IMG/VR virus record: IMGVR_UViG_3300037010_002844
Location: 64,001 to 128,000 of that record
Direction: 5' to 3' (one strand)
DNA length: 64,000 bases
From: a virus
The position numbers and the translations under genes were made by a program. The first letter of the stretch is position 1, and the number at the start of each line of letters is the position of its first letter. Below are positions 1 through 64,000 of this stretch, one piece after another. Under the pieces are notes generated by a model. It saw nothing but the letters and a program-made list of their open reading frames with translations. It had not been told where the DNA came from and did not search any database.

Positions 1-254
1 CAAGCCTTCCAGACCGCTGGTGCTCCACCGGGGATGTCATTGACGTTCCGTGACATGGAGCGATACCATTCAATCTCACGAGCCACGTAGTCCTGATTGA
101 CCGTTCCGAAGATCGATGTTTCGTTAGCGATGAACGTAGCACCGACGACCTCGATCATCTTGCAACCAGACTTGTCAGTAACGTGTTCCTGGCGTTCCTT
201 GAGGTCCTTAAACAAGGAGCGAACATCGGCAACCTTGTATTGAATTTGAATCAA
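1..254 (-). CDS. Deoxypyrimidine (dCMP/dUMP) hydroxymethylase, T4 gp42-like. Only the N-terminal 84 codons are present; the rest lies beyond the window edge.
   Basis: Not in the ORF track because it runs off the edge. My minus-strand translation from TTG 254-252 is IQIQYKVADVRSLFKDLKERQEHVTDKSGCKMIEVVGATFIANETSIFGTVNQDYVAREIEWYRSMSRNVNDIPGGAPAVWKA. It aligns without gaps to my recollection of the T4 gp42 N-terminus (VDKTGVKTIEIIGASFVADEPFIFGALNDEYIQRELEWYKSKSLFVKDIPGETPKIW). GGAGG lies 5 nt upstream of the TTG. Confidence 0.75.
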   Translation of the reverse strand, partial: MIQIQYKVADVRSLFKDLKERQEHVTDKSGCKMIEVVGATFIANETSIFGTVNQDYVAREIEWYRSMSRNVNDIPGGAPAVWKA

Positions 255-443
255 CTATTCCTCCACGCTTCTCGATGTTTTGATTACCAGCGATCCATTC
301 TTTAGACTCACAAGCTCCAAGAGCACCGGTTCTTGTTGGGAAGGTAGAAACCCAGCAAACTTCGCAGTGTCGACATGTTCTCTTAGAGCAGTGCGTAGAT
401 CATTACTGCTTGTAACAGCGTGTGTTGTTTCGATGATTTTCAT
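255..443 (-). CDS. Hypothetical 62-aa protein, translationally coupled between the epimerase and the hydroxymethylase.
   Basis: Internal ATG at 443-441 overlaps the epimerase TGA (ATGA). Its TAG at 255-257 directly abuts the TTG start of the next gene. Sequence starts MKIIETTHAVTSSNDLRTALREHV... Confidence 0.45.
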   Translation of the reverse strand: MKIIETTHAVTSSNDLRTALREHVDTAKFAGFLPSQQEPVLLELVSLKNGSLVIKTSRSVEE

Positions 444-1399
444 GTGTGCAGCTTCAATACCTTGGTCCACGACCAGTTGTCCTCGTACCACTTGATGGTG
501 CGGTCCAAGCCGTCCCAGAATCGTACCACGGGGATGTACCCGAGTACACGCTCAGCTTTCGAAACGTCGGCCTGCGTGTGCATCACATCACCCGGGCGCC
601 AAGGGGCATCGACATAGGAAGCGCCCGGATAACGACGCTTGAGCTCCTCAAGGATCTCTTTGTTCGTCGTTCGATCACCGCACGCCACGTTGAATGTTTC
701 GGCTCCAAGCTTTCCAGAATACGTGGCTGCCTTCATGCAGGCTGACACCACGTTGTCCACGTAACACATGTCACGGGACTGTGAGCCGTCACCGTCGGAG
801 CGCATAGGCACGCCTTTCTTGATCGCCGTCAACCACGCAGAAACCGCAGTAGCGTACGGTGAATCGCCGAGTTGATTGGGTCCGAAGACGTTGAAGAACC
901 GCATGCAGGCTGAGTCGAGACCGTAAAGCTCGCTGTACAACCGCAGATAGTCCTCAATGATCGCCTTCTGCAGAGCATAAGGCGACTTGGGATTCCGTGG
1001 AAAAGTCTCAGGGGTCGGCAGCACATCAGCGCCTCCGTACACAGATGAGCTGGAGGCGAAGACGACGTGATTGACATTGCCCTTGCAAGCCTCCAGGAGG
1101 AGCAATGTCTTGTCGACGTTGACCTCATGCGTTCTCAAGGGATAGAGGACTGAGTAAGAGACCCGCGGGACCGCCGCCAGGTGAATGACCGTGTCAAACT
1201 CCTGACGCCTGATCCGATCGAGGACCGTGGAGTTCGCAAAGTCGTTGGGTTGAAAGCGCACTGCGATGGGCGATGGCAAGAATTCGCGGTGACCGTTGCT
1301 CAGGTCATCGACGCAGGTGACGTGCCACCCAGCATCTAGACACGCCTTCGTCAGGTTCGAACCTATAAAACCCGCGGCACCCGTAATCAAAACTCTCAT
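440..1399 (-). CDS. NAD-dependent sugar-nucleotide epimerase/dehydratase (extended SDR, UDP-hexose/pentose 4-epimerase-like).
   Basis: N-terminal Rossmann motif VLITGAAGFIGSNL. Catalytic ASSSSVYG ... SPYALQK (S...YxxxK). Length of 319 aa is typical. Confidence 0.85.
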   Translation of the reverse strand: MRVLITGAAGFIGSNLTKACLDAGWHVTCVDDLSNGHREFLPSPIAVRFQPNDFANSTVLDRIRRQEFDTVIHLAAVPRVSYSVLYPLRTHEVNVDKTLLLLEACKGNVNHVVFASSSSVYGGADVLPTPETFPRNPKSPYALQKAIIEDYLRLYSELYGLDSACMRFFNVFGPNQLGDSPYATAVSAWLTAIKKGVPMRSDGDGSQSRDMCYVDNVVSACMKAATYSGKLGAETFNVACGDRTTNKEILEELKRRYPGASYVDAPWRPGDVMHTQADVSKAERVLGYIPVVRFWDGLDRTIKWYEDNWSWTKVLKLHT

Positions 1400-1431
1400 G
1401 AGGTCATTATATGCCTCACAGAGTCCTTAGT

Positions 1432-2226
1432 TCAACGGGTCGTGTTTAGCGACAAAAAGATGGTACCCCGGACAGGGTCAGCATCCAAGACACCACGAAT
1501 TGACGGGCTGGTGTAGTCGGCAAACAAACCCTCATCGGAAGTGTCTGCTAGGATCGCAGCAGGATCCTCGATCGAGGACTCAAATCCAAGCTTTATCATG
1601 ACCTCATCAAGATATATTGACACTTTCATGCACTGCTCGGGCGGAACCATCATACTGCACTTCGTCTTCAACGTCTTTGCATCCGGCATGGGCGAACAGG
1701 TGACCTTCGTCCCCTTGAGGCGTATGGCCTCACGCACAGCATTGACGACCTCAGTCAGCGTCTTCGGAGCCTTCTTGATGAGAGCAGTTGTCTTCGAACC
1801 CGACATCACGGAAACGACGGCCGTTGCCAGTGCCTTCGGATCGAACTTTGCGGGCCTGTGACCTGGGGCATAGTTCATGGCGTTGAAGTAACTGTCCGCC
1901 ATGTCAAGAACTGCATCGTGAACGTAGAACTCGACCATATCGAGCCACGTATCATGGCGTTCTGCAGGATCACGGATGCCAGACATCTCGGCCTCGATAT
2001 TGGTCCACGCCTCGTAAATCGCGCCGAAGATGGGCCCACCTTCGTAATCCTCATCGAGGGCCTCGTCGACGAGATCATCCGGCGCACCGGCCTGTTCGAG
2101 CGCCATGGCAAATGCCTTGCGAAACTCGGAAAATGACTTCGGAGGCGCTGCAGCGGCCTCCATGAGGTTGGCTACGACGGCGAGTACCTCTTCACGGATC
2201 ATTTGAACAAGCTCTGACTTCTTCAT
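1432..2226 (-). CDS. Hypothetical protein carrying the shared N-terminal leader motif.
   Basis: 264-aa ORF. N-terminus is MKKSELVQMIREEV (I-x-E leader, see findings). The AT-rich palindrome GGTAATAATTACC lies 20-32 nt upstream of the start. Confidence 0.6.
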   Translation of the reverse strand: MKKSELVQMIREEVLAVVANLMEAAAAPPKSFSEFRKAFAMALEQAGAPDDLVDEALDEDYEGGPIFGAIYEAWTNIEAEMSGIRDPAERHDTWLDMVEFYVHDAVLDMADSYFNAMNYAPGHRPAKFDPKALATAVVSVMSGSKTTALIKKAPKTLTEVVNAVREAIRLKGTKVTCSPMPDAKTLKTKCSMMVPPEQCMKVSIYLDEVMIKLGFESSIEDPAAILADTSDEGLFADYTSPSIRGVLDADPVRGTIFLSLNTTR

Positions 2227-2285
2227 CGGCGGAGTCTCCCTGGCAGGTAATTATTACCTTAGGCGGAGGGGGCCTATAACTAGGC

Positions 2286-2530
2286 CTACACTTCTCGCAA
2301 GAGTGCCCTTGAAATTGCCAGACGACCACCGAAATTGATGTTTTTGAACTCAGCACTAACGAGTCCCCCACAGAATACGCAAGAATCCGTGGGTCTGACG
2401 GGCACTTTCTTTAGCTCTTCGATGCGCTTCTTTTCTTTCTCACGGGCAGCCTCAGCAACCTCTTTGAAGCGCTTTTCTCTTTATTTGCAGGTAGACTGTC
2501 GAGCCACCTCGCGAAAATGAATTGATCCAT
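2286..2530 (-). pseudogene. Small ORF broken by a frameshift (or an assembly indel).
   Basis: MDQFIFARWLDSLPANKEK (frame of ORF 2411..2608) is followed, in another frame, by a start-less open stretch 2289-2480: EKRFKEVAEAAREKEKKRIEELKKVPVRPTDSCVFCGGLVSAEFKNINFGGRLAISRALLREV*. The frames meet at the A-rich run near 2470-2485. Confidence 0.35.
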
Positions 2531-2553
2531 GTGATCGGGATCTTTATCGTTCT

Positions 2554-3891
2554 TCACAGCAGGTCCATGCGCTTCATCGCCATCGGCGTCGTGGCCTCGT
2601 ACGAACATCGAGCTCGGACGACCGTCCGCAGACGATCGAGCCAGTCCTTCATGTACGCAGGTCGTTCCTTGATGTTATGAATCAAAGCTGAAGCAATGTG
2701 ATGCAGATCCTTGAAGTCCGGCGACGCCAAGAAGGGCCACTTACTGGCCTCCTGAGCGATGCTCGAATATTCGAAGTTATCGATCCACAGAGGCATACAC
2801 CCGAGCTCAATGCATTCTCGAGCGGCGGTGCCCCCATAGGTGTCCTGATCATAGAGGCTGACAGCGATGTCAGCCTGACGACAGATGACCTTGAACTCGT
2901 CGCGGTTAAAGGCATCCGGGACCAATGAAACGTAGCCATTAGGCCCGCACTCCTTCTCGAGCTCGTGGTTGAAGAACTTCTGGCTGGGGTTGCCCGCTAG
3001 CACAACGAAGTCCTGGCGCAGTTCACGGAGTTTCGGCAAGATGTCAAACATGAACTTGCCACAGTTGGTGTAGTCCGACGAACGACCGCGCCCGCCGACA
3101 CGGTTCGGGACGAAGAGGATGACCTTGCCTTCGGCGTGCCAGCGATTCAACAGGTCGGGATCAAACCTGACGTTGCTCATGTCGGGCTTAGAGTTGATCT
3201 CCTCGGCTGAGTAACCATCGTCCCAGGGATCCGACTTCATCAAGATGTCATTGACAATGTCCCGCTTCAGGACATTGTCAGCCTCGCGCTCGAACTCCTT
3301 CAAGGCCGAGGGACACTGCCAGAAGTTCCAGTCAGCCTTTATGGCTGCCTCAAGCTGGCCGAACCAGAGCGAGGCCTCTTCCGGAAACTTGGGACAAGAA
3401 GGTACGTCGACGAAGTGACTGTGCACGTAAAACCTGGGCCTATAACCACCAGTCACGTGGAACAACGCCTTGAAGTTGCGAAGGTGCATTGGGTCGTTGA
3501 TGTAGACCGCGTCCCACTTGGGCTTTTTGCCGATCTTCTGCATTCCGAGATCAAGGGCACTGGCGAGTGCCGACCAGTTGAAGTCGTACCGTGTCACCAA
3601 CGCGTTGGCGATGATCTCGTGCTCGATGAAATTCAGACGGCGCTCGCCATCCTCACCGTACTTGGCCCACAGGTCAGCATTGACATCCCGGGGATCTGTG
3701 ATAACCTGACGACCAGCGGGATCACCCGTCTTGGGGCACATCACGTCAATGTGAAGGTCAGGATTGAGCTTCAGCATTTCACGGACGCGGCCCATCACCA
3801 TCTGCCATCCTGAGTCACATTCGAGCAGAAACTTACCGTAGGTATTGTAATTGCTCAACTGTGTCTCGATCAAGAGCCTCTTGTGTTCCAT
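2554..3891 (-). CDS. GT-B fold glycosyltransferase (GT1/GT4-like); candidate DNA or sugar glycosyltransferase.
   Basis: 445 aa. The C-terminal half reads VILFVPNRVGGRGRS...VVLAGNPSQKF...YGGTAARECIELGCMPLW, which resembles the nucleotide-sugar binding E-x7-E region of GT-B enzymes. Confidence 0.6.
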   Translation of the reverse strand: MEHKRLLIETQLSNYNTYGKFLLECDSGWQMVMGRVREMLKLNPDLHIDVMCPKTGDPAGRQVITDPRDVNADLWAKYGEDGERRLNFIEHEIIANALVTRYDFNWSALASALDLGMQKIGKKPKWDAVYINDPMHLRNFKALFHVTGGYRPRFYVHSHFVDVPSCPKFPEEASLWFGQLEAAIKADWNFWQCPSALKEFEREADNVLKRDIVNDILMKSDPWDDGYSAEEINSKPDMSNVRFDPDLLNRWHAEGKVILFVPNRVGGRGRSSDYTNCGKFMFDILPKLRELRQDFVVLAGNPSQKFFNHELEKECGPNGYVSLVPDAFNRDEFKVICRQADIAVSLYDQDTYGGTAARECIELGCMPLWIDNFEYSSIAQEASKWPFLASPDFKDLHHIASALIHNIKERPAYMKDWLDRLRTVVRARCSYEATTPMAMKRMDLL

Positions 3892-4044
3892 GAAGCAGTA
3901 TCTACTACTTGTTTATCAAGTTGTATTGGGTTGAAGGAAAAGGCAAGCGATCAGGCCAAGCGACAAACGTCGATCAATCGCTATGGCGTCAAATGCTATG
4001 CAAGCACCTGAAGCTCTAGAAAAAAGACATGTCTCGAACACAGA

Positions 4045-4170
4045 CTATAGGCAACACATTGGGTGCAATAATCTTGCCTCCACACTTTTTGCTTCCATGA
4101 GAAGACACTCCATACCATAGTGGTTCTTGTAGTCAGAAGTGTCTTTCCCATAGTAGCAACAGGGGTGCAT
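4045..4170 (-). CDS. 41-aa Cys-rich micro-ORF (MHPCCYYGKDTSDYKNHYGMECLLMEAKSVEARLLHPMCCL).
   Basis: ATG 4170-4168 shares one base with the methyltransferase TGA (TGATG). HPCC and HPMCC motifs sit at the two ends. No homolog recognised. Confidence 0.25.
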   Translation of the reverse strand: MHPCCYYGKDTSDYKNHYGMECLLMEAKSVEARLLHPMCCL

Positions 4171-4853
4171 CAGGTCGCCTTCTTGTAGACACGAGTGTTC
4201 TTGCGGTAGAAGCTCGCAAAGGCACACTTCAGGCGATTGCCCTTACCTGGCACCTTGAGGTTGGCAAATGCAGCTGACAACGCGGGATCGACCACGTACC
4301 CGCGGGTCGCCATCTTCTTGATGACCTCGTCGACCGGTTGGCAGTTGACATGGTGACGCCCCCACTGTGGGTGCCAATCTGGCCCTCCCGGCAGGCGCTC
4401 GCCCAACCGATTGACCTTCAACGTCAAGTTGGCATCATAGGTACCCCAGCCCGAGGCCACGCCGAAGACTACGAGCCTCGGATCCGGCGACAACAGGCAG
4501 TCCAAAAAGTTCGACTCTTTGTCATGAGTCACGTGTTCCATCGCCTCGAGCGACATGCAGACATCGCGTGAGCCCACCGTCAGGTTCTGAGGCGACACAG
4601 TCCCAATGTCGATCTTTTGGAAGTTCTTGACATCGATCCTCAGCTGATTGACGTCAGCGAAGCCATCGCAGCCCCAGACCGGGATGCTGCCCTCGAGCGG
4701 CTCCAACCAATCACCTTGACCGCAGCCGAAGTCGGCAATCGACTCAGCCTTCAGAACATTCAAAACGAAATCCTTCCACGCCGGTAGCCCGTGAGCGAAA
4801 TACTGCCGACCATCGTCAAAGAAGCCACTGTCGTAATTGATGGGTTTTGCCAT
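4170..4853 (-). CDS. Class I SAM-dependent methyltransferase.
   Basis: Motif I is IADFGCGQGDW, post-I is WGCDG, motif II is DVCMSLEAMEHV. I place the start at ATG 4853-4851 (MAKPINYD), 1 nt after the upstream TGA, rather than at the ORF-track start 4916. Confidence 0.7.
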   Translation of the reverse strand: MAKPINYDSGFFDDGRQYFAHGLPAWKDFVLNVLKAESIADFGCGQGDWLEPLEGSIPVWGCDGFADVNQLRIDVKNFQKIDIGTVSPQNLTVGSRDVCMSLEAMEHVTHDKESNFLDCLLSPDPRLVVFGVASGWGTYDANLTLKVNRLGERLPGGPDWHPQWGRHHVNCQPVDEVIKKMATRGYVVDPALSAAFANLKVPGKGNRLKCAFASFYRKNTRVYKKAT

Positions 4854-4854
4854 G

Positions 4855-5394
4855 TCAGTCCTTGTTAAGGAAGTCGATGATTTCCTCGGTCTCGCGGGCG
4901 AGGTTCTCGTCGTCAACGTTCAACCTCAAGATCCTGCACTTCGACCAACTTGCAAATTCCTCATAGGCGCTGTGAAGGCTGGTCAGCAGCTCTTCTCCAA
5001 TGCTAGGGTCGAGGTCGTCCTTGATACCCGCGTAATTGGAGCGTTGCGCAAAGATCACGCGAGCGCCCAATGATGCCCATGCCTCGTCCATGTGTCGCAG
5101 CATCATCAAGTCGGTCTCACGGCCAAATACCTTTGCATATGCATACTCACACGGAAAGCCTCGGTCGAAGATGACACTGTAGCCCGTTTGCTTCAACAGG
5201 TCATATACACGGGGATCTGCGAAACGCAGTTGATTCAAGAATTTGTCGTTCTTGGTGACCCGCGAGCTTAGAAATGAGGTGTATTCTGAGGTCGCCTTGA
5301 AATACGGAATGCCAGTTACCCGCGAAAGCTCGCGGGCCATCTCGGTCTTACCACAACGATCTGGTCCGACAAAAAACGTTAGTGATTGTTTCAT
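4855..5394 (-). CDS. P-loop nucleoside/nucleotide kinase (Tmk/dNMP-kinase-like).
   Basis: Walker A is FFVGPDRCGKTEMA. A Tmk-like DRGFPCEYAYAKVFG segment is present. 179 aa. Confidence 0.6.
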   Translation of the reverse strand: MKQSLTFFVGPDRCGKTEMARELSRVTGIPYFKATSEYTSFLSSRVTKNDKFLNQLRFADPRVYDLLKQTGYSVIFDRGFPCEYAYAKVFGRETDLMMLRHMDEAWASLGARVIFAQRSNYAGIKDDLDPSIGEELLTSLHSAYEEFASWSKCRILRLNVDDENLARETEEIIDFLNKD

Positions 5395-5509
5395 TTACTT
5401 CCTTCCAGATTACGTCTGGATCTTGACGGGCAAGATCAAATACAATCTTGGGAAATCAACATCTGTTACTACACGAAACTCTATCCCGCGTTACGCCATG
5501 CCGATTATC

Positions 5510-6079
5510 TTAAACCGTGGGAATCGGCGTGTTCAGCTCGGGCGCATCTTGCACGTTTTCATAGTTCACGTAGAGCCCGTGACTGCCCACGCCCTTGCGC
5601 ACGTGTCCCAGGGACTCGCAGAAGACCACGTACTGCGCCAGCTGTTCCTCAACCTTCGACACCTCACCCACCTGGTCCTTGCCACGGTGCTTAAAGGTCA
5701 CACGTTGGCCCACAGAATATTTGGGAGTAACCCCATGGTGGTTTACCCATTCCGCGATCAGAGAATTGTGAGCCTTGATTCGCATGTAAGCTACATCCTC
5801 CAAGAGGTGGAGGAGCTCGTGATCAACCTCCCAGTAGTGAATGTTGTCCAACATCTTGGCAATGTCGTACGCATCGTCGTCGAACCTGACGGCACTTCTC
5901 AGGTCATCATGGATCTCCTTCAGGTAGGATTTCTCAAACTTGTCGGTGTCATCGCCCGCGGACTTCATCCACTGAATGACGCGTGGCATCAGGGCATCGA
6001 GCAGGCGCTCGAGCACCTCGGGATCCGTGCGATTCGGGCGAGGCGGCCAACCGCAGCCGAAGAGGACCTGCTGCTTCAT
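5510..6079 (-). CDS. Hypothetical protein.
   Basis: 189-aa ORF with an ATGA overlap to the upstream gene. No motif recognised. Confidence 0.5.
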   Translation of the reverse strand: MKQQVLFGCGWPPRPNRTDPEVLERLLDALMPRVIQWMKSAGDDTDKFEKSYLKEIHDDLRSAVRFDDDAYDIAKMLDNIHYWEVDHELLHLLEDVAYMRIKAHNSLIAEWVNHHGVTPKYSVGQRVTFKHRGKDQVGEVSKVEEQLAQYVVFCESLGHVRKGVGSHGLYVNYENVQDAPELNTPIPTV

Positions 6080-6267
6080 GGTTTGCTACTGTCGTAGAGT
6101 TCCTGTAGGGAGTTTGTGATCGTTTGGATGATTCCTGGTCGAATTCGGACCCAACACGGACTGCACAGCAACCCACGATTGGTGTGCCACTTTTGTGGGT
6201 CGAACGCCCAGTGAGGTGCCCCGCACTCAGGACAGGTGACCTTGACAATATCATCATTCGACGACAT
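6076..6267 (-). CDS. Small zinc-ribbon protein.
   Basis: CPECGAPHW...CSPCW (CxxC...CxxC). 63 aa. Confidence 0.5.
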   Translation of the reverse strand: MSSNDDIVKVTCPECGAPHWAFDPQKWHTNRGLLCSPCWVRIRPGIIQTITNSLQELYDSSKP

Positions 6268-6344
6268 GACATGAAAGTACTTTAGTACGCCCTCGGTTTA
6301 CACTTAGGCGTGCACCCGCACGATGGAGGGAATAATTACCATGC

Positions 6345-9300
6345 ATGAAGGTCACCCTGGGCACATTGCGCGAGTCAATCCTAGAAAGCTACGTTGAGAT
6401 TCTCGTCGAAGGCCGCATAGAAGACGCCCGTGAACGGTACCCTGACATTTCCGACGAGGACTTCGATGACCTAGTCGAGAATCAGCCGCAAGGGTCCAAC
6501 AACAAGTACCTGATGTGGTGTGCCAAGCAGGTCGACGATGGCTTTTCAGTCAACGTCGTCGTCCAGAACATGCGATTGTTCGACGGCAACAAGCAGCGAC
6601 TCGAGAAGAAGGACATCAACCAGTATGAAGATCCCAGCGCCATCGAGACCGCTGTCCAGGCCTTGGGTGGCAAGTCGAAGAGCCAGGAGTCCAAGCAGGC
6701 CAAGGCTGATTCTGACGTGATCTACAATGATGATCACTGGTTGGTCATCCGTCCTCACACCATGGGAGCCTCCTGCAAGTACGGCATCGGAACCAAGTGG
6801 TGCATTGCAGCGACCACGAGCCACAACTACTTCTCGACGTATTCAACCAGCAACAACAAGTTCTACTTCGTCATTGACAAGACGCAGTTGCAGACCACAC
6901 CCCCGCCTCCGAGTTCCAAGTACGCCATCGTCATTCGTGACGAGGCGGGCCGCAATAATGAGGCCTACGATGCCTCTGACAAACGAGTCCCGGTATCGAC
7001 AGTTGCTAAACACGTGGGCGTCGAGTGGCCGGCAATCTGGTCAAAGATTGAGGCTCACGTCAAGAAGGTCCCACTGACCCGTGAGGTTGAGGACGAACAA
7101 CGCGCGGTTGAGGAGCATGTCAATGACCTGATGGCGGGCAAAGACGTGTCTTCGCAGGCGCTACAAAAAATCGCCAAGAGTGCCAAGATGACGTTGCGGG
7201 TGGTGCAGAAGGTCTATGATCTCGCGGCGAAGAAGGTCGAGACCGGAGAAGACAAGTACATGCTTTCATTCTTGATGTATGCGCTCAGCGACAACATCGG
7301 CAACTTGACGCCCGATGCGGCGATGTTCTTCATTCAGAAGATCGGCGATGGCGGCAACAGCTACTACATCAAGCGGGCCATCGAACATGCCAACCTGACA
7401 GAAGAGAACTTCACGCAGTTGGTGAAGAGCGGCAACGAGGCCGTCATCGCGGCCATCATGGAGAATCCACGCGCTCCTGACGCATTGAAGGACGAGATCG
7501 TTAAGGTCATTCCGAACTTCAAGAATGACATGGCAAAACACGATGCATGGTGGGCCTTGATCAAAAGCGGGCGCTACACGCTTGAGCAGTTCAAGGAAGC
7601 CGTGGAAAGCAGCTCTGCTTCACATTACCACGTCGTCGCAGGTCAGGTGTTGAGACACATTGACGAACTGAACTTGACGCCCGAGCAGCTCATGTTGATC
7701 CCCGTCACTGACGAATACGACCTGAAGAACATCATGAAGGCACCCAACCTGCCACCGGCTCACCTAGGTGCCTTGATCGTTAAGCTCCGTGACAAGTTGT
7801 CGACGCAGTTCTTGATCAAGTTGTTGAAGCAGTCGAACATCGACTCTGACACTGTCGAGTTGTTGTGGAAGTCGGTCACGCCCGACATCAGGACGGCGCT
7901 ATTGCAGAACCCGTCGATCGGAGCGTCAAATGCCAGCAAGTTCGCCCTCAGCAAGAATCACGCCTACCGCTTTGCGGTGGCCCACAATCCGGTCACGCCC
8001 AAGGAGGACCTAGCTGTCCTCGCAGGTGATGAGTCGACTTCTACGCGGGCCGCGGTGGCTGCTAACCCCAACACGCCCGTTAATGTTCTGAAACAGCTAT
8101 CCCGCGATGAGGCCGTCGCCATCCGCGCGGCTGCCGCGTCAAATGCCGCTGTCGGCAACGATGTCCTGCAGGCCTTGACCAAAGACAGCGACAACTTCGT
8201 CAGGAGGGTCGCTCGCAAGACTCTGAAGTCCCTAAAGGTCGCTGAGGCCTATGTCAAGGCTGCGATGGGCATGCGTAGGATCTTGTTGGAAGAGCTCAGC
8301 GACGAAAACGAGAACCAGGACATCATGAATCCCTCCTGGCGCGACATCTCGACAAAGTCTCTCAAGTCTGACGAGTTCATTGTCATCTTCTTGCTGCAGA
8401 ACAACGGCCACGCCACCCGCGAAGAAATCGAGTCAGCATGGTTTGACTGGATGGGTCGCCTGGTTCGACGCCACGATTTGTGGAAGAGCACTCAACACGG
8501 CAAGGAACCCGTGCGAGGCATCAATGCCAGCGGCTCAGCTTGGTACTGGGCACCGCCGGGTATCGACAAGGGCGCGCTGTTCCAGCTGACGCCCGCGGGC
8601 GCGGCTGCTGCCATGCATGCCCTGAACAAGGTTCGTGGCAGCGTTGAGCCAAGGCGCTCTGAGGTCGGCTCGGCCGGCGCACGCCCGGGCAGGACGTACT
8701 ACATCAGCAATGATGTCTCGGCTTTTGACATCACCGGCCGCGAAAATGACGAGATCGAAAGTGAAGAGATCGAGGTCAATCGTTACTCTTCCGAGCCCGT
8801 CATCCGCGGTGGCAAGTACACGAAGTTGTCACCGAATCGCAGCCGTGCGTCCAGGATGCGCACCAAGGGCGCGGTCTACTGGAAGTTCACGAGCCCGAAT
8901 GGCCGTGAGACGTACACCAAGAACCTACCTCAGGTTGCCTTGAAGCGCGGTGCCGAGGTCACATACGTCAAGGCTGTCCATGCTCCGGGTAGCGGTGGTC
9001 ACCCGTACAACATGGCGATGGTCAAGTATGGCGACAGGTACCTGTTGACCGCATTCCCGTTGATGACGACGGCCTCGGGCGCCCGTGAGGAAAATGCACC
9101 AGAAAACGTGGCGCCGCCGATTAAGAAGTCGCCGCCGTCGAAGGCAACAGCTGCCGCGCCCGCCGCAGCTGCAGCGATTGAGCCCACGGCAGCCAAGGGT
9201 CCGAAGACGACCTACAAAATCTACGGCCGATTCAAAGGTCACCCGGCCGCGACGCGATTGAAAGGTCAAGCCTACGTGGCCGGACAAGACACGCAGTTCT

Positions 9301-9404
9301 CGGCCGGTGAGCAGGCAGTCATTTCCAAGACGGACGACGGCAAGCTCAAGGTCAAGAAGGCTGACTCGGATCACAGCCAGATCTGGGAGCCGATTGACGG
9401 CTAA
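6345..9404 (+). CDS. Large (1019 aa) LRV/HEAT-like repeat protein with the N-terminal leader motif; candidate packaged virion protein.
   Basis: N-terminus is MKVTLGTLRESILESY. The central region has repeats of the leucine-rich-repeat-variant type (AVAHNPVTPKEDLAVLAGDESTSTRAAVAANPNTPVNVLKQLSRDEAVAIRAAAASN). There is an Ala/Pro-rich linker near the C-terminus. It is one of the few plus-strand genes. Confidence 0.7.
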   Translation: MKVTLGTLRESILESYVEILVEGRIEDARERYPDISDEDFDDLVENQPQGSNNKYLMWCAKQVDDGFSVNVVVQNMRLFDGNKQRLEKKDINQYEDPSAIETAVQALGGKSKSQESKQAKADSDVIYNDDHWLVIRPHTMGASCKYGIGTKWCIAATTSHNYFSTYSTSNNKFYFVIDKTQLQTTPPPPSSKYAIVIRDEAGRNNEAYDASDKRVPVSTVAKHVGVEWPAIWSKIEAHVKKVPLTREVEDEQRAVEEHVNDLMAGKDVSSQALQKIAKSAKMTLRVVQKVYDLAAKKVETGEDKYMLSFLMYALSDNIGNLTPDAAMFFIQKIGDGGNSYYIKRAIEHANLTEENFTQLVKSGNEAVIAAIMENPRAPDALKDEIVKVIPNFKNDMAKHDAWWALIKSGRYTLEQFKEAVESSSASHYHVVAGQVLRHIDELNLTPEQLMLIPVTDEYDLKNIMKAPNLPPAHLGALIVKLRDKLSTQFLIKLLKQSNIDSDTVELLWKSVTPDIRTALLQNPSIGASNASKFALSKNHAYRFAVAHNPVTPKEDLAVLAGDESTSTRAAVAANPNTPVNVLKQLSRDEAVAIRAAAASNAAVGNDVLQALTKDSDNFVRRVARKTLKSLKVAEAYVKAAMGMRRILLEELSDENENQDIMNPSWRDISTKSLKSDEFIVIFLLQNNGHATREEIESAWFDWMGRLVRRHDLWKSTQHGKEPVRGINASGSAWYWAPPGIDKGALFQLTPAGAAAAMHALNKVRGSVEPRRSEVGSAGARPGRTYYISNDVSAFDITGRENDEIESEEIEVNRYSSEPVIRGGKYTKLSPNRSRASRMRTKGAVYWKFTSPNGRETYTKNLPQVALKRGAEVTYVKAVHAPGSGGHPYNMAMVKYGDRYLLTAFPLMTTASGAREENAPENVAPPIKKSPPSKATAAAPAAAAAIEPTAAKGPKTTYKIYGRFKGHPAATRLKGQAYVAGQDTQFSAGEQAVISKTDDGKLKVKKADSDHSQIWEPIDG

Positions 9405-9739
9405 ACGTCGTCCTTGCGGTTGCCGATGCCCGGGGAGATGTTGCTAAATCTAGCACGTCGCTCGTGACCCTCGCGATCATAGTCACGAACTCGCTCGATG
9501 ATCCCGCGGAAAAATCCACTCCACTCATCAAGCGTGACTTCTTTCTTGAAGTCCTCAGCTAGCTGGACGGCATACGCCTCGATCTCTTCCTCCGAGGCTT
9601 CTGTCATGTCATTGCTGAGGGCCATGCGTAGCTTCCGCGCCAGCTTAACGCTGGGAGGAGGCAACATCCACTGGTTCTTTTCTTTATCCCAAGTTGGGAG
9701 AGAGACCTGTAGCGTTATCACGATGCCGCGTCGACTCAT
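9401..9739 (-). CDS. Hypothetical protein.
   Basis: Internal Met (MSRRGIVITLQ...) of ORF 9401..9874. The upstream part of the track ORF is Arg/Ser-rich and overlaps another acidic ORF (9684..9877). Confidence 0.35.
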   Translation of the reverse strand: MSRRGIVITLQVSLPTWDKEKNQWMLPPPSVKLARKLRMALSNDMTEASEEEIEAYAVQLAEDFKKEVTLDEWSGFFRGIIERVRDYDREGHERRARFSNISPGIGNRKDDV

Positions 9740-10067
9740 CTGCGATCCTTTCTTCCTCGAGGCACCTGTTGTCGCGCTCCGTCCTCTCCATCGTCTCTTC
9801 CCACTGTTGTTCAGCGGCTTCCCAAGCCTCGGCCCACTGTCGGAGTGCGTCCGCGTTGGGCACGCCCTCGTCATTCATAGCTTCAGGTCCTCCAAAGACG
9901 CAGAGATATGACTGTTGTGTGCCGTGGCCCCACAGTTGCACGGAGCGTAGCCCTCGTGATCGCATTCAGCTGGGCACGAGTCCGAGTGCCCGCGGTGGTT
10001 GCCAGCGAGACCTTGGCACGGACTATCTTCTCGATCAACTGTTCGTAGGTGTACATGGGTTTTATGT

Positions 10068-11198
10068 TTACGTGATTTCCCTCAACTTCCAGACCGTCGT
10101 CGACGCGCCAAAGTCGTCCCTCTTGACCTCGGCACAACACAGGATGAAGGGGTCAGGAAGCTCCTTGCCGCCCCAGACAGAAATCTTCGTGGCCTTGCCA
10201 GTGGGTCCAACCGCAAAGATTTGCACATATTCCTTGCCATTGCGGGTCTTCTTCTTGATGCCCGTCACCGGCTTGCCACCCTTCTTTGCAGCAACAGGGG
10301 CCGTGACAAACCAGACGACCGCCGTGTCACCGTGCTCCAGGTCGTCAATGCTATTGACGCCCTTCTTCTCCAAGGCAGCCAAGATTTCGATGTCAATCAT
10401 GGCGGTGACGTCCAAAGCACCGAAGACGTCGACCATATTTTGAGCACGTTCAGAAGACGACCAGTCCTCGATGTCAGCGTAGTCCCTGACCAACTGGTAG
10501 AAGTTCTTAAGGCCCTCGTGCGGGTCAGACTTCGGGTGTCGCTTGATCAACGCCCCGTGATCGATGTCGACCTCTTCGGTGACCTCGACGCCCTTGCGCT
10601 TCTTGGTCACGGTCTCCACGTGAGAACCGAAGAGGACCTCGTGCATGTGATGATAGTTGTTGAAGACCTTGCCTTCGCCCACGATGTCCATACTGCCGAA
10701 GGCACCGATCTTGACCAGGGCCTCCATCGCCTTCTTGTTGAACTTGCTGTGTTTCCACTCGAAGTTGTCATCCCACAGCAACTCCTCGATAGTGTTGTAG
10801 GGACGGTTGGCCATGATCTCTTCGACCGCCGAGTCGCCGACACCCTTGCAGGACGTCATCGACGGCATCAACTTCTTGCCGGGCAGCGCGGTCCACCCGA
10901 GCCCCGCCAGGTTGATGTCGATCGGGACGATCTGATAGCCCAAGGCCTTTACCTCGCTGAACGCCTTAGCACGTTGAGCAGGAGTGTGCGACATGCTTTC
11001 GAGATAGGCACACAGCCATTCCTCCTCGTGATATGTCATCAGCCAGGCGCACCAGAAGCTGTCAATGGCGTATGCCACTGCATGGCTGTTAGACGTCAGT
11101 ATCCCGTTAGCGAGATAGAACTGGTGATCCGGGTGATCGACTTCGAGGTCATAGGTCTGGTGTCGACCCACGGGTGTGATAGACTTGATGTTACTCAT
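10068..11198 (-). CDS. dnaE: DnaE (Pol III alpha) fragment 8 of 8: C-intein 7 plus the C-terminal extein.
   Basis: C-intein 7 at 11088-11198 is MSNIKSITPVGRHQTYDLEVDHPDHQFYLANGILTSN. The extein at 10071-11087 starts SHAVAYAIDSFWCAWLMTYHEEEW, which matches the DnaE KSHAAAYA helix onward. Confidence 0.85.
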   Translation of the reverse strand: MSNIKSITPVGRHQTYDLEVDHPDHQFYLANGILTSNSHAVAYAIDSFWCAWLMTYHEEEWLCAYLESMSHTPAQRAKAFSEVKALGYQIVPIDINLAGLGWTALPGKKLMPSMTSCKGVGDSAVEEIMANRPYNTIEELLWDDNFEWKHSKFNKKAMEALVKIGAFGSMDIVGEGKVFNNYHHMHEVLFGSHVETVTKKRKGVEVTEEVDIDHGALIKRHPKSDPHEGLKNFYQLVRDYADIEDWSSSERAQNMVDVFGALDVTAMIDIEILAALEKKGVNSIDDLEHGDTAVVWFVTAPVAAKKGGKPVTGIKKKTRNGKEYVQIFAVGPTGKATKISVWGGKELPDPFILCCAEVKRDDFGASTTVWKLREIT

Positions 11199-11419
11199 GT
11201 GAGCAGGTCCTTCAACAGGTCTTCGATCGCTCCTGCGTTCGGTTCATCAAGCATTGCTTTAGCATACTCTTCTTCAATGTACTCGTCAGTCGGCTGGAGT
11301 TCAACCTTCGTTTCGCTTTTGCGTCGGTAACGTGCCGCGGCCCGTAACAGTTCGATCGGACTCAGACCCATGCGTTGGGCAATGTCATTCAGTGCGATTT
11401 CAAACGGCGGTCTTTTCAT
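11195..11419 (-). CDS. Small hypothetical protein (possible HTH) inside the intein-7 gap.
   Basis: 74 aa, with IALNDIAQRMGLSPIELLRAAARY. Overlaps the neighbouring genes at both ends. Confidence 0.4.
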   Translation of the reverse strand: MKRPPFEIALNDIAQRMGLSPIELLRAAARYRRKSETKVELQPTDEYIEEEYAKAMLDEPNAGAIEDLLKDLLT

Positions 11420-12449
11420 ACGCTTTTCCTATCCGATGAACGCCAGGTCGAGGATCTTTCAGGATCTCAAAAAGCTTTTTCAAGCAATCAGGTTCGAAGC
11501 GACCGCCATCCTTGTATGAGAACTGATCGTAAGAAATTCGAATGAGTGTCCAATCATGTTTAGTGATGTAATCATCAAGCATTGCATCCATGCACTTCAC
11601 TCGTTCAAAATTATCCTCGCCTTTAATACGTGCATTAAAATGGATGATTCCATCAAATTCAACATAAATGTGTCTTGATCGATCGGCAATGTCAACTTGC
11701 TTTCTTTTAGATTTGTTTGGAAAAGCAACTGACTTGACGACCTGATTATGAACAAAATCATAACCTTCAACGTTTTTCAACAAATCAAACAACGCTAATT
11801 CCGGAATGCTATGCCAAATAGCATGTGCAGCTTTTGTGCACTTTTCGTAGAACTCATCGGGGTTCAACTCACGCCAACGGGCCAGGCGCTCAGCACGTGC
11901 CTTGAGTATCTCAGGCCGGGTTGACGTTAGTCTTGCAACGTCTGATGAACGTTTACGGGCTTCAGGTCGTCGATTAAGTTCTCCCATTAGTTCAGAGCGA
12001 CGTTTCCTCTCGCCCGGATTGCTCGTGATGGCCTCACTGACCGCACGGCCCATCTTTTCCTTGTAGGCAGTCAAATCATCACCGCGTGCCTTCGCTCGTT
12101 TGAGCCAGGCGAAATTCTGCCCACGATGCTTGAAACGCGCTGTCGAGACTTTCGATGTGATTGCGGCAGTCGGGTACGCTTTCAGGTATTCTTCTTTGCT
12201 CATACCATGCGTCCCCGACAAGTGCTTTGCCAGTGCCTTACCCGTGAAGCCACAGACTTGGCATGTGACACTCTCACTGTCACCGAGTATGAATCCTTGG
12301 CACCTAGCTTGGTGTTTTTCGTAGGCCTTCAGGTAGACGAAGAGCCTGCTACATCGGTCACAACGATGCTGAGGCCCCGTTCGGCAATCATCCACAGGGG
12401 CAACATCTCGTTTGTCTCCTTCGTCCTGAACTTGTGATCCCACGTGCAC
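11400..12449 (-). mobile_element. Free-standing homing-endonuclease gene in the intein-7 gap (MucR-like zinc finger plus a DUF559/Vsr-like PD-(D/E)XK domain).
   Basis: CQVCGFTGKALAKHLSGTHGMSKEEYLKAYP resembles the Ros/MucR finger. The C-terminal SIPELALFDLL...QVDIADRSRHIYVEFDGIIH resembles the DUF559/Vsr-like nuclease core. It lies between N-intein 7 and C-intein 7. Confidence 0.65.
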
Positions 12450-13030
12450 TTTACCTTCTCTCCGGTCACCAACTCCACTTCTACCAAGTCTAGCTCACCG
12501 TGGTCGTGTTTTGCAACAACAGGGACGAGGATGTTTTTACCTGAATTCTCATCACGAGACATGACCAGGTCGCCGGGTTCGATGTGTTGAAGCTGCTTTG
12601 TCTCTTTGAACGTGCCGTCTGAAAAAAAGGTATTTACTGGTTCCGAAAAGTACAAACTTTTATTGAAGCCGTAGCCCGCGAAGTACAGAATCTTGTCGTA
12701 GAGGTTGTTGGCCACCTTCTCGGTATAACCGTTGGCGATGCAACCCTTGACGAACCCGTCACGGGTCTCTTGGGCTGCCTTCTTTGCCGCCTCACCGCCC
12801 GAGATGCTGCGCTTCATGATTGCGCGACGGACCTCGTCACACTTGTCCTTCGGGAAGCCGGCAGCCTTCTCGGCGAGTTCCATCACCTGTTCCTGAAAAA
12901 TTATGCAGTTATGCACGAGAAGGCCATTTGCGAAGAAGTTGTTGTTCTTCTTGACCTGGATGTCGTACACAGGCTGTGCAGGAACACGCTTGATCGCACG
13001 GATCTTGACGGGAACTACGTCAGGCATCAC
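12329..13030 (-). CDS. dnaE: DnaE fragment 7: C-intein 6, extein, N-intein 7.
   Basis: C-intein 6 at 12908-13030 ends PVYDIQVKKNNNFFANGLLVHN. The extein at 12659-12907 is CIIFQEQVMELAE...DEVRRAIMKRS...ILYFAGYGFNK. N-intein 7 at 12332-12658 is SLYFSEPVNTFFSDG...CTWDHKF. Confidence 0.85.
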   Translation of the reverse strand: MMPDVVPVKIRAIKRVPAQPVYDIQVKKNNNFFANGLLVHNCIIFQEQVMELAEKAAGFPKDKCDEVRRAIMKRSISGGEAAKKAAQETRDGFVKGCIANGYTEKVANNLYDKILYFAGYGFNKSLYFSEPVNTFFSDGTFKETKQLQHIEPGDLVMSRDENSGKNILVPVVAKHDHGELDLVEVELVTGEKVKCTWDHKFRTKETNEMLPLWMIAERGLSIVVTDVAGSSST

Positions 13031-13344
13031 TTACGCTCCGTTTCACGATGAGTCTGACAAACAATGTGTAATGACATTGAGCGCGACAAAGCATCACTGC
13101 CTAGAACGACTCGGCAAGGGTTGAGATTTTCCCCCACATGACGCATCCATTCTTGCAAAGCGTTGATCAATCGTTGGGCTTCGTTGAAACCCTCATGCGA
13201 GGGTGGAAACTGACAGCAACCTACCAAATCTCTAGTCCCAGGATCATATGCAATGATTCGCAAATTCCCATGAACGTTCATCTCTAGCGTTAGAGATCCA
13301 TAAACATCGTCATCGATCTCGCTAGTGTAAAGATCTGCGCTCAT
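13027..13344 (-). CDS. Hypothetical protein (cargo ORF in the intein-6 gap).
   Basis: 105-aa ORF with an ATGA-type overlap to fragment 7. No motif recognised. Confidence 0.45.
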   Translation of the reverse strand: MSADLYTSEIDDDVYGSLTLEMNVHGNLRIIAYDPGTRDLVGCCQFPPSHEGFNEAQRLINALQEWMRHVGENLNPCRVVLGSDALSRSMSLHIVCQTHRETERK

Positions 13345-13345
13345 A

Positions 13346-13591
13346 TCATTTTTCTTTCATGTTCAATGATGATGCGCAGAGTTGGCACACTGGTCCATCA
13401 ACACTCAAAACACGTTGACCATGGTATTCGAGCTCCATATCATTTCCGACCTCTTCATAAGCTCGAAATGTGTCGAACCAGTCGGCATACGTGAGATCAT
13501 CACGCTTTCCAAATGCCGTATGTGACTTCATCGTGTTGATAAAGTTCTTGAACGACGTAAGCAACTCCTCTTCAAAATCATCAATCTTCAT
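13346..13591 (-). CDS. Hypothetical protein (cargo ORF in the intein-6 gap).
   Basis: 81-aa ORF starting MKIDDFEEELLTSF. No nuclease motif. Confidence 0.45.
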   Translation of the reverse strand: MKIDDFEEELLTSFKNFINTMKSHTAFGKRDDLTYADWFDTFRAYEEVGNDMELEYHGQRVLSVDGPVCQLCASSLNMKEK

Positions 13592-13662
13592 GTCTAAATT
13601 GTCCTCAATTTGAGGTGATAGTTCAAGGCATCAGACTCCCAGACGCGGTACACCGTGAAGCC

Positions 13663-13842
13663 TCAAGTTCTTGTGGCAAGCGTCCATAATTGATCAAGCC
13701 TAAATTGCTTCTTCATCGCAGGTGTTAGTTCATGCTTCGCTGGGTTACTGTGCCAATAGTCGCCGTCGTACTCGATGATGAGGTTGAGTGATGGCACGAC
13801 GAAGTAGCCTGGTTTCAGTACTTCATTCCCAAAATCTCGTCT
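13663..13842 (-). pseudogene. Remnant of a Vsr-like homing endonuclease.
   Basis: My translation of a start-less open stretch is RRDFGNEVLKPGYFVVPSLNLIIEYDGDYWHSNPAKHELTPAMKKQFRLDQLWTLATRT*. The IEYDGDYWHS core matches AIECNG(V/L)YWHSE of the two intact endonucleases at 15352 and 17837. Confidence 0.6.
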
Positions 13843-14414
13843 TCAGACGTCAGTTCACCTGCTTGCACCCAACCACGAGGCGTCATGACAAGGTGATCTT
13901 CAGTCAAAGACAAAGTTTCTCCACCCTCCAGCTCAACCTCGATGATGTCACGTACGCCGTTTGAGGCGACAGCGACAACTTCGTCCATCTCGACGGTCTT
14001 CGTCATTTCATTGTATGACGGAAGCTTAGTTCCCACCATTCCTTGTTCAACGATTTGTCTAATGGGAACCTCACCTTGCTCAGTAAGGATATGTGTGTCA
14101 CCCGTCAAACACGAGTATGTCTTCTTCAGGATGTCGTTGACGCGGTGATCGCCCCACTCCAACTCCTTGCCGTCATTCTTCGCCTCCAAGTACAGTCGAT
14201 CGACTTTGGCGGCCAAGGGACCCGGGCGATAGATGCTGGTCAGCGTCGCGATGTCGATGATGCTCTTGGGCTTGCCTTTGACAAAGAGTCGCTGAGCGCC
14301 CTGGCCCGTGCAATTGTGAACAACGACGTCGTTAGCGACGAAATTATGATGATTTCGCACCTCGATGTCGTAGACGTGGCGCTTACCCACGCTGCGTGAT
14401 GACACAAGCTTCAA
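13815..14414 (-). CDS. dnaE: DnaE fragment 6: C-intein 5, extein, N-intein 6.
   Basis: C-intein 5 at 14313-14414 is MKLVSSRSVGKRHVYDIEVRNHHNFVANDVVVHN. The extein at 14112-14312 is CTGQGAQ...LTSIYRPGPLAAK...ILKKTYS. N-intein 6 at 13818-14111 is CLTGDTHILTEQG...LTEDHLVMTPRGW. Confidence 0.85.
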   Translation of the reverse strand: MKLVSSRSVGKRHVYDIEVRNHHNFVANDVVVHNCTGQGAQRLFVKGKPKSIIDIATLTSIYRPGPLAAKVDRLYLEAKNDGKELEWGDHRVNDILKKTYSCLTGDTHILTEQGEVPIRQIVEQGMVGTKLPSYNEMTKTVEMDEVVAVASNGVRDIIEVELEGGETLSLTEDHLVMTPRGWVQAGELTSEDEILGMKY

Positions 14415-14772
14415 GCGTCGTCTCCTTCTTTTCTAGCAACTGTAGGTCATATCCACTGACAAGTGCACACTTGAGCGTCGGATGCAACGTTACGAATGCG
14501 TCAAACTTCTCCCTAGCATCATCACGCCACCAGCCCTTGACTTCCACGTACACCCGCTTAAAGAGCTCCAACGTCGGTCATTGACGATGGAAGATCATGT
14601 ACGCCTCTCTTGTGAGCTGGATCCTGATCTCCTCCTCGCTGAAGCCCTCGTCCATGCAATGACGCCAGTTGTCATACAGGTCGACGACGCCATTCTTTCC
14701 GTTCCCGTTGCCCGCTGAGTGCAGAAAGTACAAAGGGGCGCTACGATGAGCGGAGCGCGTCCGTACAATCAC
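14383..14772 (-). pseudogene. T7 endonuclease I-like homing endonuclease remnant with an in-frame TGA (intein-5 gap).
   Basis: ORFs 14578..14772 and 14383..14571 are in the same frame and are separated only by TGA 14578-14580. VYVEVKGWWRDDAREKFDAFVTLHPTL resembles T7 endonuclease I FVETKGLWESDDRKKHLLIREQHPEL as I recall it. The upstream PD motif is not preserved. Confidence 0.55.
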
Positions 14773-14856
14773 ATGTTGCGGAGTCGTGGGCCTGTTGCGT
14801 CTCTGTAAGGCGACATGGCCACGGTCGCGGCGAAACCTGCGACCAAAACGCCCGCC

Positions 14857-15333
14857 TCACGTCAATCCACGAGCTTCGTAACCACTGCTAGACCCAATCA
14901 ACTCGTCGTCTTCGGTTAGGTGCTGTGCCTCAACCCACCCGCGATTCTTCGTCAAGATGGGATGATCAGCGGTGCAGACAAGCTTCTTGCCGTCGTCGAA
15001 CACGAGCTCGATGCACTCCTTGGGTCCTTGGTCGTAAACGACGTCGACGACTGATGTGGTGAACTGCTGCTTGACTTCATCGAAGACCGTCACCTCGTCA
15101 CCGACATGGACGTCCTTGATCAACTTGTACGAGTCATCGCCCATCAGCACTGCCGTGTCCTGGTCGACGCACTGGAAGATGCCTGCCCACTTGCCTTTCT
15201 CGTAGACCTCGTAAGGTTTGGGATCGGTGAAATCAATGACGGCCGGGTGCATGTGCTGCTCGAACCAGGTCTTGATGTCATTGAATGATACCGCATTTGT
15301 ATGTGCGTCAACGTTAGCAACGACTTTTGCCAT
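14857..15333 (-). CDS. dnaE: DnaE fragment 5: degenerate C-intein stub, extein, N-intein 5.
   Basis: MAKVVANVDAHTN is a decayed block-G-like stub. The extein at 15172-15294 is AVSF...DPKPYEVYEKGKWAGIFQ. N-intein 5 at 14860-15171 is CVDQDTAVLMGDD...CTADHPILTKNRGWVEAQHLTEDDEL. Confidence 0.8.
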   Translation of the reverse strand: MAKVVANVDAHTNAVSFNDIKTWFEQHMHPAVIDFTDPKPYEVYEKGKWAGIFQCVDQDTAVLMGDDSYKLIKDVHVGDEVTVFDEVKQQFTTSVVDVVYDQGPKECIELVFDDGKKLVCTADHPILTKNRGWVEAQHLTEDDELIGSSSGYEARGLT

Positions 15334-15351
15334 GTCTTTGTAAAGGTACTT

Positions 15352-17151
15352 TCACAGGTCCATAACGTACACCGCGTTGGAGCAACCAAAGATCTTAAAA
15401 AGCCTGTGTTCCATCGCCATCTCTTCTTGTGATGCGATCCCCGGAATCGCCCTGACAGCAAATCTATCGATACGATTTTGTCCGTCCGTCCACCAAAACC
15501 TAGGCTGCGTCATGTGATCAAATCTAAAACCAGATAGTTCATACGCCCGGCCAGTGCCACCCAACCTCATGTCACGGTATGTGATCATTTTTTGGTAACC
15601 ATGCTCACGTGACCAATCCCTGGCAGCGTTGATCAACCGCGACATGCCTCCAACGACGATGGTATCGCGGGCCGTTGAAACCCGCGCCAATTCAATTGTC
15701 TTAGATCCCCACTTAGTCTGCTGGTGCGGTTTTCGCAATGTCAATGCACAAATAATGTTTCCAGCAATGTCCTCTAGCCAGAACGAATGCGACGAAGGAG
15801 TGTTTCCATCGAGGTGATTGTTCGCCATGAACTGAGCGGTGATGGCTGGACGACCGCTGCGAAGATGTAGCTTTCGTGCCATCACGCGAGTAGCAAGACC
15901 AAGCTTTACCCTGATCATGCTTTTGATGATGTTTTTCTTTACATCATGGTGCCATTCATCGTCGAAGATATGTAGCAACGACACACCACGCTCAAGAGCG
16001 CGAGTCGACTTGTCTTGGTGATACGATGGTGGAGTACCGGTCGCCTCACTGTGCCAATAGACACCGTTGCACTCGATGGCAATCCTTCCGTTACCTGACA
16101 CGATGTCCAGCTCATAAGGCGCGATTGACTGTCTGTCGTTGGCGATGGCGTTCGAATCGAGCTTGACGAAGAAATCGAACACCTCACGATGCCAGCGAGA
16201 GAAATTAGCCGGGTAGCACGTTGAACACACCTTTCCCTTGTAAAGGACGTTAAAGGGAACAATATCAGGTACGTTACAACTGACGCATGTCACATGCACC
16301 GGTGTTGAGTATCCAGCAAACTCAAATTTTTCGATGTTCCACCTCGACCGCAGTGCATCAACTCGCCGTTCGACCTCTTCGAGAGACAACCGAAAAGGAG
16401 AGTTAGTGCCGTTCTCGATAAGGCGTTTTCTAGTCTCGATGATCGAACGTTTGATATCTTCAGAATTAGCGTTCCGAGACCAATGATTCAAGCGAACGCC
16501 TTCGCCGATCCGTTCTGATCGCCGTTTGATCCTATCGTCAGTTTCTGACGTCTGACCGTGCTGCGTCCAGTGTTTTTCTACTTGCCATTTTTCAGTCAAT
16601 GCTCGAGAGATGTTATGCGCAGCTCTTGTGATAGATTCATTATTTTCTTTAGTTTGTCCTGTTCTCCAGTGCCCGTGTTTTTTGATGAAATCACGACAAC
16701 CTTGTGCGGCCCTTCGAACCGATTCAGACGTTGTTTCTGACAGCCCCTTGTTCCATGCAGGCAATGATTTTGATTTCCGGCTAAGCGCACCTCTTACTTG
16801 AGAGTTCTTCTTGCTACAAACTCCACAGAGACGTTCATATCCCGTTTGAAAGGTCATGAACTTGACCGGCCCTGAACACTGAACGCACGGTCCAGGGTGC
16901 TCTCGAAAAAGAAGGTACGCAGCCTCCGCATTGAGCCCGTGCTTTTTAAGGAGATGTGCGCGGAGCGAATTTAGGCTAGCTTTTCGCAATGGATCATTGC
17001 ACTGTGGGCACCTCGAAGGACACGATGTCATCGCCGGGCCCGAGCTCCCTCGCAAGGATGGTGCCCCTGTTGCTGGTGACGATTCGTTGGTCGCCGTAGA
17101 CGCCTCGTGTCGTTCCATCGTCGAGTTGGATCTCAAACCACCCTCTTTCAT
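15352..17151 (-). mobile_element. Free-standing homing-endonuclease gene (zinc finger, NUMOD3-like repeats, Vsr-like nuclease, conserved C-terminal domain) at junction 4.
   Basis: Contains CPQCNDPL...HLLKKH, WNKGLSETTSESV and TGQTKENNESI repeats, and YELDIVSGNGRIAIECNGVYWHSE. The C-terminus is YRDMRLGGTGRAYELSGFRF...FWWTD...IFGCSNAVYVMDL. It is a paralog of 17837..19570. The true start is probably an internal Met (17118 or 17031), because the track start overlaps fragment 4. Confidence 0.75.
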
Positions 17152-17851
17152 GTCGTTCCTTTTTGATGATGAGCTCGATGGCGCGCTCGATGAGCCGCAT
17201 CGTTTCTAGACCTAGGAGGTCGTACTTGATGAACTCTCCGATCTTCTCAAGGTGTTTATAATTTACGCCCTCGACCCAAGGTGACTGTGGCTCGCGGACG
17301 CCGGCCTTGCCTTTGGACGTCACCAAAGGCATCTTGTTGGGCAAATCGTCTGCAATCAGCACACCACCCGCGTGACGACCGAGACTACGATTCTGCTTGA
17401 AGAGGATCTTGATCGACTCGGCGACGACCGGGTACTTCTCAATGAAGCCGCGAAACGACGGGCTGACCGGCTGCTTACACTCTGGGCTACAGCCCTGGCA
17501 GATGGACTTCGACTCCGGGCCCTTAGGAGCCCTGCAGTGGAAGGCCATGGCCTCATCGTAGGTCAAGACGAACAGATTCTTGTCGTCGCCTTCCTTCATC
17601 GTCGCCTTACGGACCTCGTCCTCGACGGTCCGCGTGGCAGCGTTGGTCTCCTCGAATGGGATGCCGTAGAACTTGCCGATATCCTTTACAAGCGTTTTTA
17701 GTTTGAAACAGTTATAATTGCTGATGGGAACGACGTTTTCCCACCCAAAAAAGTTTCGAAGTTCATCAAGAACCTCATCTCGCCTGGCAAGATCGGTGTT
17801 GTGAACAACGACGCTCTTGTTGGACGCCAAAAATGAATGAACGACCATCAC
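16994..17851 (-). CDS. dnaE: DnaE fragment 4: very short C-intein 3, palm/fingers extein, degenerate N-intein remnant.
   Basis: Starts MVVHSFLASNKSVVVHN (17798-17848, ATG at 17848). The extein is TDLARRDEVLDELRNFFGWENVV...SLGRHAGGVLI...IKYDLLGLETMRLIERA. The tail at 16997-17140 is WFEIQLDDGTTRGVYGDQRIVTSNRGTILARELGPGDDIVSFEVPTVQ. Confidence 0.85.
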   Translation of the reverse strand: MMVVHSFLASNKSVVVHNTDLARRDEVLDELRNFFGWENVVPISNYNCFKLKTLVKDIGKFYGIPFEETNAATRTVEDEVRKATMKEGDDKNLFVLTYDEAMAFHCRAPKGPESKSICQGCSPECKQPVSPSFRGFIEKYPVVAESIKILFKQNRSLGRHAGGVLIADDLPNKMPLVTSKGKAGVREPQSPWVEGVNYKHLEKIGEFIKYDLLGLETMRLIERAIELIIKKERHERGWFEIQLDDGTTRGVYGDQRIVTSNRGTILARELGPGDDIVSFEVPTVQ

Positions 17852-19570
17852 ATGAATCCTAACTCAACTACAGTTGAATTTACATGCGCTCGTTGTGGTC
17901 GAAACCACGAAACGCTACGAGCATTGAAGATCCACGAGGCACGACACAGGCGAGAAGACGCCAGGCCTCCCAAACAGGTGTCAACTTACGCGTGTCCGTG
18001 GTGTGAGGCGTCATATGACAGCGGGCGTAAGTTGACATTGCACTGCACAAAAACGCACCAAAAATCACCCGTCGTTGTGTATGAAACAAGGTACCCAGGG
18101 TGCAGGAAGACGTGCATCGATTGTTGCGACTGGGTCAGGTTCATCGATCAAGAAAAAGGATACCCCGAACGGTGTCCACGTTGTAGCCGAAAACACGCAT
18201 ACGCGTCCAAGGGCACCTCGTCATGGAACAAAGGCCTGACGAAAGACAATGACGAACGCATGTCAGCCAGTGCTGCAAACATGCGAGCTCACTACAAGGA
18301 ACACGGTCACCACAACTCCGACAAGACAAAGGAAAACAACGAAAGCCTTAAACAAAAGGCGGCAAAAATCAGCGACAGCCTGCGGAGGTATTATGCAACG
18401 CACAGCGGCTGGTCACTTGGCCTGACAAAGGATACGTCTAGCATCATTGAATCTCGCAGTAAGAAGATCAGCGCTTCGTTGAAAGGACGATTCTTTAGCG
18501 ACGTAACGCTTGAAAAAATGCGCAAGGCAAAGTTGCTGACGCACGACGAGGTACAAAAACGCCTCAAAGAAAAGCAGCTTAAACTCATTGACGAATATGT
18601 CGATACTGTCACCAAAGCGCGCATCGAATGCACGATATGTTCAACAATATTTGAGCGTTGCGTTGGCGCAGTGTTCAACAACGAGGCCAAGTGTCCCACC
18701 TGCTTTCCGCCTTGGTCAGACAAAACGAGCAGGTGGCAACAGGACGTCTACGCATTTATCCAGACGCTGGCACCTGACGCAGTCCTTAGCGATCGTAAGA
18801 CGCTCGGCGGAATGGAGCTCGACATACTCATTCCATCGCGCATGTTTGCCATCGAGTGCAATGGCCTATACTGGCACAGCGAGGCCGCCAATAGATTTGA
18901 GCACGATCACGCGGAAAAGAAGAGATTGCTGTCCCTCAAAGCCGGCGTATCGCTTTTCACGTTATTTGAGGATGAGTGGCGCGACAAACGACCGATAATC
19001 GAAAGCATGTTGCGCCATCGCCTTGGGTTTTCTACCAAAGTCGATGCGCGTAAGTTGAAAGCAGAACGCTGCGAGCCCGAAGAAGTTCGAGAATTCATCA
19101 ATCAGTGCCACCTCGACGGTCACGTGAGGGCCCAATTTGCCGTGCGATTGGTAACCTCATCGGGCGAAATCGTAGGCGCCTGCAGCCTTAGGTGGGCACG
19201 AAATGGGGCAGACAGAACGACGATTGAGATCGCTCGCCTGTGCTTCAAGCTTGGCACACATGTACGAGGCGGGGTGTCAAAATTGCTATCAAAGGCAAAA
19301 GCTATAGCAAGAGAAAACAATGCAGCGAGGTTGATGTCTTACTCAGACAATCGCTTGGGAGGAAACGGTTATGCCACCTCAGGCATGAAGTTCAACGGTA
19401 CCACAGTCGCTCGCTTCTGGTGGACTGACTTCATGCATCGTTACGACAGGTTCAAGTACCGAGCCAACAAGAAGCAAGGTCTAACAGAAAAACAGGTAGC
19501 GGAGGCTGCCGGCGTTTATCGCATCTATGGCTGTAGCAACTCTCGCTACGTCTTAGACGTCACAGCGTGA
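17837..19570 (+). mobile_element. Homing-endonuclease gene on the opposite strand inside the intein-3 gap (C2H2-like finger, NUMOD3-like repeats, Vsr-like nuclease, conserved C-terminal domain).
   Basis: Contains CARCGRNHETLRALKIHEARH, then WNKGLTKDNDERM and SDKTKENNESL and GLTKDTSSIIESRSKKIS, then MELDILIPSRMFAIECNGLYWHSE. The C-terminus is YSDNRLGGNGYATSGMKF...FWWTD...IYGCSNSRYVLDV. Its ATG at 17837 overlaps, head to head, the ATG at 17848 of fragment 4. Confidence 0.8.
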
Positions 19571-19872
19571 CGCTAATGTCATCGTCAAACTTTGAGGACG
19601 CATTTTCTTTGAGCCAGAAGATGGCGTCAATTGTGCGCTCGTCGGCGTCGGCGTCATCGCACGACGTAGCCCCATAGTATGGGGGCCAAATCGTGCTCAA
19701 ACCCTTTAACGCGCAGTTTGACCTGACAATCTTGAAATTCAGGATTTTCTGCAGCTCTCGTCTGAGCTATTCTTTCCAGGCCAGACACTATCACATCATC
19801 TGCTCGGCAGAATCGCCGTTGTCTGTAAGCTGCACCGCATCAACGTTGCTCGGACACGGTCCCAACTCCAGC

Positions 19873-20610
19873 TCAAATTTCATAGTTGCGCTCGCTGTGG
19901 TCTGTTCTTCTCTTAGACGCGCACCAATCGCTGCAAAAATTGTCTCCTTCGCCACACGCAAGGAACGTGCCAGGAATGACGCCCATGCAATAACCGACGT
20001 CATGTGATGGATCACCTCCACTTAGAATGGACGTATTGAACGGTACCACGTGGAATCTGTGATCGTCTTCAACAGTCAGGTCGACGTATCTAGCGTTGGA
20101 AGAGCCCCAACCACCGTGCTCGATCGATACGACCTCAACGCTGCCGCATGATGCCATCAATTCATCTCCGACCTTAAGGTCGCGGCAGTACACGATGACG
20201 CCGTCAGCTCTGACAAATTTGTGACCGGGCACCACCAAAATGTGGCCCAACGTACCATCATTGGCCCTAACTCTGACCCAGACAGCGTCCTCGAATGGCC
20301 GCAAATTTCTAGCATAGGTCGCAGTTACTGCGTGTGGCATTCCATCGCCTCCCAGGACGACGTCGCCGACAATGATGTCAACAGCTCGCTTATGAGTGCC
20401 GTCTGTCATGACGACAAGATGGTCCTCGTGGACGCAGTCGATATCAGGAGCACCAGAGTTATGTGTCAGCACCCAATCGCTATCGTTGTTGGACACCCAA
20501 AACGTATGCTGGCCTTCGACCTCGATGTCGATGAGTTCTACACTTTCATCGACAACCTCGATAGCTTCAATTTTGGCCGTGCTTGCTGATGAGATGTTGG
20601 GTTCCTGCAT
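19873..20610 (-). CDS. dnaE: DnaE fragment 3: C-intein 2, 7-aa extein, long N-intein 3.
   Basis: C-intein 2 at 20458-20610 ends ELIDIEVEGQHTFWVSNNDSDWVLTHN. The extein SGAPDID is at 20437-20457. N-intein 3 runs down from 20436 as CVHEDHLVVMTDG...VVPGHKF...ARYVDLTVEDDHRF (to about 20053). About 60 unrelated codons follow. Confidence 0.8.
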   Translation of the reverse strand: MQEPNISSASTAKIEAIEVVDESVELIDIEVEGQHTFWVSNNDSDWVLTHNSGAPDIDCVHEDHLVVMTDGTHKRAVDIIVGDVVLGGDGMPHAVTATYARNLRPFEDAVWVRVRANDGTLGHILVVPGHKFVRADGVIVYCRDLKVGDELMASCGSVEVVSIEHGGWGSSNARYVDLTVEDDHRFHVVPFNTSILSGGDPSHDVGYCMGVIPGTFLACGEGDNFCSDWCASKRRTDHSERNYEI

Positions 20611-21532
20611 AGTCCCTGTGCTCTAGATTGGCAATCGTATGGTACAAACCTTGTCGACGAAGTTCACCATAGAAGTCATTCATGTACACGACGTCGATGC
20701 GCTGACCAGACGCCACAACGACTTCCCGTGAACGTGCGTTTGAGTTAAGCAACTTTGAGAAACGCGATTTGCCTTCTCGCACACCTTTCAACTCCACGTA
20801 TCGGTCCTCATCACTGAACCAAAAGTCTGGAGTGTAACACTTCTCTTTGCCATCGATGACAACATGGAAAGACCTATGTTCATAGAATGGCATCTTACCG
20901 AGGTGCAAGCAATATCTGTAGTAGTCGGCTTCGAACGAGCTCTTGAAGTACGGGCTGTTTAGGATGTCGGAACGAAAACACGAGCGTCCGTTCACATGTG
21001 AAGCAACCATATCACGTGACTGTGCCTCGCGGGTGCACCGTTTGGAACAGAACCGCGGCACGTAGCTCTTCTTGGTGACGATCGGTTCGCTACAAACTTC
21101 GCATACCAACGTGTGGCGGTCAAACCTCGATGCAGCGAAACATTTGGGTGAACAGAACCTGCGATTGACGTTCTTCGTTGAGAAAGTGCCTAGACACTGT
21201 ACACATGTCAGTGTACGGAGCTCATTCTTTGTCAGCGCTTTCGCAGTGTACTTGTGCCTGCACGCATTCGAACATAGTTTTCTGTTGTTGTGACACTTTG
21301 GAACGTAGAACTCATCGCCGTACTCGACGCACGTCTTCACAAGCCTCGAGGGCATGGGAGCGTGTGACATCAGCTTCCTGTGAGCGACGGCACACTCATC
21401 AGTGCAGTACGGGCGATGGAGCCTACTACCAGAACCCTTGCAGTTGGGCTCATAGTTGAACTGAAACATAATACCACAGTGTTTACACTGTTTCTCAATG
21501 ATGCTCATAGTGGTACGTGTACAGCTCGTCAC
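20567..21532 (-). mobile_element. Free-standing homing-endonuclease gene in the intein-2 gap (four CxxC...FCSxxC zinc modules plus a T7 endonuclease I-like PD-(D/E)XK domain).
   Basis: The repeats are CKHCG...RPYCTDEC, CVEYG...RKLCSNAC, CVQCL...RRFCSPKC and CEVCS...PRFCSKRC. The C-terminal KCYTPDFWFSDEDRYVELKGVREGKSRFSKL matches the T7 endo I YTPDF...FVETKG core as recalled. Confidence 0.7.
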
Positions 21533-21992
21533 TCGTCGACAGCTCAGATGTATACTTCTTCACAGGTTGTCCATCAGGACCCACTGTCAACCACACATGA
21601 TTTTCAGAACACGTGAACGTAGTACCATTCACCTTCACGCGGTACGTCTTCTCATGTTTTGTGGTCATGGTGAACGTAACTTTACGGTGTGAGCCATCCT
21701 GTGAGACAACGCTGTCACCGACTTTCACGTCTCGAAGCGCGGACGACGAACCATCTGACATCAATACCTTTGTGTCTGGCGACAGACACCTGTGAACGCT
21801 AAGGAATCGCGCGAAAGGCAGGTCCCAGAACAACGGGTCCAAGTCGGTGATGTATAGGACGTAGGCGACCAGAGAGCCACCGCCCGAATTGTGGACTGCA
21901 ATACCTTCCACGTTGTAAGTGTGGCTGTTTTCCACACACAGGTCTACGACCTCACCCTTATACGGTACGACAGTCTTACTTCTGAGCTTCAT
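21495..21992 (-). CDS. dnaE: DnaE fragment 2: C-intein 1, 33-aa extein, N-intein 2.
   Basis: C-intein 1 at 21888-21992 is [35 protein letters not shown]. The extein at 21789-21887 is [33 protein letters not shown], matching the DnaE GSAAGSLVAY..ITDIDP..FERFLNPER region. N-intein 2 at 21498-21788 is [13 protein letters not shown]...CSENHVW. Confidence 0.85.
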
Positions 21993-22076
21993 GATATGCG
22001 TTCGCTCTCTTCATGTAAGCCTTGAGATCCCTGTCTAATAGACATTTGACGAGGATCAGGTAAACTTAGTTGAGTT

Positions 22077-23762
22077 TCATTCAACCTCGATTAGGTCATC
22101 ATCTTCAGTCAAGTGTTGTGCTTCAATCCACCCACGATTCTTCGTCAGAAACTTATGCTCCTTGGTGCACCTGATCTTCTTACCGTCATCAAACTCGAGT
22201 TCTAGCAGCTCCTCATCAACCTGATACCTGAAGATCTGAGTCACCATCTGATCAACACCATATGCATCCTTGATAACGTCGCCCACCTTGATGGTGCCAA
22301 TGGGAGCATGCATGCCGTCAGCCATTAGAACCCGCGTCTCAGGAACGAAACAACCGCGGGCTGGGCCGGTAAGGCACACATTGCGTGCCAGCTCCATGAT
22401 CTTCTGGTAGGAAATGAAGTAGTCAGAGTTTTTCATCACCTTAATGACGCCGAGTTCCTCCTTGAGGCGCGCGATATACTCTGGCTTGTCTTGAAGACCA
22501 CGCTTCACCATGCCCACCTTACAAAGCGAGATGAGGTGATTGAACGAGGTCGTGCCTTCGGGCACCAACAACCTCGTCGGAAACTTGGGCGAACGATCGG
22601 GTGGAATCTCCCCGATGACACTGTGTGCGATATCGTGAGTCCGCTCAATGGCGTCACAGACGACTTCATCGTCATACCAGTCGGTGCCTTCCTTGGAGCG
22701 CTGGTACTCATCCCACATCTGTTGGGCGTTCTTCGGATAGAGCTCACACTTCAGCTCATCCTTCGACTTCGGAATCGCGTCAGGATTGATCTCCTGGTAG
22801 TTCATCCAACCCAGGCGCTTGTAGAGCTCACGGTCCTTCCAACGATCGGGATTATAGTAGTGAGCATCGCCGGTGACGATCAGCTGCTTGTTGAGCCCAT
22901 TGCGACGAGCGAACTCCAGGATCGCGCGGTTGACGAGGTTCTGCGCCGGTAGGCGATTGAACTGCAGCTCGAGGAAGTAGTTTCCTTCGCCGACTGCATC
23001 GACCATGTGCTGGTAGGTATTGCCCACCGCGACAACGCATTTCTCGAGCAGCACAGGGTCACTGAGCAACCGTGCGTCGAGCTCGTCAAACTTGTACTGT
23101 TGGATTTCCTGGAATATGGAGTACGCCGGCATGCCGCCGATACAAGCGCTGCTGACGATGATGTCGCCGCCTTTGGCTGCCTCTTTGAGGACAGCATGGT
23201 CAATGCGCGGGAACTTGTAGAAGCCCTTCAAGAATCCCTTCGAACATGCTGCGAAGATCGCCAACAGGCCCTTCTGGTTCTTGGGCAGAATGACTAGGTG
23301 ATGCCGTCGGTTGACGGGATTGAAGTGTTTGGTCGATTTGGACTCTTCCTCGTTTTCGACAGTCAAGGCGTTGGACATCTCAATGTCCTCAGTCTCATCA
23401 TTTTCATCGATGGTGGCGATGATCTTGGTCTGCAGCTTTTCCTGCTCCTTAGCAAGCTTGGCCGCAACCCTCCTGTCTCCCTTCGCCTGCTCTGCGAGTT
23501 CGACGTCCTTCTTCCATTGCTCCAGGTCGGGATGGTAGTACGCCTCGACGCCGGGAATGTACTTGAACGACTTTCCCTTATTGGCCTTGGCCCACTCCTC
23601 GACCCACAGTTGAGCGTGGGCATAGGAGTTCATGTTCCCGTGCTCGGTGATGGCATGGCCATCGAGCCCGTTCTCCATGCACCACTTGAAGTGTTCATCG
23701 GGATAGCCCAAACCATCGAAGGGCGCATTACGAGAAGCCCGTGTGGTTGTGCAAACCGACAA
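22077..23762 (-). CDS. dnaE: DnaE fragment 1: PHP and N-terminal half, plus N-intein 1.
   Basis: Contains FDGLGYPDEHFKWCMENGLDGHAITEHGNMNSYAHAQ (PHP) and ends ...CLTGPARG, followed by N-intein 1 at 22080-22352 (CFVPETRVLMADG...CTKEHKFLTKNRGWIEAQHLTEDDDLIEVE*). The track start (TTG 23762) is an artefact. The real N-terminus is in another frame (see 23728..23820). Confidence 0.85.
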   Translation of the reverse strand: MSVCTTTRASRNAPFDGLGYPDEHFKWCMENGLDGHAITEHGNMNSYAHAQLWVEEWAKANKGKSFKYIPGVEAYYHPDLEQWKKDVELAEQAKGDRRVAAKLAKEQEKLQTKIIATIDENDETEDIEMSNALTVENEEESKSTKHFNPVNRRHHLVILPKNQKGLLAIFAACSKGFLKGFYKFPRIDHAVLKEAAKGGDIIVSSACIGGMPAYSIFQEIQQYKFDELDARLLSDPVLLEKCVVAVGNTYQHMVDAVGEGNYFLELQFNRLPAQNLVNRAILEFARRNGLNKQLIVTGDAHYYNPDRWKDRELYKRLGWMNYQEINPDAIPKSKDELKCELYPKNAQQMWDEYQRSKEGTDWYDDEVVCDAIERTHDIAHSVIGEIPPDRSPKFPTRLLVPEGTTSFNHLISLCKVGMVKRGLQDKPEYIARLKEELGVIKVMKNSDYFISYQKIMELARNVCLTGPARGCFVPETRVLMADGMHAPIGTIKVGDVIKDAYGVDQMVTQIFRYQVDEELLELEFDDGKKIRCTKEHKFLTKNRGWIEAQHLTEDDDLIEVE

Positions 23763-23820
23763 ATCGTCGGGGCACTCGCACCGAGCTTCCCTTGGCGTCC
23801 TCCTTTCCTTGCTGCGTCAT
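23728..23820 (-). other. dnaE: True 5' end of dnaE (PHP motif I), out of frame with the rest of fragment 1.
   Basis: ATG 23820-23818 (ATGA overlap with the upstream stop) gives MTQQGKEDAKGSSVRVPRRFVGLHNHTGFS, then TAA at 23730-23728. Removing one base in tcg-t-aat would read ...GFSNAPFDGLGYPDEH, the canonical PHP HxH...DG continuation. Confidence 0.7.
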
Positions 23821-24137
23821 TTACCTTCCCACCTTACCTTGTCACGGTACTGTAGACCCAATTGACGGTACTGGACACCGTCAATGACCACGATAGTCAC
23901 TTCAGGAAACTTGATTCGCATCAGTGCAAGCTGATAGCACGCCTTGTCAGACCACCTTCCCTTAATTTCGTAGTACACGCTTTCATCGTGAACGAAAATC
24001 TGGTGTGTACCAAGCCGGCCATGTCGGCGATCTGCGGCAACGTGGCCATACCAATGGGTATCAGCACGCGGAGCCACTTGGGCAGCTTGTTCCAGGTGGG
24101 CTTCAGCTGGGTGACGAGCTATGAAACAACGATGCAA
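23817..24137 (-). CDS. Small T7 endonuclease I-like protein, probably a degenerate homing-endonuclease remnant.
   Basis: THQIFVHDESVYYEIKGRWSDKACYQLALMRIKFPEVTIVVIDG parallels YTPDF...FVETKGLWESDDRKK...HPELDIRIVF. The PD aspartate position is not conserved. Confidence 0.45.
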   Translation of the reverse strand: MHRCFIARHPAEAHLEQAAQVAPRADTHWYGHVAADRRHGRLGTHQIFVHDESVYYEIKGRWSDKACYQLALMRIKFPEVTIVVIDGVQYRQLGLQYRDKVRWEGK

Positions 24138-24211
24138 CCAGCGGCAACCTCGGCAGCAATGTCTGCAAGAACCATGTCGTCATGGTAAACCGGAAGCGAT
24201 CAGTTTTACAT

Positions 24212-25234
24212 CTAGGCGATGACCTTCCGGAAGTAATCGATGGAACGTTTGAGGCCTTCTGCGAGCTGCACCTTGGGCTCCCACCCTAGACGATTCTGGG
24301 CTTGGGTGATGTCGGGCCGACGCTGCGTCGGGTCATCGACAGGCAGCGGTTTGTAGTCAAACCAACGGGCCACATCGCGGTGAGGTGCCTCGCGCCCACC
24401 GTAGATTTGGTGAATGACCTCCTTCGCCAACTGATTCATCGTGAACTCGTGCGGGTTGCCGAGGTTGATGGGCATCCGCGGGTTGTTGCCCAGATCGCCC
24501 AAGGTCACAATGCCTTTGATCAGGTCGTCCACGTAACAAAAGCTACGTGTCTGTTGACCGTCACCGTAGATCGTCAACTTCTCGCCCTTCAAGGCCTGGA
24601 CGATGAAATTGCTGACGACCCGGCCATCGTATGGGTCCATGTGCGGACCGTAGGTGTTGAAGATCCGGACCATGCGAGCGTCGACACCGTGGGTATGTAG
24701 GTAGTCATAGCACAGGGCCTCTGCCGCACGTTTTCCCTCGTCGTAACAGGCTCTGGGCCCGTAGGAGTTGACGCGACCTCGGTATGACTCGACCTGCGGC
24801 GAACTCTCGGGATCACCATAGACCTCAGAAGTCGAAGCGTGGACCACGATCGATCCATGCGATGCCGCCAGTTCCAGGACGTTCTGGACGCCTAGCGTAC
24901 AGGTCATCATGGTCTCCACGGGCATGCGCTGGTAGATGGGCGGCGATGCTGGGCAGGCGAAGTTGTAGATGATGTCGAAGCGTACCGAGTGCATCGACCC
25001 GGTGTCGTAATCGTGAATCACGCGACTAAAGCGACTGTCTCCATGGACGTCAGCGATATCGCAGTACATCAACGTCGCCAGCGGAAACTTCTTGATCTCA
25101 TCGACCTGAATCGACTCCGGCTTCGACGAACAGAAATTGTCGAGGCCGAGGACCTTGTCACCCGCCCTCAAGTGATGTAGCATCAAGTGCGAACCCAGAA
25201 AACCAGCGGCTCCCGTGACGAGGACAGTCTTCAT
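24212..25234 (-). CDS. UDP-glucuronate decarboxylase (UDP-xylose synthase)-like extended SDR.
   Basis: VLVTGAAGFLGSHL, then ASTSEVYGDPESSPQVESYRGRVNSYGPRACYDEGKRAAEALCYDY. This closely matches the UXS signature ASTSEVYGDP...GPRACYDEGKR as I recall it. Confidence 0.85.
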   Translation of the reverse strand: MKTVLVTGAAGFLGSHLMLHHLRAGDKVLGLDNFCSSKPESIQVDEIKKFPLATLMYCDIADVHGDSRFSRVIHDYDTGSMHSVRFDIIYNFACPASPPIYQRMPVETMMTCTLGVQNVLELAASHGSIVVHASTSEVYGDPESSPQVESYRGRVNSYGPRACYDEGKRAAEALCYDYLHTHGVDARMVRIFNTYGPHMDPYDGRVVSNFIVQALKGEKLTIYGDGQQTRSFCYVDDLIKGIVTLGDLGNNPRMPINLGNPHEFTMNQLAKEVIHQIYGGREAPHRDVARWFDYKPLPVDDPTQRRPDITQAQNRLGWEPKVQLAEGLKRSIDYFRKVIA

Positions 25235-25243
25235 GCGTCCATT

Positions 25244-25585
25244 CTATCCAATCGTCACGTGCTCTACACTGCCTTTACGCGGGTAGCTTTCGAGATACGC
25301 AATCAACAAGCGTCTTGACACGGGCTCCCAATCAATGCCGGCGCTTCCGCGAGACATTTCGTCGAACCAAAACTGAAAGACGTCGGAGACCATTTGAACC
25401 GCAATGGGCGTTGCTTCCTCGGCATCTGCGAGTTGAAAACCCGCCTCGTTGAAGCGCGCCAGGATTGACAACGCCTCACTCTCGTACTCGTCATCGTGCG
25501 GAGAGTGAAGACCCATCGGATCGACCTCGTAGAGGATTGTAGCCATCTCAATGAGGAGTTCTGCTTTGCTCTTCGCCTTGTCCAT
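25244..25585 (-). CDS. Hypothetical acidic protein.
   Basis: 113-aa ORF. No motif recognised. Confidence 0.5.
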   Translation of the reverse strand: MDKAKSKAELLIEMATILYEVDPMGLHSPHDDEYESEALSILARFNEAGFQLADAEEATPIAVQMVSDVFQFWFDEMSRGSAGIDWEPVSRRLLIAYLESYPRKGSVEHVTIG

Positions 25586-25621
25586 GCCCTCAATGTAACA
25601 CAGGAAGCGATATTTAGTTCA

Positions 25622-26038
25622 ATGAAGAAGCAACAGTTCGATGAGACAGCGCGCCGCATGTTCAAAATCCTAGTTGAACGCTTCGGCGAGCCCATCGGTG
25701 ATGCGCCCGCAGTCCCAGGCGTCCCAGACGAGAGAAACGAGGCGCTCGAGGCCGGCGGTTTCCCGACCTGTCCTGAGTGTGGAGGTCAGTACGCAATTGA
25801 GACCGACGTGCCGGGCGAGTTGCTGTGCCACGATTGCGGCGCAACTTATACGCCTGATGTGAACGAGGCCAAGAAGCGCAATGGCCCATCAAAGAAGGCC
25901 GCAAAGTCTTGGATCAATGGAACCAAGAAGTTCAAGGACAAGGTCACCAAGGCGAAGAAGGCTGGCGCCAAAAATCCTGAGGGACTCGCGGCCTGGATGC
26001 AACACAAGGCAACCGGCAAATGGCCTTCGGCCAAGTGA
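25622..26038 (+). CDS. Zinc-ribbon protein with a Lys-rich tail.
   Basis: I chose the internal ATG at 25622 (MKKQQFDETARRMF) because the track start overlaps the divergent gene. Contains CPECGGQYAIETDVPGELLCHDCG. Confidence 0.5.
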   Translation: MKKQQFDETARRMFKILVERFGEPIGDAPAVPGVPDERNEALEAGGFPTCPECGGQYAIETDVPGELLCHDCGATYTPDVNEAKKRNGPSKKAAKSWINGTKKFKDKVTKAKKAGAKNPEGLAAWMQHKATGKWPSAK

Positions 26039-26091
26039 TGGCCACAGCCACGACATTCTTTTGAATATTCTACGGGCCTTTGAATGACCGC

Positions 26092-26319
26092 TCAGTGACG
26101 GCGGAAGCCACTGTGAGGATGTCCATACCCAGGATGCGGGTACCAGCGCCTGTAACCCGAATGCCAAGTGTAGTAGACGCCCATATGATAGTAGACGCCA
26201 GGACTCACGTAAATCGCGCCGGGCGGATAATCGTAGTACGCAACTGGATAGCCACCGTGGCCCACCACGCAACCGCTGAGTCCGAGCGCCAGGATCAGCG
26301 CTGCCAACAACTTCTTCAT
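26092..26319 (-). CDS. Small lipoprotein rich in Tyr/Gly/Pro/His.
   Basis: Signal peptide plus lipobox: MKKLLAALILALGLSGC. 75 aa. Confidence 0.7.
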   Translation of the reverse strand: MKKLLAALILALGLSGCVVGHGGYPVAYYDYPPGAIYVSPGVYYHMGVYYTWHSGYRRWYPHPGYGHPHSGFRRH

Positions 26320-26320
26320 G

Positions 26321-26875
26321 TTAGACTCCGGTGGCGATTCGCTGTTTCAGCAGGTAAACGTGGCCCTCGTGCTTGTCCTCGATGCCAGCGATCAAATTGT
26401 CGAGGCCACGCGTCAAGGTGCCAGCCTCCTTCATGGAGTCGACCAGATTCTTGACGACAACGAGAAAGTTCATTTCAGCCAGTAGGCTGCGCTTGGCCAG
26501 CTCCGTCGGCTGTGGGATCATTTGCGACATCCCGTAACCCTGCACGAGTCGCATGATCTGCGACGTCTGCAACGCCAAGTTGACATTCTCCGTCGTGCCC
26601 AGGCCAACTGCCTTTTCAGCGATCGAGTCGACCTCTTCAACGACGGCAGTGTACAGCCTGTCGAACAACAGATGATCACCGTAGAACAAATCACCCTTCG
26701 AGGTCCAGTGATGATTCTGGTGAACCATCGCTAGAAACTTCAGGTGGACCAGCAACACCGAAAGCTGCGGGTAGGGCAGCGCGCCCCACTCTGAACACAT
26801 GTTGTCGAGGACGATTGAGACGTTCGGGTCTGAGACGACCACCTGCACCTCAAGTGTTTCTGCGAGGCGCCTCAT
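26321..26875 (-). CDS. Dps/ferritin-like four-helix-bundle protein.
   Basis: HLKFLAMVHQNHHWTSKGDLFYGDHLLFDRLYTAVVEEVDSIAEKAVGLG matches the Dps pattern HW.v.G..F...H.lf...y......D.iAER...LG. Confidence 0.7.
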   Translation of the reverse strand: MRRLAETLEVQVVVSDPNVSIVLDNMCSEWGALPYPQLSVLLVHLKFLAMVHQNHHWTSKGDLFYGDHLLFDRLYTAVVEEVDSIAEKAVGLGTTENVNLALQTSQIMRLVQGYGMSQMIPQPTELAKRSLLAEMNFLVVVKNLVDSMKEAGTLTRGLDNLIAGIEDKHEGHVYLLKQRIATGV

Positions 26876-26879
26876 CGTC

Positions 26880-28031
26880 TCACCTCAACTCAGCGTTGAA
26901 CGAAATCATTCCTGCCTTAGTAGGATTTGTCGACCAGTTGATCCTGACGGGCTCGCCGTTCATCGCTTGAAGCATGTTCCAGTTCTTGACGTAGAGGTCG
27001 AGGGCACGTTCCGCCAACCGCGAGACGTTGCCGTTGCCAGGCACTCGGGCCAAGCATGGGATCTTGATATCACCCGAGAGTCCTTCCGTAACGCGAAACT
27101 TGCGTAGCGACTTGGGCATCACTGACTCGCGGACATTGAACAGCTTGTTGGCCTGCTTGACGTACTCTGCGGCCGAGACGTCTGAGTGCAGCAGCGTTTC
27201 CAACGGGTCAACCGCTTCTGAGAAGAGCTGCGGCAGCTCAGGCTCGAGGCCTTCACGAAGTGACTGGGCGATCTCCTTCAACGCATAGCGTTCCAGAGTC
27301 CGATCGTCCTTCTCCTTAAGCTGCTTCATGATCTCTTTGTAGAGCTTCTTCTCGTCGATTTCCACGCCTGACGTGGCTTTCGACGAAGCACAGAACCTGT
27401 GAACGACAGGCTCTTCCCATTGTCCTTCGATATTGCCGCCATAGTCCTGAATGAACTTGTGTGCCGTTGTCTCGTACCAGGCGTCGCTCAGGCCCTCGTC
27501 AGTGGCCGCGCCGTCCTGTTTGACGGTGTCGCCCAACGGTTCTTCGCCGTACATGTCAAACGGTTCGTCTTTCTTGTCGGGAGTGGCCAGGCCGGCCTCT
27601 GTCAACTTCTTGTCGTGGAAGATGACACGAAGTGCATCGTCATTGGGCGTGCGCTTCAGCATCTCCTTGACCAGGCTCGCAGGCAACCGGCGAGCGACTG
27701 CGTGACGAACAGCGGCGCTCTTGTCACCGCGCATCCGAGCAACGTACCGCTCCGGCAGCGTCCTGGCCGCAAGCACGCGGGCCTCGACTGACGCGCTATC
27801 AGCGAACTTCAACATCACAGCAGGTTTGAAGTTGATCTGTGACTCACGGCCAGTTCGCTCCAGCACGCTGATCCGATCGTTGGCGCCCTCGGCCAGCTGG
27901 TCCAACTTGACGTTCGTCAGAACGGATGGACCTAGCACCCGGGACACTTCCTGACGGAGGGCATCGACAGCCTTTTCTTCGGCCAAGGTCCGATCGACGA
28001 CCCTCTGTAGCTCTTGCAGCCTCAATCGCAT
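26880..28031 (-). CDS. Hypothetical protein with the leader motif and HEAT/LRV-like segments.
   Basis: N-terminus is MRLRLQELQRVVDRTLAEE. An internal segment reads ARVLAARTLPERYVARMRGDKSAAVRHAVARRLPASL. 383 aa. Confidence 0.6.
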   Translation of the reverse strand: MRLRLQELQRVVDRTLAEEKAVDALRQEVSRVLGPSVLTNVKLDQLAEGANDRISVLERTGRESQINFKPAVMLKFADSASVEARVLAARTLPERYVARMRGDKSAAVRHAVARRLPASLVKEMLKRTPNDDALRVIFHDKKLTEAGLATPDKKDEPFDMYGEEPLGDTVKQDGAATDEGLSDAWYETTAHKFIQDYGGNIEGQWEEPVVHRFCASSKATSGVEIDEKKLYKEIMKQLKEKDDRTLERYALKEIAQSLREGLEPELPQLFSEAVDPLETLLHSDVSAAEYVKQANKLFNVRESVMPKSLRKFRVTEGLSGDIKIPCLARVPGNGNVSRLAERALDLYVKNWNMLQAMNGEPVRINWSTNPTKAGMISFNAELR

Positions 28032-28067
28032 GAAGTGACTCCTACGCTCTAAGTATTGTACACAATC

Positions 28068-28319
28068 TCAACGCGAGCGTTTGCGGCCATCGAGCCCCAT
28101 GGCCACCATCCACTTTTTGATGGCGTCCTTGATATCATCAGGCACGTATACGCTGCGCTCGGCGTAAACAGGATCGTCGACCAGCAACTGGTCGTACGTC
28201 TCCTCAGGCTGCGAGCCTCCCCAACAGTCACGTGCTTCGCACAACCGCTTAAACTCCTCGCGGATCGACCGCCGGAGTTGTCCGACAGTGATCCGCGAGA
28301 TTCGCTTGTCGTTACTCAC
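28068..28319 (-). CDS. Hypothetical small protein with the leader motif.
   Basis: MSNDKRISRITVGQLRRSIREEFKRL. 83 aa. Confidence 0.5.
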   Translation of the reverse strand: MSNDKRISRITVGQLRRSIREEFKRLCEARDCWGGSQPEETYDQLLVDDPVYAERSVYVPDDIKDAIKKWMVAMGLDGRKRSR

Positions 28320-28332
28320 GAAGAGTAACTAT

Positions 28333-28860
28333 TCAGCCTTGAGGAAGGAACATCTCCCAATCGGGATGCCAATCATTGCCCTTTGCGACGTCCCAGAAGT
28401 GCAATGGAGACGGCTCCATTGGAGCCTTTCGCAAAGGCATGCCGGCCTCGACGGGCGTCTTGTTGGCCTTCTTCTTGTTGCATGGTTTACAAGAAGCCAC
28501 GCAATTCTTCCAACTCGTCCCGCCGCCACGCGACTTGGGCTGCACGTGGTCGATCGTCACATTGCTCCAGTGAAGCGGCGCATGACAGTACTGACACTGC
28601 CAATTGTCGCGGTTGAAGAGGACCTTCTTCCGGAAACGCGGAACCTTCCAGCGCTTGTGAACGCGCTCAAGAACGCGGATCGTGGCAGGCACGTCCCAAG
28701 TACGTCCAGGACTCGTCAGCTGTTCACCTTCCCAGATGGAAGGCTTACCACTGAGATCGACGATCTCGGCGATGCCCTTGTAGACCATGATAAATGCTTC
28801 CACGTCCGATAGGAAATGGAGCGGCGAGTAGTCGGCGTTGAGTAGAAGGGCTCTCTTCAT
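28333..28860 (-). CDS. HNH endonuclease.
   Basis: DNWQCQYCHAPLHWSNVTIDHVQPKSRGGGTSWKNCVASCKPCNKKKANK. I placed the start at the internal Met (MKRALLLNADYSPL), which is typical for this family. Confidence 0.85.
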   Translation of the reverse strand: MKRALLLNADYSPLHFLSDVEAFIMVYKGIAEIVDLSGKPSIWEGEQLTSPGRTWDVPATIRVLERVHKRWKVPRFRKKVLFNRDNWQCQYCHAPLHWSNVTIDHVQPKSRGGGTSWKNCVASCKPCNKKKANKTPVEAGMPLRKAPMEPSPLHFWDVAKGNDWHPDWEMFLPQG

Positions 28861-28961
28861 GAGAAACCTCGTAGGACCACTATAACTAGTCGTGACCAAG
28901 AATTGCATCGTCCGTGCTCTTTGTTGAGCACTGAACGATTCAACAGCGATTTACGCAGGCC

Positions 28962-29933
28962 TTAGCGCGCCATCGCAAAGTCGAAGCTGACGTGTCCAAC
29001 GTCAGCATCAATCTCACACTGCGCGCCGATCGGTACCGGCCCGGTCAGCGGCCCATGTGAGAATGGGTAACCATACGTGCAGGGAGGACCATTTCGAAAG
29101 TACTCCTCGATCGAGTTTTCAATGGACGGTTCACGTTCCTCAGTCCGCTTAGGGACCTCGGCAAATTCTCCGATGACGATGCCATTGACCATGTTCAACA
29201 TGCCCGAAAGACGCATGTGAAGGAACTCGCGGCCGAGAATCTCACCGCTCTTGTGGACGTCTTCGATGAAAAGGATCGTGCCCGTAAGTTCAGGCATGTA
29301 CGGCGTCCCGAGCAGGTGCACGAAGGTGTCAGCGTTTCCACCAATCACGTTACCAGTGGCCTTGCCAGGGCACACGGTCCTCGGAAAATATTCAGAAAAA
29401 TCAAAGGGTTGAGTTCCCCAAGGCTCGTCAGACATCATCAGGCGCAACGTCAATCGAAACGAGTCGGAATCGGCTCGGCGAATGGCCTCGCCCTTATCGA
29501 GACGAATCGACGGCGATTGACCGTTGATAGAGATGAGCCCGGCACGGGCCAGGATGCCCGCATTCAACGCCGTGATGTCAGACATGCCCAACAGGGCCTT
29601 TCTCGAGGCTCGAATCATTCGATAGTCGAGATAGGGAAGGATTGCAGCTGAACCCATGCCGCCGCAAACGGCGAGCACGCCGTTGATGCTTGGGTCCGAA
29701 AATGCCCAATTGAGCTCTGCGGCGCGATCTGCAAGACTGCCCGCGTGGATGTTGTCGCTGCGTAGGTTGCGAACGCAGGGACCCAAGACAGGAACGAGTC
29801 CCATCTCACGCATGATATCCATGCCCTCCGTCACCTCATCCGTCTTGAACGGCGAGGCCGGAGCCACTAGCGCGATCTTGGCGCCTCTACGCAGTTTCCG
29901 GGGCGTCAGGTACATCGACTTTAAGTATGTCAA
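28962..29933 (-). CDS. LD-carboxypeptidase (peptidase S66, MccF/LdcA-like).
   Basis: AKIALVAPASPF, nucleophile motif LLGMSDITALN, then ILFIEDVHKSGE and YPFSHGP (Ser-Glu-His triad context). Confidence 0.8.
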   Translation of the reverse strand: MTYLKSMYLTPRKLRRGAKIALVAPASPFKTDEVTEGMDIMREMGLVPVLGPCVRNLRSDNIHAGSLADRAAELNWAFSDPSINGVLAVCGGMGSAAILPYLDYRMIRASRKALLGMSDITALNAGILARAGLISINGQSPSIRLDKGEAIRRADSDSFRLTLRLMMSDEPWGTQPFDFSEYFPRTVCPGKATGNVIGGNADTFVHLLGTPYMPELTGTILFIEDVHKSGEILGREFLHMRLSGMLNMVNGIVIGEFAEVPKRTEEREPSIENSIEEYFRNGPPCTYGYPFSHGPLTGPVPIGAQCEIDADVGHVSFDFAMAR

Positions 29934-29937
29934 AACA

Positions 29938-31098
29938 TCAATTCAAATCCGTCTCGACCTGTGACTTGGGATTCGTAAGCTTCTCAATTGTCGGCTGCAG
30001 CGACGCCGAGGTCCGCCTGTACAATTCCTTCATCGGGTAATTGTAGGCCTCAGGCGGGTAGTACATGCTGAGTTTCATCAGGTTTTCAGACGAGAAGCAT
30101 CGCATGATCGGATGCAGGTAGTTGAAGATGAAATCGTATGGCTTCCGCGGCGGTGCATTCTCACGGTAAACCGGAGCATAACCGCCGGCCTCGATATCCT
30201 GGATCACCTGATCGATGTTGTCGTTCAACATCTGCAGGCTAGCGGGCGTCAGGCCGTTGTCGTACCCGTGCTTCTTGACCCACTTGGCCAACCGTGACAT
30301 CATGTAGTTTTGCTTCCAGGTGTGAATGTGAATCATCTTGTTCTGGAAGAGCCACTCCCACCCCTCGGGAATGAAAAGTTGGTCATTGACGATGTAACAG
30401 GCGGCGTTGTAAATGTCAAAGCCGTCCACGATCTCTTCTGGAGATCCGAGGAACTTGGTAATCGTCTGCACCAACTGCCCATCCAATCCGCCCTGAGCAA
30501 AGCAGATGAACTCTTCACCAAAGCCGGCTGGGGTGATGTTGTTGACGATGCGTGCAGGCTCGAGGTATTGCGGCGACTGCTTGACCTCGAACAGGAATGT
30601 CTCCAGGCAGTAGCGATTCCGGAACCAGACATCGATGTCACCCATGTTCTTCTTCCAGAAGTGCCTTGTCTGGTGAATGTTGTTGAAGTCGAGCCCGGCT
30701 GAGCCCATCCCGATGCCCATGTAACGCTTCAACTCATTGATGACTGGTCGCTCGGACATCTCGTATGTCTCGATGGGTCGATCGTACCATTGGCACGAAG
30801 ACACTAGGGACTTCTCGCTTGCCGCGACCTTGAGGTAACTGAACGGATCATCTGTACCAAGGTGGACTGCGGCCCGCTTAATGCCCGCCGCGATCAACTC
30901 TTTGTTGGTCTTCAACCAGTGCTCTGGTCCACCATGAACCAGCTGCATCGAGGCGATCTTAGTCGCAAATCCACCAGCAATGAAGCCACCGTGCTCGTGC
31001 ACCTTGCCCAACAGCCAACTCGTGCGTTCATTCAGAACGCCTGCGTTATAGAGCAGTTCGACGATCGGCGCTTTGAACGTCAAGGCATGGTGTTGCAT
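29938..31098 (-). CDS. Hypothetical protein.
   Basis: 386-aa ORF. GGFIAGGFA ... GDIDVWF segments are noted but not assignable. Confidence 0.55.
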   Translation of the reverse strand: MQHHALTFKAPIVELLYNAGVLNERTSWLLGKVHEHGGFIAGGFATKIASMQLVHGGPEHWLKTNKELIAAGIKRAAVHLGTDDPFSYLKVAASEKSLVSSCQWYDRPIETYEMSERPVINELKRYMGIGMGSAGLDFNNIHQTRHFWKKNMGDIDVWFRNRYCLETFLFEVKQSPQYLEPARIVNNITPAGFGEEFICFAQGGLDGQLVQTITKFLGSPEEIVDGFDIYNAACYIVNDQLFIPEGWEWLFQNKMIHIHTWKQNYMMSRLAKWVKKHGYDNGLTPASLQMLNDNIDQVIQDIEAGGYAPVYRENAPPRKPYDFIFNYLHPIMRCFSSENLMKLSMYYPPEAYNYPMKELYRRTSASLQPTIEKLTNPKSQVETDLN

Positions 31099-31124
31099 GC
31101 CTACATACTACCAAGCTTTATACT

Positions 31125-31907
31125 TTAAGTACAAATATAGTGGACACTCAACGCATCTAGCCGAGCCTTTGTTATTGCGATTGCCTGCGGGTTGGCATCA
31201 CCTACTACGAACTGACGACCAAGACCCGCGCTCGCCACGGCAGTTGTTCCCGATCCGCAGAAAGGATCGAGGACTGTTCCTTCCGGCGGTGAAGACGCCA
31301 GAATCGCTCGCTCGATCAACTTGACGGGTTTCTGATTTGGATAACCCGTGCGTTCCTTGGACGCGGTTCCCACGATCGACATCCACCACACGTCGGTCGG
31401 CACCTTTCCAGCAGCGGCCCGTGCCGGGTCCTTCTGAAGCCCCGGTGCCATGTACGGAATGCGATCGATGTCGTTCCAATTGAAGACGTGCTTGCCACGT
31501 TCCTTGGCATAGACCAGGATCGTATCATGTTTAGCGGGCCAGCGATCCTTGCCGCGGCCTCCGAAATCATAGGCCCAGATGACCTCGTTCAGGAAGTTAT
31601 CCCGCGTGAAGATCTTATCGAGCTCCACCTTGGCATAATGAACCCAACGAGGGTCCAGGTGCAAGTAGAGAGTTCCTGTCGGTTTCAAGACCCTGTGTAG
31701 GGCCGCCAGATGAGGCACGAGAAAACCCACGTAATCCTCAAACCTGTCACTATAGCCCATTTCCGGGAATACTTGATCGCCCACGCGTCTTTGAGCCCGC
31801 TGGACGGTGCCGGTTCCAAAAGGTGGATCGGTATAGACCAGATCGATGCTCTCCTCGGGCAGCGACTGGATCACAGAAAAGGCATCGGCCAGATGAACAC
31901 TGTTCAC
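31125..31907 (-). CDS. DNA methyltransferase (beta-class N6-adenine/N4-cytosine).
   Basis: IDLVYTDPPFGTG (DPPF catalytic motif) at the N-terminus and VLDPFCGSGTTAVAS (SAM motif I) at the C-terminus. GTG start. Confidence 0.85.
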   Translation of the reverse strand: MNSVHLADAFSVIQSLPEESIDLVYTDPPFGTGTVQRAQRRVGDQVFPEMGYSDRFEDYVGFLVPHLAALHRVLKPTGTLYLHLDPRWVHYAKVELDKIFTRDNFLNEVIWAYDFGGRGKDRWPAKHDTILVYAKERGKHVFNWNDIDRIPYMAPGLQKDPARAAAGKVPTDVWWMSIVGTASKERTGYPNQKPVKLIERAILASSPPEGTVLDPFCGSGTTAVASAGLGRQFVVGDANPQAIAITKARLDALSVHYICT

Positions 31908-32286
31908 TGGCCGATCTTACTACGATGACGTCGCCATGATAGGTCGCATTGAGAGTAGCATCACCCTCTATCGTAGCCCCAGCGACTTTGGTCTTTGCCA
32001 TCGAGAGCATCGAGCAGCATGTCGACCTTTTCAGTTCGGCCTCAAGGACCCGCAATGGCTTCAGTCGCTCGAGCAGATCCTTCTTTTGGCGAGGAGGAAG
32101 TCCCTGGTTGATATTGGATCCACGTTGGCATCAGCGATATTGATCGCCTTCGCGGTCGTAGGGTTGACCGGCGGCTTCCGGGAAGGTGACGGTGATCTGT
32201 TTAGCTTCGTACACCTGGTTGGGGTTTGACTTGATGATCACCGTCACCTCAACTTCGCATGTGACCTCTAGCTTGTGATGGTTGGC

Positions 32287-32305
32287 GGCCCACTCTCAGT
32301 GGGCC
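32287..32305 (-). terminator. Stem-loop just downstream of the stop of gene 32315..32623.
   Basis: GGCCCAC-tctca-GTGGGCC, a 7-bp perfect stem. No U-tract follows, so terminator function is uncertain. Confidence 0.3.
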
Positions 32306-32314
32306 TCGACCACC

Positions 32315-32623
32315 TCATCGCGAGTCAGCTTCACGATCACTGCGCCCCAGCTGCTCCAGGCGGTGCTTGATGTGATCAATGGCGTTCACGGCCTGCTCAT
32401 CATCGCGGCCAGCTGCGATCAAACGTCTGACCATCTTCGCCGTCTTCTCGGGCTTCCACTTGCGAGTGATCTTGCGCTTCATCAGCGCCTCCAATCGAGC
32501 TCGACGTGGGCCAGCGTAGGCGTGCTGGTTCTCGAACGTCTTGAGAACCTTCTTGAGGTGCTCAGCATTCTCTTCGATTTCCTTGACTTCTTCTTCCGTG
32601 ACGGGTGCTGTCTTGGTATCCAT
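32315..32623 (-). CDS. Hypothetical basic/acidic helical protein.
   Basis: 102-aa ORF. No motif recognised. Confidence 0.5.
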   Translation of the reverse strand: MDTKTAPVTEEEVKEIEENAEHLKKVLKTFENQHAYAGPRRARLEALMKRKITRKWKPEKTAKMVRRLIAAGRDDEQAVNAIDHIKHRLEQLGRSDREADSR

Positions 32624-32635
32624 GTGTCCTCTGCT

Positions 32636-33427
32636 TCAGGATACAACGGGCGGTGGCTCGTTTACACGGAGGCGTTTCACCATGTCATCAAAGATCGTTG
32701 GGTCACTTTCGACCAACGCGAACCTACGACCGAGCTTTCGCGCCGCGAAGCCCGTGACGCCTGAGCCCGCGAAGGGATCGATGATCCACTCGCCTGGGTC
32801 TGTGTGAACCTCAATCATGACCTCGTGAAGGCGTTGAACCTTCTCCGTCGGGTGGACCTTGCCCCGCATCAATTCTGTGATGTCAGTCCAGACGTTGGAG
32901 CGTCGATAGAACTCGCTTTTGGCCGGATACTTCGCATTGTAGCCCGCATAACCACGCTTCTCATCCAAGAGAGGCACATGGAACTTTCTAGGCTTCTTCA
33001 TGGGACCCTTGACGAAGTAAGCAAGCTCCTCGCGAGTAAAAAGGTAGTTCCACTGCACGCCGTAGGCACGGCGCTTCTTCCAGGTGATCAGGTTCGCCAG
33101 CTCAAATTGGTCCTTGATCTCCACGTCGCACAGGTAGCGCATGAACGGCCTGAAGCTCGGCTGCCCAATGCCACCCCAGACGTAGAACGCGCCCCCATCG
33201 TGAAGTGCGTGGGTCGTCCAACGCAGCGTCCAATCGATCATCCACGATGCAAATGCCTTATCGGATTGTTGAACGCGGTCCCACTTTTCACGGACCACGT
33301 TTCCGTATGGCGGATCCGCAATGATCAAACCGACCTTCCCGGTGGCCTCGACCGTCGCCAGGACGGTCACGAGGTCGGTACAGTCGGCTTGAATTGCTAG
33401 GCCGTCCGTGAACTTTTCGATTTTCAT
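32636..33427 (-). CDS. DNA methyltransferase (N6-adenine type, DPPY).
   Basis: GLIIADPPYGNV and IIDPFAGSGVTGFAARKLGRRF. Confidence 0.85.
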   Translation of the reverse strand: MKIEKFTDGLAIQADCTDLVTVLATVEATGKVGLIIADPPYGNVVREKWDRVQQSDKAFASWMIDWTLRWTTHALHDGGAFYVWGGIGQPSFRPFMRYLCDVEIKDQFELANLITWKKRRAYGVQWNYLFTREELAYFVKGPMKKPRKFHVPLLDEKRGYAGYNAKYPAKSEFYRRSNVWTDITELMRGKVHPTEKVQRLHEVMIEVHTDPGEWIIDPFAGSGVTGFAARKLGRRFALVESDPTIFDDMVKRLRVNEPPPVVS

Positions 33428-33681
33428 TTCATGATCCTCAATGTCTCTCTAATCTCGAACCGGGCCACCTCACGGCCGGCCTCGTAAGCATGGTCCAACA
33501 TGTGACAGATGACGTCCGCCGCAAGATCATGACGATCCTTATCGTCGTTCAGGCACTTGATAGCCCATTCGTTGTTGTGTTGTTGCAGATGAACGCTCGA
33601 ACCGTGCTGACTCAGTCCTGGGCCTTGGAAGACGTGCTGCTTCCCCGAGGCCGTGTGACTGTGCCTGAAGGTGTAGCTCAC
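33424..33681 (-). CDS. Hypothetical protein.
   Basis: 85-aa ORF overlapping both neighbours by 4 nt. Confidence 0.45.
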   Translation of the reverse strand: MSYTFRHSHTASGKQHVFQGPGLSQHGSSVHLQQHNNEWAIKCLNDDKDRHDLAADVICHMLDHAYEAGREVARFEIRETLRIMK

Positions 33682-34526
33682 GGGACGTTGATGACCGTCT
33701 GAAGCTGCGGTTGGTAGTATTCAGCGCCGCCCACGTGAACAAACATGTTGTTCGTAATCTGCAGATCTGCTTTCCCGTGGGTGTGACCCGCGAAGACCTC
33801 AAAGCGAACCTTCGGGTAGGCCTGCGCGGCCTGCCTCAACATGTCGCCCATCATCTTCGACGTGTACCAAGGCTGGTGCGCCGCGTCGCCCTTCTGCCCC
33901 TCGAAGATATGCGATTCCTCGAAAGGTGGGAAGTGCGTTGCCACCAGGATGACCGTGTGGTAGCGAGCAGCTGCCTTGATGCCGTTCATCACGTGGGTCA
34001 CCCCCTCGTGAGCCAACTTCCGCGAGACCGAGATGATCTTGCTATAGTTGGGTGAACGGCCGCCGTACATCGACGCTGCGCCCATCGCGCCCTCGCTGAC
34101 GAAGTCACCGATCCGGTGCCAGTCCATCATGATGAACCGCGAGTTTCGAGCATCGCCGTAGAGGGCATCGTACCATCCATCGTGGCCCACCAATGCCGTC
34201 GCCGGCGAGAGCGCCACGTAAGGCGTGGTCGGCAGGTATCGCAGAAACTGCGACATATTGCTGACATCCTTCATCTCCTTGCGGACTGTCTCGGTAGTGC
34301 CACCGTAGTAATCGTGATTGCCCAAAACGTAGTAAACCGGACGGCCGACGACCTTCTCCACGGCCGACAAGTGATACGTCAGATCACGAGCGATCGAGAT
34401 GTCACCCGTCAGGAGGACGGCGTCAGGATTGTCCTTGATCAGCGCCTGGCCAAAAGCCACAAGAGCCCCCGGTCTTTCAGCGATGAAATCAAGGTGAACG
34501 TCAGTGGCCCATGCAAGCTTCGGCAT
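33678..34526 (-). CDS. Calcineurin-like metallophosphoesterase.
   Basis: WATDVHLDF, LLTGDIS, VLGNHDYY and GHTHG motifs appear in the canonical order. Confidence 0.8.
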   Translation of the reverse strand: MPKLAWATDVHLDFIAERPGALVAFGQALIKDNPDAVLLTGDISIARDLTYHLSAVEKVVGRPVYYVLGNHDYYGGTTETVRKEMKDVSNMSQFLRYLPTTPYVALSPATALVGHDGWYDALYGDARNSRFIMMDWHRIGDFVSEGAMGAASMYGGRSPNYSKIISVSRKLAHEGVTHVMNGIKAAARYHTVILVATHFPPFEESHIFEGQKGDAAHQPWYTSKMMGDMLRQAAQAYPKVRFEVFAGHTHGKADLQITNNMFVHVGGAEYYQPQLQTVINVP

Positions 34527-34558
34527 GATCTTATTTTACTTCAAAGTGGGTTGTTGGA

Positions 34559-35104
34559 TCAGAGCTTGAAGCGACAGACATTGGCCACGTACTGTCGCAC
34601 GTCGTCGAACGTCTTTCCGTTCCCGTAACGTCTGCACAGGTGCGTCAGATACTGCGGGTACTTGCCGTTCTCCCACTTCTCCGCGTTCCAGGCGATGGCC
34701 CGATCAAGTTCCTCGAGGTCAGCCACGAGCAACAGCGAATAGTCAGCCGACTCGCAGACGTACTGCGCGACGGGGCCGGGGAGCAGTGCAAGCATCGACA
34801 GGTAGCAATCGCGGTAGTGCCGCGCATCGAACATGTAACACTCGTCGATGAATTGTTGGTCAGGGTCGCCAGTGTGCCCCGTCTTCAACCAACGTTCTGT
34901 GACGAGAGCTTGATCAGCCAACGTGCAGTAGATTCGAATGTCTGCGAACTTGACCTTGTGCTGGTAGACCATAATGGTCGACGTCCACGGTTGCGTCCCG
35001 TCAGTGTACCACGAGCCATTGCACCGCGGCACGGGATACCGCAGCGCGGCTCCGATGAACCGGGCCACATCGTTGAGGTTGGGTTCCTGCTTGTTCTTCA
35101 TCAC
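34559..35104 (-). CDS. Hypothetical protein.
   Basis: 181-aa ORF. No motif recognised. Confidence 0.5.
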   Translation of the reverse strand: MMKNKQEPNLNDVARFIGAALRYPVPRCNGSWYTDGTQPWTSTIMVYQHKVKFADIRIYCTLADQALVTERWLKTGHTGDPDQQFIDECYMFDARHYRDCYLSMLALLPGPVAQYVCESADYSLLLVADLEELDRAIAWNAEKWENGKYPQYLTHLCRRYGNGKTFDDVRQYVANVCRFKL

Positions 35105-35988
35105 GTGTCGCTCCTGAACATGTGCTCCAGCGCACCTGGAATCAGGCCGTTCTGCAAGATGGGTCTGTCGTGCCAGTGTTCGTCTTGCCCCGCGATGTGG
35201 CTGACGAAGTCGTCACGCACGAACTTGTAGCGGCCCTTCACGATACCGTCCTTCTCCCACTTGACGTAGAGGCCCTCCATCGTGGGACCGACGTAGTACT
35301 TCTTTCGCAGCTCTTCACATCTGGCGATCCACTCGTCCTGCTGGAACACGTAGTGTCCCCTCTTACCCAGGACGTTACACACAACAACAGCATCGTACCA
35401 CGAAGACTCGCACGACAGCAACGAGTCGTTGTGACGTGACTTTCCCTCGCTCACAAACGCAGACGGGCCGATCATAGACTTCAGCTCTTCGACGCCCGAC
35501 ACAAGGCCAGTTGCGATCACCCGCACAGGCACGATCCTGACGGGTGCAGACGTGCGTCTCAGCAACTCGTCACGGGCGGGTGTCGACAGGAACGTGTCGG
35601 TCTCCCTGTCGAAGACGTCGAACTCCATGAAGTAGTGTGGTAGCCTGTCGTACCAGATCGTGTGACAGGCGAACATCCACTCACCGTACATCACGTAGCG
35701 TTCGCCAAGCATCTCGTACAAACCCATCTCATGTGTCGCTGCCCACTGTTTCAACAGTTCGAACTGCTTTTCACGGGGACCTCCATGAAGGTAGTGCCCA
35801 CGCGACTGTAGCTTCATCTCACCGTCGACGAAGGAAATGCCGACGTTAGCACCGTCGATCTTCTCCTCGATGAGGAGGTGTTTGCCGGCGAGCTCCTCCC
35901 ACGGGACGGCCTCGAGGTCGTCGTCCCCATGTTGGAACCGCGAACCACGAATGTGTCTTGTGCGCGGGAACTTTTTCATCTCGCTCAT
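35101..35988 (-). CDS. ATP-dependent RNA ligase (Rnl2/Rnl5-like nucleotidyltransferase).
   Basis: KFPRTRHIRGS, then motif I LLIEEKIDGANVGISF (KxDG), then YVMYGEW. Confidence 0.75.
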   Translation of the reverse strand: MSEMKKFPRTRHIRGSRFQHGDDDLEAVPWEELAGKHLLIEEKIDGANVGISFVDGEMKLQSRGHYLHGGPREKQFELLKQWAATHEMGLYEMLGERYVMYGEWMFACHTIWYDRLPHYFMEFDVFDRETDTFLSTPARDELLRRTSAPVRIVPVRVIATGLVSGVEELKSMIGPSAFVSEGKSRHNDSLLSCESSWYDAVVVCNVLGKRGHYVFQQDEWIARCEELRKKYYVGPTMEGLYVKWEKDGIVKGRYKFVRDDFVSHIAGQDEHWHDRPILQNGLIPGALEHMFRSDT

Positions 35989-36269
35989 AGCTTCACCAGA
36001 TGTTTCTGTTCGTATCCGTAGCGCAGGCCGCTGGATTGCAAGCGAACGTCAACGAAGTCTTTCGCATCCTCATACGTAAAGTCACCGACGATGCCAAGAC
36101 ACTCGCCGAACTCATCTACGCGTGAGGTCGAGCAGGAAATGCAGCCCTCGTCGGGCAGCTCTGAATCGGCAGGACCTCGAAGTCCCTTGTGATTTCACGG
36201 AGTGCACTGCCCACGAAGAATCACCTTGAACTCCTCGGTCATCTTGACCTGGTCACCGCACTTCAACAT
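35985..36269 (-). pseudogene. Small ORF interrupted by an in-frame TGA, translationally coupled to the RNA ligase gene.
   Basis: MLKCGDQVKMTEEFKVILRGQCTP-TGA(36197-36195)-NHKGLRGPADSELPDEGCISCSTSRVDEFGECLGIVGDFTYEDAKDFVDVRLQSSGLRYGYEQKHLVKL*. Its stop overlaps the ligase ATG (ATGA). I checked the frame by coordinate arithmetic. Confidence 0.35.
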
Positions 36270-36299
36270 GTTACAATTCTATTCCACTGAATCGTGAAG

Positions 36300-36599
36300 T
36301 TACATACCCGCGCACTCTTTTGCCCAACGTAGTTCATCCTCGAGGAATGCCACGCGTTGAGCATCCTCAAACTGCCGGAGCTTCTGCCGATAGGCATTGC
36401 GTGTCGCCTCGGCATTTCGATAGCGAAAGCGATTCTTTGCCAGCCTCTCGGAGACGTCGATCGTCTGGACGTGGGTGATCTCGAACTCGTGGATCTCCGG
36501 CCAGGGTCCCTAGTCGTCACAGGTGCTCGCAGCCATTCCAAGGTGACGCTTGTATTCTTGCTCTGTCGTATAGAGCCAAGCGCGCTTGTGATCAGACAT
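36300..36599 (-). pseudogene. Small ORF interrupted by an in-frame TAG.
   Basis: MSDHKRAWLYTTEQEYKRHLGMAASTCDD-TAG(36512-36510)-GPWPEIHEFEITHVQTIDVSERLAKNRFRYRNAEATRNAYRQKLRQFEDAQRVAFLEDELRWAKECAGM*. Confidence 0.35.
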
Positions 36600-36727
36600 C
36601 CACGCGAGGCCGCCACCCGACCAGGAACTGCGTGCTTCCTACACGTATTGTCCCTAGCAGAAGATCGCGAAGAGCCTCATCCTCGATTTCACTTGTAGGG
36701 ATCGTAGCCGCTGCCGTAGCACGTGGT

Positions 36728-37057
36728 CTACGAGCTACCGAGACCCAGGTCGACGCTGACCTGCAGTTGTGCATTACCCAACTGTCTGACCTCGAAAAAG
36801 AAAAAGTTCTTCTTGTCCCTGGCCGCACGTAGGACCCACTCACCGAGCGTTTCCTTGTCAGGGAAGGCAAAGTAGTGAATGTCAGGCACCGTCGACGATG
36901 AATCGCTATCGTGAGAATCGTAGGCCGGCATCCACTCCGTCCGGGTGTCGAACAGGACGGCAGCGAAATGCGGACCCTTGGGCTTCTTCTCAGGACGATC
37001 GACCATGAACTGCGTCCAGTCGTGGTAGTTGTAATCGTCCATGTACTTCTTCGGCAT
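36728..37057 (-). CDS. Hypothetical protein.
   Basis: 109-aa ORF starting MPKKYMDDYNYHDW. Confidence 0.5.
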   Translation of the reverse strand: MPKKYMDDYNYHDWTQFMVDRPEKKPKGPHFAAVLFDTRTEWMPAYDSHDSDSSSTVPDIHYFAFPDKETLGEWVLRAARDKKNFFFFEVRQLGNAQLQVSVDLGLGSS

Positions 37058-37064
37058 GGCATCC

Positions 37065-37289
37065 TCAGCAGGGGTTGTCGCGGTAATGCTTCACAATGGT
37101 GAGGATCTCATCGACCTCATCGTCTCCGCAGTCCTTGTAGCTCTTCCCCTTCGTTGACTTGATGCGTTCCCAGAGGTGAGCATAAGAGTTACGCTTCGCG
37201 AGTCCGGGATGAAGCGGAAGCTTCCCGTCGAGGTGGGCTCCCGCCTCCTTCACGGCTTCCTGGATGCGCTTGCAGTTTTCAGGACTCAT
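37065..37289 (-). CDS. Hypothetical protein.
   Basis: 74-aa ORF. Confidence 0.5.
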   Translation of the reverse strand: MSPENCKRIQEAVKEAGAHLDGKLPLHPGLAKRNSYAHLWERIKSTKGKSYKDCGDDEVDEILTIVKHYRDNPC

Positions 37290-37674
37290 CGATGTCGCCA
37301 GTCTTCAAGCGAAGCAAGTCGTTCTTCGAGATCTCGAACTTTTGCCGCCAACAATTTGGTGCAAGTTGATCCACAGTGACCGGCGCCGGTTTCGTGATCA
37401 GCGTGAAGGTTGTCAGTGTAGCGAGGAAACCCGCAAAATCAGTGAGAGTCGGAAAGGAAAGACTCAGTGGAACAAAGGCATGCGCGGTCTGACATACAAT
37501 TTTAGCGAAGAAGATCGACAGAAAGCACGTGAACAACGCATTACTTTCAGCAAGTTACGGCCCATGTTAGGAAAACGACACAGCGATAAAACTCGCGCAA
37601 AGATGCGAAAATCTCATCGCTGTTCGAAGTACGGTGAACCCAGCCACCAGAAGATGACCCGTAAATCCTCCTAG
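37264..37674 (+). pseudogene. NUMOD3-only remnant of a free-standing homing endonuclease.
   Basis: CSEETRKISESRKGKTQWNKG and GKRHSDKTRAKMRKSH are NUMOD3-type DNA-binding repeats. No nuclease domain is present. It is on the plus strand and converges on pnkp. Confidence 0.5.
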
Positions 37675-38675
37675 AACGCACCTGGGGCTACTTGAAAACA
37701 GGTCAGGCCGATGCTGCGCCAGAAGTCGACGACCTGATTGCGATCATCGAGGACGAAGTCCACGTGGTACTTACCGGCCACGAACTTGTCGAACAGCTCC
37801 TGCTTGATGACGGCGTCCTTGCGCTGGTCGAGCTTTCCCGGATCGGGCGCAGTCTCGCCACGCATGTGCAGCTCGTACGGGATAGGCATGGTCGCAGATG
37901 TCTCCACCATGTCCTGCGTGAATGCTGGGTTGGCGACGCGGCAGTACTTCTCAATGAAGCGCTGCGTCTCGGGACGGTACTTCTGGTCGCGGCCCGACAT
38001 GAACATGATCTTGTAGCCCTGAGCGTGCATCGCCAGGACTGTTCGGATCACCGGCCAATTGGGCTTGTCGATCTCGTCGCAGTTCGACGCATCGTATGGC
38101 GTGCGGTTGCCGATGATGGCCAACGTCCCATCGAGGTCACACATGATCGCCTTCGGCAGGCTCTCGTCCTGGATGATGACTCGGAACGAGTCCGGCCGCG
38201 GTTCGTAGTAGCACTCCTTGTCGGAGAGCTTGCGCCCCTTGTCGAGGCCAGCGCCACGGGCCATGTCAAGGATGATCTTCTCACCCACATGAGCGAACCC
38301 GGTGCGCTGTGCATCGCGAGCGATGCAGGTCTTGACATCAACATTGACACCCTTCTCGATGACCTTGACGTCGCCATAGCTCGCAGCCGCAGCGTGCAGC
38401 TTCTTGACGGTCATCGGCACCAGGTGCGTGTCATCCAGGATGACATCGTAACCCGCGTCGAAGGCCTGACGCATCAGCGCTTCCTTCATTGAGCGAACAA
38501 GGTCCTCACGAGAGTTGTCACGAGCGTGTGGGTTGTTGCCAGGGCCCACGCACATGCCGCGCAAATCATCGCGGTTGATGCGCACCCAACGCTTGGGCTC
38601 GCGCTTCACCAGCGCCGCGGCTTCGGTCGACTTACCGGAACCCGGCAGGCCCTTGAAAATCACGAGAGTACGCAT
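37671..38675 (-). CDS. pnkp: Polynucleotide kinase-phosphatase (T4 PseT-like).
   Basis: N-terminal P-loop VIFKGLPGSGKST. C-terminal HAD phosphatase motif IMCDLDGTLA. Confidence 0.85.
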   Translation of the reverse strand: MRTLVIFKGLPGSGKSTEAAALVKREPKRWVRINRDDLRGMCVGPGNNPHARDNSREDLVRSMKEALMRQAFDAGYDVILDDTHLVPMTVKKLHAAAASYGDVKVIEKGVNVDVKTCIARDAQRTGFAHVGEKIILDMARGAGLDKGRKLSDKECYYEPRPDSFRVIIQDESLPKAIMCDLDGTLAIIGNRTPYDASNCDEIDKPNWPVIRTVLAMHAQGYKIMFMSGRDQKYRPETQRFIEKYCRVANPAFTQDMVETSATMPIPYELHMRGETAPDPGKLDQRKDAVIKQELFDKFVAGKYHVDFVLDDRNQVVDFWRSIGLTCFQVAPGAF

Positions 38676-38714
38676 ACCTTGACTCTATTCTCTGTGATGG
38701 TTGTTTTGCACAAC

Positions 38715-38746
38715 ATCAATGCGGGCCGTCTCTGACCCGCATTGAT
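38715..38746. terminator. Perfect 11-bp inverted repeat between the nucleotidyltransferase and pnkp genes.
   Basis: ATCAATGCGGG-ccgtctctga-CCCGCATTGAT. A second small hairpin (GTTGT-gcaaa-ACAAC) is adjacent. No clear U-tract. Confidence 0.4.
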
Positions 38747-38761
38747 TCGCTGCGTTTGTTG

Positions 38762-39718
38762 TCAGCCGTGGAGCGTCAGGTACCGCTCCGTCATCGACAC
38801 CACGAATTTGTCGATGAGCTTACGGTCGGGCTCTCGACGCAGGGTTGAGGTCTCATAGAGCTCGTTGGCACGTTTCTCCAGTGCATCGGCACGCTCAATC
38901 AGGGCATCGTAGTCGTGCTCGCCCCGGCGATACGCCAGGATCTCTTCGCGGTCGCCACGTTCCTGACGGTCCACGTAGACCTTATGGTCTTCGAGGATTT
39001 CAACGGCCATGGTCTTGAGGCGAATCAGGTGCATGCCATGTTTCACGTCAAAACCCCACTTGGCCTCAAGCTCGGCACGAGCTGGGTTCCGAGTCTTGAG
39101 CCAGTTGACGTACTGGTCGTAGTGCGTCTTCGCAGCCTGATACTGCTTCTCCCGCGTGAACAGGGTCAGCACGTCCTTGGGCAGGTCCAGCTCAATCCCG
39201 TCGGCGACTGCCGCATCGTAGGCACCCAACTCCGACTTCGAGACCTTGCTCGTCTCGGAAAGTCCGAATGACTTCCTCGAAGGAGCTTCCTTGGGCGGGT
39301 TGAGCAACCACGAGCGATGCGTCTTGATGCGCTGCAGCTGGGCATGGGCATAGCCCGAGAAGGTGAACTTCGCCTTCTTGGACAAGAACTCGTCCTTGAT
39401 GCTGCGCAACTCTTCGCCGAACTCGTCGATCTTCAACACGTGCCTGTCGGCCACGTGGAGGATCTCGATGATGTTCGGGTTGCAGTCGGCAGCGAGCCTA
39501 GCAAACTTGTTGAGGGCATAGGTTACCGAGTCGACGCCGTCGCTCTTGGAACCCATGTGTTCCGCCTGCTCGAACGTCTTCATGAAGCCCAAGTAGTACT
39601 CCTTGGGAGCGATGGCAACGCCCTTGAAGTCCTCGTCAGAGGTGGCGACGTTCAGGCCATAGGCGTGAGAACCGTGCCGAACGTAGAGGATTGTGCGCTT
39701 TTTGACGTCAAAGTCCAT
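38762..39718 (-). CDS. Pol-beta-fold nucleotidyltransferase of the RNA-repair-associated (RlaP-like) family.
   Basis: ILYVRHGSHAYGLNVATSDEDFKGV (GS...D.D signature). It sits next to pnkp and the RNA ligase. Confidence 0.65.
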   Translation of the reverse strand: MDFDVKKRTILYVRHGSHAYGLNVATSDEDFKGVAIAPKEYYLGFMKTFEQAEHMGSKSDGVDSVTYALNKFARLAADCNPNIIEILHVADRHVLKIDEFGEELRSIKDEFLSKKAKFTFSGYAHAQLQRIKTHRSWLLNPPKEAPSRKSFGLSETSKVSKSELGAYDAAVADGIELDLPKDVLTLFTREKQYQAAKTHYDQYVNWLKTRNPARAELEAKWGFDVKHGMHLIRLKTMAVEILEDHKVYVDRQERGDREEILAYRRGEHDYDALIERADALEKRANELYETSTLRREPDRKLIDKFVVSMTERYLTLHG

Positions 39719-39810
39719 GTCTTCACCTCCCGTAAGGGTACTTTCATCCTACCCCAACGAGTAACGATTGTGCACAGGCACTCGCGGGCCCGAAAGGCCT
39801 ACTTATAGTC

Positions 39811-40080
39811 ATGTCGAAATCCACCCTCGCGCTACTTCGTGAGTTCATCAGCGAAATCATGCTGAGCGAGGCGCCTGTCAACCTGCAGGTCCCCAAGGAC
39901 AAGAAGCAGGCCGACGCATTCATCGACATGTTGCTATGGGCAGGCGAGAAGATGCAGGCCACTCAGGAAGAGGTCGACACTGCCGTCGAAAAGGCCAAAG
40001 ACAAAAACGACTGGTCTGACGCGCTTGACTTGATCTCAACCTACTTTGTGATGAAGGGCATCAAGTTCAAGCGTCAGTGA
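39811..40080 (+). CDS. Hypothetical small protein with the leader motif.
   Basis: MSKSTLALLREFISEIML. 89 aa, plus strand. Confidence 0.5.
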   Translation: MSKSTLALLREFISEIMLSEAPVNLQVPKDKKQADAFIDMLLWAGEKMQATQEEVDTAVEKAKDKNDWSDALDLISTYFVMKGIKFKRQ

Positions 40081-40528
40081 CTTCGACGCGAATGTTCTCG
40101 ACCTGCATCACCACCTCAGTGATAACGGGAGACGGGTCGCCGTAGTCAAGAAACTGCGGTGTGGCGTGCAGTGGCTTGACTGTCATGGTCCATACTTCAG
40201 TCGCGCTGCCGGCGGCATTGATGAACTTGAAGACGGCTTGGCGCGACTTCTTCTCTTGACACCACTCCTGAAACTGTGAGTAGATCGATTGCCCTTCGAT
40301 CTCGTAAAACTGCGCTGTCAAGAATGACTGGCGGTCTGCTGCGGCCCAAAGCATCGGCAGCTGAGCGCTCTTAACGAGGAACGTGTCCAGACCTTCGATT
40401 GCAAGGACCCATCGATTTCTGCGCTGCGGGCGAAACTTCTCATCCTCTGGCTTGACTTCGATGACTCGAGCCTGAGGTTTGGGTGACCAGAAGGTCCGCT
40501 TGAAAAATTCGAGAAATTGAGAGAGCAT
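40067..40528 (-). CDS. Hypothetical protein.
   Basis: 153-aa ORF. Confidence 0.5.
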   Translation of the reverse strand: MLSQFLEFFKRTFWSPKPQARVIEVKPEDEKFRPQRRNRWVLAIEGLDTFLVKSAQLPMLWAAADRQSFLTAQFYEIEGQSIYSQFQEWCQEKKSRQAVFKFINAAGSATEVWTMTVKPLHATPQFLDYGDPSPVITEVVMQVENIRVEVTDA

Positions 40529-40543
40529 GATAAACCGTATCAG

Positions 40544-40930
40544 TCAATAGCCATTTTCGATGCGCTCCACGTTGGTGCGACCCTTTTCGAGGTAAGCCTC
40601 GAACAGTTCATCCAATGTGATACCTGAGGCGATGACGAGCTCGAGGTAGAGATGCAGAGCATCGACTAGCTCTTCTTTGTATTCCTCGCGGTCCACGTGA
40701 GGAAGTTCAGTCGCCCGGTGTGACTTTGCATTCTTGAGATGCTGCCCGGCCTCAAACAGTTCCTCCATGATGTGATTGCGAATGTCCTTCAGGAACTTCT
40801 GCCCTTGCTTCGACGTAATGTCAGTCGGGAAGTCCGGGAAACCGCGCTTCTTCTGCAGGAGCCTCATGAACGACTCCTGTTGGTCCCAAAGCATCTGCAA
40901 ACGATCGGTCATCCGTACACCCTCACGCAT
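40544..40930 (-). CDS. All-alpha NTP pyrophosphohydrolase (dimeric dUTPase/dCTPase, MazG-like superfamily).
   Basis: IMEELFEAGQHLK...EEYKEELVDALHLYLELVIASG...YLEKGRTNVERIENGY matches the dimeric-dUTPase pattern EE..E...E.vDalHf......K...N..R...GY. Confidence 0.6.
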   Translation of the reverse strand: MREGVRMTDRLQMLWDQQESFMRLLQKKRGFPDFPTDITSKQGQKFLKDIRNHIMEELFEAGQHLKNAKSHRATELPHVDREEYKEELVDALHLYLELVIASGITLDELFEAYLEKGRTNVERIENGY

Positions 40931-40936
40931 TCGCGC

Positions 40937-40967
40937 ATCGTGTTATCGTGTTATCGTGTTATCGTGG
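40937..40967. repeat. Tandem 8-bp repeat ATCGTGTT, about 3.9 copies.
   Basis: Read directly: atcgtgtt atcgtgtt atcgtgtt atcgtgg. It spans the 3' end of ORF 40951..41319 and the region 7-37 nt upstream of the next gene's start. Confidence 0.9.
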
Positions 40968-41319
40968 ATCTCGAGCACCTTTGGGATGCTACCATCCTTC
41001 TCAGTCTGATAGCCGCCTGCGAGGTCCAGGCCACTGGAGTGCGACTTTTGGCTAGGTCATCGAAGACCATTGCGTCTCGGAGTCGCAACTGTTCCGTTGT
41101 CATCCACCCGCCATACGGGTCATTGATGTGTGGATCAGCGCCGGCCTGGAACAGGACGATGTCAGTGTAACTCATCCAGTCGAGGACGTCACTGAGCTCT
41201 CGGAAGAGATCATTGACCTGACTGTGATGCATGTAGCGTTGGCCGGCCGTGAAGTGTTGAATCCAAGAACCGGCGTTGAGGCGCTTGATGATCTCGGGAT
41301 CACTCATCGGGTAGGTCAT
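40951..41319 (-). pseudogene. C-terminal fragment of an HDAC/acetylpolyamine-amidohydrolase-fold protein, with an apparent frameshift.
   Basis: DIVLFQAGADPHINDPYGGWMTTEQLRLRD matches the deacetylase pattern aGfDah.gDplG.l.lt. The expected GGY motif appears only in another frame (GLDLAGGYQTEKDGSIPKVLEIH). The N-terminal catalytic half is absent. Confidence 0.35.
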
Positions 41320-41394
41320 CCTCTCTGAACATCATGCACGGGAAGAGCATCACTCCGATGAACAGGATCTGCCACCAAGACAACTCTTCCACGA

Positions 41395-41655
41395 TCAACT
41401 CTTGAAGATGACGCTCGAACCCTGACGGGCCTGCTGATGCTCCTGCGCTTCCGCGAGCAACTTCTCGTGCATCTGCTTGATGGATGCCACGTAGGCGGGG
41501 GTCAAGGTCAACGTCTCGCCATCGCCGGCAGGTTCAACCTCGATCTGGCGCATCAGATCGACGACGTCAATGCCAAGGATCATGCCCTCCTGGACGATCT
41601 GGGCAATACGCGCGATAACGGTGTCATTCAGTTTGTGGCTCATGGTTCGTATCAT
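41395..41655 (-). CDS. Hypothetical protein.
   Basis: 86-aa ORF. Confidence 0.45.
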   Translation of the reverse strand: MIRTMSHKLNDTVIARIAQIVQEGMILGIDVVDLMRQIEVEPAGDGETLTLTPAYVASIKQMHEKLLAEAQEHQQARQGSSVIFKS

Positions 41656-41676
41656 ACTCCTTCATCTGACGGGTGA

Positions 41677-42258
41677 TCAAAGAAGGCCGTGCTTCTTGAC
41701 CTGTTCAATGACTCGCTCATGAACATTGACGCGAGTGCCCTCACAAGACACTAGCACCGTGTCGGGATCATGCTTCCCGTGATCTGCGTAAAGGACTCGA
41801 ACACGAGCCTGGAGGGTGTCATCCTTCTCATAGACGTCATCCTTGCGATCGATGTGAGATCGACCGTGCAATACGATTGTCAGGTCGGGCTTACGGAGGC
41901 GTGAACACAGTTCACGGGTCCATTGGGGATTTGCCCCGCCTGCACAACCGTAGACGATGGCCGACAGCGCCCAACGATCGAGCACGACAAAGTCATTGTC
42001 GGCCTCGAGTTCGGGCAGCTGATAGGTTTGAAAGATTCGCTTGTTGATGTACTGCGTCCACTGAAAGAGATTGGGCATCGACTTGGCAATACCTTTTCTC
42101 AACATCCAGTAGATGGCCTTGTGCGTAAAGTTGTCGTTGAATGGTACTTCAACGAGAGTTGCGCGGTGACCATTGTGCTTCAAATATGCAGTCAACAGCT
42201 TTGACTGCGTCTCCTTGCCCACCTTGTCAGGGCCCTCAATGACGATCAACTTGGCCAT
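41677..42258 (-). CDS. tmk: Thymidylate kinase.
   Basis: LIVIEGPDKVGKETQSKLL (P-loop) and VLDRWALSAIVYG (DRY-like motif). Confidence 0.8.
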   Translation of the reverse strand: MAKLIVIEGPDKVGKETQSKLLTAYLKHNGHRATLVEVPFNDNFTHKAIYWMLRKGIAKSMPNLFQWTQYINKRIFQTYQLPELEADNDFVVLDRWALSAIVYGCAGGANPQWTRELCSRLRKPDLTIVLHGRSHIDRKDDVYEKDDTLQARVRVLYADHGKHDPDTVLVSCEGTRVNVHERVIEQVKKHGLL

Positions 42259-42266
42259 GTGTTTCC

Positions 42267-43031
42267 TCAGACGTACAGTGCGCGGAGATTGCCGTCAGGC
42301 ATCACCAGCTCGAACGCCTCGAGGCTGGCCTGAAATTGTCCGGTCATCTGGGCGAGCTTCAGCATCGCTTCCGCGATGTGCCGCACTTCGACCTGAGCGT
42401 GCTTCGAGTAGCGCAGCCTCAGGAAGTGGACGAAGCTTCGAAAGTTGAACATCACGTCAGCCGTGATCTGATTGCCGTAAGGTAGATAGAACCTCGCGGT
42501 CTCCTTGGCGCGCTTGCGTGGCACTCCCTTGGTCACGAGTCGCTCCAACGTTTCATGGTAGCGTTCCATCGCCTGTTCCATGTGATCGATGTAACGAGCA
42601 CGTTCTTCATCGTCCCAATCGAATGGCACGTAGTACTTGTCGTCCTTCAGCTCCTTATATCGAGCCGATTCTGCATTGACAGAAACGCCGATGCGGTGCT
42701 TGATCAGGTGGATGTGCGTGGCAATGTCAGTCGTCACCAGGAAGTGCAGAGACGACTTCTCGAAAGGCGTCTCGTGACCAGCAGAAGCGAGGTCCTTCAA
42801 CAACTTCGGAAGTCGGGCACGCTTCTCGTCGGTCAGATCCCGCGAGGTACTGGTCCAGGCTGACATGGCATGGCTCTGATCGCCACCGTAGATGCCGACC
42901 AGCTCGACGGTGTTGGGACCAGCGCCTTTGCCCTTGATCTTGATGGGCTCCGGAGGAGGCGAAGAAATAGTCGGCACCTCAACTTGGGGCTGAGAACCTT
43001 TGCTGGTTTTTGCGGATTTCTTCTGCTTCAT
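42267..43031 (-). CDS. thyX: FAD-dependent thymidylate synthase ThyX.
   Basis: ThyX signature IKHRIGVSVNAESARY (RHR..S......S.RY). Confidence 0.9.
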   Translation of the reverse strand: MKQKKSAKTSKGSQPQVEVPTISSPPPEPIKIKGKGAGPNTVELVGIYGGDQSHAMSAWTSTSRDLTDEKRARLPKLLKDLASAGHETPFEKSSLHFLVTTDIATHIHLIKHRIGVSVNAESARYKELKDDKYYVPFDWDDEERARYIDHMEQAMERYHETLERLVTKGVPRKRAKETARFYLPYGNQITADVMFNFRSFVHFLRLRYSKHAQVEVRHIAEAMLKLAQMTGQFQASLEAFELVMPDGNLRALYV

Positions 43032-43069
43032 TCTGTGTCCTCTTTCTTGGCATCGATGATGGCCTCAGA

Positions 43070-43309
43070 TCACTCGAACAGATTGTGGAGACATGGGTAA
43101 TCCACGGGCTGCAGCAGAACGGCGCCAAAGGCGCCCGACTTGCTCTGAAAGCCGAAAACATACTTCACCGCAATCCAAAGGCAACGATACCACGGATGAT
43201 AGTGCGACAGAAAGACCTCGGTCGTCACGAGGCCGTCTTCAGTGTCAACTGCAATACATAACGTGTGTTCAGCACAACCGCACTGGCACTCGTAGTATTC
43301 CCTCTCCAC
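43070..43309 (-). CDS. Hypothetical Cys-containing protein.
   Basis: 79-aa ORF starting MEREYYECQCGCAEH. Confidence 0.45.
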   Translation of the reverse strand: MEREYYECQCGCAEHTLCIAVDTEDGLVTTEVFLSHYHPWYRCLWIAVKYVFGFQSKSGAFGAVLLQPVDYPCLHNLFE

Positions 43310-43349
43310 GAGAAAGAAGTATAACCTACGTTAGGTCGACTGTTTCAAC

Positions 43350-43613
43350 TCACGTCTGCTGGATGAATTGCCAGAGGGCGTCTTCAGCCACAGCGTACAT
43401 CTTCTCGTCGAGCTCAGCCAGTGTCTTGTTGGCGATCTGCATCAACTCACGGGCCTGTGACGGATTCTCAGCGCGAAGCTGGATGAACCGCTTGACGTGC
43501 TGGCGGATCCGATCAGTGCAGTCGTCCGTCGCCTGACGCACCATGAACTCTGGGACGCCGCGCATGAACTCCTCGCAGATGATCTGCCTCAGATCTCCCA
43601 GACGAACCTTCAT
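43350..43613 (-). CDS. Hypothetical small protein with the leader motif.
   Basis: MKVRLGDLRQIICEEF. 87 aa. Confidence 0.55.
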   Translation of the reverse strand: MKVRLGDLRQIICEEFMRGVPEFMVRQATDDCTDRIRQHVKRFIQLRAENPSQARELMQIANKTLAELDEKMYAVAEDALWQFIQQT

Positions 43614-43972
43614 CAGGACTCCGACTTGCCCTTCAGAGCACGAGCCCAGGCGCCCTTGACCGCGCTACCGACCTGCGACATCATGGTCTCAGTCGCGCCC
43701 TCGGCGGCCTGCTTCAACTGCTCGTAGGTCGCATCGTCAAATTCACGTGAGCCCTCGTCGTACTTGTCGGCGTGTGCCAACAGCAGTGCATGCATCACAG
43801 AATTACTGAAGTGGCGCTCGAGGTTGCCCAAGGCCTGCGAAATGTTCTGCGACTCGAGAGGATCCTTGACGGCAGTGTTGCCGGCACGAAAGAGCGCCGG
43901 CGACAGTCCGACTTCGGAGATGACACTTTCGCGGATCAGGCGACGTAGGGTTCCCAACTTGATCTTCATCAC
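43613..43972 (-). CDS. Hypothetical small protein with the leader motif.
   Basis: MMKIKLGTLRRLIRESV. 119 aa, overlapping its neighbours. Confidence 0.55.
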   Translation of the reverse strand: MMKIKLGTLRRLIRESVISEVGLSPALFRAGNTAVKDPLESQNISQALGNLERHFSNSVMHALLLAHADKYDEGSREFDDATYEQLKQAAEGATETMMSQVGSAVKGAWARALKGKSES

Positions 43973-44391
43973 AGTTCCTCTGAATCGTTGTGGTCAATGA
44001 CAGAAGCCACGGCCTCGTAGATGCCGTCTGACAGGTCGTTCAACCGCGAGCTGATCTCAACGGTAATATTTGCGCGGAGATCTTCGAGATCATCAACGTA
44101 CTCCAGCGATTCCTTGAGGGTCCGAGGAGTGATGCGGTTCAACCCATCAGACTTCCGGTAGGTCTCCTCCGCGATGATTGCGTAGGCCTTCTTTTGGAAA
44201 TTCTCGACCGCCGAGGTCGCCTCTTCGAAGACAAGCTGCGAAAGACGTTCCTGGATGACCAACTGCGTGTCGGTGTCAAATCCACTGACCATTTCCTTGA
44301 ACGAGGGCTCACGGCGCTTTTCCAGCGCCGTTTGCACTTCTTCCTGAATGATCTCGTTGATTCGGACGGCCTGCCGAGGCGTGATTCTCAT
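43969..44391 (-). CDS. Hypothetical small protein with a weaker version of the leader motif.
   Basis: MRITPRQAVRINEIIQEEV. 140 aa. Confidence 0.55.
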   Translation of the reverse strand: MRITPRQAVRINEIIQEEVQTALEKRREPSFKEMVSGFDTDTQLVIQERLSQLVFEEATSAVENFQKKAYAIIAEETYRKSDGLNRITPRTLKESLEYVDDLEDLRANITVEISSRLNDLSDGIYEAVASVIDHNDSEEL

Positions 44392-44404
44392 GCAGGTAAG
44401 TATC

Positions 44405-47400
44405 TCACCCGCATTTGCTGTTTCCGCAGTTCATGCAAGTAACGCATCCCTGCTGATAGGCGAGCGACGTCGAGGCACAGATCGGGCAACACTTTTCCTG
44501 CGTTGCCTTGGTCCCATCCACGATGTAGTGCTTGCTCAACGTTCGCGCGATAACCGTCGAGAACGAGAACAGATCGCTGTGCTTGTCCTTGCGGAGCTGC
44601 TCGACGACAAGGTGAACTGGTACTCCATGTCGAAGTGTCATCGACAAGGTTCGAGTGTGCGCTCCGTACAACGGATTGTCGAAGAGGTTGACAATGTCCT
44701 TATAGAGAAGGAAATTGTCGTCCAGGTCGACGCGGAGGTTGTACGTGGACACCCCGTCAGCGTTCTTGCCGTTCTTGATGAGGACGCCCTTCTTGGCCTT
44801 CCTCGGGACTTCAACCTGTTCTGACAGTCCGGCGAACAGCTCGTAAGGCTTGCCGTTCATGAGGCCCACGAAGACCAGGTACTTCTCACCCTTGATCGAA
44901 ACGTGGTGAATGTCACACTCCAGCTCCTTCGGACGCTTCAGAGAGTGAGACTCGGCGATATTCTTGGGTTGGTCCGCCGCTGTCTTCTTCTCGTCCTTGA
45001 TGAGGACGCCATCACGAGAACCATCTCGATAGATGGTGACGCCCTTGCAACCAGTCTCCCAACCGCGCATGTAGATCTGCTTCACCACATCGACCGGCGT
45101 GTCACTCGGAATGTTGGTGGTGTTCGAGATGGAGTGACAGACCCACTTCTGAGCTGCGGCCTGGACGTCGATCTTCTTGACCCAGTCGATGTCATTCGAC
45201 GTGGCACCGAAGTAAGGCGACTTTTCCACGTCGGTCTCACCAGTGACGTCCATCCACTTCTTGAATCCGTGGTGATAGACCGTGTACTCCTGCCACTTGT
45301 CGCCCATGGCGTCAACGAAGTCGACACGAGCATCCAAGTCATTCGGATTGATCTTCTTCCTTCGCTTGTAGCTCAGGAGGAAGGCGGGCTCGCAGCCAGA
45401 TGTAGTCTGGGTCAAGATGGAGACAGAGCCAGCTGGCGCTGTCGTCGTCAAGGCGATGTTGCGACGTCCATAGAGACGATACTGATCACGGAGCTCATGA
45501 TCAGCGTCCATCACTTGTTCAATGAAAGGATGTCCCTCTTCCACCTTGTGGGAAAAAATCGGGAAGGGACCACGATCACGTGCCATCTCAACAGTCGAGC
45601 GGTAGGCACCCAACGCGAGGCCCTTATAGATCTGCTCAGTGACGTTGATAGACTCGTCCGAACCGTACTTGATGTTGAGGTAGGCCAAGGCATCGCCCAA
45701 GGCAGTGATGCCCAAGCCGGTGCGACGACCATTGATTGCAGTGTTGCGGATCTTGGTCCATAGCTCGATTTCGGGCCGCTTCACGTCAGCGGGCTCAGGG
45801 TCATTCTCGATCTTCTGCATGATTCGATCAATGGCCTCGAGCTCCAGGTCGACGAGATCGTCCATCAACTTCTGCGCCTTCTTAACAACATCGTTGAAGC
45901 GCACGAAGTCAAAACTGGCGTGAGGAGTAAATGGATCTCTGACGAAGCGAGCGAGGTTGACGAGAAGCAAACGACATGAATCGTAAGGCGACAGCGTAAT
46001 CTCACCGCATTGTTCGCTAGCGATTATTACGTTTGCTTGATTTTGGAACTGTACAAGCTTTTCGTCACCAACATACATGCACAGTGTGTGCTCTCCGTCG
46101 ACAGTGCCGTTGTACACGTCTTCGACACCCGCGGGTTCAACGCTGATCACGCGGTGATTGTGCAATGCCGCGGCCTCTTTCAGGGCAGACCAGGACGCAA
46201 AACCGTTTTTGGTACCGATTCGTGCCGGCACATCCAAGCGTCGACATTCGGCAACCCACTCTCTTCCCAAGGGCTCTCTACCCAACGTAAACCTAAGTGA
46301 GGTAAAGGCGTCAAGTTGCTGTTTTCGCGTTACTTCTGCACGATCAGCGTGAAGCTTCTTCAGGTTCTCTGCCCGTGCAACGTTCTTATTGGCCTTCCTG
46401 TTTGCGTAGAGGTTGGAACACGAATGTGAGCAGAATGCCTGTTCACGTCGGCAGTACGGCAGCGCGAACATTTCGTTGCACCACTCACACGTCCGGTTGA
46501 CGTACAGCTCACCGTCGATCACATCGACATCATAACCTTCTTCAAGGGCCTGAACGTACGTACGTTGAATCCTCGTGTCGAGTTCTGGTGTTGAGATGTC
46601 GACCTCTCGAGCCGCCCAGCACGACAGGTCGTAGAAGCTTCCCAGCTCGCTGCGACGCCAGGCCGAAAACGACATCGGCAGCGACCGTTGTTTAGCGTAA
46701 GCGTACCACTCGTTCAGTGAAACGCGGCGGCCGAGCGACCGGGTCAACCCCAGCACGTGTTGGCGGATGTCATCATTGGTGACGTTGTCATAGGCACGCG
46801 GATTGTTGGCCCCACCGACGCTCTCGCTCATCTTCGCCGAATATTCAGCAAACTTGCCAGCGACTTTATGAGCAACCCAAAGTTGATCGCCATTCAACAG
46901 CTCGTCGACTCGCTTCCGGGATCCGTCACGCATGATCATCGTGTGGTTTCCGGTGGCCTTAAAAGTGTGACCTCCCTCAATGGTCACCTTGAACACAGGA
47001 ACTCCCTTACCGGTAAGCCTAGGATTCCTCATCAGGCGGATGCCAATTTTTCCTGTGGCCTCCTGGTAACAATAGACCGGCAAGTCCTTGCCTTCGTCAG
47101 CTAGCTGCTTGATGGGCACGTAACCCCTTCCGTCAGCGACGGCGATAAGAGTTTCTCCCGTAATGCACGGGTTGGTGCTCGTCGAGCCGTAACCAAACGC
47201 AGCGTAGGCATCTGCTGGCCCGCGGCGCAGGACAGTGTCCCAGAACAGCAAACCGGGTTCAGCAGATTCCCATGCTGCCTGGATGATCTCATGCCACAGT
47301 TGGCGAGCGTCTACCTGTTCCTCGACGATGTGAGGAACGTCTTTGTCAACTGGAAACCGCAGTTGAACCTGCGTACCCGCCTTAACGGCGTTCATGAACT

Positions 47401-48046
47401 CGTCTGTCAAACGAATCGATATGTTGGCGCCCGTGACCTTCTTCTTGTTCTTCTTGATGTTGATGAAGGTGCGAATCTCCGGGTGGTGCACCGACACTGT
47501 CAACATCAGCGCGCCTCGGCGGCCGCCTTGGGCCACCTCGCGACAGGTATTACTGTAGCGCTCCATGAAGATGCCCAGGCCATCGGTGGTGCGGGCAGCG
47601 TTGGCAGTCTCGATACCCTTCGGGCGAATCGTCGAGATGTCAAAACCCACGCCGCCGCGACGCTTCATGATCTGCGCCTGTTCCTGGTCAGTCTTTAGGA
47701 TGCCGCCATAGGAATCATAAGGGCTCTCGATAACGAAGCAGTTGCTCAACGACTGAAACTGGTACGGATTGCCAACTGCCGACATGGGTGATCCCTGTGG
47801 GACCACGTCCCATGAAGAGAAGAGCTCATAGATCTCTTGCTCTGACATGGCGTTCGGATACCGTGTCTCGATGCGAGCAAACTCCCGCGCCTCGCGCCGG
47901 TGCATGTCGTCAGGGGTAGCCTCGTAAATGTTTCCCTTAAGATCCTGCAGCGCATACTTGCCTGCAAAGACCTCACCCGCCAGCTCATCTCCACGAAAAT
48001 ACTCGATCGACGCATCGCGAACGTGCTGATACGTGAAAGTCCTCAT
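44405..48046 (-). CDS. nrdJ: Class II (adenosylcobalamin-dependent) ribonucleotide reductase NrdJ, interrupted by one contiguous intein.
   Basis: N-terminal YFRGDELAGEVFAGKYALQD; GGVGFDISTIRPKG; the active-site TNP[intein]CGEITL; and a C-terminal CCPICAS...CVTCMNCGNSKCG zinc module. Confidence 0.9.
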   Translation of the reverse strand: MRTFTYQHVRDASIEYFRGDELAGEVFAGKYALQDLKGNIYEATPDDMHRREAREFARIETRYPNAMSEQEIYELFSSWDVVPQGSPMSAVGNPYQFQSLSNCFVIESPYDSYGGILKTDQEQAQIMKRRGGVGFDISTIRPKGIETANAARTTDGLGIFMERYSNTCREVAQGGRRGALMLTVSVHHPEIRTFINIKKNKKKVTGANISIRLTDEFMNAVKAGTQVQLRFPVDKDVPHIVEEQVDARQLWHEIIQAAWESAEPGLLFWDTVLRRGPADAYAAFGYGSTSTNPCITGETLIAVADGRGYVPIKQLADEGKDLPVYCYQEATGKIGIRLMRNPRLTGKGVPVFKVTIEGGHTFKATGNHTMIMRDGSRKRVDELLNGDQLWVAHKVAGKFAEYSAKMSESVGGANNPRAYDNVTNDDIRQHVLGLTRSLGRRVSLNEWYAYAKQRSLPMSFSAWRRSELGSFYDLSCWAAREVDISTPELDTRIQRTYVQALEEGYDVDVIDGELYVNRTCEWCNEMFALPYCRREQAFCSHSCSNLYANRKANKNVARAENLKKLHADRAEVTRKQQLDAFTSLRFTLGREPLGREWVAECRRLDVPARIGTKNGFASWSALKEAAALHNHRVISVEPAGVEDVYNGTVDGEHTLCMYVGDEKLVQFQNQANVIIASEQCGEITLSPYDSCRLLLVNLARFVRDPFTPHASFDFVRFNDVVKKAQKLMDDLVDLELEAIDRIMQKIENDPEPADVKRPEIELWTKIRNTAINGRRTGLGITALGDALAYLNIKYGSDESINVTEQIYKGLALGAYRSTVEMARDRGPFPIFSHKVEEGHPFIEQVMDADHELRDQYRLYGRRNIALTTTAPAGSVSILTQTTSGCEPAFLLSYKRRKKINPNDLDARVDFVDAMGDKWQEYTVYHHGFKKWMDVTGETDVEKSPYFGATSNDIDWVKKIDVQAAAQKWVCHSISNTTNIPSDTPVDVVKQIYMRGWETGCKGVTIYRDGSRDGVLIKDEKKTAADQPKNIAESHSLKRPKELECDIHHVSIKGEKYLVFVGLMNGKPYELFAGLSEQVEVPRKAKKGVLIKNGKNADGVSTYNLRVDLDDNFLLYKDIVNLFDNPLYGAHTRTLSMTLRHGVPVHLVVEQLRKDKHSDLFSFSTVIARTLSKHYIVDGTKATQEKCCPICASTSLAYQQGCVTCMNCGNSKCG
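46010..47167 (-). mobile_element. 386-aa intein in the NrdJ TNPCGE active-site motif.
   Basis: Residues 294-679. Starts CITGETLIAVADG, has block B GNHTM, and ends ANVIIASEQ followed by +1 Cys. Internal modules are two homing-endonuclease-associated-repeat-like segments (LGRRVSLNEWYAYAKQRSLPMSFSAWRR; LGREPLGREWVAECRRLDVPARIGTKNGFASWSALKEAA) and one CxxC...FCSxxC zinc module. I saw no LAGLIDADG, HNH or GIY-YIG motif. Confidence 0.8.
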
Positions 48047-48128
48047 TCAGTTATTCTCCATGGCATTGAAGATGGTTTTCGCCGGCCAAGCGAAGCAGCC
48101 CATTGAGCAGACATAACTATACCGAGAT

Positions 48129-49592
48129 TCAGCTCAGCCCTGAACTGCCCGAACCTTCGCTCCCTCCGTCGCCAAAGCCGGACTTTTTCATCTTGTCGCC
48201 GAGCAGGGGGTCATTGCGAAGCTCCTTCCACTTCACGCGAAGGGCGCGCTTCACTTCATCCTCGTCTTCCTTGACGGCTGCGTCCAACGAACCGGCGTTG
48301 CCAACGATCTCGAACTTGCTTTTCGAGGTATCGATTTTTACCGAATAGACGAGGCCATCACGGCCCGCACGGTTCTTGGCGACGTAGAGGCGACCAAATC
48401 CCGTAGCCTTCTCGTGAGCGCGTCTCGAGATGCTCAACACCACGTCAGCGACCATCGCCTTGCCATAGGCCTCACTCATGTTGCCAAGGTCAACAATGTC
48501 GCTGTTGGAGCCTTCCTTGTTGGACTGCGATGCGGTCCAGATTGGGATGCTCTTCTCCGCTGAGAAACCGCGAAGTTCCTCGTAGATCAGCTTCAACTCA
48601 TGACGCAGCGAATCGTACTGCCGCGTCGATCGCATGATGTCAGCGTAGTCGATGATGATGAGGCCAGGCCTGAAGCCCTTGACGTCCAACCGCTCGATGT
48701 GATTGCGAAGGGTGTAGATACTGGCCGTGTTGGTCGGGAACTCCTTGATGATGAGGCGACCCAACTTCATGCCTTTGTAGTTGTCGAGGACTTTCTCTTT
48801 GTTGTCAATGACGTGGTTAGAGTCGATGTCACAGAGGTTTGAATCATAGCGGCGGCCGACGGCCGCCTCAGAGAGCTCAAACGTGTAGTGAAGAACGTCG
48901 ACCTGATTGCGCAGTGCGTTGGCGCCCAGGAACGTCAACATGTGGCTCTTGCCCACGCCGGTGGGAGCAACGATGACGCCGATCTCGCCGCTACCCAGGC
49001 CACCGTTGAGAATGTCCTTCTTGTCGAGCTCGTCTAGTCCCGTGGCCACGCAGTTGCGTTGAAGTTGGGTGAAGCGCGCCTCGAAGTCATTAAAGAAATC
49101 ATGGCCCAATTGTGGGGCAGTGCCCACCATCACTGCCTTCTTGATGCCTTCGACAATTGACTCGTATTTCTCGGCCTGCATGTCATCGACCGCACTCTCC
49201 AGCGCGGCCTTGAGGGCCTGCTTGCGACAGAAGTCCAGCGACTTTTCCTTGACGTACTGGAGGTCACCCGGGTCAGGGTTAGCCCGCATACGCTGCAGGT
49301 AGTCGATGATCTGATCACGGAGCACCGTGTCTGTGCCCACCTTCAACTCATCACGGATGATGGTGATGAGTAGTTGCAGGGTCGGAAAGACCTTGTATTT
49401 CTTTGCGTAACCGAAATAACGATCAGCCAAGAAGGCGAGGTACTTCAGTTCTAGATACCCATTGTCAAAAACCTCGAGCATCTGCTCGGCAAACTGCCTG
49501 TCGACCAACAAGGCCTGGACGAACTTCTCCTGAAATGACTTTCCGTACGTTCCGAATGTTGCCTTGGTGGTGATCCTGTCGTCGCTCATCAT
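48129..49592 (-). CDS. dnaB: DnaB-family replicative helicase (T4 gp41-like).
   Basis: Walker A GVIVAPTGVGKSHM, Walker B LIIIDYADIM, and a RecA-like C-terminal domain. No intein. Confidence 0.85.
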   Translation of the reverse strand: MMSDDRITTKATFGTYGKSFQEKFVQALLVDRQFAEQMLEVFDNGYLELKYLAFLADRYFGYAKKYKVFPTLQLLITIIRDELKVGTDTVLRDQIIDYLQRMRANPDPGDLQYVKEKSLDFCRKQALKAALESAVDDMQAEKYESIVEGIKKAVMVGTAPQLGHDFFNDFEARFTQLQRNCVATGLDELDKKDILNGGLGSGEIGVIVAPTGVGKSHMLTFLGANALRNQVDVLHYTFELSEAAVGRRYDSNLCDIDSNHVIDNKEKVLDNYKGMKLGRLIIKEFPTNTASIYTLRNHIERLDVKGFRPGLIIIDYADIMRSTRQYDSLRHELKLIYEELRGFSAEKSIPIWTASQSNKEGSNSDIVDLGNMSEAYGKAMVADVVLSISRRAHEKATGFGRLYVAKNRAGRDGLVYSVKIDTSKSKFEIVGNAGSLDAAVKEDEDEVKRALRVKWKELRNDPLLGDKMKKSGFGDGGSEGSGSSGLS

Positions 49593-50566
49593 TCCTCTGA
49601 TTTGTTGCCTAGGTTGTCGATGCCGTTGAACGCGTAGAAGAAACCTTCTGCATCAAAGTCATTGACGCCCTCTTTGATAAGGGCCTTGATCAGCCCCATC
49701 CTATCGATGCGGGGTCTAAATGTACTGATCAGGTGGTCAACCTTCGAAGCCTGGTGCGCTGATAGCATTGAACCATCGAGGAACACCAACTTCCAGTTAC
49801 GCTTGACCTCTTCCTCATGATCAACGATACGTTGATAGAGCACGCTCTCGTCAGCATGAGAGTGACAAAACTTGAGCACGTCCTCGAGCAACACTTCCTC
49901 TTCTAGAGACAAGAAAGGCAGCACGCGAGCGACAGTCTTGAAGCCTAAACCTTTGACGCCCGGAATGTTGTCGCTCGGGTCACCACACAGTGCCTTGGCC
50001 AAGGCGAAGTTGTGAGGCTGCACTCGGAAGTCCTTGACAACGTCTTCCGGGACGATGTAGGTCTTCTTGTGCAAATTGTAGACTCGAGTGTTCTCGTCTA
50101 GCAACTGGTACATGTCCTTGTCGCTGGAAGCGATGACCTTGGGGACAGCCTTGAAGGGACCACGAGCTAGGTAGGCGATGACATCGTCACCCTCACAGTC
50201 CGAAACGTAGATCTGACAAACCGGGCAACACTTCAGCATGCCGAGCAACGCGATGATCTGGTGCTGACGATTCTCTTCTGTGTCTGGGATGTCGTCCTCA
50301 TAGAAGCGGTTTAGCTTCCCGGGTTTTCGGTTGAGCTTGTACTCGGAATAGAGGGCTCGACGCCTCTGTGAGCCTCCGCCCTCCCAAGCGATGTAGACCG
50401 CCGAAGGTCCGATCTCGTTGACGAGACGTTGAAGCGTCTTCAGGAATCCGATGCAACCGCCCATTTGGTAGCCATGGGCGCTCATCGAGGGGTACGCACT
50501 GTAGCTACGTACGAAGAGGTTCATACTATCCACAATAAGGACAGGTCTTTGTACGTTATTTTGCAT
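49589..50566 (-). CDS. 5'-3' exonuclease / flap endonuclease (T4 RNase H-like).
   Basis: N-terminal PIN-like VLIVDSMNLFVRSY. H3TH motif GDPSDNIPGVKGLGFKTVARVL. Confidence 0.85.
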   Translation of the reverse strand: MQNNVQRPVLIVDSMNLFVRSYSAYPSMSAHGYQMGGCIGFLKTLQRLVNEIGPSAVYIAWEGGGSQRRRALYSEYKLNRKPGKLNRFYEDDIPDTEENRQHQIIALLGMLKCCPVCQIYVSDCEGDDVIAYLARGPFKAVPKVIASSDKDMYQLLDENTRVYNLHKKTYIVPEDVVKDFRVQPHNFALAKALCGDPSDNIPGVKGLGFKTVARVLPFLSLEEEVLLEDVLKFCHSHADESVLYQRIVDHEEEVKRNWKLVFLDGSMLSAHQASKVDHLISTFRPRIDRMGLIKALIKEGVNDFDAEGFFYAFNGIDNLGNKSEE

Positions 50567-50600
50567 TTCAATACCGCCTACCCAATACAGGATCTATACC

Positions 50601-51560
50601 ATGCCTACCAAGATCGTCATACCGCCAGAGAACATCAATGAGATGCGTAATTTGTTCTGTTCTGGCGCCAGCATCCCAGAGCTCATGCTAAAGTACGGTC
50701 TCTCACGGAACAAGGTCACTGCTACCCTTCAAAACGCTCTGGGCGAGGAATACACGACATATGCTCAGAAGATCATCGCCGGTTGTGCTGTAAAATCTGC
50801 TGACAAACGGCGTGGGCGCAAACAAAACCGAACTCCGAAGTGGAACGCTAAAATCGCTGATGCAAATCGAGGAAAGAAACGATTAGAAGAGACAAAAGCT
50901 AAGATCAGCGAAGCATCACGCACACGCTTCGAGCGTGGCACCTGGTCGAAAGAAAAACACATTGAGGCTATGAAGAAGGCCGTACAAACCAAGCGTAAGA
51001 ACGGCTACTTTCAGTTTCATTCACAGCGTCATTCTGAGTAGACGAAGGAACACACACCGATGCGTGGTAAGAAAATGTCAGATGAGGCGTGGCAAAAGAT
51101 GCGTAAAGCAAAAACGCTTTTTTGAACTGGGTGGTGAGCCCTCGCACTTAGATCGCATCATTCCTGCACATGAATGTCAAAAACATAGTGAAAATACCAA
51201 GCGCATGTGTGCAAATGGCAAATTTTCATACGGCGACGGTTCTGTAATGCGTAGTAAGCTCGAAAAACGTATCTACGATCAAGCGCTCACCGTCTTTCCA
51301 GACGCTCAACACTCACGTTGGCTCACTGTCAATGACACCACGTACGTCTTCGACATCTTCATCCCATCGATCAAGACGTTCATCGAAGTCAATGGGAACT
51401 ATTGGCACCTTAACTCACGGATCTACGAGGCCACACACACCACGACGCATACCGTGATGTGATGGCTTCAGAGATCTGGGAACGAGACGCTGTAAAACGT
51501 CACGTCGCTGAATCTCAAGGCTATCGTGTCATCAATCTTCCACTGCAGCCTGACGTCCAT
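50601..51560 (+). pseudogene. Decayed free-standing homing endonuclease (NUMOD3 repeats plus a Vsr-like core).
   Basis: Frame 0 has NUMOD3-like GRKQNRTPKWNAKIADANRGKK and RLEETKAKISEASR, then an in-frame TAG at 51039-51041, then GKKMSDEAWQKMRKAK. A frame change at the T6 run 51118-51123 leads to SKLEKRIYDQ...VFDIFIPSIKTFIEVNGNYWHLN. A second frame change near the (CA)n at 51431-51450 leads to EIWERDAVKRHVAESQGYRVINL. Confidence 0.65.
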
Positions 51561-51563
51561 CCG

Positions 51564-52013
51564 TCACTGCCTCCCCGTGCTACCGAAGCCGCCCTGTCCG
51601 CGATCAGTCAACGATAGCTCTTCCGAGCCCTCGAAGACCGCCTGAATAACTGGCGCAATCACCAATTGGGCAATCCTGTCGCCTTTTCGAACATAGAAGT
51701 GAGTGTTCGAAGAATTGCGCAGGATGACCTTCACCTCGCCTCGGTAGTCAGAATCAATGGTTCCTGGTGAGTTCAACACGGAGATTCCATGCTTTGCAGC
51801 CAGACCTGACCGCGATCGAACCTGTCCCTCGTACCCAGGCGGAATTTCGAGGAACAATCCCGTCGAGATCAGTGCCTGGCCATGCGCCCTGACTTCCTTG
51901 TCCTCGTCAGCAATGATGTCACAGCCCGCCGCGCCGGCCGTTTGATAGGCCGGCGCATTGGGACCGCGAAACTTGATGGTGACCTTGGTGACGAAGTAGT
52001 CCTTGTCAGTCAT
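51564..52013 (-). CDS. dut: Trimeric dUTPase.
   Basis: AGAAGCDI, GQVRSRSGLAAKHGI, PGTIDSDYRGEV and GGFGSTG motifs. I placed the start at ATG 52013 (MTDKDYF), which overlaps the recA stop (ATGACTGA). Confidence 0.9.
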   Translation of the reverse strand: MTDKDYFVTKVTIKFRGPNAPAYQTAGAAGCDIIADEDKEVRAHGQALISTGLFLEIPPGYEGQVRSRSGLAAKHGISVLNSPGTIDSDYRGEVKVILRNSSNTHFYVRKGDRIAQLVIAPVIQAVFEGSEELSLTDRGQGGFGSTGRQ

Positions 52014-53250
52014 CGCCCACGACCTCATCGTCATCAGAGTCAGGCGTTTCGCCTTCTCCCGCCACCTCGCCACCGTGAACGGTCAATGCTGCGTCAATGA
52101 CCTTGTCGATGAAAGGCTTGAAGACCTCGTCCTTCATCAAATCACCGAAGTCGTCCTTGTAGAACTTCTTCTCGATCAGGACTTCACCCGTCTCAGCATC
52201 GCTGACGAGCAGTTCCTTCCAGGCCTGGGTACCTGAAATCTTGATCTCCACCTTCTTCACGTTCCCCTTGGAGTCCGTGTAATCGGCAAAGACCTTGTTC
52301 TTATCGCACCATGAGCGACACTCATCGAAGATGAAGGTGTGTTCCACAATGCCTTTGCCGAAGTGAATGTCGAACTCACACTTTCGGAAAGGCGCCGCGA
52401 CCTTGTTCTTCTTGATAGAGACGGTCACGTGAATGCCGATGATGTTGCCTGCCTTGTCCTTGATGGGGCTGCCTGAGCCCAATCGAATCCGCAGCGAGGC
52501 GTGGAACGGAATGGCCTTGCCACCCGGGGTCGTCATCGGATCACCGTGCATCACCCCGATCTTTTCGCGGAGCTGGTTGATGCAGATGAACGTCACGTTA
52601 TTCTGACCGATGACGCCAGTGATCTTGCGCATACCCTTGCTGATGACGCGGGCCTGCAGACCGACCGTGTTCTGGTCGTAGTCGCCGTCGAGCTCTGCCT
52701 TCGGCGAGGTGGCAGCGACGGAGTCCCAAATCACGAGGATCGGGATGTTTTTGTCGACGATCTGCTTCGCCTTGTTGATCGTGGACTCCACGATGGCGAA
52801 GACCTCCTCGGTGCAGTGGGTATCGCAATAGACGAATTTCTTCGCCACGTTGATGCCCATGTGCCGCAGCTTATCAAGCGGCGTCGCGTTCTCAGTGTCT
52901 ACGTAAACAACGAGACCGCCCATCGACTGGACGACTGCTGCTGCATGGTATGCAAGGTGTGACTTGCCCGATGAAGGCAGGCCAGAGATCTCGATGATGC
53001 GTCCCTCGGGATAACCGCCCCCGAGAGCATTTCGAATCGCGTAGTTCAGTTGGATCGACCCTGTGTCGATCCACCGCTTAACAACCGTCGGTGCTTCGTC
53101 CTCACTCAGATTGTACGCCACCCGGACGCCGAACTCCTTGTTGAGCGCCTTGATGAGGTCGGAGGTGAGATCATCGATCTCATCCCCCGGCTTCTTCTTA
53201 GACGTCTTCTCGGAATCGACGTTGGGGGCTGCCTTAGCTGCCCTCGCCAT
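52006..53250 (-). CDS. recA: RecA-family recombinase.
   Basis: Walker A ISGLPSSGKSHL. ICINQLREKIGVMHGDPMTTPGGKAIPFHASLRIRL is nearly the RecA [35 protein letters not shown] segment. Confidence 0.85.
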   Translation of the reverse strand: MARAAKAAPNVDSEKTSKKKPGDEIDDLTSDLIKALNKEFGVRVAYNLSEDEAPTVVKRWIDTGSIQLNYAIRNALGGGYPEGRIIEISGLPSSGKSHLAYHAAAVVQSMGGLVVYVDTENATPLDKLRHMGINVAKKFVYCDTHCTEEVFAIVESTINKAKQIVDKNIPILVIWDSVAATSPKAELDGDYDQNTVGLQARVISKGMRKITGVIGQNNVTFICINQLREKIGVMHGDPMTTPGGKAIPFHASLRIRLGSGSPIKDKAGNIIGIHVTVSIKKNKVAAPFRKCEFDIHFGKGIVEHTFIFDECRSWCDKNKVFADYTDSKGNVKKVEIKISGTQAWKELLVSDAETGEVLIEKKFYKDDFGDLMKDEVFKPFIDKVIDAALTVHGGEVAGEGETPDSDDDEVVGDD

Positions 53251-53260
53251 GTCGCCTCAC

Positions 53261-54163
53261 TTATTCGTTGTCCATCAACTCGTCGAACGCCTCGTCAAGC
53301 GTCTGCTTCTTCACCGGTGCGGCCGAAGCATCGTCATCATCAACCTTGGGCTTGCGAGGCGAAGCCTTCGCCGGCTTCACTGCCTCAGCCTTGGGAGCCG
53401 CAGGTTCATCATGGGCTTTGGCGCCGCGCACGTCCTTCACCAGCTCGTCGAGCTGGTCCTTAGGAGCGGCAGAACCACGCTGAGTGCCCTCGTCACCCGA
53501 GGAGCTCTCGCCGCCCGAGAGCCAGGTGCTAAGGATCGACTCGATCTCTTCCTTGGACTTCAGGCGATACATGTCATCAAGGTTGGGGACTGCGTCGAGC
53601 CAGGACTGCGCCTGCTTCGAATCATCATGCAGCTTGCTGGCCTTCGGCTTGCAAGAGACGGCGGTGTCCTGGAACTGCTTGCCAGGCGCCTGGGAGATAA
53701 CGACCTTGAGGTCGAACCCTTCGTTCGGGTCCAGGATGTCGCCATAGTCCTCATCGAGGAAAAAACCCAGTAGCTGCTGATAGACGATCTTGCCGAAGCT
53801 CCAAACCATCACGCCCTTGTCTTCCTGACCGCGAACGATGACCGGAGCATAGGCACGCATCTTTGGGAGCAACTTCTTTGCCAAGAGCCTGTCGTCAGGC
53901 TTACCGCTGCTGAAGAGCTTCTTGATCAGATCGTCAATCGGATCGGGCTTGTTGAACTGCTTGGGAGACAGAATGCCGGCGTTGGTGCCGATGTAGTAGA
54001 ACCAACGCTCCATGAACGGATTCTCTGAAGAGTTGTTCTTCCATGGAAGACAACGGATCCTGTACTCACCGACGCCCGGCTTCCAGAGTTGGACCGACGA
54101 CGTCTTCTTCGTGCCATTGAGTTCTGCCATGCGGCGACGAATCGCCTCGAGATCTACTGCCAT
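53261..54163 (-). CDS. gp32-like single-stranded DNA-binding protein.
   Basis: LEAIRRRMAELNGTKKTSS..W....GEYRIRCLPW parallels the T4 gp32 AELAAQMAKLNGNKG...W...GQAVIRFLP. It has an acidic C-terminal tail (LDEAFDELMDNE). Confidence 0.7.
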   Translation of the reverse strand: MAVDLEAIRRRMAELNGTKKTSSVQLWKPGVGEYRIRCLPWKNNSSENPFMERWFYYIGTNAGILSPKQFNKPDPIDDLIKKLFSSGKPDDRLLAKKLLPKMRAYAPVIVRGQEDKGVMVWSFGKIVYQQLLGFFLDEDYGDILDPNEGFDLKVVISQAPGKQFQDTAVSCKPKASKLHDDSKQAQSWLDAVPNLDDMYRLKSKEEIESILSTWLSGGESSSGDEGTQRGSAAPKDQLDELVKDVRGAKAHDEPAAPKAEAVKPAKASPRKPKVDDDDASAAPVKKQTLDEAFDELMDNE

Positions 54164-54319
54164 GATTTCCTCTACCTTTTCCGTATTCCATGAATCGACG
54201 GAATGGACCGCACCATGCGGCTCATACCATCTTACAGATCAAGCTTTCACAAGTTCAAGAGACAAAACGTCCTACCATCACAATCGATGTGGTGGCCAGA
54301 TTTCGTCGGTGGAGCGCTG

Positions 54320-54580
54320 TCACTTCCGGCGCTTTTTGCCGGCGTTCTTCCTGCGACCCATGGCGTCAGGGTTCGCACCCAGCGGCGCGGTGTACCCAGC
54401 GACGGCTCCAACACCCGAAAACTCATTGACGTCTTCAACCTCATCACGCTTCTTTCCGTCTTCCGATCCCGTGTCCGGTTCAATGAGCTGGTTTGGAACG
54501 CGAGCATCCCTGGCCGACTCGAGGACCATCCTAACATACCGCACGAGCAATGTCTTGCCCATACTAATAAGTATGACCAC
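54320..54580 (-). CDS. Hypothetical small protein with a basic tail.
   Basis: 86-aa ORF, with a possible start at MGKTLLVRYVRMVLESARD. Weak call. Confidence 0.3.
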   Translation of the reverse strand: MVILISMGKTLLVRYVRMVLESARDARVPNQLIEPDTGSEDGKKRDEVEDVNEFSGVGAVAGYTAPLGANPDAMGRRKNAGKKRRK

Positions 54581-54621
54581 GAGCCGGATTTGTTGAACTC
54601 AGCGACGCAGCGGGTCACTTT

Positions 54622-55209
54622 TCAGGGAAAGCGACCCTTCTCCTGCATCGTCGAGACGTAGTCTGCGGTCATGACAACGTGAGCCAGCAACGGTTCCTTG
54701 AGGCAGTACTGTTTGTTCTCTTCGACGACCCAACCGTCGTTCAAGAGGATGGCCAGCGTCTCATCCCGCGTCAACTTCAGACCGTAGTGATTGCAGAGGA
54801 AGACGCCGCGATGAGGCACCGACATGTGATCGATCTCGCGGTTGTACGAATAGAGCTCACCGCGCTTCGCCTGCCAGTCTTCGGCAAGGACGTAGTAGTC
54901 CTTCTCATGGTCGCCGACCTTGCCCAGATCGTGGAAAAGGCAGCTGATGATGAGCGAGTCCTTCGGGACCGTCCACCCCATCGACTTCACATACGTCATG
55001 GCATTGCCAAGGACGCGCAACGAATGGTCCACCAACCCGCCCGGAAAGGCGTTGTGATAATCCTTCTTACCCGAGGCAGGACACAGTGCTAGGCGCTCAC
55101 CCAGGCCGTCAACCAAGGCTAGGGCATCAGTGGAGCGCGGGCCGAGCTTTTCGCACAATGCGCGGTACTTGTTGAAGCTCTTCTCAATCTCTTCTGCTGT
55201 CAGCGACAT
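54622..55209 (-). CDS. HD-domain phosphohydrolase.
   Basis: H...SCLFHDLGKVGD (HD motif), with downstream His/Asp residues. Confidence 0.8.
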   Translation of the reverse strand: MSLTAEEIEKSFNKYRALCEKLGPRSTDALALVDGLGERLALCPASGKKDYHNAFPGGLVDHSLRVLGNAMTYVKSMGWTVPKDSLIISCLFHDLGKVGDHEKDYYVLAEDWQAKRGELYSYNREIDHMSVPHRGVFLCNHYGLKLTRDETLAILLNDGWVVEENKQYCLKEPLLAHVVMTADYVSTMQEKGRFP

Positions 55210-55231
55210 GTAAGAATCGTACCCTTCACGT

Positions 55232-56458
55232 TCACCGTGTACAAGTAATGAACTCGCACTTCAATGGAAAATAATTGACGTAGCCCGGAACTCGCACCTT
55301 GTCAATTGATTTGACGATGTCAATGCAATCAGGCGCCACATCGAGCAGTAGCGCATCGTGCAGCACAAAGATGGGCCTGACGCCGGGCAATCCCGAGAAC
55401 TGGTTGACGAGCTCTGAAAACCCGAGGAGGCTAACGTCAACACCGGTCGACTGGGCATACGTATTGATGAGGATGTGATCAAGCGGTTCCTCGATCAACA
55501 GCGACCTGCCATAGCGATTGGTGACGTGGCCTGTCTTGATGAACTCGTCCTTGACACGCTTCAACAGTTCCTTGGTACGAAAGAATCGCTTGACCTTGCC
55601 AACGAAGTCGTTGAGTTCCTTGCCTTCGATCCCGAGCACCTCACCCAATGAATGCTTGCCAGATCCGTAGAGCTCAGAGATAACGGCCTGCTTGATGGCG
55701 TTCCGTGAGGCGGTCCCAGCAAACAACTCACGGGAAATGAACGTGTACATGTCAGCGTCTTCGCAACGACCACCGGCCTCGTACAGCAGGACACGGGCCT
55801 CCAATGCCGCGAAGTCAACGTAGGCAATGGCACCACCTTCCTCGACGGGTACTACCATGTCGCGGAACTCTCGCTTCAAGCTAAGGATCGCGGGCCCGCT
55901 TGCGGTCGTCAAGCGCCCAGTGCGTGTTCCGAAGCGATCATAGTCAACGATGGTTGCCATGCCGTCGCTGTCAGGTTGAAAGCTCTCAATCACCTTAGCA
56001 TTGTTTCCCGCGGACGCCCGCAGCTCTAGGTACCGAGCCTTGTCAACACGTGCAGGTTGCAACGACCTGAGGACGGCCGATTGGGGAACCCACGTGTTCA
56101 CGTAATAATCTCGTGATAGGGTGTCCAAGGCAACAGTGGCCTCATTTATGAGGCTTTTTACGAGGCCGCGGTGTTCCCTTTCTGGCATCACCTGTGACCA
56201 CGGCGGCTGCACGTTAGAACCCGACATCAACAGGTTCATTGCATTGATGAATCTCTCGGGTGGTCGAGAGGAAATCTCCTTGCCCGCTAGACGCATCACA
56301 GTGTCCAGGCACCTGTCAGAACGCAGCTTCACCTGGCCCGACAGGTGCCAGACGCCCAAAGGCACATCGTCGACCCAGCGGTAACCCGTGTCGACGTACA
56401 GGTGACGTTCCGTGCCCATCAACCGCGAGTCAATGCAAAAAGGTTCTGTCACGAGCAA
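55232..56458 (-). CDS. Minimal family-A (PolA-like) DNA polymerase domain.
   Basis: Motif A is YVDFAALEARVL, motif B is RNAIKQAVISELYGSG, motif C is IFVLHDALLLDV. Only 408 aa, with no recognisable exonuclease domain. Confidence 0.65.
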   Translation of the reverse strand: MLVTEPFCIDSRLMGTERHLYVDTGYRWVDDVPLGVWHLSGQVKLRSDRCLDTVMRLAGKEISSRPPERFINAMNLLMSGSNVQPPWSQVMPEREHRGLVKSLINEATVALDTLSRDYYVNTWVPQSAVLRSLQPARVDKARYLELRASAGNNAKVIESFQPDSDGMATIVDYDRFGTRTGRLTTASGPAILSLKREFRDMVVPVEEGGAIAYVDFAALEARVLLYEAGGRCEDADMYTFISRELFAGTASRNAIKQAVISELYGSGKHSLGEVLGIEGKELNDFVGKVKRFFRTKELLKRVKDEFIKTGHVTNRYGRSLLIEEPLDHILINTYAQSTGVDVSLLGFSELVNQFSGLPGVRPIFVLHDALLLDVAPDCIDIVKSIDKVRVPGYVNYFPLKCEFITCTR

Positions 56459-56490
56459 ATCGTAACTCGCAAAAGGCCACGATTACACGG

Positions 56491-59400
56491 TCACTTATCG
56501 AGGACCAAGGGATGTGACTTAATCTTGTCAACGAGCTGCGGCGCGCCTTCATATTTGCCATAGGCATCATAGAAGGCCATTGTTAGGCTCGATTCGAACT
56601 TGCCCGGTGCCAGAGTGTGCGTCAAACCAGAGATGCCGTAGATGTTGTCCAACGTGGTGCCGGTGTTGAAGTCAATAAAGAACAGTTGCGAGTAGTTCAA
56701 CAACGGACAACCTATCGTCCGCAGCGTCAATGCTGCAGGAATCACCTTCAAAGGCAGTCCACCCATGCCGCCGCCCTGTGGAGTCGCCTGGACCTTCTTG
56801 CCCGAATTGAGGCCCAACAGCTGCGCTGCGGTCAGGTTAGCATCGTGCTTCGTCTGAACCGATGCATCGATGATTCCCGAGGCATTCATGCCATAGACGA
56901 GGCTGGGCACCATCTTGGAGACCAGGTGCTTGATGCTCTGGTTGCTAGAGACCTCAGTGACCTCGATCAGCTTCACGTGAATCGGGCTGTCATTTGAGTC
57001 GCTCGCTGTCGCAGTCTTAGATGCAATCTTGGTCTTCAGCGGTCCCGCCGTGGTGACCGTCTTCTCGTCATCCCCGTGGTATGCCTTAACCCAGGAATTT
57101 GCATCGACTTCATAGATCGACGAGGCAGAGCCCAAAGGCGTGTCGGCCCGCAGCAGCGCGCCGGCAGCGCGGTACGGGTTAACGGTCTTGTCATAGATGT
57201 GAACGCGGACGATCTTCTTGATCTTTGAGAAACCCGCTGAGCCCGGCTTTGACGGTGAACCCTCGTAGTAACGCAGTAGGTCAGTCGGCACGTCCTTGGT
57301 GGCATCACTAGATGACGCCTTGGCGTGCGTCGTCTCAATGTAGACCTCGATCTGTGGCATCTGAAATGCGCCGCGCTGGCCGTTGACCGACCAGATCAAC
57401 TGGTCGTACTGTGATGCCGTTGCATTGTCCTTGAATGCTGGATCGCGGCCTTTAGGATCCCAAGGTTTGAAGACCTGCGCTGACTTGAATCCATACCCGA
57501 TGGCGCGAGGATCCTGCAGCTGAGCGTCGATGGCCAACTTGACAAACTGTTCAATCGTCATCGTCGTGGTGCCACGGGATTCGATAACTTCCTTGTACTG
57601 TCGCAAAAAGACGGGAAGGTCGATTGGAAACTCGGCGATGCTGATGGCTGAGGCCGGACCGCACTTGTCGTTCAAGGTGTAGAACAACAGTTGAAATTCG
57701 TCGACGCTCTTGACGGTGAACAAGGCCGGGCCCATAAAGACGCTGAAGAGCTTGCCGAACGAGCAGTAGCCTTTCTTCAGGCCGTCCTTCTTCAGATCGT
57801 CGCTCAAGGGATCTGATTTCAGGTACGTCTCCATCTCCTTCAGCAGCGGATGCGAATCATCGGGTCCCGCCTCAGCCTTACGCTTGTCATCCTTGACCCT
57901 GAAAGGCAAGAATGGATCTGGCCCCCTCGACAGTTCCTCAAACTTCCGCGCTACGTATGAAGACGCAATGTTCTTGTACTGCTGCTGGTAATCAAAGACG
58001 TCCTTATTGGCACCGCCCGCTGAAGCGTACAGTTGCTTCAGCTTGGCGATCAATGGATCTGATGTACCTGCGCCAATCTTGCCTGAGTTTCGCAGTGCCG
58101 TCTCGAGCGCAGTGATCGCGTCCAACACCTCGTTGGGCTTCAGATTTGGAAATCCGCCTTGTTCAGCGGTATCGAGGACCATGAACCCGCGGATCTCCTT
58201 GTTGAGACCAGTAGGTGGATTGAGGTTGTAGGCACGGCGAAGTTCACCGATCTGTCGAGCAAGGTCCTCAATCTTCTGCGAGATCTGCTTGAAACCTTCC
58301 TCTGGATCATCAGTGACCTTGATGTCGCGCATCTCAGAGACTGACTTGGTGAACAACTCCAAGGTGATCGTCACTTGACCGACCTGGTCGAACGCAAAGC
58401 CTGCGTTCATGACGCCGTACGCCTCGCGGATCAACATGTTGTTGTTGATGAAGTCAGCGTACGTCTGCGTCGACTTTGTGTCAGATGCTGGCTCGTATGG
58501 ATGTCGCCAGCCGTACGTCAGCCACACTGTGGTGCGTGTGTAGGTCGTGGGCTGAATCAGGTCGGCCAACTCAGCTAGCCTAGAGCGATCGTGCAGCTTG
58601 ATGACCGCCGTGGCCTTCTTGTAGGACATGATGCCCACGGTGGGTGCCACGTTGATGGTGACGTTCTCCAGGGACGCAAAAGGCCGTGTTGGATCGATGA
58701 CGTCAACGTAGCGCTTGCCTTGCTTGGCGGTCACCGGGTCCATGTTGATCAACGTCTGAGGAGCTGTGAACAGTTCCATTCCCGCCGTCGACTTCATGCG
58801 CTGTGAGTCTTTGTCCTCGCCGACCGTCGTCCTAGCGCCGAACATTGCCGCGTTAGGCGTGTCAGCCTGTAGCTTGTCGCCGCCCAATAGGAACTTGAGC
58901 ATGCCAGCGGTGGTCAACGTCAAGGCCTTGTCGTCGCCTTTACTGATACCGCGGTCGAACTCAAACTCGAGCTCTAGGTACGGAACGCACCGCGAGATCA
59001 CCGTCGTCGGCAGGAAATTCAAGAACAGTTCGACCTTCTGCGCATCACGGGCCATTGGCGTGATGAAGGGCGACCGCGAGACGAAGATGCTCAAATCGCG
59101 ATCACCGCGAATCTTGTCGGGATCTTTAAATCCGACGATCTTGTCAACGCTGATGTCATCCTTGACCGTCTTACCGTCAGCGTCTTGATAGATGTACGGA
59201 TATGTCACGTCCGACAGCTTGCCAGCGCCTGCAGTCGTGTAAAAGTTGATCAACCGATTGAACAACTTAAGGTCTTCCGCACCCGTCGACTTGGTCGACA
59301 GTTCTTGCATTTTGGCCAACATCGTGGCAGCATCATAGACGCCACCATTGCCACCTTCGAGCATCAGCCTTTGCAGCTGACGTAGGACAGAATTACGGTT

Positions 59401-59499
59401 CGTGGCATCACTACCTAGACTGACCTTCTGCGCAGCCAACAGATCTGCGGGCTGCAGCATTTGAAAGATACTCTCGAGGCTACCAAAATCACCTGTCAT
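56491..59499 (-). CDS. Large (1002 aa) putative tail/baseplate structural protein.
   Basis: Long ORF tightly packed next to the LysM tail protein. No motif recognised. Confidence 0.45.
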   Translation of the reverse strand: MTGDFGSLESIFQMLQPADLLAAQKVSLGSDATNRNSVLRQLQRLMLEGGNGGVYDAATMLAKMQELSTKSTGAEDLKLFNRLINFYTTAGAGKLSDVTYPYIYQDADGKTVKDDISVDKIVGFKDPDKIRGDRDLSIFVSRSPFITPMARDAQKVELFLNFLPTTVISRCVPYLELEFEFDRGISKGDDKALTLTTAGMLKFLLGGDKLQADTPNAAMFGARTTVGEDKDSQRMKSTAGMELFTAPQTLINMDPVTAKQGKRYVDVIDPTRPFASLENVTINVAPTVGIMSYKKATAVIKLHDRSRLAELADLIQPTTYTRTTVWLTYGWRHPYEPASDTKSTQTYADFINNNMLIREAYGVMNAGFAFDQVGQVTITLELFTKSVSEMRDIKVTDDPEEGFKQISQKIEDLARQIGELRRAYNLNPPTGLNKEIRGFMVLDTAEQGGFPNLKPNEVLDAITALETALRNSGKIGAGTSDPLIAKLKQLYASAGGANKDVFDYQQQYKNIASSYVARKFEELSRGPDPFLPFRVKDDKRKAEAGPDDSHPLLKEMETYLKSDPLSDDLKKDGLKKGYCSFGKLFSVFMGPALFTVKSVDEFQLLFYTLNDKCGPASAISIAEFPIDLPVFLRQYKEVIESRGTTTMTIEQFVKLAIDAQLQDPRAIGYGFKSAQVFKPWDPKGRDPAFKDNATASQYDQLIWSVNGQRGAFQMPQIEVYIETTHAKASSSDATKDVPTDLLRYYEGSPSKPGSAGFSKIKKIVRVHIYDKTVNPYRAAGALLRADTPLGSASSIYEVDANSWVKAYHGDDEKTVTTAGPLKTKIASKTATASDSNDSPIHVKLIEVTEVSSNQSIKHLVSKMVPSLVYGMNASGIIDASVQTKHDANLTAAQLLGLNSGKKVQATPQGGGMGGLPLKVIPAALTLRTIGCPLLNYSQLFFIDFNTGTTLDNIYGISGLTHTLAPGKFESSLTMAFYDAYGKYEGAPQLVDKIKSHPLVLDK

Positions 59500-59502
59500 G
59501 CA

Positions 59503-59796
59503 TCACCCCGTGATTCCTACGACAGCGCCTAGATCCGGGATCCGGATGACGGTCCCAGCGGGAACCTGCATTCCCCAGCCAATGTCGCTGGCAGCAGCCA
59601 AGACCCACCAGTACCGTGAGTCGCCGTAGATAGTTCCGGCCAGCGTATCAAGTCGCTCGACACCGCGTAGCAACAGGGTCTTGGTCGGCACCGTGCCTGC
59701 CTTGATCGCAGCACGCAGGTTATTGATCGACTCAGTCGTACCGTACTGTCGACCAAAATCAAGGATGGGTGTGCGAGCGTATCGAGATGCTGCCAT
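59503..59796 (-). CDS. LysM-type tail protein (P2 gpX-like).
   Basis: GVERLDTLAGTIYGDSRYWWVLAAASDIGWGMQVPAGTVIRIP parallels P2 gpX GDTLDAICVRYYG...VLAANPGL...LPHGTAVELP as recalled. Confidence 0.6.
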   Translation of the reverse strand: MAASRYARTPILDFGRQYGTTESINNLRAAIKAGTVPTKTLLLRGVERLDTLAGTIYGDSRYWWVLAAASDIGWGMQVPAGTVIRIPDLGAVVGITG

Positions 59797-59799
59797 GGC

Positions 59800-62700
59800 T
59801 CACTTCTTGTCGTCAGTATCAGTCGATGGAGCAAAGTAACCCACCGGATAAATGGGAGCCCGATTGTACCCCTGCGAATCGAGACCAGGCGAGATGTCGT
59901 GGATGGGCGTGAATGAGATGGTGACCTTGCACATCATCGGTGCCTTGTGACCAGGCCTGTCGTCCCAATTGACCTTGTCGTACCAGTCAAAGTTCATGGA
60001 ATCGATGAAACCCGCCAAGCCCCGGCCGCCTGCTGACTTGAACGACTTGACAAGTGCGTTCTTCTCAGGATCAAGGAAGTTGCTCAACGAATCGAGCGAT
60101 GTGACCTTGGCGCCTGAAGCCTGGTTGATTGCCTTCAATGTGCTCTGCGTCGGACGCAATTCCGAAGACTTGACGAGGAACTTCTGATTGATGATCTTGT
60201 TCAGAGGATCTTTGTCATTATTGTACAAATTTGTGATGGCCCGAGTAAGCGCGGCCTGTCGAGCAGGATCAGTGATTCCTTGCGAGTTGAAGAACGCAGC
60301 GTCGGGCATCTTGACCTGGACTGCTACAACATCTGCATCGTCTGTCGTTGAGACAACATTGACAGGAATCATGTCAGCATAGGCATCGACCTTCCACCGA
60401 GGGGCCGACGGCACCTGATTGCTAGGCAGCGGATTGCTCTTGCCTGCGTCGGACGCGGAATCGTAGATCTGACCCGGAGTCACGAACCAAGTCTTTTCTG
60501 ACGGCGTGGTTCGTGACTTGATGATCTCCGGCGGTACCTTAAACTGGTTACCTGCATCAAAGTCAAGGCCAGAACTATCACCGAACTGTGCCACCGAATC
60601 ACCACCCAACGTGGCTCCAAAGAGCCTGGCCAACGCGAATCGTGAGTAGTTGGTCGACAACAGGTTGCCCAGCCTCAATCGAACCAACGGTGATGCTGCA
60701 ATCATCTGGCTAAACGGTTGGGTGAAGGCGTAGTTGTTGTCCTTGTCTGACAACCAACGACCTTCGCTGTACTGTGGATAGATGAGAGTCGTCAGCTTGT
60801 TGATTTTGACCCACATGTCCTTGAAATCAGCCGGGCTCGTGGCGGCCACGTAGAAGCTGAGGCCGATCTTGCGGACGGTGCTCTTGTAGATCTTGACGGG
60901 CTCTACACGCCCGAAGCCATCAGATGATTCATAGTTGGCCGTGTAATCGTCAGACAATGACGACAGGAAGGCGTGGAAGGCAATAATCTCGTTGGTCCTC
61001 ACATCGTGAAAATAGAACGGGATGTACTCAGCATCGAGAGCACGTTCCATGTTCCGCAACGTGACATCGTTGTCGTTATCAGAGCCCTTGCCGACCGGGA
61101 TACGATTGCCGTTCTTCTTGCTGGCATCGTTCGACAACAGGTAGTACTGCGCTCGAGTGTCTGCGTCTTCTGAGGCAATGCCTGATTGGAAGCTACCCAA
61201 GTTATCAGTCGTGGCCTGCAGCGCTAGCGTGGCATTCGGCAGCAGGTACAACGCAGGTGCTCTGTTAGAGCTCCACGCCAGCTTGAGATTCTTGCCATCG
61301 CCCATTCGGTTCTTGCCGATGACATTTGACGGAACGTCATCGGGCAGCTTGTCGATGCTCGAGCGCCTGACGGGCTCACCCGGGGCGCTGATGTTGTCAA
61401 AGTCACTGTCGGTCAAGATCTTGTCGCCCAACGTTGAAAACACGTTCAAGGCTGAGACCAACTTTGAATGCCTCAACACATCGAGCATCGACAGCAGGTT
61501 CTTAACGCCAGACACCAGGTTGTTGCTCTGAAAGATCTTCTTGATTGACTCGATGATGCTAGAGATTGAACGGATGACAGCACGTGCAACGACAGAGTTG
61601 TAGCCCGGCGCAGACGTGATGGCTGTGGCATCGATCGTGACCAGGGCACCAGCGGTGCCATCACTAGAAATGCCAAAGAATGCCAGCGTCCCGACCTTGA
61701 GGCAGTCCGAAAACCTATGCAATGTGGGCCTGATTCCCAAGAGGGCGCCGATGTCCAACGGAAAGTTCGGTGGGAATGCATTGGGATCAGCCAGCTTAGC
61801 CTTTGTTGAAGATCCCAAGATGAAGCGACCGTCTCTCGTCTTCTTGTCTTCTGGCGTTCCTTTGATCAATGACAACAATGAGGCCAGGCCCTCGAACAGC
61901 AACTGAACTCCTGCTGTCAAGGCAGTCGACAGGGCGATCATGCCCAATGACGTGATTCCTGAGTAGGTATCGTATGTGTTGTTCATAGATCCCCACGAGC
62001 CATTGGCGATCGACACCAGGCCTTGGTCGGGAATCTCGTCAGCGCTGATGGTCCGGAGGACGTCTTGCGCCTCCAACATCGACAGGTCAATCTTGGTCGT
62101 TCCCAGTTGGTTGAATGACGGCAAGATCGCCTTGGCTTCCATGCCGCCGGAGCTGGGATTCAGACCTTCCTTTGCGGAGTTCAGCTCGCGGGATGCACGC
62201 ACCGACAAGGCAACGCCGACCTGTGCCATTCGTTTGGTCGAAAATCGACCAAACTTGGGTGAGTACAATGTCGGATTATCACTGGCCCCATAGGGAGCGT
62301 CAGACGTAAAGCGATTGTTGGCCAACACAGACTTGGTGTAGTTGCCGACCGTCGTGCCGTCGACTGACCCGTCGGGCACGTCGGGCAGCAAATGATTGCC
62401 GTCAATCGCATCGGGCGGCGAGCCCAACTCTTTGCCTTTCTTGAGCTTGACGATCGCCGGATCAGGCGCGGTGTACTTCTTATCGTCAGTTTGCGCGCCC
62501 GTCATCCATCCCTTCAAATTTGATGTGGATGAAGTGCCGCCGATGATGCTCTTGCCTTTCGTGAAGAAGGTAGAATTTTCGGTGGTGTGATCGGGCGCTG
62601 GAATAGCGGGCGTCTGATTGTTAGGCGCGGAAGTACTGGCATCAGATGCCGTGCCATCGACGGGGTAGTAGTTGATCTGCGTCTTCTTACCCAAGTAGTC

Positions 62701-62886
62701 TGCCAGCGTCTTCTTGGTGGTGTTGCTGAGGTCCTTCTTGGGCGGGTCGTTCTTGTCAACCGTCAAGTCGCCTTTGTCTGTCGTCAGCGGGTAACCAGGC
62801 GCAGGCGGTGCACTCGGGTCGCCAACATCGTAGGTGTACGACTGACCGTCAATGTCGAATCCAGGAGTGCCTGTGTTGGTGCCCAT
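59800..62886 (-). CDS. Large (1028 aa) putative tail/baseplate structural protein.
   Basis: Long ORF between the tape-measure-like and LysM genes. No motif recognised. Confidence 0.45.
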   Translation of the reverse strand: MGTNTGTPGFDIDGQSYTYDVGDPSAPPAPGYPLTTDKGDLTVDKNDPPKKDLSNTTKKTLADYLGKKTQINYYPVDGTASDASTSAPNNQTPAIPAPDHTTENSTFFTKGKSIIGGTSSTSNLKGWMTGAQTDDKKYTAPDPAIVKLKKGKELGSPPDAIDGNHLLPDVPDGSVDGTTVGNYTKSVLANNRFTSDAPYGASDNPTLYSPKFGRFSTKRMAQVGVALSVRASRELNSAKEGLNPSSGGMEAKAILPSFNQLGTTKIDLSMLEAQDVLRTISADEIPDQGLVSIANGSWGSMNNTYDTYSGITSLGMIALSTALTAGVQLLFEGLASLLSLIKGTPEDKKTRDGRFILGSSTKAKLADPNAFPPNFPLDIGALLGIRPTLHRFSDCLKVGTLAFFGISSDGTAGALVTIDATAITSAPGYNSVVARAVIRSISSIIESIKKIFQSNNLVSGVKNLLSMLDVLRHSKLVSALNVFSTLGDKILTDSDFDNISAPGEPVRRSSIDKLPDDVPSNVIGKNRMGDGKNLKLAWSSNRAPALYLLPNATLALQATTDNLGSFQSGIASEDADTRAQYYLLSNDASKKNGNRIPVGKGSDNDNDVTLRNMERALDAEYIPFYFHDVRTNEIIAFHAFLSSLSDDYTANYESSDGFGRVEPVKIYKSTVRKIGLSFYVAATSPADFKDMWVKINKLTTLIYPQYSEGRWLSDKDNNYAFTQPFSQMIAASPLVRLRLGNLLSTNYSRFALARLFGATLGGDSVAQFGDSSGLDFDAGNQFKVPPEIIKSRTTPSEKTWFVTPGQIYDSASDAGKSNPLPSNQVPSAPRWKVDAYADMIPVNVVSTTDDADVVAVQVKMPDAAFFNSQGITDPARQAALTRAITNLYNNDKDPLNKIINQKFLVKSSELRPTQSTLKAINQASGAKVTSLDSLSNFLDPEKNALVKSFKSAGGRGLAGFIDSMNFDWYDKVNWDDRPGHKAPMMCKVTISFTPIHDISPGLDSQGYNRAPIYPVGYFAPSTDTDDKK

Positions 62887-62888
62887 CT

Positions 62889-63149
62889 CTACCCTGTGGA
62901 GCCCGAAGTCGCGCTCTCACTGTTAACTACTTCCCTGTCTCCGGTGAGACCCCTGATCAGTTCGGCACACGCCTCTGGGTCGGCTACGACTTTCTCGGCA
63001 AATTCGTCCATCTGCGAAATCAGGTTGACGAACAACGGTTCCAACATCGCCTGGATCTTCTTGCGATCCTCTTCAGTGCCCGCGAGGATCGCTCGCCGAT
63101 AGAGAGGATCGTTGACTAGCAAGTCTCGAATTTGCTGCTTCGTGCGCAT
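62889..63149 (-). CDS. Hypothetical small protein in the tail module.
   Basis: 86-aa ORF. Confidence 0.4.
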   Translation of the reverse strand: MRTKQQIRDLLVNDPLYRRAILAGTEEDRKKIQAMLEPLFVNLISQMDEFAEKVVADPEACAELIRGLTGDREVVNSESATSGSTG

Positions 63150-63171
63150 GGCAATATCCTACTCCACAATT

Positions 63172-63189
63172 CCCACGATTATTCGTGGG
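63172..63189. promoter_or_regulatory. Stem-loop between the tape-measure-like gene and the next gene.
   Basis: CCCACGA-ttat-TCGTGGG, a 7-bp perfect stem. Function unknown. Confidence 0.3.
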
Positions 63190-63192
63190 TCA

Positions 63193-64000
63193 TCACTTGG
63201 CCGTCACGGGAGTATACGTGTAACCCGTTGCTGTATCGGGCAGTGTGGTCGAAGCAGTCTTGTCGGGCGAGCCCGTCGCAAAGTTGATGCGGTCCCTGAT
63301 GACCGAGTCCTTACGCAGGACGATCGCTTTCTCAACGTCAGAAGCACTCATCTCGATCTTGACGGTCATGTTGATGACGACGTCTTTCGCCTTGATCTCG
63401 TAATTGAACTTGCCGCCCAAACCCATGCCGTTGGCTAGCGTCTTCAACTTGGCGTCCAACTTCAAATCCGGGAGCTTGCCCAAGGCATCATTCAGACTCT
63501 GGGCCTTAGTGACCATGTCGTTGATTGCAATCAACGCGGTGCCGATGCCGTCCTTCGTCATGCTCTTGGAGATGGCCTCAAGGTCGCTACCACTCTTCAG
63601 AATGTCTGTGAAGTTGCCAAAGGCCTTCTTGAGGTTCTCGAGGGCTGCCTTCTGACCAGCGATCTTGCCGATGATCGGATCAGCCAGTGAATCGGAGATC
63701 AACTTCAGTGGGGCGTCGCCTTGTCCGACGCCGCTCTTGGTGATCTTCTCGAAGAACCAACCAATTTCATTCATGATGAGTGCCATCTTGAAACCAATGC
63801 CGGCGATCTGCGTGCCGCCCGACACCAGTGAGTTGACGTCCTTGATGACCTTCATGACATCATTAATGAGGCCGAACAGCAACTTTAGGCTATCGATTTC
63901 CGACTTCTGTCCTGCCAATGTCTTGATGATGGGCAATCCCAAGACGTAAGAAATCAGCTCCATCGGCGCGATGCCGGCGCCGACGCCGCTCTTGAAGATC
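63193..64000 (-). CDS. Tape-measure-like protein, C-terminal part; the ORF stays open to the window edge.
   Basis: No stop lies upstream of the listed Met through 64000 (IFKSGVGAGIAPMELISY...). There is an internal tandem repeat: KSGVGAGIAPMELISYVLGLPIIKTLAGQKSEIDSLK versus KSGVGQGDAPLKLISDSLADPIIGKIAGQKAALENLK. Confidence 0.5.
   Translation of the reverse strand, partial: IFKSGVGAGIAPMELISYVLGLPIIKTLAGQKSEIDSLKLLFGLINDVMKVIKDVNSLVSGGTQIAGIGFKMALIMNEIGWFFEKITKSGVGQGDAPLKLISDSLADPIIGKIAGQKAALENLKKAFGNFTDILKSGSDLEAISKSMTKDGIGTALIAINDMVTKAQSLNDALGKLPDLKLDAKLKTLANGMGLGGKFNYEIKAKDVVINMTVKIEMSASDVEKAIVLRKDSVIRDRINFATGSPDKTASTTLPDTATGYTYTPVTAK

Follow-up and report, generated by a model that had tools for sequence, protein, structure and literature searches.

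The left end of the 64,000 nt stretch of viral DNA analysed here (the window) encodes what we think is, on balance, a module for cytosine hypermodification. The source is an uncultivated jumbo phage (contigs up to ~310-370 kb), whose DNA would contain glycosylated 5hmC, with the sugar coming from a non-glucose donor that the phage makes itself. The phage encodes PolIII-alpha and ThyX, and no cultured phage has a helicase more than 36 % identical to the one found here.

Organization of the locus

The genes at the left end of the window lie where the initial annotation had placed them, all on the minus strand: a kinase, a methyltransferase-like gene, a glycosyltransferase (GT), a 264 aa ORF, an epimerase, a 62 aa ORF and a fragment of a gp42-type gene (Table 1). 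The junctions that had been described are real: the 62 aa ORF and the epimerase overlap by ATGA (440-443), TAG-TTG (252-257) joins the 62 aa ORF to the gp42-type gene and TGA-n-ATG (4851-4857) joins the kinase to the methyltransferase-like gene. The genes do not, however, form the single unbroken translationally coupled chain that had been proposed, as non-coding gaps at 3892-4169 (278 nt) and 2227-2553 (327 nt) divide the row into three blocks. The leftward transcription unit probably begins with the 189 aa and 63 aa ORFs; eight relatives have the 189 aa ORF upstream of the kinase (31-44 % identity by tblastn).

Table 1. Features of the module and of related genes in the window
Feature	Position	Strand	Remarks
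T4 gp42-type dCMP hydroxymethylase, first 84 codons	1..254	-	TTG start 254-252; GGAGG 5 nt upstream
62 aa ORF	255..443	-	Overlaps epimerase stop, abuts hydroxymethylase start; accessory
NAD-dependent SDR sugar-nucleotide 4-epimerase (GalE, WbgU, WbpP or TviC-like)	440..1399	-	Core member; PF01370, E=6e-51
264 aa protein	1432..2226	-	Accessory, not core; N-terminal ~140 aa domain widespread, C-terminus variable
GT-B (GT4-like) glycosyltransferase, 445 aa	2554..3891	-	Proposed 5hmC-DNA glycosyltransferase; family without Pfam coverage
Class-I SAM-methyltransferase-like, 227 aa	4170..4853	-	ATG start 1 nt past kinase stop; accessory
YorR/thymidylate-kinase-like P-loop nucleotide kinase, 179 aa	4855..5394	-	Core member; proposed 5hm-dCMP kinase
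Two ORFs, 189 aa and 63 aa	5510..6267	-	Co-directional, upstream of kinase; PHROGs without assigned function
UDP-glucuronate decarboxylase (UXS, UDP-xylose synthase)	24212..25234	-	E=4.5e-83 vs human UXS1
All-alpha NTP pyrophosphohydrolase (NTP-PPase), 128 aa	40544..40930	-	dUTPase_2 and PRA-PH; candidate dCTPase (T4 gp56 analogue)
Canonical Tmk	41677-42258	-	PF02223, E=8e-13
ThyX	42267-43031	-	PF02511, E=7e-37
Trimeric dUTPase	51564..52073	-	PF00692, E=1.7e-32

Nearly all of 32 related loci, among which GT identity falls as low as 47 %, have the order kinase, GT, epimerase, ThyA homologue, TK, dCMP deaminase on one strand. The epimerase is present in 30 of the 32 and always lies between the GT and the ThyA homologue where this trio is ordered as in the window. 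The gene set initially proposed for sugar decoration is upheld in part: kinase, GT, epimerase and ThyA homologue are syntenic in about 30 relatives, but the methyltransferase-like and 264 aa genes are accessory.

The ThyA homologue is predicted to be a dCMP hydroxymethylase

The N-terminus of a gp42-type enzyme had been recognised at the left end of the window, and the data agree with this. The 84 aa fragment matches T4 dCMP hydroxymethylase (PDB 1B49) with E=5e-19 and is 55 % identical to T-even-type orthologues. The complete gene (219 aa) is on an overlapping contig (L001:5535-6194), whose epimerase product is identical to that of the window. The full-length enzyme matches T4 gp42 with E=8e-76. 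It is missing ~27 C-terminal residues of the T4 protein, a point against the proposed pathway. Cys148, Asp179, Asp145, Asp171 and Glu60 (T4 numbering) are all retained in the alignment. Asp or Asn in the active site had been put forward as the residue that would decide between C and U; the overlapping contig shows Asp, pointing to cytosine. In terms of E. coli ThyA (Ec), the enzyme has the catalytic Cys and has Asp at the N177, L143 and D169 positions. Asp at Ec-N177 is read as dCMP specificity and Asp at Ec-L143 as transfer of a hydroxymethyl rather than a methyl group, and RB69 gp48, a 5hodCMP synthase, has Asn at Ec-D169 (PMC13326640). The three Asp residues and the catalytic Cys therefore predict that the product is 5-hydroxymethyl-dCMP and not dTMP, hmU or 5-hydroxy-dCMP. 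The Asp/Asp signature is present in all 30 ThyA homologues recovered from the relatives, despite their falling into three divergent types.

The family carries the label 'thymidylate synthase' in PHROG and NCBIfam, and an ordinary thymidylate synthase or a dCMP methylase would give T or 5mC, without a hydroxyl handle. We consider this extremely unlikely: the NCBIfam ThyA equivalogs score 34-50 bits, all far below their cutoffs of 108-405 bits, Asn177 and Leu143 are both replaced by Asp, and the phage already has ThyX. It is harder still to credit that the enzyme is a flavin-dependent 5-hydroxy-dCMP synthase like those of RB69, DLP3 and RL38J1, with the sugar placed directly on the cytosine O5. 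The kinase, GT and ThyA homologue architecture is the same as in these phages, but Asp is kept at Ec-D169 and the diagnostic Asn is missing. In addition, the aligned enzyme shares 54 % identity with T4 gp42 but only 25-27 % with RB69 gp48, and the PDB thymidylate-synthase entry 9iqu/9iqc (234-238 aa) reaches only E=1e-9 against the full-length protein.

Kinase and nucleotide-pool enzymes

Fold comparison confirms the earlier description of the kinase as Tmk-like and places it nearest to mononucleotide kinases; hhalign relates it to RB69 gp45 with 78 % probability. A tblastn search gave no match to the kinase in any phage genome, those of 5-HMUDK phages included. There is no gp1 homologue in the 64 kb window, with ~80 % of the genome lying outside it. 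In RB69 and DLP3 a separate gp1-type dNMP kinase has been shown to act on modified dCMP and the YorR-like kinase has a putative role (PMC13326640), which counts against the step proposed for the kinase here. P-loop kinases beside ThyA homologues phosphorylate 5hmU in the DNA of ViI, M6 and SP10 (PMC5889632), and a kinase working in this way on 5hmC in DNA would prepare the base to receive a substituent other than a sugar. This is very improbable given the fold of the kinase and the tblastn result. Additionally, none of the partner genes usual in those pathways (aminotransferase, PLP, radical-SAM or glycosylase-fold) was seen, and the conserved partner is instead a GT.

ThyX, Tmk, dUTPase and an all-alpha NTP-PPase had been reported elsewhere in the window and all four have the family matches expected. 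The canonical Tmk and ThyX make ordinary dTTP, which argues that thymine is not the modified base. The NTP-PPase (phrog_12184, E=2e-16) aligns with the last 61 residues of T4 gp56 (38 % identity, pairwise E=2e-11), and on the basis of these 61 aligned residues it is a candidate dCTPase.

Glycosyltransferase and donor sugar

Sequence searches with the 445 aa protein gave no match in Pfam, PDB or PHROG, and no similarity to T4 a-gt or b-gt was found. Its description as a GT-B enzyme, which sequence alone could not show, is confirmed by structure prediction. It matches structural templates similar to those given for the DNA arabinosyltransferases of DLP3 and RB69, namely BshA, PimA (2gej) and SPS (6kih) (PMC13326640). 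Synteny and analogy with known phage DNA glycosyltransferases suggest that the enzyme acts on 5hmC in DNA.

The assignments of the 4-epimerase and of the UXS at 24212 both stand (Table 1). The best PDB matches of the epimerase are UDP-HexNAc 4-epimerases (E=1e-44 to 1e-54); the Ser/Tyr/Lys triad is retained and Thr occupies the position of E. coli GalE Y299. The UXS gene is on the far side of an intein-expanded PolIII gene, 19 kb from the cluster in the window, a distance that counts against the proposed pathway. Orthologues (54-64 % identity) occupy the equivalent position in L004, L006, L010, L013 and L017, the five relatives whose flank extends to UXS, and in L022 an additional SDR immediately follows the GT. 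The donor sugar is probably made by the phage and is probably not glucose; UDP-Xyl, UDP-L-Ara and a 4-epimerised hexose or HexNAc are the candidates.

Polysaccharide pathways, too, typically include an epimerase and UXS, which counts against a DNA sugar. The phage may make 5hmC, fully or partly, and yet use the GT, epimerase and UXS to glycosylate another target, such as a virion protein, a small molecule or a glycan of the host envelope, the early-gene region being no more than their location. We regard this as unlikely. In about 30 divergent relatives the GT keeps its place with the kinase on one side and the ThyA homologue on the other, even in relatives with a substituted ThyA homologue of a type 26-32 % identical. 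The module is surrounded by genes of nucleotide metabolism and replication rather than structural genes, and the kinase, GT and ThyA homologue trio occurs in three phages for which DNA glycosylation has been characterised experimentally. Palindromes of 4 and 6 bp are not depleted, which is weakly consistent with protected DNA.

Accessory genes

The methyltransferase call holds to the extent of a weak similarity to Methyltransf_23 (E=0.004, under the Pfam cutoff). Protein searches gave 94 homologues, of which 25 have PF13489, compared with 415 for the GT. The best PDB matches of the protein are Hen1 methyltransferase domains (E=0.005), in which DFGCGQG and the E-x-x-E-H motif both align. Five of the 32 relatives have a close copy (68-74 % identity, threshold 50 %), and 25 of the 30 viral-contig relatives have none. 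The gene may O-methylate the sugar, which is the weakest step of the scheme. There is about an even chance that it is outside the DNA pathway, either as a Hen1-like RNA 2'-O-methyltransferase acting with RNA-repair genes or in another accessory or anti-defence role. Consistent with this, the PDB similarity is solely to Hen1, PNKP, RNA ligase and RlaP are encoded in the window, both close copies and homologues are few, and the kinase-GT interval of relatives contains Acb2/Tad1-like and Apyc1 genes. However, the gene is well conserved (64-79 % identity) in the relatives that have it and always directly follows the kinase there, the RNA-repair genes are 30 kb away and the N-terminal domain of bacterial Hen1 is absent.

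The methyltransferase-like and 264 aa genes had both been counted as members of the module, but most of the 30 relatives lack them or have other genes in their place, and they lie in or beside a slot that elsewhere carries anti-defence genes and homing endonucleases. Searches of Pfam, PHROG and NCBIfam found no family for the 264 aa protein, which is detectable in only four of the 32 relatives; it has 128 representative clusters, many of them proteins of 110-150 aa. The 62 aa ORF is not conserved in the relatives, its only tblastn match being in L011 (48 %).

Proposed pathway and comparison with known systems

Taken together, the data suggest the following pathway. The gp42-type enzyme, judging by its sequence signature, would convert dCMP into 5-hydroxymethyl-dCMP, which the adjacent kinase, by analogy, would phosphorylate; host NDP kinase would give the triphosphate. 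The gp56-like NTP-PPase would remove dCTP and the phage PolIII would then put 5hmC into DNA. After replication, the GT would move a sugar from a UDP-sugar to the 5-hydroxymethyl group. The phage would make or tailor its own donor using the 4-epimerase beside the GT and ThyA homologue and the UXS across the PolIII gene; UXS followed by the 4-epimerase would give UDP-L-arabinose, the other possible donors being UDP-xylose and a 4-epimerised hexose or HexNAc. ThyX, Tmk, TK and dCMP deaminase would keep thymidine canonical.

The initial comparison with the T-even phages needs updating. The phage resembles T4 in having a gp42 at orthologue level with all catalytic and specificity residues, a gp56-like NTP-PPase, dCMP deaminase and TK, and a GT-B enzyme beside the hydroxymethylase, the place of beta-gt in T4. 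In contrast, its GT has no sequence similarity to a-gt or b-gt, its kinase is YorR/Tmk-like where that of T4 is gp1-like, it has its own 4-epimerase and UXS where T4 draws on host UDP-glucose, and it is a jumbo phage, unrelated to T4, that encodes PolIII-alpha and ThyX.

Among described architectures, the nearest is that of RB69 (gp45-48), DLP3 (gp78-80) and RL38J1 (gp214-216), which have proven cytosine-glycosylation clusters of kinase, GT and ThyA homologue (Lee et al., NAR 2026, PMC13326640). The three-gene module, the YorR/Tmk-like kinase fold (YorR is the top hit of both the window kinase and DLP3 gp78), the GT4-like fold with similar templates and the nearby phage-encoded donor-sugar genes are shared. 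The ThyA homologues differ: theirs are flavin-dependent with Asn at Ec-D169, whereas the window enzyme is T4-like with Asp, so that the predicted handle is CH2OH and not OH. Their donor synthesis uses arabinose-5-P isomerase, kinase-uridylyltransferase and phosphatase, or UDP-Gal mutase; that of the window would use SDRs (4-epimerase and UXS).

Glycosylation of 5hmC by GT and epimerase pairs has already been shown experimentally (Pyle et al., bioRxiv 10.1101/2023.12.21.572611). In that study, metavirome clusters of MT/TET (5mYOX), GT and sugar epimerase ('subclass II') gave Hex, HexNAc or HexA on 5hmC, and GT-B enzymes were often beside thymidylate-synthase homologues. There too the epimerase paired with the GT supplies the donor, but 5hmC is made after replication by a C5-methyltransferase and a dioxygenase, whereas in the window it would be made before replication by the gp42-type enzyme, kinase and NTP-PPase; Pyle et al. 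report neither a pentose route nor UXS. Shewanella phage Thanatos has a pentose, putatively xylose, on cytosine and encodes UDP-xylose metabolism (PMC12838424), as the window phage may do. However, Thanatos has a UDP-xylose pyrophosphorylase, where the window phage would start from UDP-GlcA and use UXS, and the Thanatos ThyA homologue belongs to the 5hoC type (PMC13326640), in contrast with the 5hmC predicted here.

If the proposed pathway is correct, the modification would protect the DNA against restriction enzymes and CRISPR, and the module would be a new version of the T4-style concealment of DNA from bacterial defences.

Gene arrangement at the left end of the window

Transcription of the leftmost 6.3 kb of the window runs to the left (see table). 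The gene junctions described in the initial annotation are all real on re-inspection of the sequence. The chain of genes is cut into three blocks by two non-coding gaps, 278 nt and 327 nt long, and a search of both for small ORFs gave nothing convincing. A scan of positions 1-6500 for promoters and terminators gave match counts that were not above those in shuffled sequence.

The gene adjoining the cluster on the opposite strand encodes a 1019-aa LRV-repeat protein, whose final ~60 residues match the C-terminus of a DnaJ/WGR gene found beside the UXS gene in two related loci (L004 and L006). Downstream of the hydroxymethylase gene, on a contig (L001) that overlaps the window and runs past its end, there are two HslV-like peptidase genes in tandem and a gene for a CCA-adding enzyme, which is divided between two ORFs in this phage and forms one 380-aa ORF in L004.

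Coordinates of the genes discussed (window unless a related locus, L, is named)
Feature	Coordinates	Strand	Remark
Two small ORFs	6267-5510	-	no assigned function
Kinase-like protein, 179 aa	5394-4855	-
Methyltransferase-like protein, 227 aa	4853-4170	-	ATG 1 nt past kinase stop
445-aa protein (GT)	3891-2554	-
264-aa protein	2226-1432	-
SDR epimerase, 319 aa	1399-440	-
62-aa ORF	443-255	-	ATGA overlap with epimerase stop
ORF running off window end (hydroxymethylase fragment)	TTG start 254-252	-	directly after TAG of 62-aa ORF; GGAGG 5 nt upstream
LRV-repeat protein	6345-9404	+
PolIII-alpha	10068-23762	-	with 17837-19570 (+)
UXS	24212-25234
383-aa and 386-aa proteins	26880-28031, 29938-31098	-
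HNH endonuclease	28333-28908	-
LD-carboxypeptidase	28962-29933	-
Two N6/N4 DNA methyltransferases	31125-31907, 32636-33427	-
RNA-repair set	33678-39718	-	RNA ligase 35101-35988; PNKP 37671-38675; RlaP 38762-39718
NTP-PPase	40544-40930
RNR large subunit, 1213 aa	44405-48046	-
HslV-like peptidases and CCA-adding enzyme	L001:6657-7751, L001:8355-9879
Extra SDR	L022:11339-12325
Kinase-GT slot genes	L004:9757-9996, L030:9140-9991, L015:7875-8462, L015:5506-6429
Exchanged ThyA homologue	L006:13969-14943

Active site of the ThyA homologue

The 84-residue fragment encoded at the window's end matches the T4 dCMP hydroxymethylase (E=5e-19) and is 55% identical to T-even-type orthologues. The full 219-aa gene was read from L001, which turned up when the exact epimerase sequence was looked up. 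The full-length enzyme matches T4 gp42 across residues 16-219 with E=8e-76, and the two are 54% identical as aligned; the best of the ordinary ThyA proteins reaches E~4e-13 and E. coli ThyA ~1e-9.

We aligned the enzyme with T4 gp42, RB69 gp48 and E. coli ThyA. The catalytic Cys (T4 C148, E. coli C146) is kept ('SDFICTD', compared with 'SDFMCTN' in T4) and Glu60 is conserved. There is an Asp at the position of E. coli N177 (T4 D179; 'GYKND', compared with 'GFRND' in T4 and 'LPFN' in E. coli) and another at that of E. coli L143 (T4 D145), three residues ahead of the Cys. At the position of E. coli D169 the Asp is kept ('MRSND') where RB69 has Asn ('MRSQN'), and the enzyme shares only 25% pairwise identity with RB69 gp48. 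In structure the enzyme departs from T4 gp42 only at the C-terminus, where the tail of ~27 residues is missing; the closest relatives are equally short.

A recent study gives N177D as the mark of dCMP specificity and D169N as the mark of the flavin-dependent 5-hydroxy-dCMP synthases of RB69, DLP3, RL38J1 and Thanatos, and an acidic residue at L143, which admits water, as the mark of a product with a hydroxymethyl group in place of a methyl group (Lee et al., NAR 2026, PMC13326640). By these marks the enzyme is predicted to make 5hm-dCMP and should not make dTMP, 5hm-dUMP or 5ho-dCMP. The initial annotation had proposed a T4-type hydroxymethylase and left the choice between C and U to an Asp or an Asn in the active site; the full-length gene in L001 has the Asp. 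Ordinary ThyA is excluded by the active-site residues, and 5-hydroxycytosine chemistry of the RB69 gp48 type was rejected on account of the Asp, rather than Asn, at the D169 position.

Across the lineage the ThyA homologue falls into three divergent types, one T4-like (50-82% identity) and two at 26-32%, and Asp occupies both diagnostic positions in all 30 homologues recovered from relatives. We hold it very probable that the modified base is 5hmC.

The T4-like type is 219-263 aa long; the others are 324-360 aa ('KDVPCT', with a long C-terminal extension) and ~270 aa ('DVPCTY'). The gene has been exchanged within the lineage (L006, L011, L017, L021, L022, L025, L026, L029, L030, L034-L036 and L039).

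Kinase and nucleotide pool

The kinase has a YorR/Tmk fold and is clustered with the GT and the ThyA homologue, as in the modules described for RB69, DLP3 and RL38J1 (PMC13326640). YorR is also the top match reported for the DLP3 'nucleotide kinase' that lies beside a GT, and the corresponding proteins of RB69 and RL38J1 match thymidylate kinases (PMC13326640). With hhalign, a profile of the kinase family aligned to RB69 ORF045 (78% probability); the alignment runs through the GPDxxGKT and DRGF/Y motifs. Searches of the PDB with the kinase sequence and profile gave P-loop noise only, and tblastn against 50,697 phage genomes gave no match. No gp1-type dNMP kinase was found within the 64 kb by tblastn of T4 gp1.

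The 128-aa all-alpha NTP-PPase is 38% identical to the T4 gp56 dCTPase over the C-terminal 61 residues only (the C-terminal third) and matches Pfam dUTPase_2 (E=1e-5). ThyX, Tmk and a trimeric dUTPase are encoded in the window, and TK and dCMP deaminase on L001; to judge from their sequences, these five would jointly make normal dTTP.

The window also encodes an intein-rich PolIII-alpha, an intein-containing RNR, DnaB, RecA, PolA and an RNA-repair set. PolIII-alpha is a single 1179-aa ORF in L004; here Hint/intein segments and free-standing homing endonucleases break it up into seven ORFs or more. Among the insertions are two paralogues of ~580-600 aa, with PHROG matches of the HNH and 'Mom-like' kinds. 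An intein interrupts the large subunit of the class I RNR between residues ~305 and 653. A search of positions 1-64000 gave no tRNA genes. Over the same positions, 4- and 6-bp palindromic sites are not depleted (mean z about -0.1), a weakly informative result that is consistent with protected DNA without being diagnostic. Because two N6/N4 DNA methyltransferases are encoded, the phage DNA may carry methylation too. An HNH endonuclease and an LD-carboxypeptidase lie in the same stretch (28333-33427).

The 445-aa glycosyltransferase

The 445-aa protein has no match by sequence in Pfam (including Glycos_transf_1 and Glyco_trans_4), NCBIfam, PHROG or PDB. PDB searches with its sequence and profile gave noise only, tblastn against the 50,697 phage genomes gave no match, and the 415 homologues on metagenomic contigs are all unannotated. 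The modelled protein is GT4-like and has a GT-B topology with two Rossmann-like domains. Its template matches are BshA (29.0), PimA (27.3), the sucrose-phosphate synthase 6kih (26.9), the T4 DNA alpha-glucosyltransferase (21.1) and the phage HY126 glycosyltransferase (20.9); the DNA arabinosyltransferases of DLP3 and RB69 have been reported to match BshA, PimA (2gej) and 6kih, among other templates (PMC13326640). Foldseek, run against viral models with the GT, returned phage glycosyltransferases, including those of SP-15, phiM9, KARL-1, Muldoon and SSE1, all of them phages with known or suspected modification of their own DNA.

The template matches and the phage glycosyltransferases found with Foldseek therefore confirm, at the level of the model, the GT-B fold first called from the sequence. 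DNA as the substrate is only proposed: we regard the protein as a putative 5hmC-DNA glycosyltransferase and, if the base is indeed 5hmC, think it likely that the protein acts on it.

Searches of the window by tblastn with T4 gp1, T4 b-gt and RB69 ORF046/047 found nothing, and hhalign of the GT profile with T4 b-gt gave no relationship. A second, hidden GT was sought by hhalign of the same profile with the 383-aa and 386-aa proteins near the UXS gene, again with no relationship. Neither of the two has a Pfam or PHROG match, and additional modification enzymes could be hidden here.

Sugar-nucleotide enzymes

The epimerase belongs to the GalE family of SDRs and keeps the complete Ser/Tyr/Lys triad (SSSSSVYG, YALQK), and its best solved relatives are UDP-HexNAc 4-epimerases (WbgU, WbpP and 6DNT; E=1e-44 to 1e-54). 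It has Thr at the position of the E. coli GalE gatekeeper Y299, which limits substrate size. By comparison with GalE, GALE and WbpP, the Thr implies an open, roomy pocket, and does not fix the substrate. Assignment of UDP-Xyl, Glc, GlcNAc or GlcA from the Y299 position was dropped as suggestive only.

The second SDR is a clear UXS (E=4.5e-83 with human UXS1; 2e-32 with the next non-UXS SDR), in which the SDR Rossmann motif GAAGFLGS and the Tyr-x3-Lys motif YDEGK are visible. No cluster protein, epimerase and UXS included, reached an NCBIfam equivalog cutoff. One relative (L022) has an extra SDR right after the GT, with Epimerase and RmlD_sub_bind matches and distinct from both enzymes, which hints at different sugars among members of the lineage.

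The methyltransferase-like gene

The methyltransferase-like protein has a SAM motif (DFGCGQG) and a match to Methyltransf_23 below threshold, and its 94 homologues are confined to this lineage. A profile search of the PDB retrieved only Hen1 RNA 2'-O-methyltransferase domains, weakly (E=0.005-0.16). Hen1-type enzymes combine a class-I SAM fold with an E-x-x-E-H motif that binds metal and a His further downstream; the motif of the window protein aligns with theirs (SLEAMEH against VIEVIEH), and E103, E106, H107, H167 and H168 are invariant within the family. E-x-x-E-H is common among Methyltransf_23-like enzymes. The apparent likeness to Hen1 is a lead and not membership. The enzyme could methylate a sugar hydroxyl of the modified base, could serve the phage RNA-repair genes or could be an unrelated accessory function. 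The RNA-repair set (metallophosphoesterase, RNA ligase, T4-type PNKP and RlaP nucleotidyltransferase) is relevant here because of the weak resemblance to Hen1.

Conservation of the cluster in relatives

The tblastn screen covered 3 contigs that the protein look-up had returned and 30 from IMG/VR with a gene for a GT relative. In nearly all of these the kinase, GT, epimerase, ThyA homologue, TK and dCMP deaminase follow each other in this order on one strand, with GT identity down to 47%. The UXS gene is located across the PolIII gene in all five loci with a long enough flank (L004, L006, L010, L013 and L017), and the arrangement in the window is the same but stretched to 19 kb by the intein and homing-endonuclease insertions in PolIII. 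The main rival explanation for these genes is that the sugar enzymes serve a target other than DNA, which we consider unlikely.

By tblastn the accessory genes are sparser: four relatives have the 264-aa gene and one has the 62-aa ORF, and the methyltransferase has a close copy in five, always fused to the kinase stop. The 264-aa protein was rejected as a core enzyme because it is not conserved. The interval between the kinase and GT genes is a variable slot in relatives, where there are genes for an Acb2/Tad1-like hairpin protein, the anti-Pycsar protein Apyc1, RNase T-like exonucleases, a GIY-YIG homing endonuclease and the like. The DNA-modification module looks to be set within an anti-defence island.

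Megablast of window positions 1-6300 against the 50,697 phage genomes gave no match. Identical proteins occur on contigs of up to 309 kb, the contigs of relatives reach 369 kb, and the window helicase shares no more than 36% identity with that of any cultured phage. This is an uncultivated jumbo phage without a close cultured relative.

Proposed pathway and comparison with known systems

We propose a pre-replicative route to 5hmC of the T4 kind, in which the hydroxymethylase would act with a nucleotide kinase dedicated to the route and an NTP-PPase that removes dCTP. The GT-B enzyme would then O-glycosylate 5hmC after replication, using a UDP-sugar made or tailored by the phage 4-epimerase and UXS. 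This full reading is the most economical one and, on balance, we favour it. A more specific version, which we regard as quite improbable, is that virion DNA contains pentosylated 5hmC (L-arabinosyl or xylosyl), with a donor made from host UDP-glucuronate by UXS and the 4-epimerase, and that in the sub-lineage of the window the pentose is O-methylated by the Hen1-like methyltransferase. To our knowledge, a methylated sugar on DNA has never been described. If this version were true, the sugar would be placed by a GT family without sequence-level annotation.

The proposed glycosylated-5hmC module shares its gp42-type hydroxymethyl handle with the T-even system. It shares the kinase, GT and ThyA-homologue architecture with the RB69, DLP3 and RL38J1 clusters, whose base is glycosylated 5-hydroxycytosine (PMC13326640), and the epimerase-dependent donor logic with metavirome MT/TET, GT and epimerase clusters, which put Hex, HexNAc or HexA on 5hmC (bioRxiv 10.1101/2023.12.21.572611). 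What is new in comparison with these three precedents is the added UXS, the GT family invisible to sequence annotation and the lineage without a cultured member. When we searched the literature for a DNA modification of phages with a link to UXS, none came up.

A gp42-type hydroxymethyl handle joined to SDR enzymes of the phage's own that would supply a sugar other than glucose has not been described so far. The genes are few and self-contained, and so are fit for the E. coli reconstitution assays used for the RB69 and metavirome clusters. Should the sugar on 5hmC be a new one, 5hmC labelling and studies of type IV restriction would gain new substrates and tools, and the significance would be higher if the sugar were a pentose or methylated. 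Glycosylation of hydroxymethyl- or hydroxycytosine is one of the main ways by which phages escape restriction enzymes and CRISPR, and the well-characterized pre-replicative cases that we know of are all from T4-like and Pootjesviridae phages. The module would add a glycosyltransferase family unseen by current annotation and would extend this strategy to a widespread lineage of uncultivated jumbo phages, represented by hundreds of metagenomic contigs.

Follow-up and report, generated by a model that had tools for sequence, protein, structure and literature searches.

The dnaE gene of an uncultured jumbo phage appears to be functional and extremely fractured; we consider it likely that its product is rejoined by protein splicing, translational bypass, and a non-covalent clamp. 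[quoted passage not shown] A first-pass annotation had described a dnaE split into eight ORFs; while all of these ORFs and the extein and intein motifs quoted for them are present, slice 1 is itself interrupted, and there are thus nine coding segments on eight polypeptides. The core of that reading (i.e., six split inteins, one non-splicing junction, and endonuclease genes in the gaps) is borne out by the anatomy of the locus, colinearity, conservation and constraint, homology of the parts, catalytic residues, assembly, and recurrence in relatives.

Table 1. Predicted features of the dnaE locus, in window coordinates and in the order of the minus strand.
Feature	Position	Strand	Description	Basis
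Upstream endonuclease gene	23817-24137	-	PD-(D/E)xK-type homing endonuclease, truncated C-terminal remnant; adjoins dnaE	
dnaE codons 1-30	23731-23820	-	mini-ORF ending ...RFVGLHNHTGFS; holds the first metal-binding motif of PHP	aligns to intact N-termini
Insert	23724-23730	-	7 nt, TAATGCG; stop and frame change of +1	no counterpart in 13 aligned intact homologues
F1 ORF	22077-23762	-		
Extein 1, continued	22353-23723	-	PFDG...LTGPARG; PHP domain and palm start	motifs, Pfam, alignment
Intein 1 N-half	22080-22352	-	91 aa, Cys1, block B CTKEH	Pfam, catalytic residues
Gap-1 endonuclease	21961-22047	-	3' remnant	tblastn
F2 ORF	21495-21992	-		
Intein 1 C-half	21888-21992	-	35 aa, ...AVHN, +1 Ser	motifs
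Extein 2	21789-21887	-	33 aa, SGGGSLVAY...LSVHR	alignment to intact homologues
Intein 2 N-half	21498-21788	-	97 aa, Cys1, block B CSENH	Hom_end_hint E 2.5e-11
Gap-2 endonuclease	20567-21532	-	free-standing, 321 aa, zinc-finger rich	phrog_1271 'HNH endonuclease' E 2.3e-16
F3 ORF	19873-20610	-		
Intein 2 C-half	20458-20610	-	51 aa, ...LTHN, +1 Ser	conserved in P0125, P0126, P0128, P0129
Extein 3	20437-20457	-	7 aa only, SGAPDID	aligns to Taq MPDIDTD
Intein 3 N-half	19876-20436	-	187 aa, atypically long; blocks A, B, F and Cys-rich tail	
Gap-3 endonuclease	17837-19570	+	homing endonuclease, 577 aa, opposite strand	phrog_3339 'homing endonuclease' E 3.5e-59
F4 ORF	16994-17851	-		
Intein 3 C-half	17798-17851	-	17-18 aa only, (V)MVVHSFLASNKSVVVHN, +1 Thr	
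Extein 4	17144-17797	-	TDLARRD...IIKKERHER; remaining palm/thumb	Pfam, alignment
F4 C-terminal tail	16997-17143	-	49 aa, truncated, catalytically dead intein N-half	lacks Cys1 and the block-B T..H
Gap-4 endonuclease	15352-17151	-	homing endonuclease, 599-aa ORF	phrog_3339 E 1e-59
F5 ORF	14857-15333	-		
F5 N-terminal head	15295-15333	-	13 aa, MAKVVANVDAHTN, then Ala; no nucleophile	
Extein 5	15172-15294	-	AVSFNDIK...WAGIFQ	alignment to intact homologues
Intein 5 N-half	14860-15171	-	104 aa, Cys1, CTADH	same site in P0068/L091
Gap-5 endonuclease	14386-14553	-	3' remnant	tblastn; phrog_945 match weak
F6 ORF	13815-14414	-		
Intein 5 C-half	14313-14414	-	34 aa, TTG start, AAGGAG upstream, ...VVHN, +1 Cys	
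Extein 6	14112-14312	-	CTGQGA...KKTYS; fingers	Pfam, alignment
Intein 6 N-half	13818-14111	-	98 aa, Cys1, LTEDH	Pfam, catalytic residues
Gap-6 endonuclease	13597-13803	-	Vsr-like 3' remnant, EYDGDYWH motif	tblastn; phrog_559 and phrog_3339
F7 ORF	12329-13030	-		
Intein 6 C-half	12908-13030	-	40-41 aa, ...LVHN, +1 Cys	motifs, Pfam
Extein 7	12659-12907	-	CIIFQEQVM...FAGYGFNK	Pfam, alignment
Intein 7 N-half	12332-12658	-	109 aa, Ser1, CTWDH	same site in P0040, P0056, P0081, L060
Gap-7 endonuclease	11400-12449	-	349-aa ORF, zinc-finger N-terminus, EFDG nuclease motif	
F8 ORF	10068-11198	-		
Intein 7 C-half	11088-11198	-	37 aa, ...LTSN, +1 Ser	motifs
Extein 8	10068-11087	-	SHAVAYA... through C-terminus and stop codon; HhH and OB region	HHH_6, alignment

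Concatenation of the exteins, a check suggested by the first-pass annotation, gave single-stretch Pfam matches to PHP, DNA_pol3_alpha (2-260/260, E 2.7e-44), the finger domain, and HHH_6, as well as a match across the junctions to Taq Pol III alpha (2hpi; E 5e-84). In comparisons with more than 100 intact homologues, the product spliced in silico is free of gaps at each of the six splice junctions, and it is colinear with 13 aligned intact homologues at 54-78% identity. Among the 422 positions that are invariant in these 13 homologues, 412 are kept and 10 are changed, all conservatively, while the 12 closest intact homologues show between 0 and 13 such changes; we read the exteins as being under the same constraint as intact DnaE. 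The codon-30 insert aside, the exteins and intein halves are free of stops and frameshifts. The PDID motif of extein 3 lies at what we take to be the site of the two catalytic aspartates of the palm, and a 7-aa extein 3 flanked by two intein halves is also found in four other protein clusters.

The claim of six split inteins holds, given intact catalytic residues, profile matches on the halves, and same-site recurrence in other phages. Pfam Intein_splicing, Hint, Hom_end_hint, and PT-HINT matches fall on the predicted halves, and every one of the six inteins retains Cys or Ser at residue 1, the His of block B, a terminal Asn, and Ser, Thr, or Cys at +1. The N-half (IntN) of intein 1 is found at the same site in relatives L054, L060, L087, and L089; the site of the intein 6 N-half is shared with P0046, P0052, P0055, P0060, P0064, and P0077 and is also occupied in L034, L050, L060, and L091. 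The +1 nucleophile covaries with intein presence: Ser is found at site 2, versus Lys in most intein-free alleles, and Cys at sites 5 and 6, versus Leu or Gly in most. Pairwise IntN identity among the six inteins is 16-48%; as inteins 1 and 5 share 48%, these two may cross-react.

Intein 3 is split atypically. Its termini, previously described as canonical, do carry the catalytic residues, but the C-half has 17-18 aa rather than approximately 35 aa and block F resides in the N-half, where C1, HKF, and VD.TV..DH.F..VPF are invariant in 11 sequences. The N-half is predicted to fold as a nearly whole HINT domain: AF2 pLDDT is 82-91 over residues 61-160, and Foldseek matched it to whole mini-inteins with TM(target) of 0.66-0.79. 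L087, L089, and L090 keep the C-half as M..HSFL....SVVVHN|T, which in L087 and L090 is preceded by a stop 6-7 codons away, and the H-x-F motif is duplicated, being present in both halves. Intein 3 is predicted to splice via Cys1 with a 17-aa C-fragment.

Junction 4 had been called dead, and it is catalytically dead and conserved in relatives; we amend this description in that the junction is intein-derived, as the F4 tail matches IntN profiles with an hhalign probability of 96.4% (E 1.2e-9). Both the F4 tail and the F5 head are insertions relative to all intact homologues aligned, and Ala occupies the nucleophile position. The tail family has eight members (the window and seven relatives), while the head is similar to the opening strand of an intein C-half and has counterparts (MAKITSIT.., MSKITSIN.., and MAKVSSIT..) in L054, L041, and L090. 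Because the dead, truncated remnant recurs in relatives, this junction probably joins its halves non-covalently.

An eighth interruption, near the N-terminus, probably needs recoding. The RFVGLHNHTGFS segment (ATG at 23820) had been taken as continuous with the remainder of slice 1, which is incorrect, as the frames differ and a TAA (23728-23730) lies between them. The insert, identical in the independent contigs L005 and L006, is a candidate site of translational bypass or +1 frameshifting, with UCG as take-off and GCG as landing codon. Relatives carry 13 insert variants of 5, 7, 8, 9, 10, 15, or 16 nt, all at the same codon and every one initiated by a stop. An alternative that we regard as unlikely, though deserving serious weight, is that no recoding occurs, i.e., that translation stops after codon 30 and a downstream start (e.g., at TTG 23762 or the MENGLD ATG) gives an N-truncated DnaE without the first PHP strand, the insert being a tolerated scar that guards against the neighbouring endonuclease. 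In-frame TTG and ATG candidates are indeed present in the window, gene callers place the F1 start at a downstream ATG (533 aa), no stimulatory RNA structure was found (z about 0), and the window landing codon is imperfect, matching the take-off codon at two positions only. However, L054, L034, and similar relatives have no start codon near the point of resumption, and all 13 variants, whatever their length, follow the same pattern of a Ser codon, a stop, a short spacer, and a near-cognate codon at which the DnaE frame resumes. The landing codon matches the take-off codon at two or more positions in 13/13 variants (chance 3e-11, uncorrected for shared ancestry). Moreover, the 16 codons 5' of the insert encode a conserved peptide despite divergence at synonymous sites, and synonymous changes far exceed nonsynonymous ones in the mini-ORF among interrupted relatives, which we read as purifying selection.

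Endonuclease genes had been reported in five of the seven gaps; tblastn and PHROG matches place them in all seven, four intact and three reduced to 3' remnants. The gap-2 and gap-7 genes have orthologues in the same gaps of L060 (69% and 55% identity, respectively), the latter also matching a ROS_MUCR zinc finger (E 3e-6) and phrog_559 (E 9e-8). The gap-3 gene shows a weak Vsr/MTES_1575-like motif and 32% identity to the gap-4 gene, whose start is placed 40 codons further downstream by gene callers. Of the remnants, gap 1 matches the last ~30 aa of the L060 and L054 gap-1 endonucleases (61-69% identity, E about 6e-7), gap 5 matches residues 233-288 of an intact 288-aa L091 gap-5 gene (55%, E 3.5e-17), and gap 6 matches the L060 and L091 gap-6 genes (55-64%, E 1e-21 to 7e-28). 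The upstream gene belongs to a family matching PHROG endonuclease/resolvase families (E about 1e-10); its remnant aligns, by tblastn at 23820-24008, to residues 206-270 of an intact 270-aa L054 homologue (48% identity), and presence of the codon-30 insert is tightly linked to this gene (Fisher p 3.5e-6). Counting the upstream gene, 4/8 endonuclease genes are decayed, and the locus thus contains degenerate elements. No introns or other Rfam families were detected at gathering score in 9000-25000.

We infer from sequence a bypass, six mutually orthogonal splicing reactions, and one non-covalent join. A ribosomal hop or +1 shift would carry translation of F1 over the stop-initiated 7-nt insert that follows codon 30; six different split inteins would then find their specific partners and splice in trans, with Cys1 chemistry in inteins 1, 2, 3, 5, and 6 and Ser1/Ser+1 in intein 7. 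This would yield one chain of about 796 aa (E1-E2-E3-E4, including the 49-aa tail), to which F3 would supply only SGAPDID, aligned to the palm catalytic-aspartate motif, and a second of about 543 aa (head-E5-E6-E7-E8). What remains of a seventh split intein would hold the two together, with no peptide bond between them; from the N-fragment this relic retains the C-terminal half and from the C-fragment the first strand, and all of its catalytic residues have been lost. Inteins and free-standing homing-endonuclease genes would have cut dnaE by invading it repeatedly, the endonuclease genes acting as selfish drivers that create and spread each break. Essentiality of dnaE is only assumed, since a family-A polymerase-like (PolA-like) ORF (55232-56458) is also present in the phage.

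That ORF also lends some credit to an improbable alternative in which the locus is a pseudogene, a decaying graveyard of selfish elements in a phage replicated by its PolA-like gene or by host Pol III. The four endonuclease remnants, the dead intein, and the stop and frameshift at the N-terminus would fit such decay; by contrast, invariant residues are kept on par with intact homologues, the catalytic residues persist in 6/6 inteins, the only disruption of the reading frames recurs as 13 variants, the mini-ORF is under purifying selection, and the broken architecture, including dead junction and insert, is kept in phages only 44-72% identical.

Still less probable is that the fragments associate only non-covalently, with each of the seven junctions relying on its intein halves for dimerisation and forming no peptide bond. 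If junction 4 functions at all, it evidently does so in this manner, and the Aeh1 NrdA gene, split by a homing endonuclease, is rescued non-covalently (PMC3045599). However, Cys1/Ser1, block-B His, terminal Asn, and the +1 nucleophile are lost at junction 4 alone, the +1 nucleophile is present exactly at intein-bearing sites, and a 7-residue PDID extein could hardly be positioned without ligation. A chimeric assembly of phage variants with one intein each, a concern raised by the first-pass annotation and favoured by the metagenomic nature of the data and the existence of relatives with intein subsets, has almost no probability left: four read sets (Logan SRR11723144, SRR11727985, and SRR11727740 and JGI 3300036715, possibly from related samples) yielded contigs that match the region at 99.98-100% identity over covered stretches of ~3.3-14 kb, L005 alone covering ~14 kb of window 9000-25500; the fragment proteins are found on 6-7 contigs, three of these 0.2-1 Mb, contigs bearing the same fragment proteins reach 309 kb, and a second phage, L060, has five breaks on one 151-kb contig.

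Our preferred reading of a functional, rejoined dnaE also has parallels in other phages, where the same intein halves occupy the same sites in mosaic combinations: L060 has breaks at sites 1, 2, 4, 6, and 7, L089 carries sites 1 and 3, and L091 carries sites 5 and 6. In L087 and L090, the dnaE fragments are kilobases apart with unrelated genes between them and therefore must work in trans. The codon-30 insert resembles the T4 gene 60/mobA bypass cassette, in which the insert is likewise linked to an endonuclease gene. "Fractured genes", dnaE among them, have been known since 2009, when a fractured dnaE bearing a single split intein was described (PMC2677866), and the most breaks in any relative is five; the multiplicity seen here, for which the first-pass annotation named no precedent, is thus extreme, not unique. 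The window dnaE, with six split inteins and a dead remnant as compared to the single split intein of the published gene, is best read as an extreme variant of the known fractured genes; among those compared here, no other natural gene of this kind is as fragmented.

The first-pass annotation had read the dnaE gene of this phage, which encodes Pol III alpha, as divided among eight minus-strand ORFs (F1 to F8, counted from the N-terminal slice), and an ORF listing covering 9000-25000 returned eight minus-strand dnaE ORFs whose translations contain the motifs quoted for them. When the extein was cut from each ORF at the proposed intein boundaries and the pieces were concatenated, the joined product of 1339 aa gave one unbroken match to each DnaE Pfam domain, in the order PHP (E 3e-19), palm (DNA_pol3_alpha, 2-260/260, E 2.7e-44), fingers (finger, E 1.8e-32) and HhH (HHH_6, E 2e-9), and matched Thermus aquaticus (Taq) Pol III alpha (2hpi) at E 5e-84, with aligned blocks that cross the junctions straight. 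A search of 5.8 billion proteins yielded upwards of 100 homologues that are uninterrupted, 1150-1280 aa long and encoded on contigs of up to 361 kb; the gap-free extein alignment that the annotation had named as its check was obtained, with 0 gaps at the six splice junctions against 13 intact homologues (54-78% identity). Among 422 family-invariant positions, 10 are changed in the joined protein, all conservatively (leave-one-out test with 13 intact proteins), as compared to 0-13 in the 12 closest intact proteins under the same test, which argues that the exteins are under normal purifying selection. The segment SGAPDID/TDL of the joined product aligns to MPDIDTD of the Taq enzyme and is invariant in the family; we take this (PDxD.D) to be the palm motif that carries the two catalytic aspartates of Pol III alpha. 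Seven of these residues (SGAPDID) make up the entire extein of F3, which otherwise consists of the C-half of intein 2 (IntC2) and the N-half of intein 3 (IntN3); the same three-part protein is found in four other protein clusters at 54-62% identity.

Window positions of the dnaE fragments and associated endonuclease genes, with the terminal residues of the six split inteins
Feature	Positions	Strand	Basis or description
Upstream endonuclease gene, remnant	23817-24137	-	homology to relatives' gene
F1	22077-23762	-	ORF listing
F2	21495-21992	-	ORF listing
F3	19873-20610	-	ORF listing
F4	16994-17851	-	ORF listing
F5	14857-15333	-	ORF listing
F6	13815-14414	-	ORF listing
F7	12329-13030	-	ORF listing
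F8	10068-11198	-	ORF listing
Gap 1 endonuclease gene	21961-22047	-	3' remnant
Gap 2 endonuclease gene (G2)	20567-21532	-	intact; phrog_1271 E 2e-16
Gap 3 endonuclease gene (G3)	17837-19570	+	intact; phrog_3339 'homing endonuclease' E 3.5e-59
Gap 4 endonuclease gene (G4)	15352-17151	-	intact; phrog_3339 E 1e-59
Gap 5 endonuclease gene	14386-14553	-	3' remnant; E 3.5e-17
Gap 6 endonuclease gene	13597-13803	-	3' remnant; E 1e-21 to 7e-28
Gap 7 endonuclease gene	11400-12449	-	intact; PHROG search
Intein 1		-	Cys, block B CTKEH; C-half end VHN, +1 Ser
Intein 2		-	Cys, block B CSENH; C-half end THN, +1 Ser
Intein 3		-	Cys, block B PGHKF; C-half end VHN, +1 Thr
Intein 5		-	Cys, block B CTADH; C-half end VHN, +1 Cys
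Intein 6		-	Cys, block B LTEDH; C-half end VHN, +1 Cys
Intein 7	12332-12658 + 11088-11198	-	Ser, block B CTWDH; C-half end TSN, +1 Ser

The fractured arrangement is not an assembly artefact. Six loci drawn from four read sets match 9000-25500 at 99.98-100% identity wherever they overlap it, and one of these contigs (L005) covers about 14 kb of this region by itself. The exact F8 and F2 proteins were found on six to seven contigs (Logan and JGI assemblies), three of them of 0.2-1 Mb, and the exact F3 protein on six, the longest of 309 kb, while a different phage with about 70% protein identity (L060, a 151-kb IMG/VR contig) has five of the breaks on one contig. RNA splicing was ruled out as the repair route since no Rfam family, intron or other structured RNA, reached its gathering score in 9000-25000. 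The surroundings form a phage replication module (RNR, DnaB-like helicase, RecA/UvsX, 5'-3' exonuclease, and SSB); no tRNAs were found in the window. Among cultured phages, megablast with the 14-kb region gave no match and tblastn gave DnaE at 26% identity or less. Promoter and terminator consensus scans gave counts no better than shuffles; inspection for Shine-Dalgarno sites, which is only partly informative, indicated good sites before F6, F7, F8, and G4. Small minus-strand ORFs without assigned function accompany the gaps (13346-13591, 13027-13344, and 11195-11419), with counterparts in L060 at 85%, 36%, and 51% identity, respectively; the end of the 74-aa ORF among them overlaps the start of F8 by ATGA, which suggests translational coupling.

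At the six predicted splicing junctions (inteins 1, 2, 3, 5, 6, and 7), IntN directly follows the extein at the end of the upstream ORF and IntC opens the downstream ORF, with a stop codon after each IntN and a start codon before each IntC, so that the two halves lie on separate extein-bearing ORFs. The proposal of six split inteins held up, as each retains Cys or Ser as residue 1, the block-B His, a C-terminal Asn, and Cys, Ser, or Thr at +1. Intein 3 lacks the block-B Thr and intein 7 the penultimate His, both of which are known variations in inteins. A comparison with intein profiles, likewise called for in the annotation, gave matches of F1, F2, F3, F5, F6, and F7 to the Pfam families Intein_splicing, Hint, Hom_end_hint, and PT-HINT, most of them under the curated cut-offs, as expected because the intein halves are half-domains; no HINT match in Pfam was obtained for the IntC7 half in F8. 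Pairwise identity among the six IntN halves is 16-48%, with inteins 1 and 5 the closest pair, and these are therefore six different inteins, which presumably have been selected to work side by side without cross-reaction. As an internal control, the +1 nucleophile goes with the presence of an intein: at site 2, intein-bearing alleles have Ser whereas most intein-free homologues have Lys, and at sites 5 and 6 intein-bearing alleles have Cys whereas most intein-free homologues have Leu or Gly. With Ser1, Ser+1, and Ser-Asn at the C-terminus, intein 7 is a candidate for a naturally split intein with cysteine-independent chemistry, a class that has been described as very rare (PMC10189870).

The break in intein 3 falls at an uncommon position. 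Counted from its ATG, the C-half has 17 aa (MVVHSFLASNKSVVVHN), with the frame closed just upstream, and a short C-half of the form M..HSFL....SVVVHN followed by Thr also opens the downstream fragment of the phages L087, L089, and L090, two of which (L087 and L090) have a stop 6-7 codons upstream of it. The N-half has 187 aa in the window and about 150 aa in those relatives that lack the Cys-rich tail; block F (VD.TV..DH.F..VPF) is invariant within the N-half in 11/11 available sequences, and an H-x-F motif is duplicated across the halves (HRFHVV in N and HSFLAS in C). An AlphaFold2 model of F3, built from the 11-sequence IntN3 alignment, has pLDDT 82-91 over residues 61-160, with IntC2 disordered, and in Foldseek matches whole mini-inteins and BIL domains, including gp41-1, NpuDnaB, and 2lwy (target-normalised TM 0.66-0.79, E ~5e-7). 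Since the model matches whole mini-inteins, IntN3 is predicted to hold nearly the whole HINT fold, with IntC3 adding just the last strand and the Asn. Because inteins 1 and 3 are the sole breaks in the dnaE of L089, that locus argues that intein 3 works. The C-terminal ~50 aa of F3 (19876-20034) form a Cys-rich tail (C..IPGTF.ACGE..N.CSD.C) that three relatives (P0122-P0124) conserve and that looks similar to the FCS..C zinc-finger repeats found in the gap-2 endonuclease; this tail could represent an endonuclease remnant that became fused, or else a zinc ribbon with a function.

Endonuclease genes or their remains had been reported in five of the seven gaps between consecutive fragments; their presence was borne out and the count was not, as all seven gaps contain one (four intact genes and three 3' remnants), the remnants in gaps 1, 5, and 6 being recognised by comparison with intact genes in the same gaps of relatives. 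The free-standing endonuclease gene between the two halves that marks a fractured gene is thus found, intact or as a remnant, in 7/7 gaps of this locus. The strong matches of the gap endonucleases are to PHROG 'homing endonuclease' families, and family support beyond PHROGs is weak: Vsr-like motifs are found in G3 and G4 (ECNG(L/V)YWHSE) and in the gap-6 remnant (EYDGDYWH), with Vsr-family matches at E 0.004-0.006 (Pfam MTES_1575) and 0.8 (3r3p), and PDB sequence searches with the gap endonucleases returned either nothing or I-Bth0305I at E ~0.8 only. G2 and the endonuclease gene upstream of dnaE look like a different, PD-(D/E)xK type. Elsewhere in the window, the interval that separates the 5'-3' exonuclease gene from the recA-like gene contains two plus-strand ORFs (50601-51462), the second of which has a Vsr-like motif similar to those of the G3 and gap-6 endonucleases (tblastn 51253-51429) and is probably another free-standing homing endonuclease.

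The boundary between F4 and F5 (junction 4) carries a 62-residue insertion relative to every intact homologue, composed of a 49-aa F4 tail (GWFEIQLDDG...PTVQ) and a 13-aa F5 head (MAKVVANVDAHTN) that is followed by Ala. The first-pass annotation called this a dead junction, and the absence of splicing stands: the tail starts with Gly-Trp, without Cys1 and block A, YGDQR stands in place of the block-B T..H, and no nucleophile follows the head. What has to be amended is that the tail is itself homologous to an intein. A homologous tail ends the upstream fragment in seven relatives, and a profile of the eight tails matched the IntN profile (hhalign probability 96.4%, E 1.2e-9) over the C-terminal half alone, i.e., the block-B region and the last long strand. 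F5-type heads in relatives (MAKITSIT.., MSKITSIN.., and MAKVSSIT..) look like the opening strand of canonical IntC halves, e.g., MSNIKSIT of intein 7, a likeness that is suggestive in a segment too short for statistics; given these heads, an alternative reading of MAKVVANVDAHTN as a block-G remnant ('HTN') was dropped. The junction hence retains two strands and has wholly lost the chemistry, and strands of the two retained types zip the halves together in split inteins. Junction 4 is best read as a domesticated intein relic that would act as a non-covalent clamp. The longest gap-4 endonuclease ORF covers the whole F4 tail (16994-17151, 158 nt) in another frame; gene callers place its start 40 codons later, which leaves a 38-nt overlap with F4.

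An eighth interruption of dnaE, near the gene start, had been missed in the first-pass count. From the start ATG at 23820, the reading frame runs to RFVGLHNHTGFS and meets TAA at 23728-23730, and the protein resumes in another frame at PFDGLGYPDEHF. Relative to intact homologues this is a 7-nt insertion after codon 30, TAATGCG between TCG and CCC, identical in independent contigs. An insert at the same codon is found in 5/48 relatives, and an upstream PD-(D/E)xK-like endonuclease gene accompanies 5/5 interrupted but only 1/43 uninterrupted genes, the latter as a partial copy (Fisher p 3.5e-6); 42/48 have neither. An intact version of this gene lies, e.g., at 4719-5519 of L054, whereas the window retains a remnant. 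An IMG/VR scan with the upstream endonuclease family identified 28 copies followed by a dnaE start, 23 of them with an insert. The surveyed loci (the window, L034, L038, L054, L055, and L092-L138) contain 13 distinct inserts, including TAATGCG, of 5, 7, 8, 9, 10, 15, or 16 nt, located directly after the Ser codon of H.H..FS. All 13 begin with a stop (TAA, TAG, or TGA), and in all 13 the final (landing) codon agrees with the Ser codon before the insert at no fewer than two positions, with take-off to landing pairs of UCN to UCU/UCA, UCG to ACG/GCG/UUG, and UCC to ACC; chance alone would give 13/13 such matches with a probability of 3e-11, a value that takes the 13 types as independent and is uncorrected for shared ancestry. 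The DnaE frame is resumed after the insert at every insert length, a start codon is absent from the resumption point in several relatives, and divergence in the 16 codons upstream of the insert is mainly synonymous (10 synonymous and 2 nonsynonymous changes between the window and L054).

This pattern is the signature that translational bypass with take-off and landing would leave, and we advance bypass as a hypothesis. For the window insert alone, a +1 shift at UCG-UAA-U could serve as an alternative. A search for a stimulatory RNA structure at the insert found none that was significant or conserved (folding z -1.5 to +0.8). Both of the frame-shifting inserts examined are complementary to a stretch about 50 nt downstream, namely those of the window (23680-23735, AUGCGCC.../...GGUGCAU) and L054 (5620-5685, GAAGACACU/GGUGUCUUC), with folds not significant relative to shuffles. 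Five loci (L096, L118, L128, L129, and L123) have the upstream endonuclease gene and no insert, and four of these five encode the critical Ser as AGY rather than UCN, which may represent an alternative escape from the endonuclease or an avoidance of take-off. Under the bypass hypothesis, the stop-initiated dnaE inserts are candidates for a new family of translational bypass cassettes with short gaps.

Relatives carry a mosaic of these breaks. While dnaE is unbroken in most of the 80 best IMG/VR relatives, breaks are found at sites 1, 2, 4, 6, and 7 in L060, at the codon-30 insert and sites 1 and 4 in L054, at sites 1 and 3 in L089, at sites 5 and 6 in L091, at the codon-30 insert and site 6 in L034, at site 4 in L041, and at site 6 in L050 and L064; the window has the most breaks among the loci examined. 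L055 combines the codon-30 insert with one more break, around residue 226 in window-protein numbering, where a split intein (10088-10975 of L055) lies inside the PHP domain after ...VVTSA and begins with Cys; the dnaE family therefore has at least eight intein insertion points. In L087 (10001-17079) and L090 (8441-17722), dnaE fragments lie 5-6 kb apart with unrelated genes between them, among these DnaJ-like and UDP-galactopyranose mutase-like genes and many small ORFs, an arrangement that corresponds to the 'uncoupling' stage predicted by Dassa et al. (PMC2677866). In the window, the gene for the RNR large subunit (44405-48046, minus strand, 1213 aa) contains an intein of about 350 aa that is contiguous rather than split (Pfam Intein_splicing, residues 305-653), and together with the split dnaE inteins this places inteins predicted to splice in cis and in trans in one genome.

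The locus bears on how far invasion of an essential gene by selfish elements can go without killing the gene, as a single replicase has accumulated eight interruptions of three mechanistic kinds, and its relatives, with intermediate stages as well as later dispersal of fragments, provide a natural series for the gene-breaking model of 2009. For protein engineering, it would offer six natural split inteins, one with Ser1/Ser+1 and one with a peptide-sized C-fragment of 17 aa, along with a predicted intein-derived non-covalent docking pair; such split inteins and docking pairs are sought for multi-fragment protein ligation and semisynthesis. If the codon-30 inserts are bypassed, they would end the near-isolation of T4 gene 60 as a case of programmed hopping in phages, and the 13 variants represent a natural range of gap lengths and landing codons.

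Fractured dnaE was described in 2009 and is therefore a kind already known (PMC2677866). Within the library of literature searched, we found no natural gene with more than two split inteins and no bypass in dnaE; relative to that literature, five features, as predicted from sequence, appear to be new. A single natural gene holds a series of six split inteins, one extein measures only 7 residues, and one natural split intein has a C-fragment of 17 aa; an intein relic, which seven relatives also keep, apparently serves as a non-covalent clamp, and inserts that open with a stop codon are linked to an endonuclease gene upstream. It is the short-C split intein and the candidate bypass family that may prove to be new. 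We hold only tentatively, at somewhat under an even chance, the joint reading by which one gene would combine three repair mechanisms, two of them new in nature (a bypass family with short gaps of 5-16 nt, mobilised with a PD-(D/E)xK homing endonuclease and unrelated to gene 60/mobA, and a split intein with a 17-residue C-fragment), with a relic clamp and six co-evolved orthogonal split inteins in one cell.

Homologues of the T4 gene 60/mobA cassette are known in topoisomerase genes only (Manning & Atkins 2022, bioRxiv 10.1101/2022.08.31.505936). The dnaE inserts share with gene 60/mobA (Bonocora et al. 2011; Manning & Atkins 2022) a free-standing endonuclease gene that adjoins a short stretch of an essential replication gene which is, or in dnaE would be, left untranslated, and with gene 60 a stop directly after the take-off codon, take-off and landing codons that are matched or wobble-related, and a patchy distribution among related phages. 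By contrast, the gap is 5-16 nt rather than 50, the insert sits 16-30 codons into the gene instead of at codon 46, the host gene is dnaE rather than a topoisomerase gene, the endonuclease is unrelated and PD-(D/E)xK-like, no conserved hairpin was found, and some landing codons match at positions 2 and 3 only. The dnaE insert would thus at most work like gene 60, without being a member of its cassette. The best analogue of junction 4 is NrdA of Aeromonas phage Aeh1, an essential gene cut by free-standing mobE and rescued without splicing (Crona et al. 2011, PMC3045599), where short C- and N-terminal tails made at the break are required for assembly (PMC3045599). Junction 4 differs in that its tails are demonstrably derived from a split intein and in that six predicted splicing junctions lie in the same gene.

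To our knowledge, the long-N/short-C geometry of intein 3 has been obtained only with engineered splits, e.g., Ssp DnaB S11 and Npu C15. Split inteins that occur in nature fall into canonical ones (~100 + 35-40 aa) and atypical ones, whose N-fragment is very short, and AceL-TerL, GOS-TerL, VidaL, and PolB16 OarG are, like intein 3, natural inteins broken off the canonical endonuclease-insertion site (PMC10189870). All atypical ones described have an N-fragment of 15-37 aa and a long C-fragment (PMC10189870). Intein 3 is their mirror image, with an N-fragment of 135-187 aa and a C-fragment of 17 aa.

The cyanobacterial Ssp/Npu DnaE intein is likewise naturally split in Pol III alpha, near FAxYGFNKSH, and its trans-splicing reconstitutes the polymerase; we take its split site (…AEY/CFNK) to lie a few residues upstream of site 7 (GFNK/SHA). 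Unlike the window, it has a single split, with halves at distant loci and no endonuclease gene. Three DnaE inteins occur in Trichodesmium. This case and the four MCM intein sites in Haloarchaea (PMC10643990) resemble the window in having several inteins per replication gene, at conserved active-site motifs; the inteins of such genes are mostly contiguous and splice in cis inside a single polypeptide, whereas the window inteins are all split onto separate polypeptides. The closest known systems are the fractured genes of Dassa, London, Stoddard & Pietrokovski (2009, PMC2677866), in which neighbouring ORFs carry the two halves of a split intein and the gap between them holds a free-standing homing-endonuclease gene of the GIY-YIG or Vsr-like type; 26 fractured GOS loci, three of them dnaE, were reported, each with one split intein, and DnaE-1 also with part of a second (PMC2677866). 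All six predicted splicing junctions described here repeat that order of IntN, endonuclease gene (often overlapping), and IntC, and dnaE as the host gene, Vsr-like E.DG.YWH motifs in several gap genes, and a phage-like aquatic source are also shared; in the window, by contrast, six split inteins follow one another in a single gene and a seventh is dead, one intein is split at an atypical site, one extein is only 7 aa long, some of the endonuclease genes have decayed, and another lies on the opposite strand.

Follow-up and report, generated by a model that had tools for sequence, protein, structure and literature searches.

A conserved, splicing-dead split-intein derivative as the probable non-covalent staple between two fragments of a fractured viral DnaE

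The DnaE polymerase encoded in the window (the whole stretch of 64,000 nucleotides analysed here, positions 64,001 to 128,000 of the virus record IMGVR_UViG_3300037010_002844) is divided into eight pieces. Its junctions have canonical N-/C-intein pairs, except the atypical junction 3 and junction 4, where fragments 4 and 5 are separated by an endonuclease gene. How, then, can the polymerase work in pieces at junction 4, where no active intein exists? The original prediction considered the intein sequence there to be a relic, and left two answers: non-covalent assembly with the relic as a handle, or a defective gene.

The features of junction 4 are collected in Table 1. Fragments 4 and 5 were both located, as minus-strand open reading frames, where the original prediction had placed them. 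The extein of fragment 4 closes with the KYDLLGLE motif helix and the sequence ...KKERHERG, and E. coli Pol III alpha was among the best Foldseek matches of this fragment. Directly after ...KKERHERG, the tail opens with WFEIQ (Trp238, codon 17140-17138). In fragment 5, Asn13 is encoded by the codon 15297-15295, and the N-intein of junction 5 begins at Cys 15171, right after the extein. In unsplit relatives the palm and the fingers are uninterrupted (...KEGNPSPTFDDIKAWYE...). The end of the tail and the start of the head coincide with the natural N-/C-intein break, with the endonuclease gene in between; in other words, the N- and C-halves are on separate open reading frames broken at the endonuclease insertion loop, as in a split intein. 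In tblastn the region matched DnaE only, and distantly (25-31% identity); megablast gave no match among 50,697 phage records. A promoter/terminator scan of 14700-18000 gave nothing above the shuffled expectation. It should be mentioned that a second polymerase-like open reading frame is present in the window at 55232-56458.

Table 1. Coordinates of the features at junction 4 within the window
Feature	Position	Strand	Description
Fragment 4 of the eight-piece DnaE	17851-16994	minus	C-terminal end ...KYDLLGLETMRLIERAIELIIKKERHERG-WFEIQLDDGTTRGVYGDQRIVTSNRGTILARELGPGDDIVSFEVPTVQ (stop)
Fragment 4 extein, DnaE palm, residues 19-237	17141..17797	minus	Pfam DNA_pol3_alpha, E 7.9e-13
Tail, 48 aa, splicing-dead half-HINT WFEIQLDDGTTRGVYGDQRIVTSNRGTILARELGPGDDIVSFEVPTVQ	16997..17140	minus	C-terminal end of fragment 4
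Free-standing homing endonuclease gene, 559 aa	15352..17031	minus	phrog_3339 "homing endonuclease", E 8.4e-60
Fragment 5	15333-14857	minus	N-terminal start MAKVVANVDAHTNAVSFNDIK
Head, ~11 aa, MAKVVANVDAH	15301..15333	minus	Counterpart of the C-intein first β-strand (β6, gp41-1 numbering)
Fragment 5 extein TNAVSFNDIKTWFEQHMHPAVIDFTDPKPYEVYEKGKWAGIFQ, start of DnaE fingers	15172..15300	minus	Alignment to 56 continuous loci; weak Pfam DNA_pol3_finger match

Of an N-intein, the tail retains strands β3 and β4 together with the globular portion of the second C2 unit, the small lobe in which block B normally lies. It aligned without gaps with N-intein 1 (14/42 identical, BLASTP E 6e-8) and N-intein 5 (13/42 identical, E 2e-6) of the window. 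When the tail family was compared with the N-inteins by hhalign, columns 50-91 of the 107 N-intein columns were matched with a Prob value of 97.5% (E 8e-12). The relationship to N-inteins 1 and 5 described in the original prediction was thus confirmed; the matched part, however, is the C-terminal ~45% and not the C-terminal two thirds. An hmmsearch of the tail profile against the PDB found the NrdJ-1 intein (E 1.1e-5) and also Npu and other DnaE inteins, and the NrdJ-1 alignment extends up to the natural N-/C-intein break. Among 1.84 billion representatives, 1869 proteins were matched by the profile (E <= 0.001), the best being multi-intein proteins. The Pfam HINT models left the tail undetected in a single-sequence scan of fragment 4, even at E <= 1; therefore, profile methods are needed for its detection. 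The AlphaFold2 model of fragment 4, predicted without the head, has five strands in a HINT-like order in the tail (pLDDT 89-95), and intein sub-structures superposed on the tail at 1.3-2.0 Å over 37-46 columns in Foldseek. Profile and predicted fold both place the tail in the HINT superfamily, in the sense of homology and not of function, with only about half of the domain present. A block A-like reading of "YGDQRIVTSNRG...GDDIV" was rejected; a far better score is reached by the 42-column alignment with the second N-intein half, which includes ELxxDDG. A MAFFT alignment of full proteins put the second half of the tails onto block A of a downstream N-intein, because the HINT fold has internal two-fold symmetry.

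The head corresponds to β6, the strand with which a C-intein opens, and blocks F and G are absent. Since the spliced extein of fragments 5 and 6 retrieved only 15 homologous proteins as a query, the heads were read from the loci. Their consensus, from 20 loci, is M-(A/S)-K-(I/V)-x-S-(I/V), and the head of the window is identical with that of one relative (L094) at 8 of 17 positions. In hhalign, the heads gave a single match to the C-inteins, at columns 6-20 (P 4e-5). In a sliding profile test the best register (+6.3) was that of the first C-intein strand, whereas the block G register scored -9.5; with the Met left out, only one of 5000 shuffles was as good as the head. This means that MAKVVANVDAHTN followed by Ala is not block G with His-Asn changed to Thr-Asn and Ala at +1, as had been proposed. 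The closest relatives show SSKQ, VTQP, STAT, and STDS at the position of "HTN/A", and the Thr-Asn-Ala residues fall in a segment whose counterpart in unsplit relatives is the extein linker KEG-NPSPT-F. Conservation is lower in the heads, which are short, than in the tails. In the five tail/head pairs scored, β3 is acidic (charge of -3 to -4) and the heads are neutral to +2; no conclusion is based on this.

None of the residues needed for protein splicing is retained. In the tail, Cys1 and block A of a class 1 split intein are absent, and the first residue is variable among 96 tails. YGDQ of the window aligns with CT.DH of the N-inteins, so that the TxxH motif of block B is missing, and no tail group has a conserved His. 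In fragment 5, block F, block G, the terminal (His-)Asn, and a Cys, Ser, or Thr at +1 are all absent; without block F, the WCT triplet arrangement of class 3 inteins, with its nucleophilic Cys in that block, is not found either. This loss of all catalytic residues, which the original prediction had read directly from the sequence, makes splicing or cleavage chemistry at junction 4 impossible; for splicing, this had seemed to be so in the original prediction. Lacking are the N-terminal lobe with Cys1 and block A, and likewise the strands of the C-terminal side, with blocks F and G, Asn, and the +1 nucleophile. A block A hidden by a sequencing error was considered and rejected; no block A-like motif was found in any minus-strand frame of 17400-14800 besides the junction 5 N-intein at 15171, and the same architecture is present in the 96 tails. 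Some inteins do work without Cys1 (classes 2 and 3; PMC11766414), and artificial three-piece split inteins can reportedly be functional (10.1101/2023.01.30.526203). Nevertheless, that junction 4 still splices or self-cleaves in a class 2- or 3-like manner, or with blocks supplied in trans, is scarcely conceivable. Neither block F, where the Cys of class 3 inteins is located, nor block G is present, and the terminal Asn and the +1 nucleophile are missing as well. In the relatives no nucleophile or Asn is conserved: neither at the boundary of extein and tail nor at that of head and extein is any residue kept as Cys, Ser, Thr, or Asn. Moreover, as β3 follows the N-extein with nothing in between, the (thio)ester needed could not arise with a block A supplied in trans.

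The full-length endonuclease gene in the gap, also claimed in the original prediction, was confirmed. Residues 44-557 cover positions 71-533 of the 536 of the phrog_3339 profile, which is nearly end to end. Zinc fingers and NUMOD-like repeats are present in the protein, together with a putative PD-(D/E)xK or Vsr-like core; its C-terminal region is GNAT/Mom-like. In Pfam it gave a weak REase_MTES_1575 match only. A related gap reading frame (L059), which shares the EVNG.YWH motif, matched Pfam Vsr with an E value of 1.7e-5, below the curated cut-off. The ATG of the gene is within the tail codons (a 38-nt overlap in a different frame), and its stop is 18 nt upstream of the ATG of fragment 5, with which it shares the frame. 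The last ~12 codons of the tail overlap the endonuclease start and are thus under a constraint unrelated to the tail's own function.

The arrangement at junction 4 is common among relatives. Thirty-two of 93 related loci are split at exactly this site, and those carry the tail and the head; the continuous loci (n = 56) have no insertion and read ...KEGNPSPTFDDIK.... All 96 distinct tails collected are intact, with no frameshifts or stops. The dN/dS values were 0.11-0.42 for the tail and 0.05-0.12 for the extein. Where the endonuclease is missing (L002 and L054) or broken (L097) the split persists, and at other split loci the endonuclease is of a different family, GIY-YIG-like or Vsr. To judge from these sequences, purifying selection has conserved the tail/head module in dozens of lineages; it is not decaying. 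The words "relic" and "defective" in the original prediction do not agree with this conservation; nor did its suggested search of related phages for an intact ancestor succeed, as no full intein was found at the site among about 200 relatives. That junction 4 is a decaying relic in a defective or dispensable DnaE is very improbable, even though every catalytic residue is missing and the window has another polymerase-like open reading frame. The intact tails, the dN/dS values far below 1 in tail and exteins alike, the persistence of the split after endonuclease loss, and the canonical intein pairs at the other junctions (except junction 3) all argue against it.

What the module does was considered from the known structures of split inteins. 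In the gp41-1 and Npu DnaE inteins, β3 and β6 are long antiparallel capture strands, which make the first contact between the halves of real split inteins (10.1101/546465; PMC11766414). In junction 4, the head (β6) would dock onto the tail (β3) in the same manner, with the lobe in between. As the two strands are antiparallel, docking would place the last residues of the palm extein beside the first ones of the fingers extein, and the rebuilt DnaE chain might resemble a polymerase bearing a hairpin-shaped insertion on its surface. Junction 4 is likely to derive from a split intein, to be conserved though catalytically dead, and to hold the fragments together as a non-covalent staple, the docking being deduced from the retained strands. 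Of the two answers in the original prediction, the evidence favours a non-covalent assembly, in which the intein remnants serve as the handle, over a defective gene.

The tail and the head might, however, be intein-derived and selected for a role other than tethering fragments 4 and 5. The palm-fingers interface of DnaE might suffice for association, in analogy with Aeh1, and join the pieces; the module could then serve in active-site positioning, higher-order replisome assembly, binding of another partner, or as a folding aid. Such a role is rather unlikely, though it has a precedent. Deletion of the tail in Aeh1 NrdA, the only case characterised so far, spared the heterodimer and abolished assembly of the dimer of heterodimers and activity (PMC3045599), and AlphaFold2 folds the tail of fragment 4 confidently without the head. 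On the other hand, what has been kept is precisely the pair of capture strands by which the halves of split inteins bind each other, a head this short cannot be a domain of its own, and the same pair is found each time at the split point in unrelated hosts, which argues for a host-independent joining role. It is also improbable, and more so, that the module is an older surface insertion of DnaE, a free-standing half-HINT, which was later split by the endonuclease. The lack of a full intein among the relatives agrees with such an origin, as does P0073, the only natural contiguous form and the candidate unsplit ancestor, which has a ~42-aa insertion with tail-like and head-like parts (its model is of low confidence, pLDDT 44-50). 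P0073 is, however, a single, shortened case, and the 56 continuous loci are without any insertion. Furthermore, the break is exactly at the canonical N-intein/C-intein boundary, where endonucleases insert, in sequence the tail is closest to the active N-inteins of its own gene, and the module is also located at split points of unrelated proteins.

Those proteins are an RNR large subunit, a radical-SAM-like protein, and a terminase-like protein. A metagenomic RNR (P0144/L098) is split in the LPTxP.../IALCTL segment, as in Aeh1, and has a half-HINT tail and a head. The tail, the endonuclease gene, and the head probably move jointly as one mobile cassette, and the tail/head pair would render the insertion of the endonuclease phenotypically neutral. 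On balance, it seems that this combination represents a widespread class of mobile cassettes, in which the capture segment was co-opted as a staple free of chemistry in at least four host proteins. If so, with DnaE and the three proteins above as hosts, it would be a third route, beside self-splicing introns and inteins, by which a homing endonuclease is inserted harmlessly in an essential gene. A split intein stripped of all its chemistry could then survive as a pure heterodimerisation module, and the retained elements, being the first contact named by the "capture and collapse" model, would be a natural dissection of that model. The staple would account for a replicative polymerase working in pieces where no active intein exists. 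Junction 4 is a sequence link, hitherto missing, between fractured genes reassembled by splicing and those reassembled by tails, and "pseudogene" or "broken intein" is the wrong annotation for such junctions. Modules of ~48 + 11 residues in several divergent groups could be used as compact, possibly orthogonal, protein-pairing tags.

The closest precedent for junction 4 is the pair of NrdA-a/NrdA-b tails. These tails are reportedly also treated by Friedrich et al. 2007. In Aeromonas phage Aeh1, a free-standing homing endonuclease splits NrdA (Crona et al. 2011, PMC3045599); the NrdA tails are unprocessed and essential for activity, and the fragments bind each other without them, the tails being needed for higher-order assembly and activity (PMC3045599). 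As in Aeh1 NrdA, a replication-related essential gene is split at junction 4 by a free-standing endonuclease, and the fragments have C- and N-terminal extensions missing from unsplit homologues. The Aeh1 authors found no intein similarity and only speculated that the tails are degenerate split-intein remnants (PMC3045599), whereas at junction 4, with DnaE as the host, both the sequence and the fold predicted for it make the intein origin demonstrable, and the family is large, with several hosts. The staple, if correct, would give direct sequence evidence for such an origin of interaction tails. The tail HMM had negative bit scores against Aeh1 NrdA-a and NrdA-b, i.e., no match. The Aeh1 tails were assayed functionally, whereas junction 4 is known from sequence, selection, and predicted fold.

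The layout of junction 4 is that of the fractured genes of Dassa et al. 2009 (PMC2677866), with an N-fragment and one intein half, a free-standing endonuclease, and a C-fragment with the other half. Those genes have Vsr-like or GIY-YIG endonucleases, and their hosts include phage-like DnaE; the remaining junctions of the DnaE of the window are of this type. Their inteins, however, are complete in the six HINT motifs as well as in the five catalytic residues, and trans-splicing is expected of them (PMC2677866), whereas junction 4 retains the central segment only and is splicing-dead. The tail and the head correspond to the initial-contact elements (β3 and β6 with the lobe) of the "capture and collapse" split inteins Npu DnaE, gp41-1, and NrdJ-1. 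In those inteins the complex normally collapses onto a pre-folded N-terminal lobe and onto catalytic strands at the C-terminal side; both are absent at junction 4, and the end state would be a complex instead of a ligated protein. Engineered splicing-dead split inteins, whose halves associate without ligation, are used as affinity or dimerisation tags. These are full-length halves with point mutations, whereas junction 4 is a natural and minimised counterpart.

The DnaE-type Pol III α subunit is encoded by eight ORFs on the minus strand (23762-10068), with endonuclease-like ORFs between them. PHP, DNA_pol3_alpha, DNA_pol3_finger, and HHH_6 were assigned along the pieces by Pfam, which also gave HINT or intein matches at most fragment ends. 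Genes for an RNR large subunit, a DnaB-like helicase, and a UvsX-like recombinase are nearby. Since a protein identical to fragment 4 (P0001) is present on contigs up to 309 kb, this is a large phage, as yet uncultured, and the region forms its replication module; no close match to it was found among 50,697 phage records. It should be mentioned that a 1213-aa RNR large-subunit ORF of the window (44405-48046, minus strand) matches its PHROG family in two separate stretches, 26-229 and 672-1212, and may hold a large insertion, possibly an intein.

Features at junction 4, the break between DnaE fragments 4 and 5, and of tail-bearing proteins in other hosts
Feature	Position	Strand	Description
Fragment 4	17851-16994	-	Short C-intein remnant, palm domain, KYDLLGLE motif, helix MRLIERAIELIIKKERHERG, tail
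Fragment 4 tail	17140-16997	-	48 residues, WFEIQLDDGTTRGVYGDQRIVTSNRGTILARELGPGDDIVSFEVPTVQ, directly after helix MRLIERAIELIIKKERHERG
Junction-4 gap ORF	17031-15352	-	559 aa; phrog_3339 "homing endonuclease" match over nearly the whole length
Fragment 5	15333-14857	-	Begins MAKVVANVDAHTNAVSFNDIKTWFEQ..., extends to AGIFQ
RNR large subunit fragment P0144 and the gene after it	L098:3437-5105		P0144 ends ...HN/CEILLPTKPFNSLDDEG-DFEIELDDGTVVKLPGQHKVLLKDGSMKKVRELTEDDDIENLLV, stop
Radical-SAM-like protein	L099:5001-7929		Tail, endonuclease-like ORF, then MIVKKVERHSFY...
Terminase-like protein, adjoining T4-type portal	L101:1765-4346		Tail, 27-nt gap, then MAIVSKIKATCD...

The tail of fragment 4 is an N-intein that lacks its first half. 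As originally predicted, it aligns with N-intein 1 of the window without gaps (14/42 identical, E 6e-8, BLASTP) and with N-intein 5 (E 2e-6, BLASTP), lacks block A and Cys1, and has YGDQ in place of TxxH. No hidden block A was found in the other frames at junction 4. Comparison of the profile of 96 distinct tails, from proteins and loci combined, with that of 18 N-inteins gave a probability of 97.5% (E 8e-12, hhalign), tail columns 4-46 mapping to N-intein columns 50-91 of 107. When the profile of the tail and the head (the first ~11 residues of fragment 5) was compared with all PDB sequences, the best match was the NrdJ-1 split intein (residues 62-115, E 1.1e-5), followed by Npu and other DnaE inteins; the NrdJ-1 match extends to the natural break between N- and C-intein. 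Among 1.84 billion representatives, 1869 proteins matched the tail profile (E <= 0.001), the best being multi-intein proteins. In the AlphaFold2 model of fragment 4 (46 homologues), the tail was the most confident part (pLDDT 89-95), with strands at WFEIQ, TRGVY, RIVT, GTIL, and IVSF. Pol III α ranked first among the Foldseek matches of this model in the PDB, and inteins made up most of the remainder (37-46 columns, 1.3-2.0 Å), with individual E-values of only 0.8-4. The second half of the tail (xFGDQRIVTSNRGxIxARxLxxGDDIV) also resembles N-intein block A, as well as the start of a Vint/HINT domain (alignment A2, columns ~570-610; PDB match 8r2c_A). The HINT fold has an internal two-fold pseudo-symmetry, which accounts for this resemblance; the resemblance can mislead automatic alignments.

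The head had been regarded as a degenerate block G, an assignment that did not hold. Without its initiator Met, the head gave a peak of +6.3 at the register of the first C-intein strand in a sliding ungapped profile comparison, whereas the block-G register scored -9.5; shuffles gave 0.9 ± 1.5, and 1/5000 was as good as the head. Fifteen heads compared with 22 C-inteins gave one match only, at C-intein columns 6-20, which is the first strand (P 4e-5, hhalign). The HTN/A of the window is not conserved, because the heads of split relatives (MAKITSITKSEI-HF, MSKITSINSVAT-SF, MSKITSIKRVES-TF, MPKIMSITKVEP-TF, and MKIKSISKEKIDSP-AF) and of the closest relatives (MAKVIGVVDNSSKQPTF, MAKVKSINNTVTQPTF, MVMIRTMEDRSTATPTF, and MVKVLSVVDRSTDSPNF) read otherwise. 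Its position is that of the extein linker KEG-NPSPT-F in unsplit relatives. The fragment 5 head has neither blocks F and G nor a terminal Asn or a +1 nucleophile. Together with the absence of Cys1 and block A, this bears out the earlier claim that junction 4 cannot splice: both splicing and cleavage by Asn cyclisation are excluded.

The fragment 4 query gave 112 homologues, and two contig scans gave 93 loci, in which the junction-4 site was continuous in 56/93, split exactly there in 32/93, and unclassifiable in 5/93. The tails extend about 44-86 residues beyond the helix, mostly 44-60 (n=96), and block A was found in 0/96. They form three sequence groups with the common pattern hEhEhDDG-xxhxh-xxxxhxT/L-xxG-xhhxxxxL-xxxDDh. 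By the Nei-Gojobori method, dN/dS was 0.05-0.12 in most pairs for the extein (the DnaE part proper) beside the tail and 0.11-0.42 for the tail (12 pairs with estimable dS), where the final ~12 codons overlap the endonuclease start, so that the constraint is only in part due to the tail itself. The split is kept with no endonuclease in the gap (L002, 332 nt; L054, 434 nt), with the endonuclease broken into two ORFs (L097, 6956-8511), with the endonuclease and three extra small genes before fragment 5 (L096, 8524-10067), and with endonucleases of other kinds, namely Vsr, DUF7487, and GIY-YIG-like, the last called from its motif, with NUMOD matches only in Pfam. The pair is conserved and selected, not decaying, and its description as a relic or a defect was mistaken.

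The closest relatives of the window include both split (P0002, 82%) and unsplit (L001 and L013, 81%) forms, and the endonuclease type correlates with the tail group. These two observations are consistent with tail, endonuclease, and head moving as a unit cassette. An intact ancestral intein was sought at this site, and a full intein was present in no relative examined. The sole contiguous version is P0073 (residues ~262-303), in which a shortened tail is fused to the head in one DnaE ORF (...RRASIQFDTGEWAFPVSDDAIEKLNVGDSYDNKKITFIQHKCTN-VSFEDIK); this module reached a pLDDT of only 44-50 (AF2). It could represent a re-fusion or the ancestral state.

The endonuclease ATG lies inside the tail codons (G-D-D) in a different frame, with a 38-nt overlap with the end of fragment 4 (17031-16994) that is also kept in L094 and L096. 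The endonuclease stop codon is 18 nt upstream of the fragment 5 ATG and in frame with it (15354-15331). This arrangement suggests that translation is coupled, or that constraint is shared where group-1 tails end (SFEV). Downstream, the junction-5 N-intein begins at Cys 15171, right after AGIFQ. The gap endonuclease and that of junction 3 (17837-19570, plus strand) are phrog_3339 paralogues of ~560-577 aa. Both have N-terminal C2H2-like zinc fingers, repeated WNKGLT (NUMOD-like) motifs, an ELDI...ECNG.YWHSE nuclease core, and a C-terminal region of ~170 aa with weak GNAT and Mom-like matches. The junction-3 gene runs opposite to DnaE and overlaps the start of fragment 4. Junction 3 itself is an unusually split intein, spanning fragment 3 (20610-19873) and the start of fragment 4 (17851-17798). 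Fragment 3 holds Cys1 and blocks A, B, and F (...YVDLTVEDDHRFHVV), then ~55 unrelated Cys-rich residues; fragment 4 begins with only ~17 intein residues (MMVVHSFLASNKSVVVHN/T), the end of block F and block G. HRFHVV and HSFLAS resemble the two copies of a short duplication at this break. The very short C-intein recurs in many relatives (P0002, P0070, P0091).

In the gp41-1 crystal structure, the HINT fold consists of two C2-related units (10.1101/546465), and the electrostatic "capture" contact is formed by β3 of the N-intein and β6 at the C-intein start, in antiparallel orientation (10.1101/546465; see PMC11766414). By alignment, β6 is represented by the head, and β3, β4, and the globular portion of unit 2 by the tail; the pair has therefore kept the middle of a fused intein and lost the catalytic ends on both sides. 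We infer that the head docks on the tail. Because β3 and β6 are antiparallel neighbors, the tail start (the end of the palm extein) would then meet the head end (the start of the fingers extein). The module is inserted in a surface linker that joins the palm to the fingers, and a contiguous insertion at this place is tolerated in P0073. Junction 4 is best read as a half-HINT tail/head pair of demonstrated intein homology, dead for splicing and under selection, whose docking probably suffices to reassemble DnaE non-covalently.

Tail-only C-termini were also found in other hosts among the best 150 of the 1869 tail-profile matches. The gene after P0144 begins 11 nt downstream (MKIVKKTCVRDVPK-IALCTLGSVNWG), with no endonuclease in the gap. 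The L098, L099, and L101 pairs stand where their proteins are split, and their heads read M-x-(K/I)-(I/V). The junction-4 module is probably one member of a wider family of mobile cassettes. In L098 (2335-3273, 3437-4903), the upstream RNR ORF ends ...SC/CVTPDTWVEILDEEQ and a stop, and the following ORF begins with ~130 residues ending ...MVLTHN/S; a split intein whose N-half is very short seems also to be present in this RNR, and a contiguous intein lies farther on.

The split inteins reported in the fractured-genes paper were all catalytically complete (PMC2677866). A limited search of the full-text literature, which does not prove absence, found no account of a split-intein remnant that does not splice and yet is conserved. 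The P0144 break lies in the LPTxP.../IALCTL segment, where mobE splits nrdA of phage Aeh1. Crona et al. (PMC3045599) showed that the C- and N-terminal tails of Aeh1 NrdA are not processed and that activity depends on them; these authors speculated on an origin from a degenerate split intein but found no sequence match. Our tail HMM gave no match to them. The junction-4 pair is best regarded as a new, sequence-traceable variant of the Aeh1-type interaction-tail solution.
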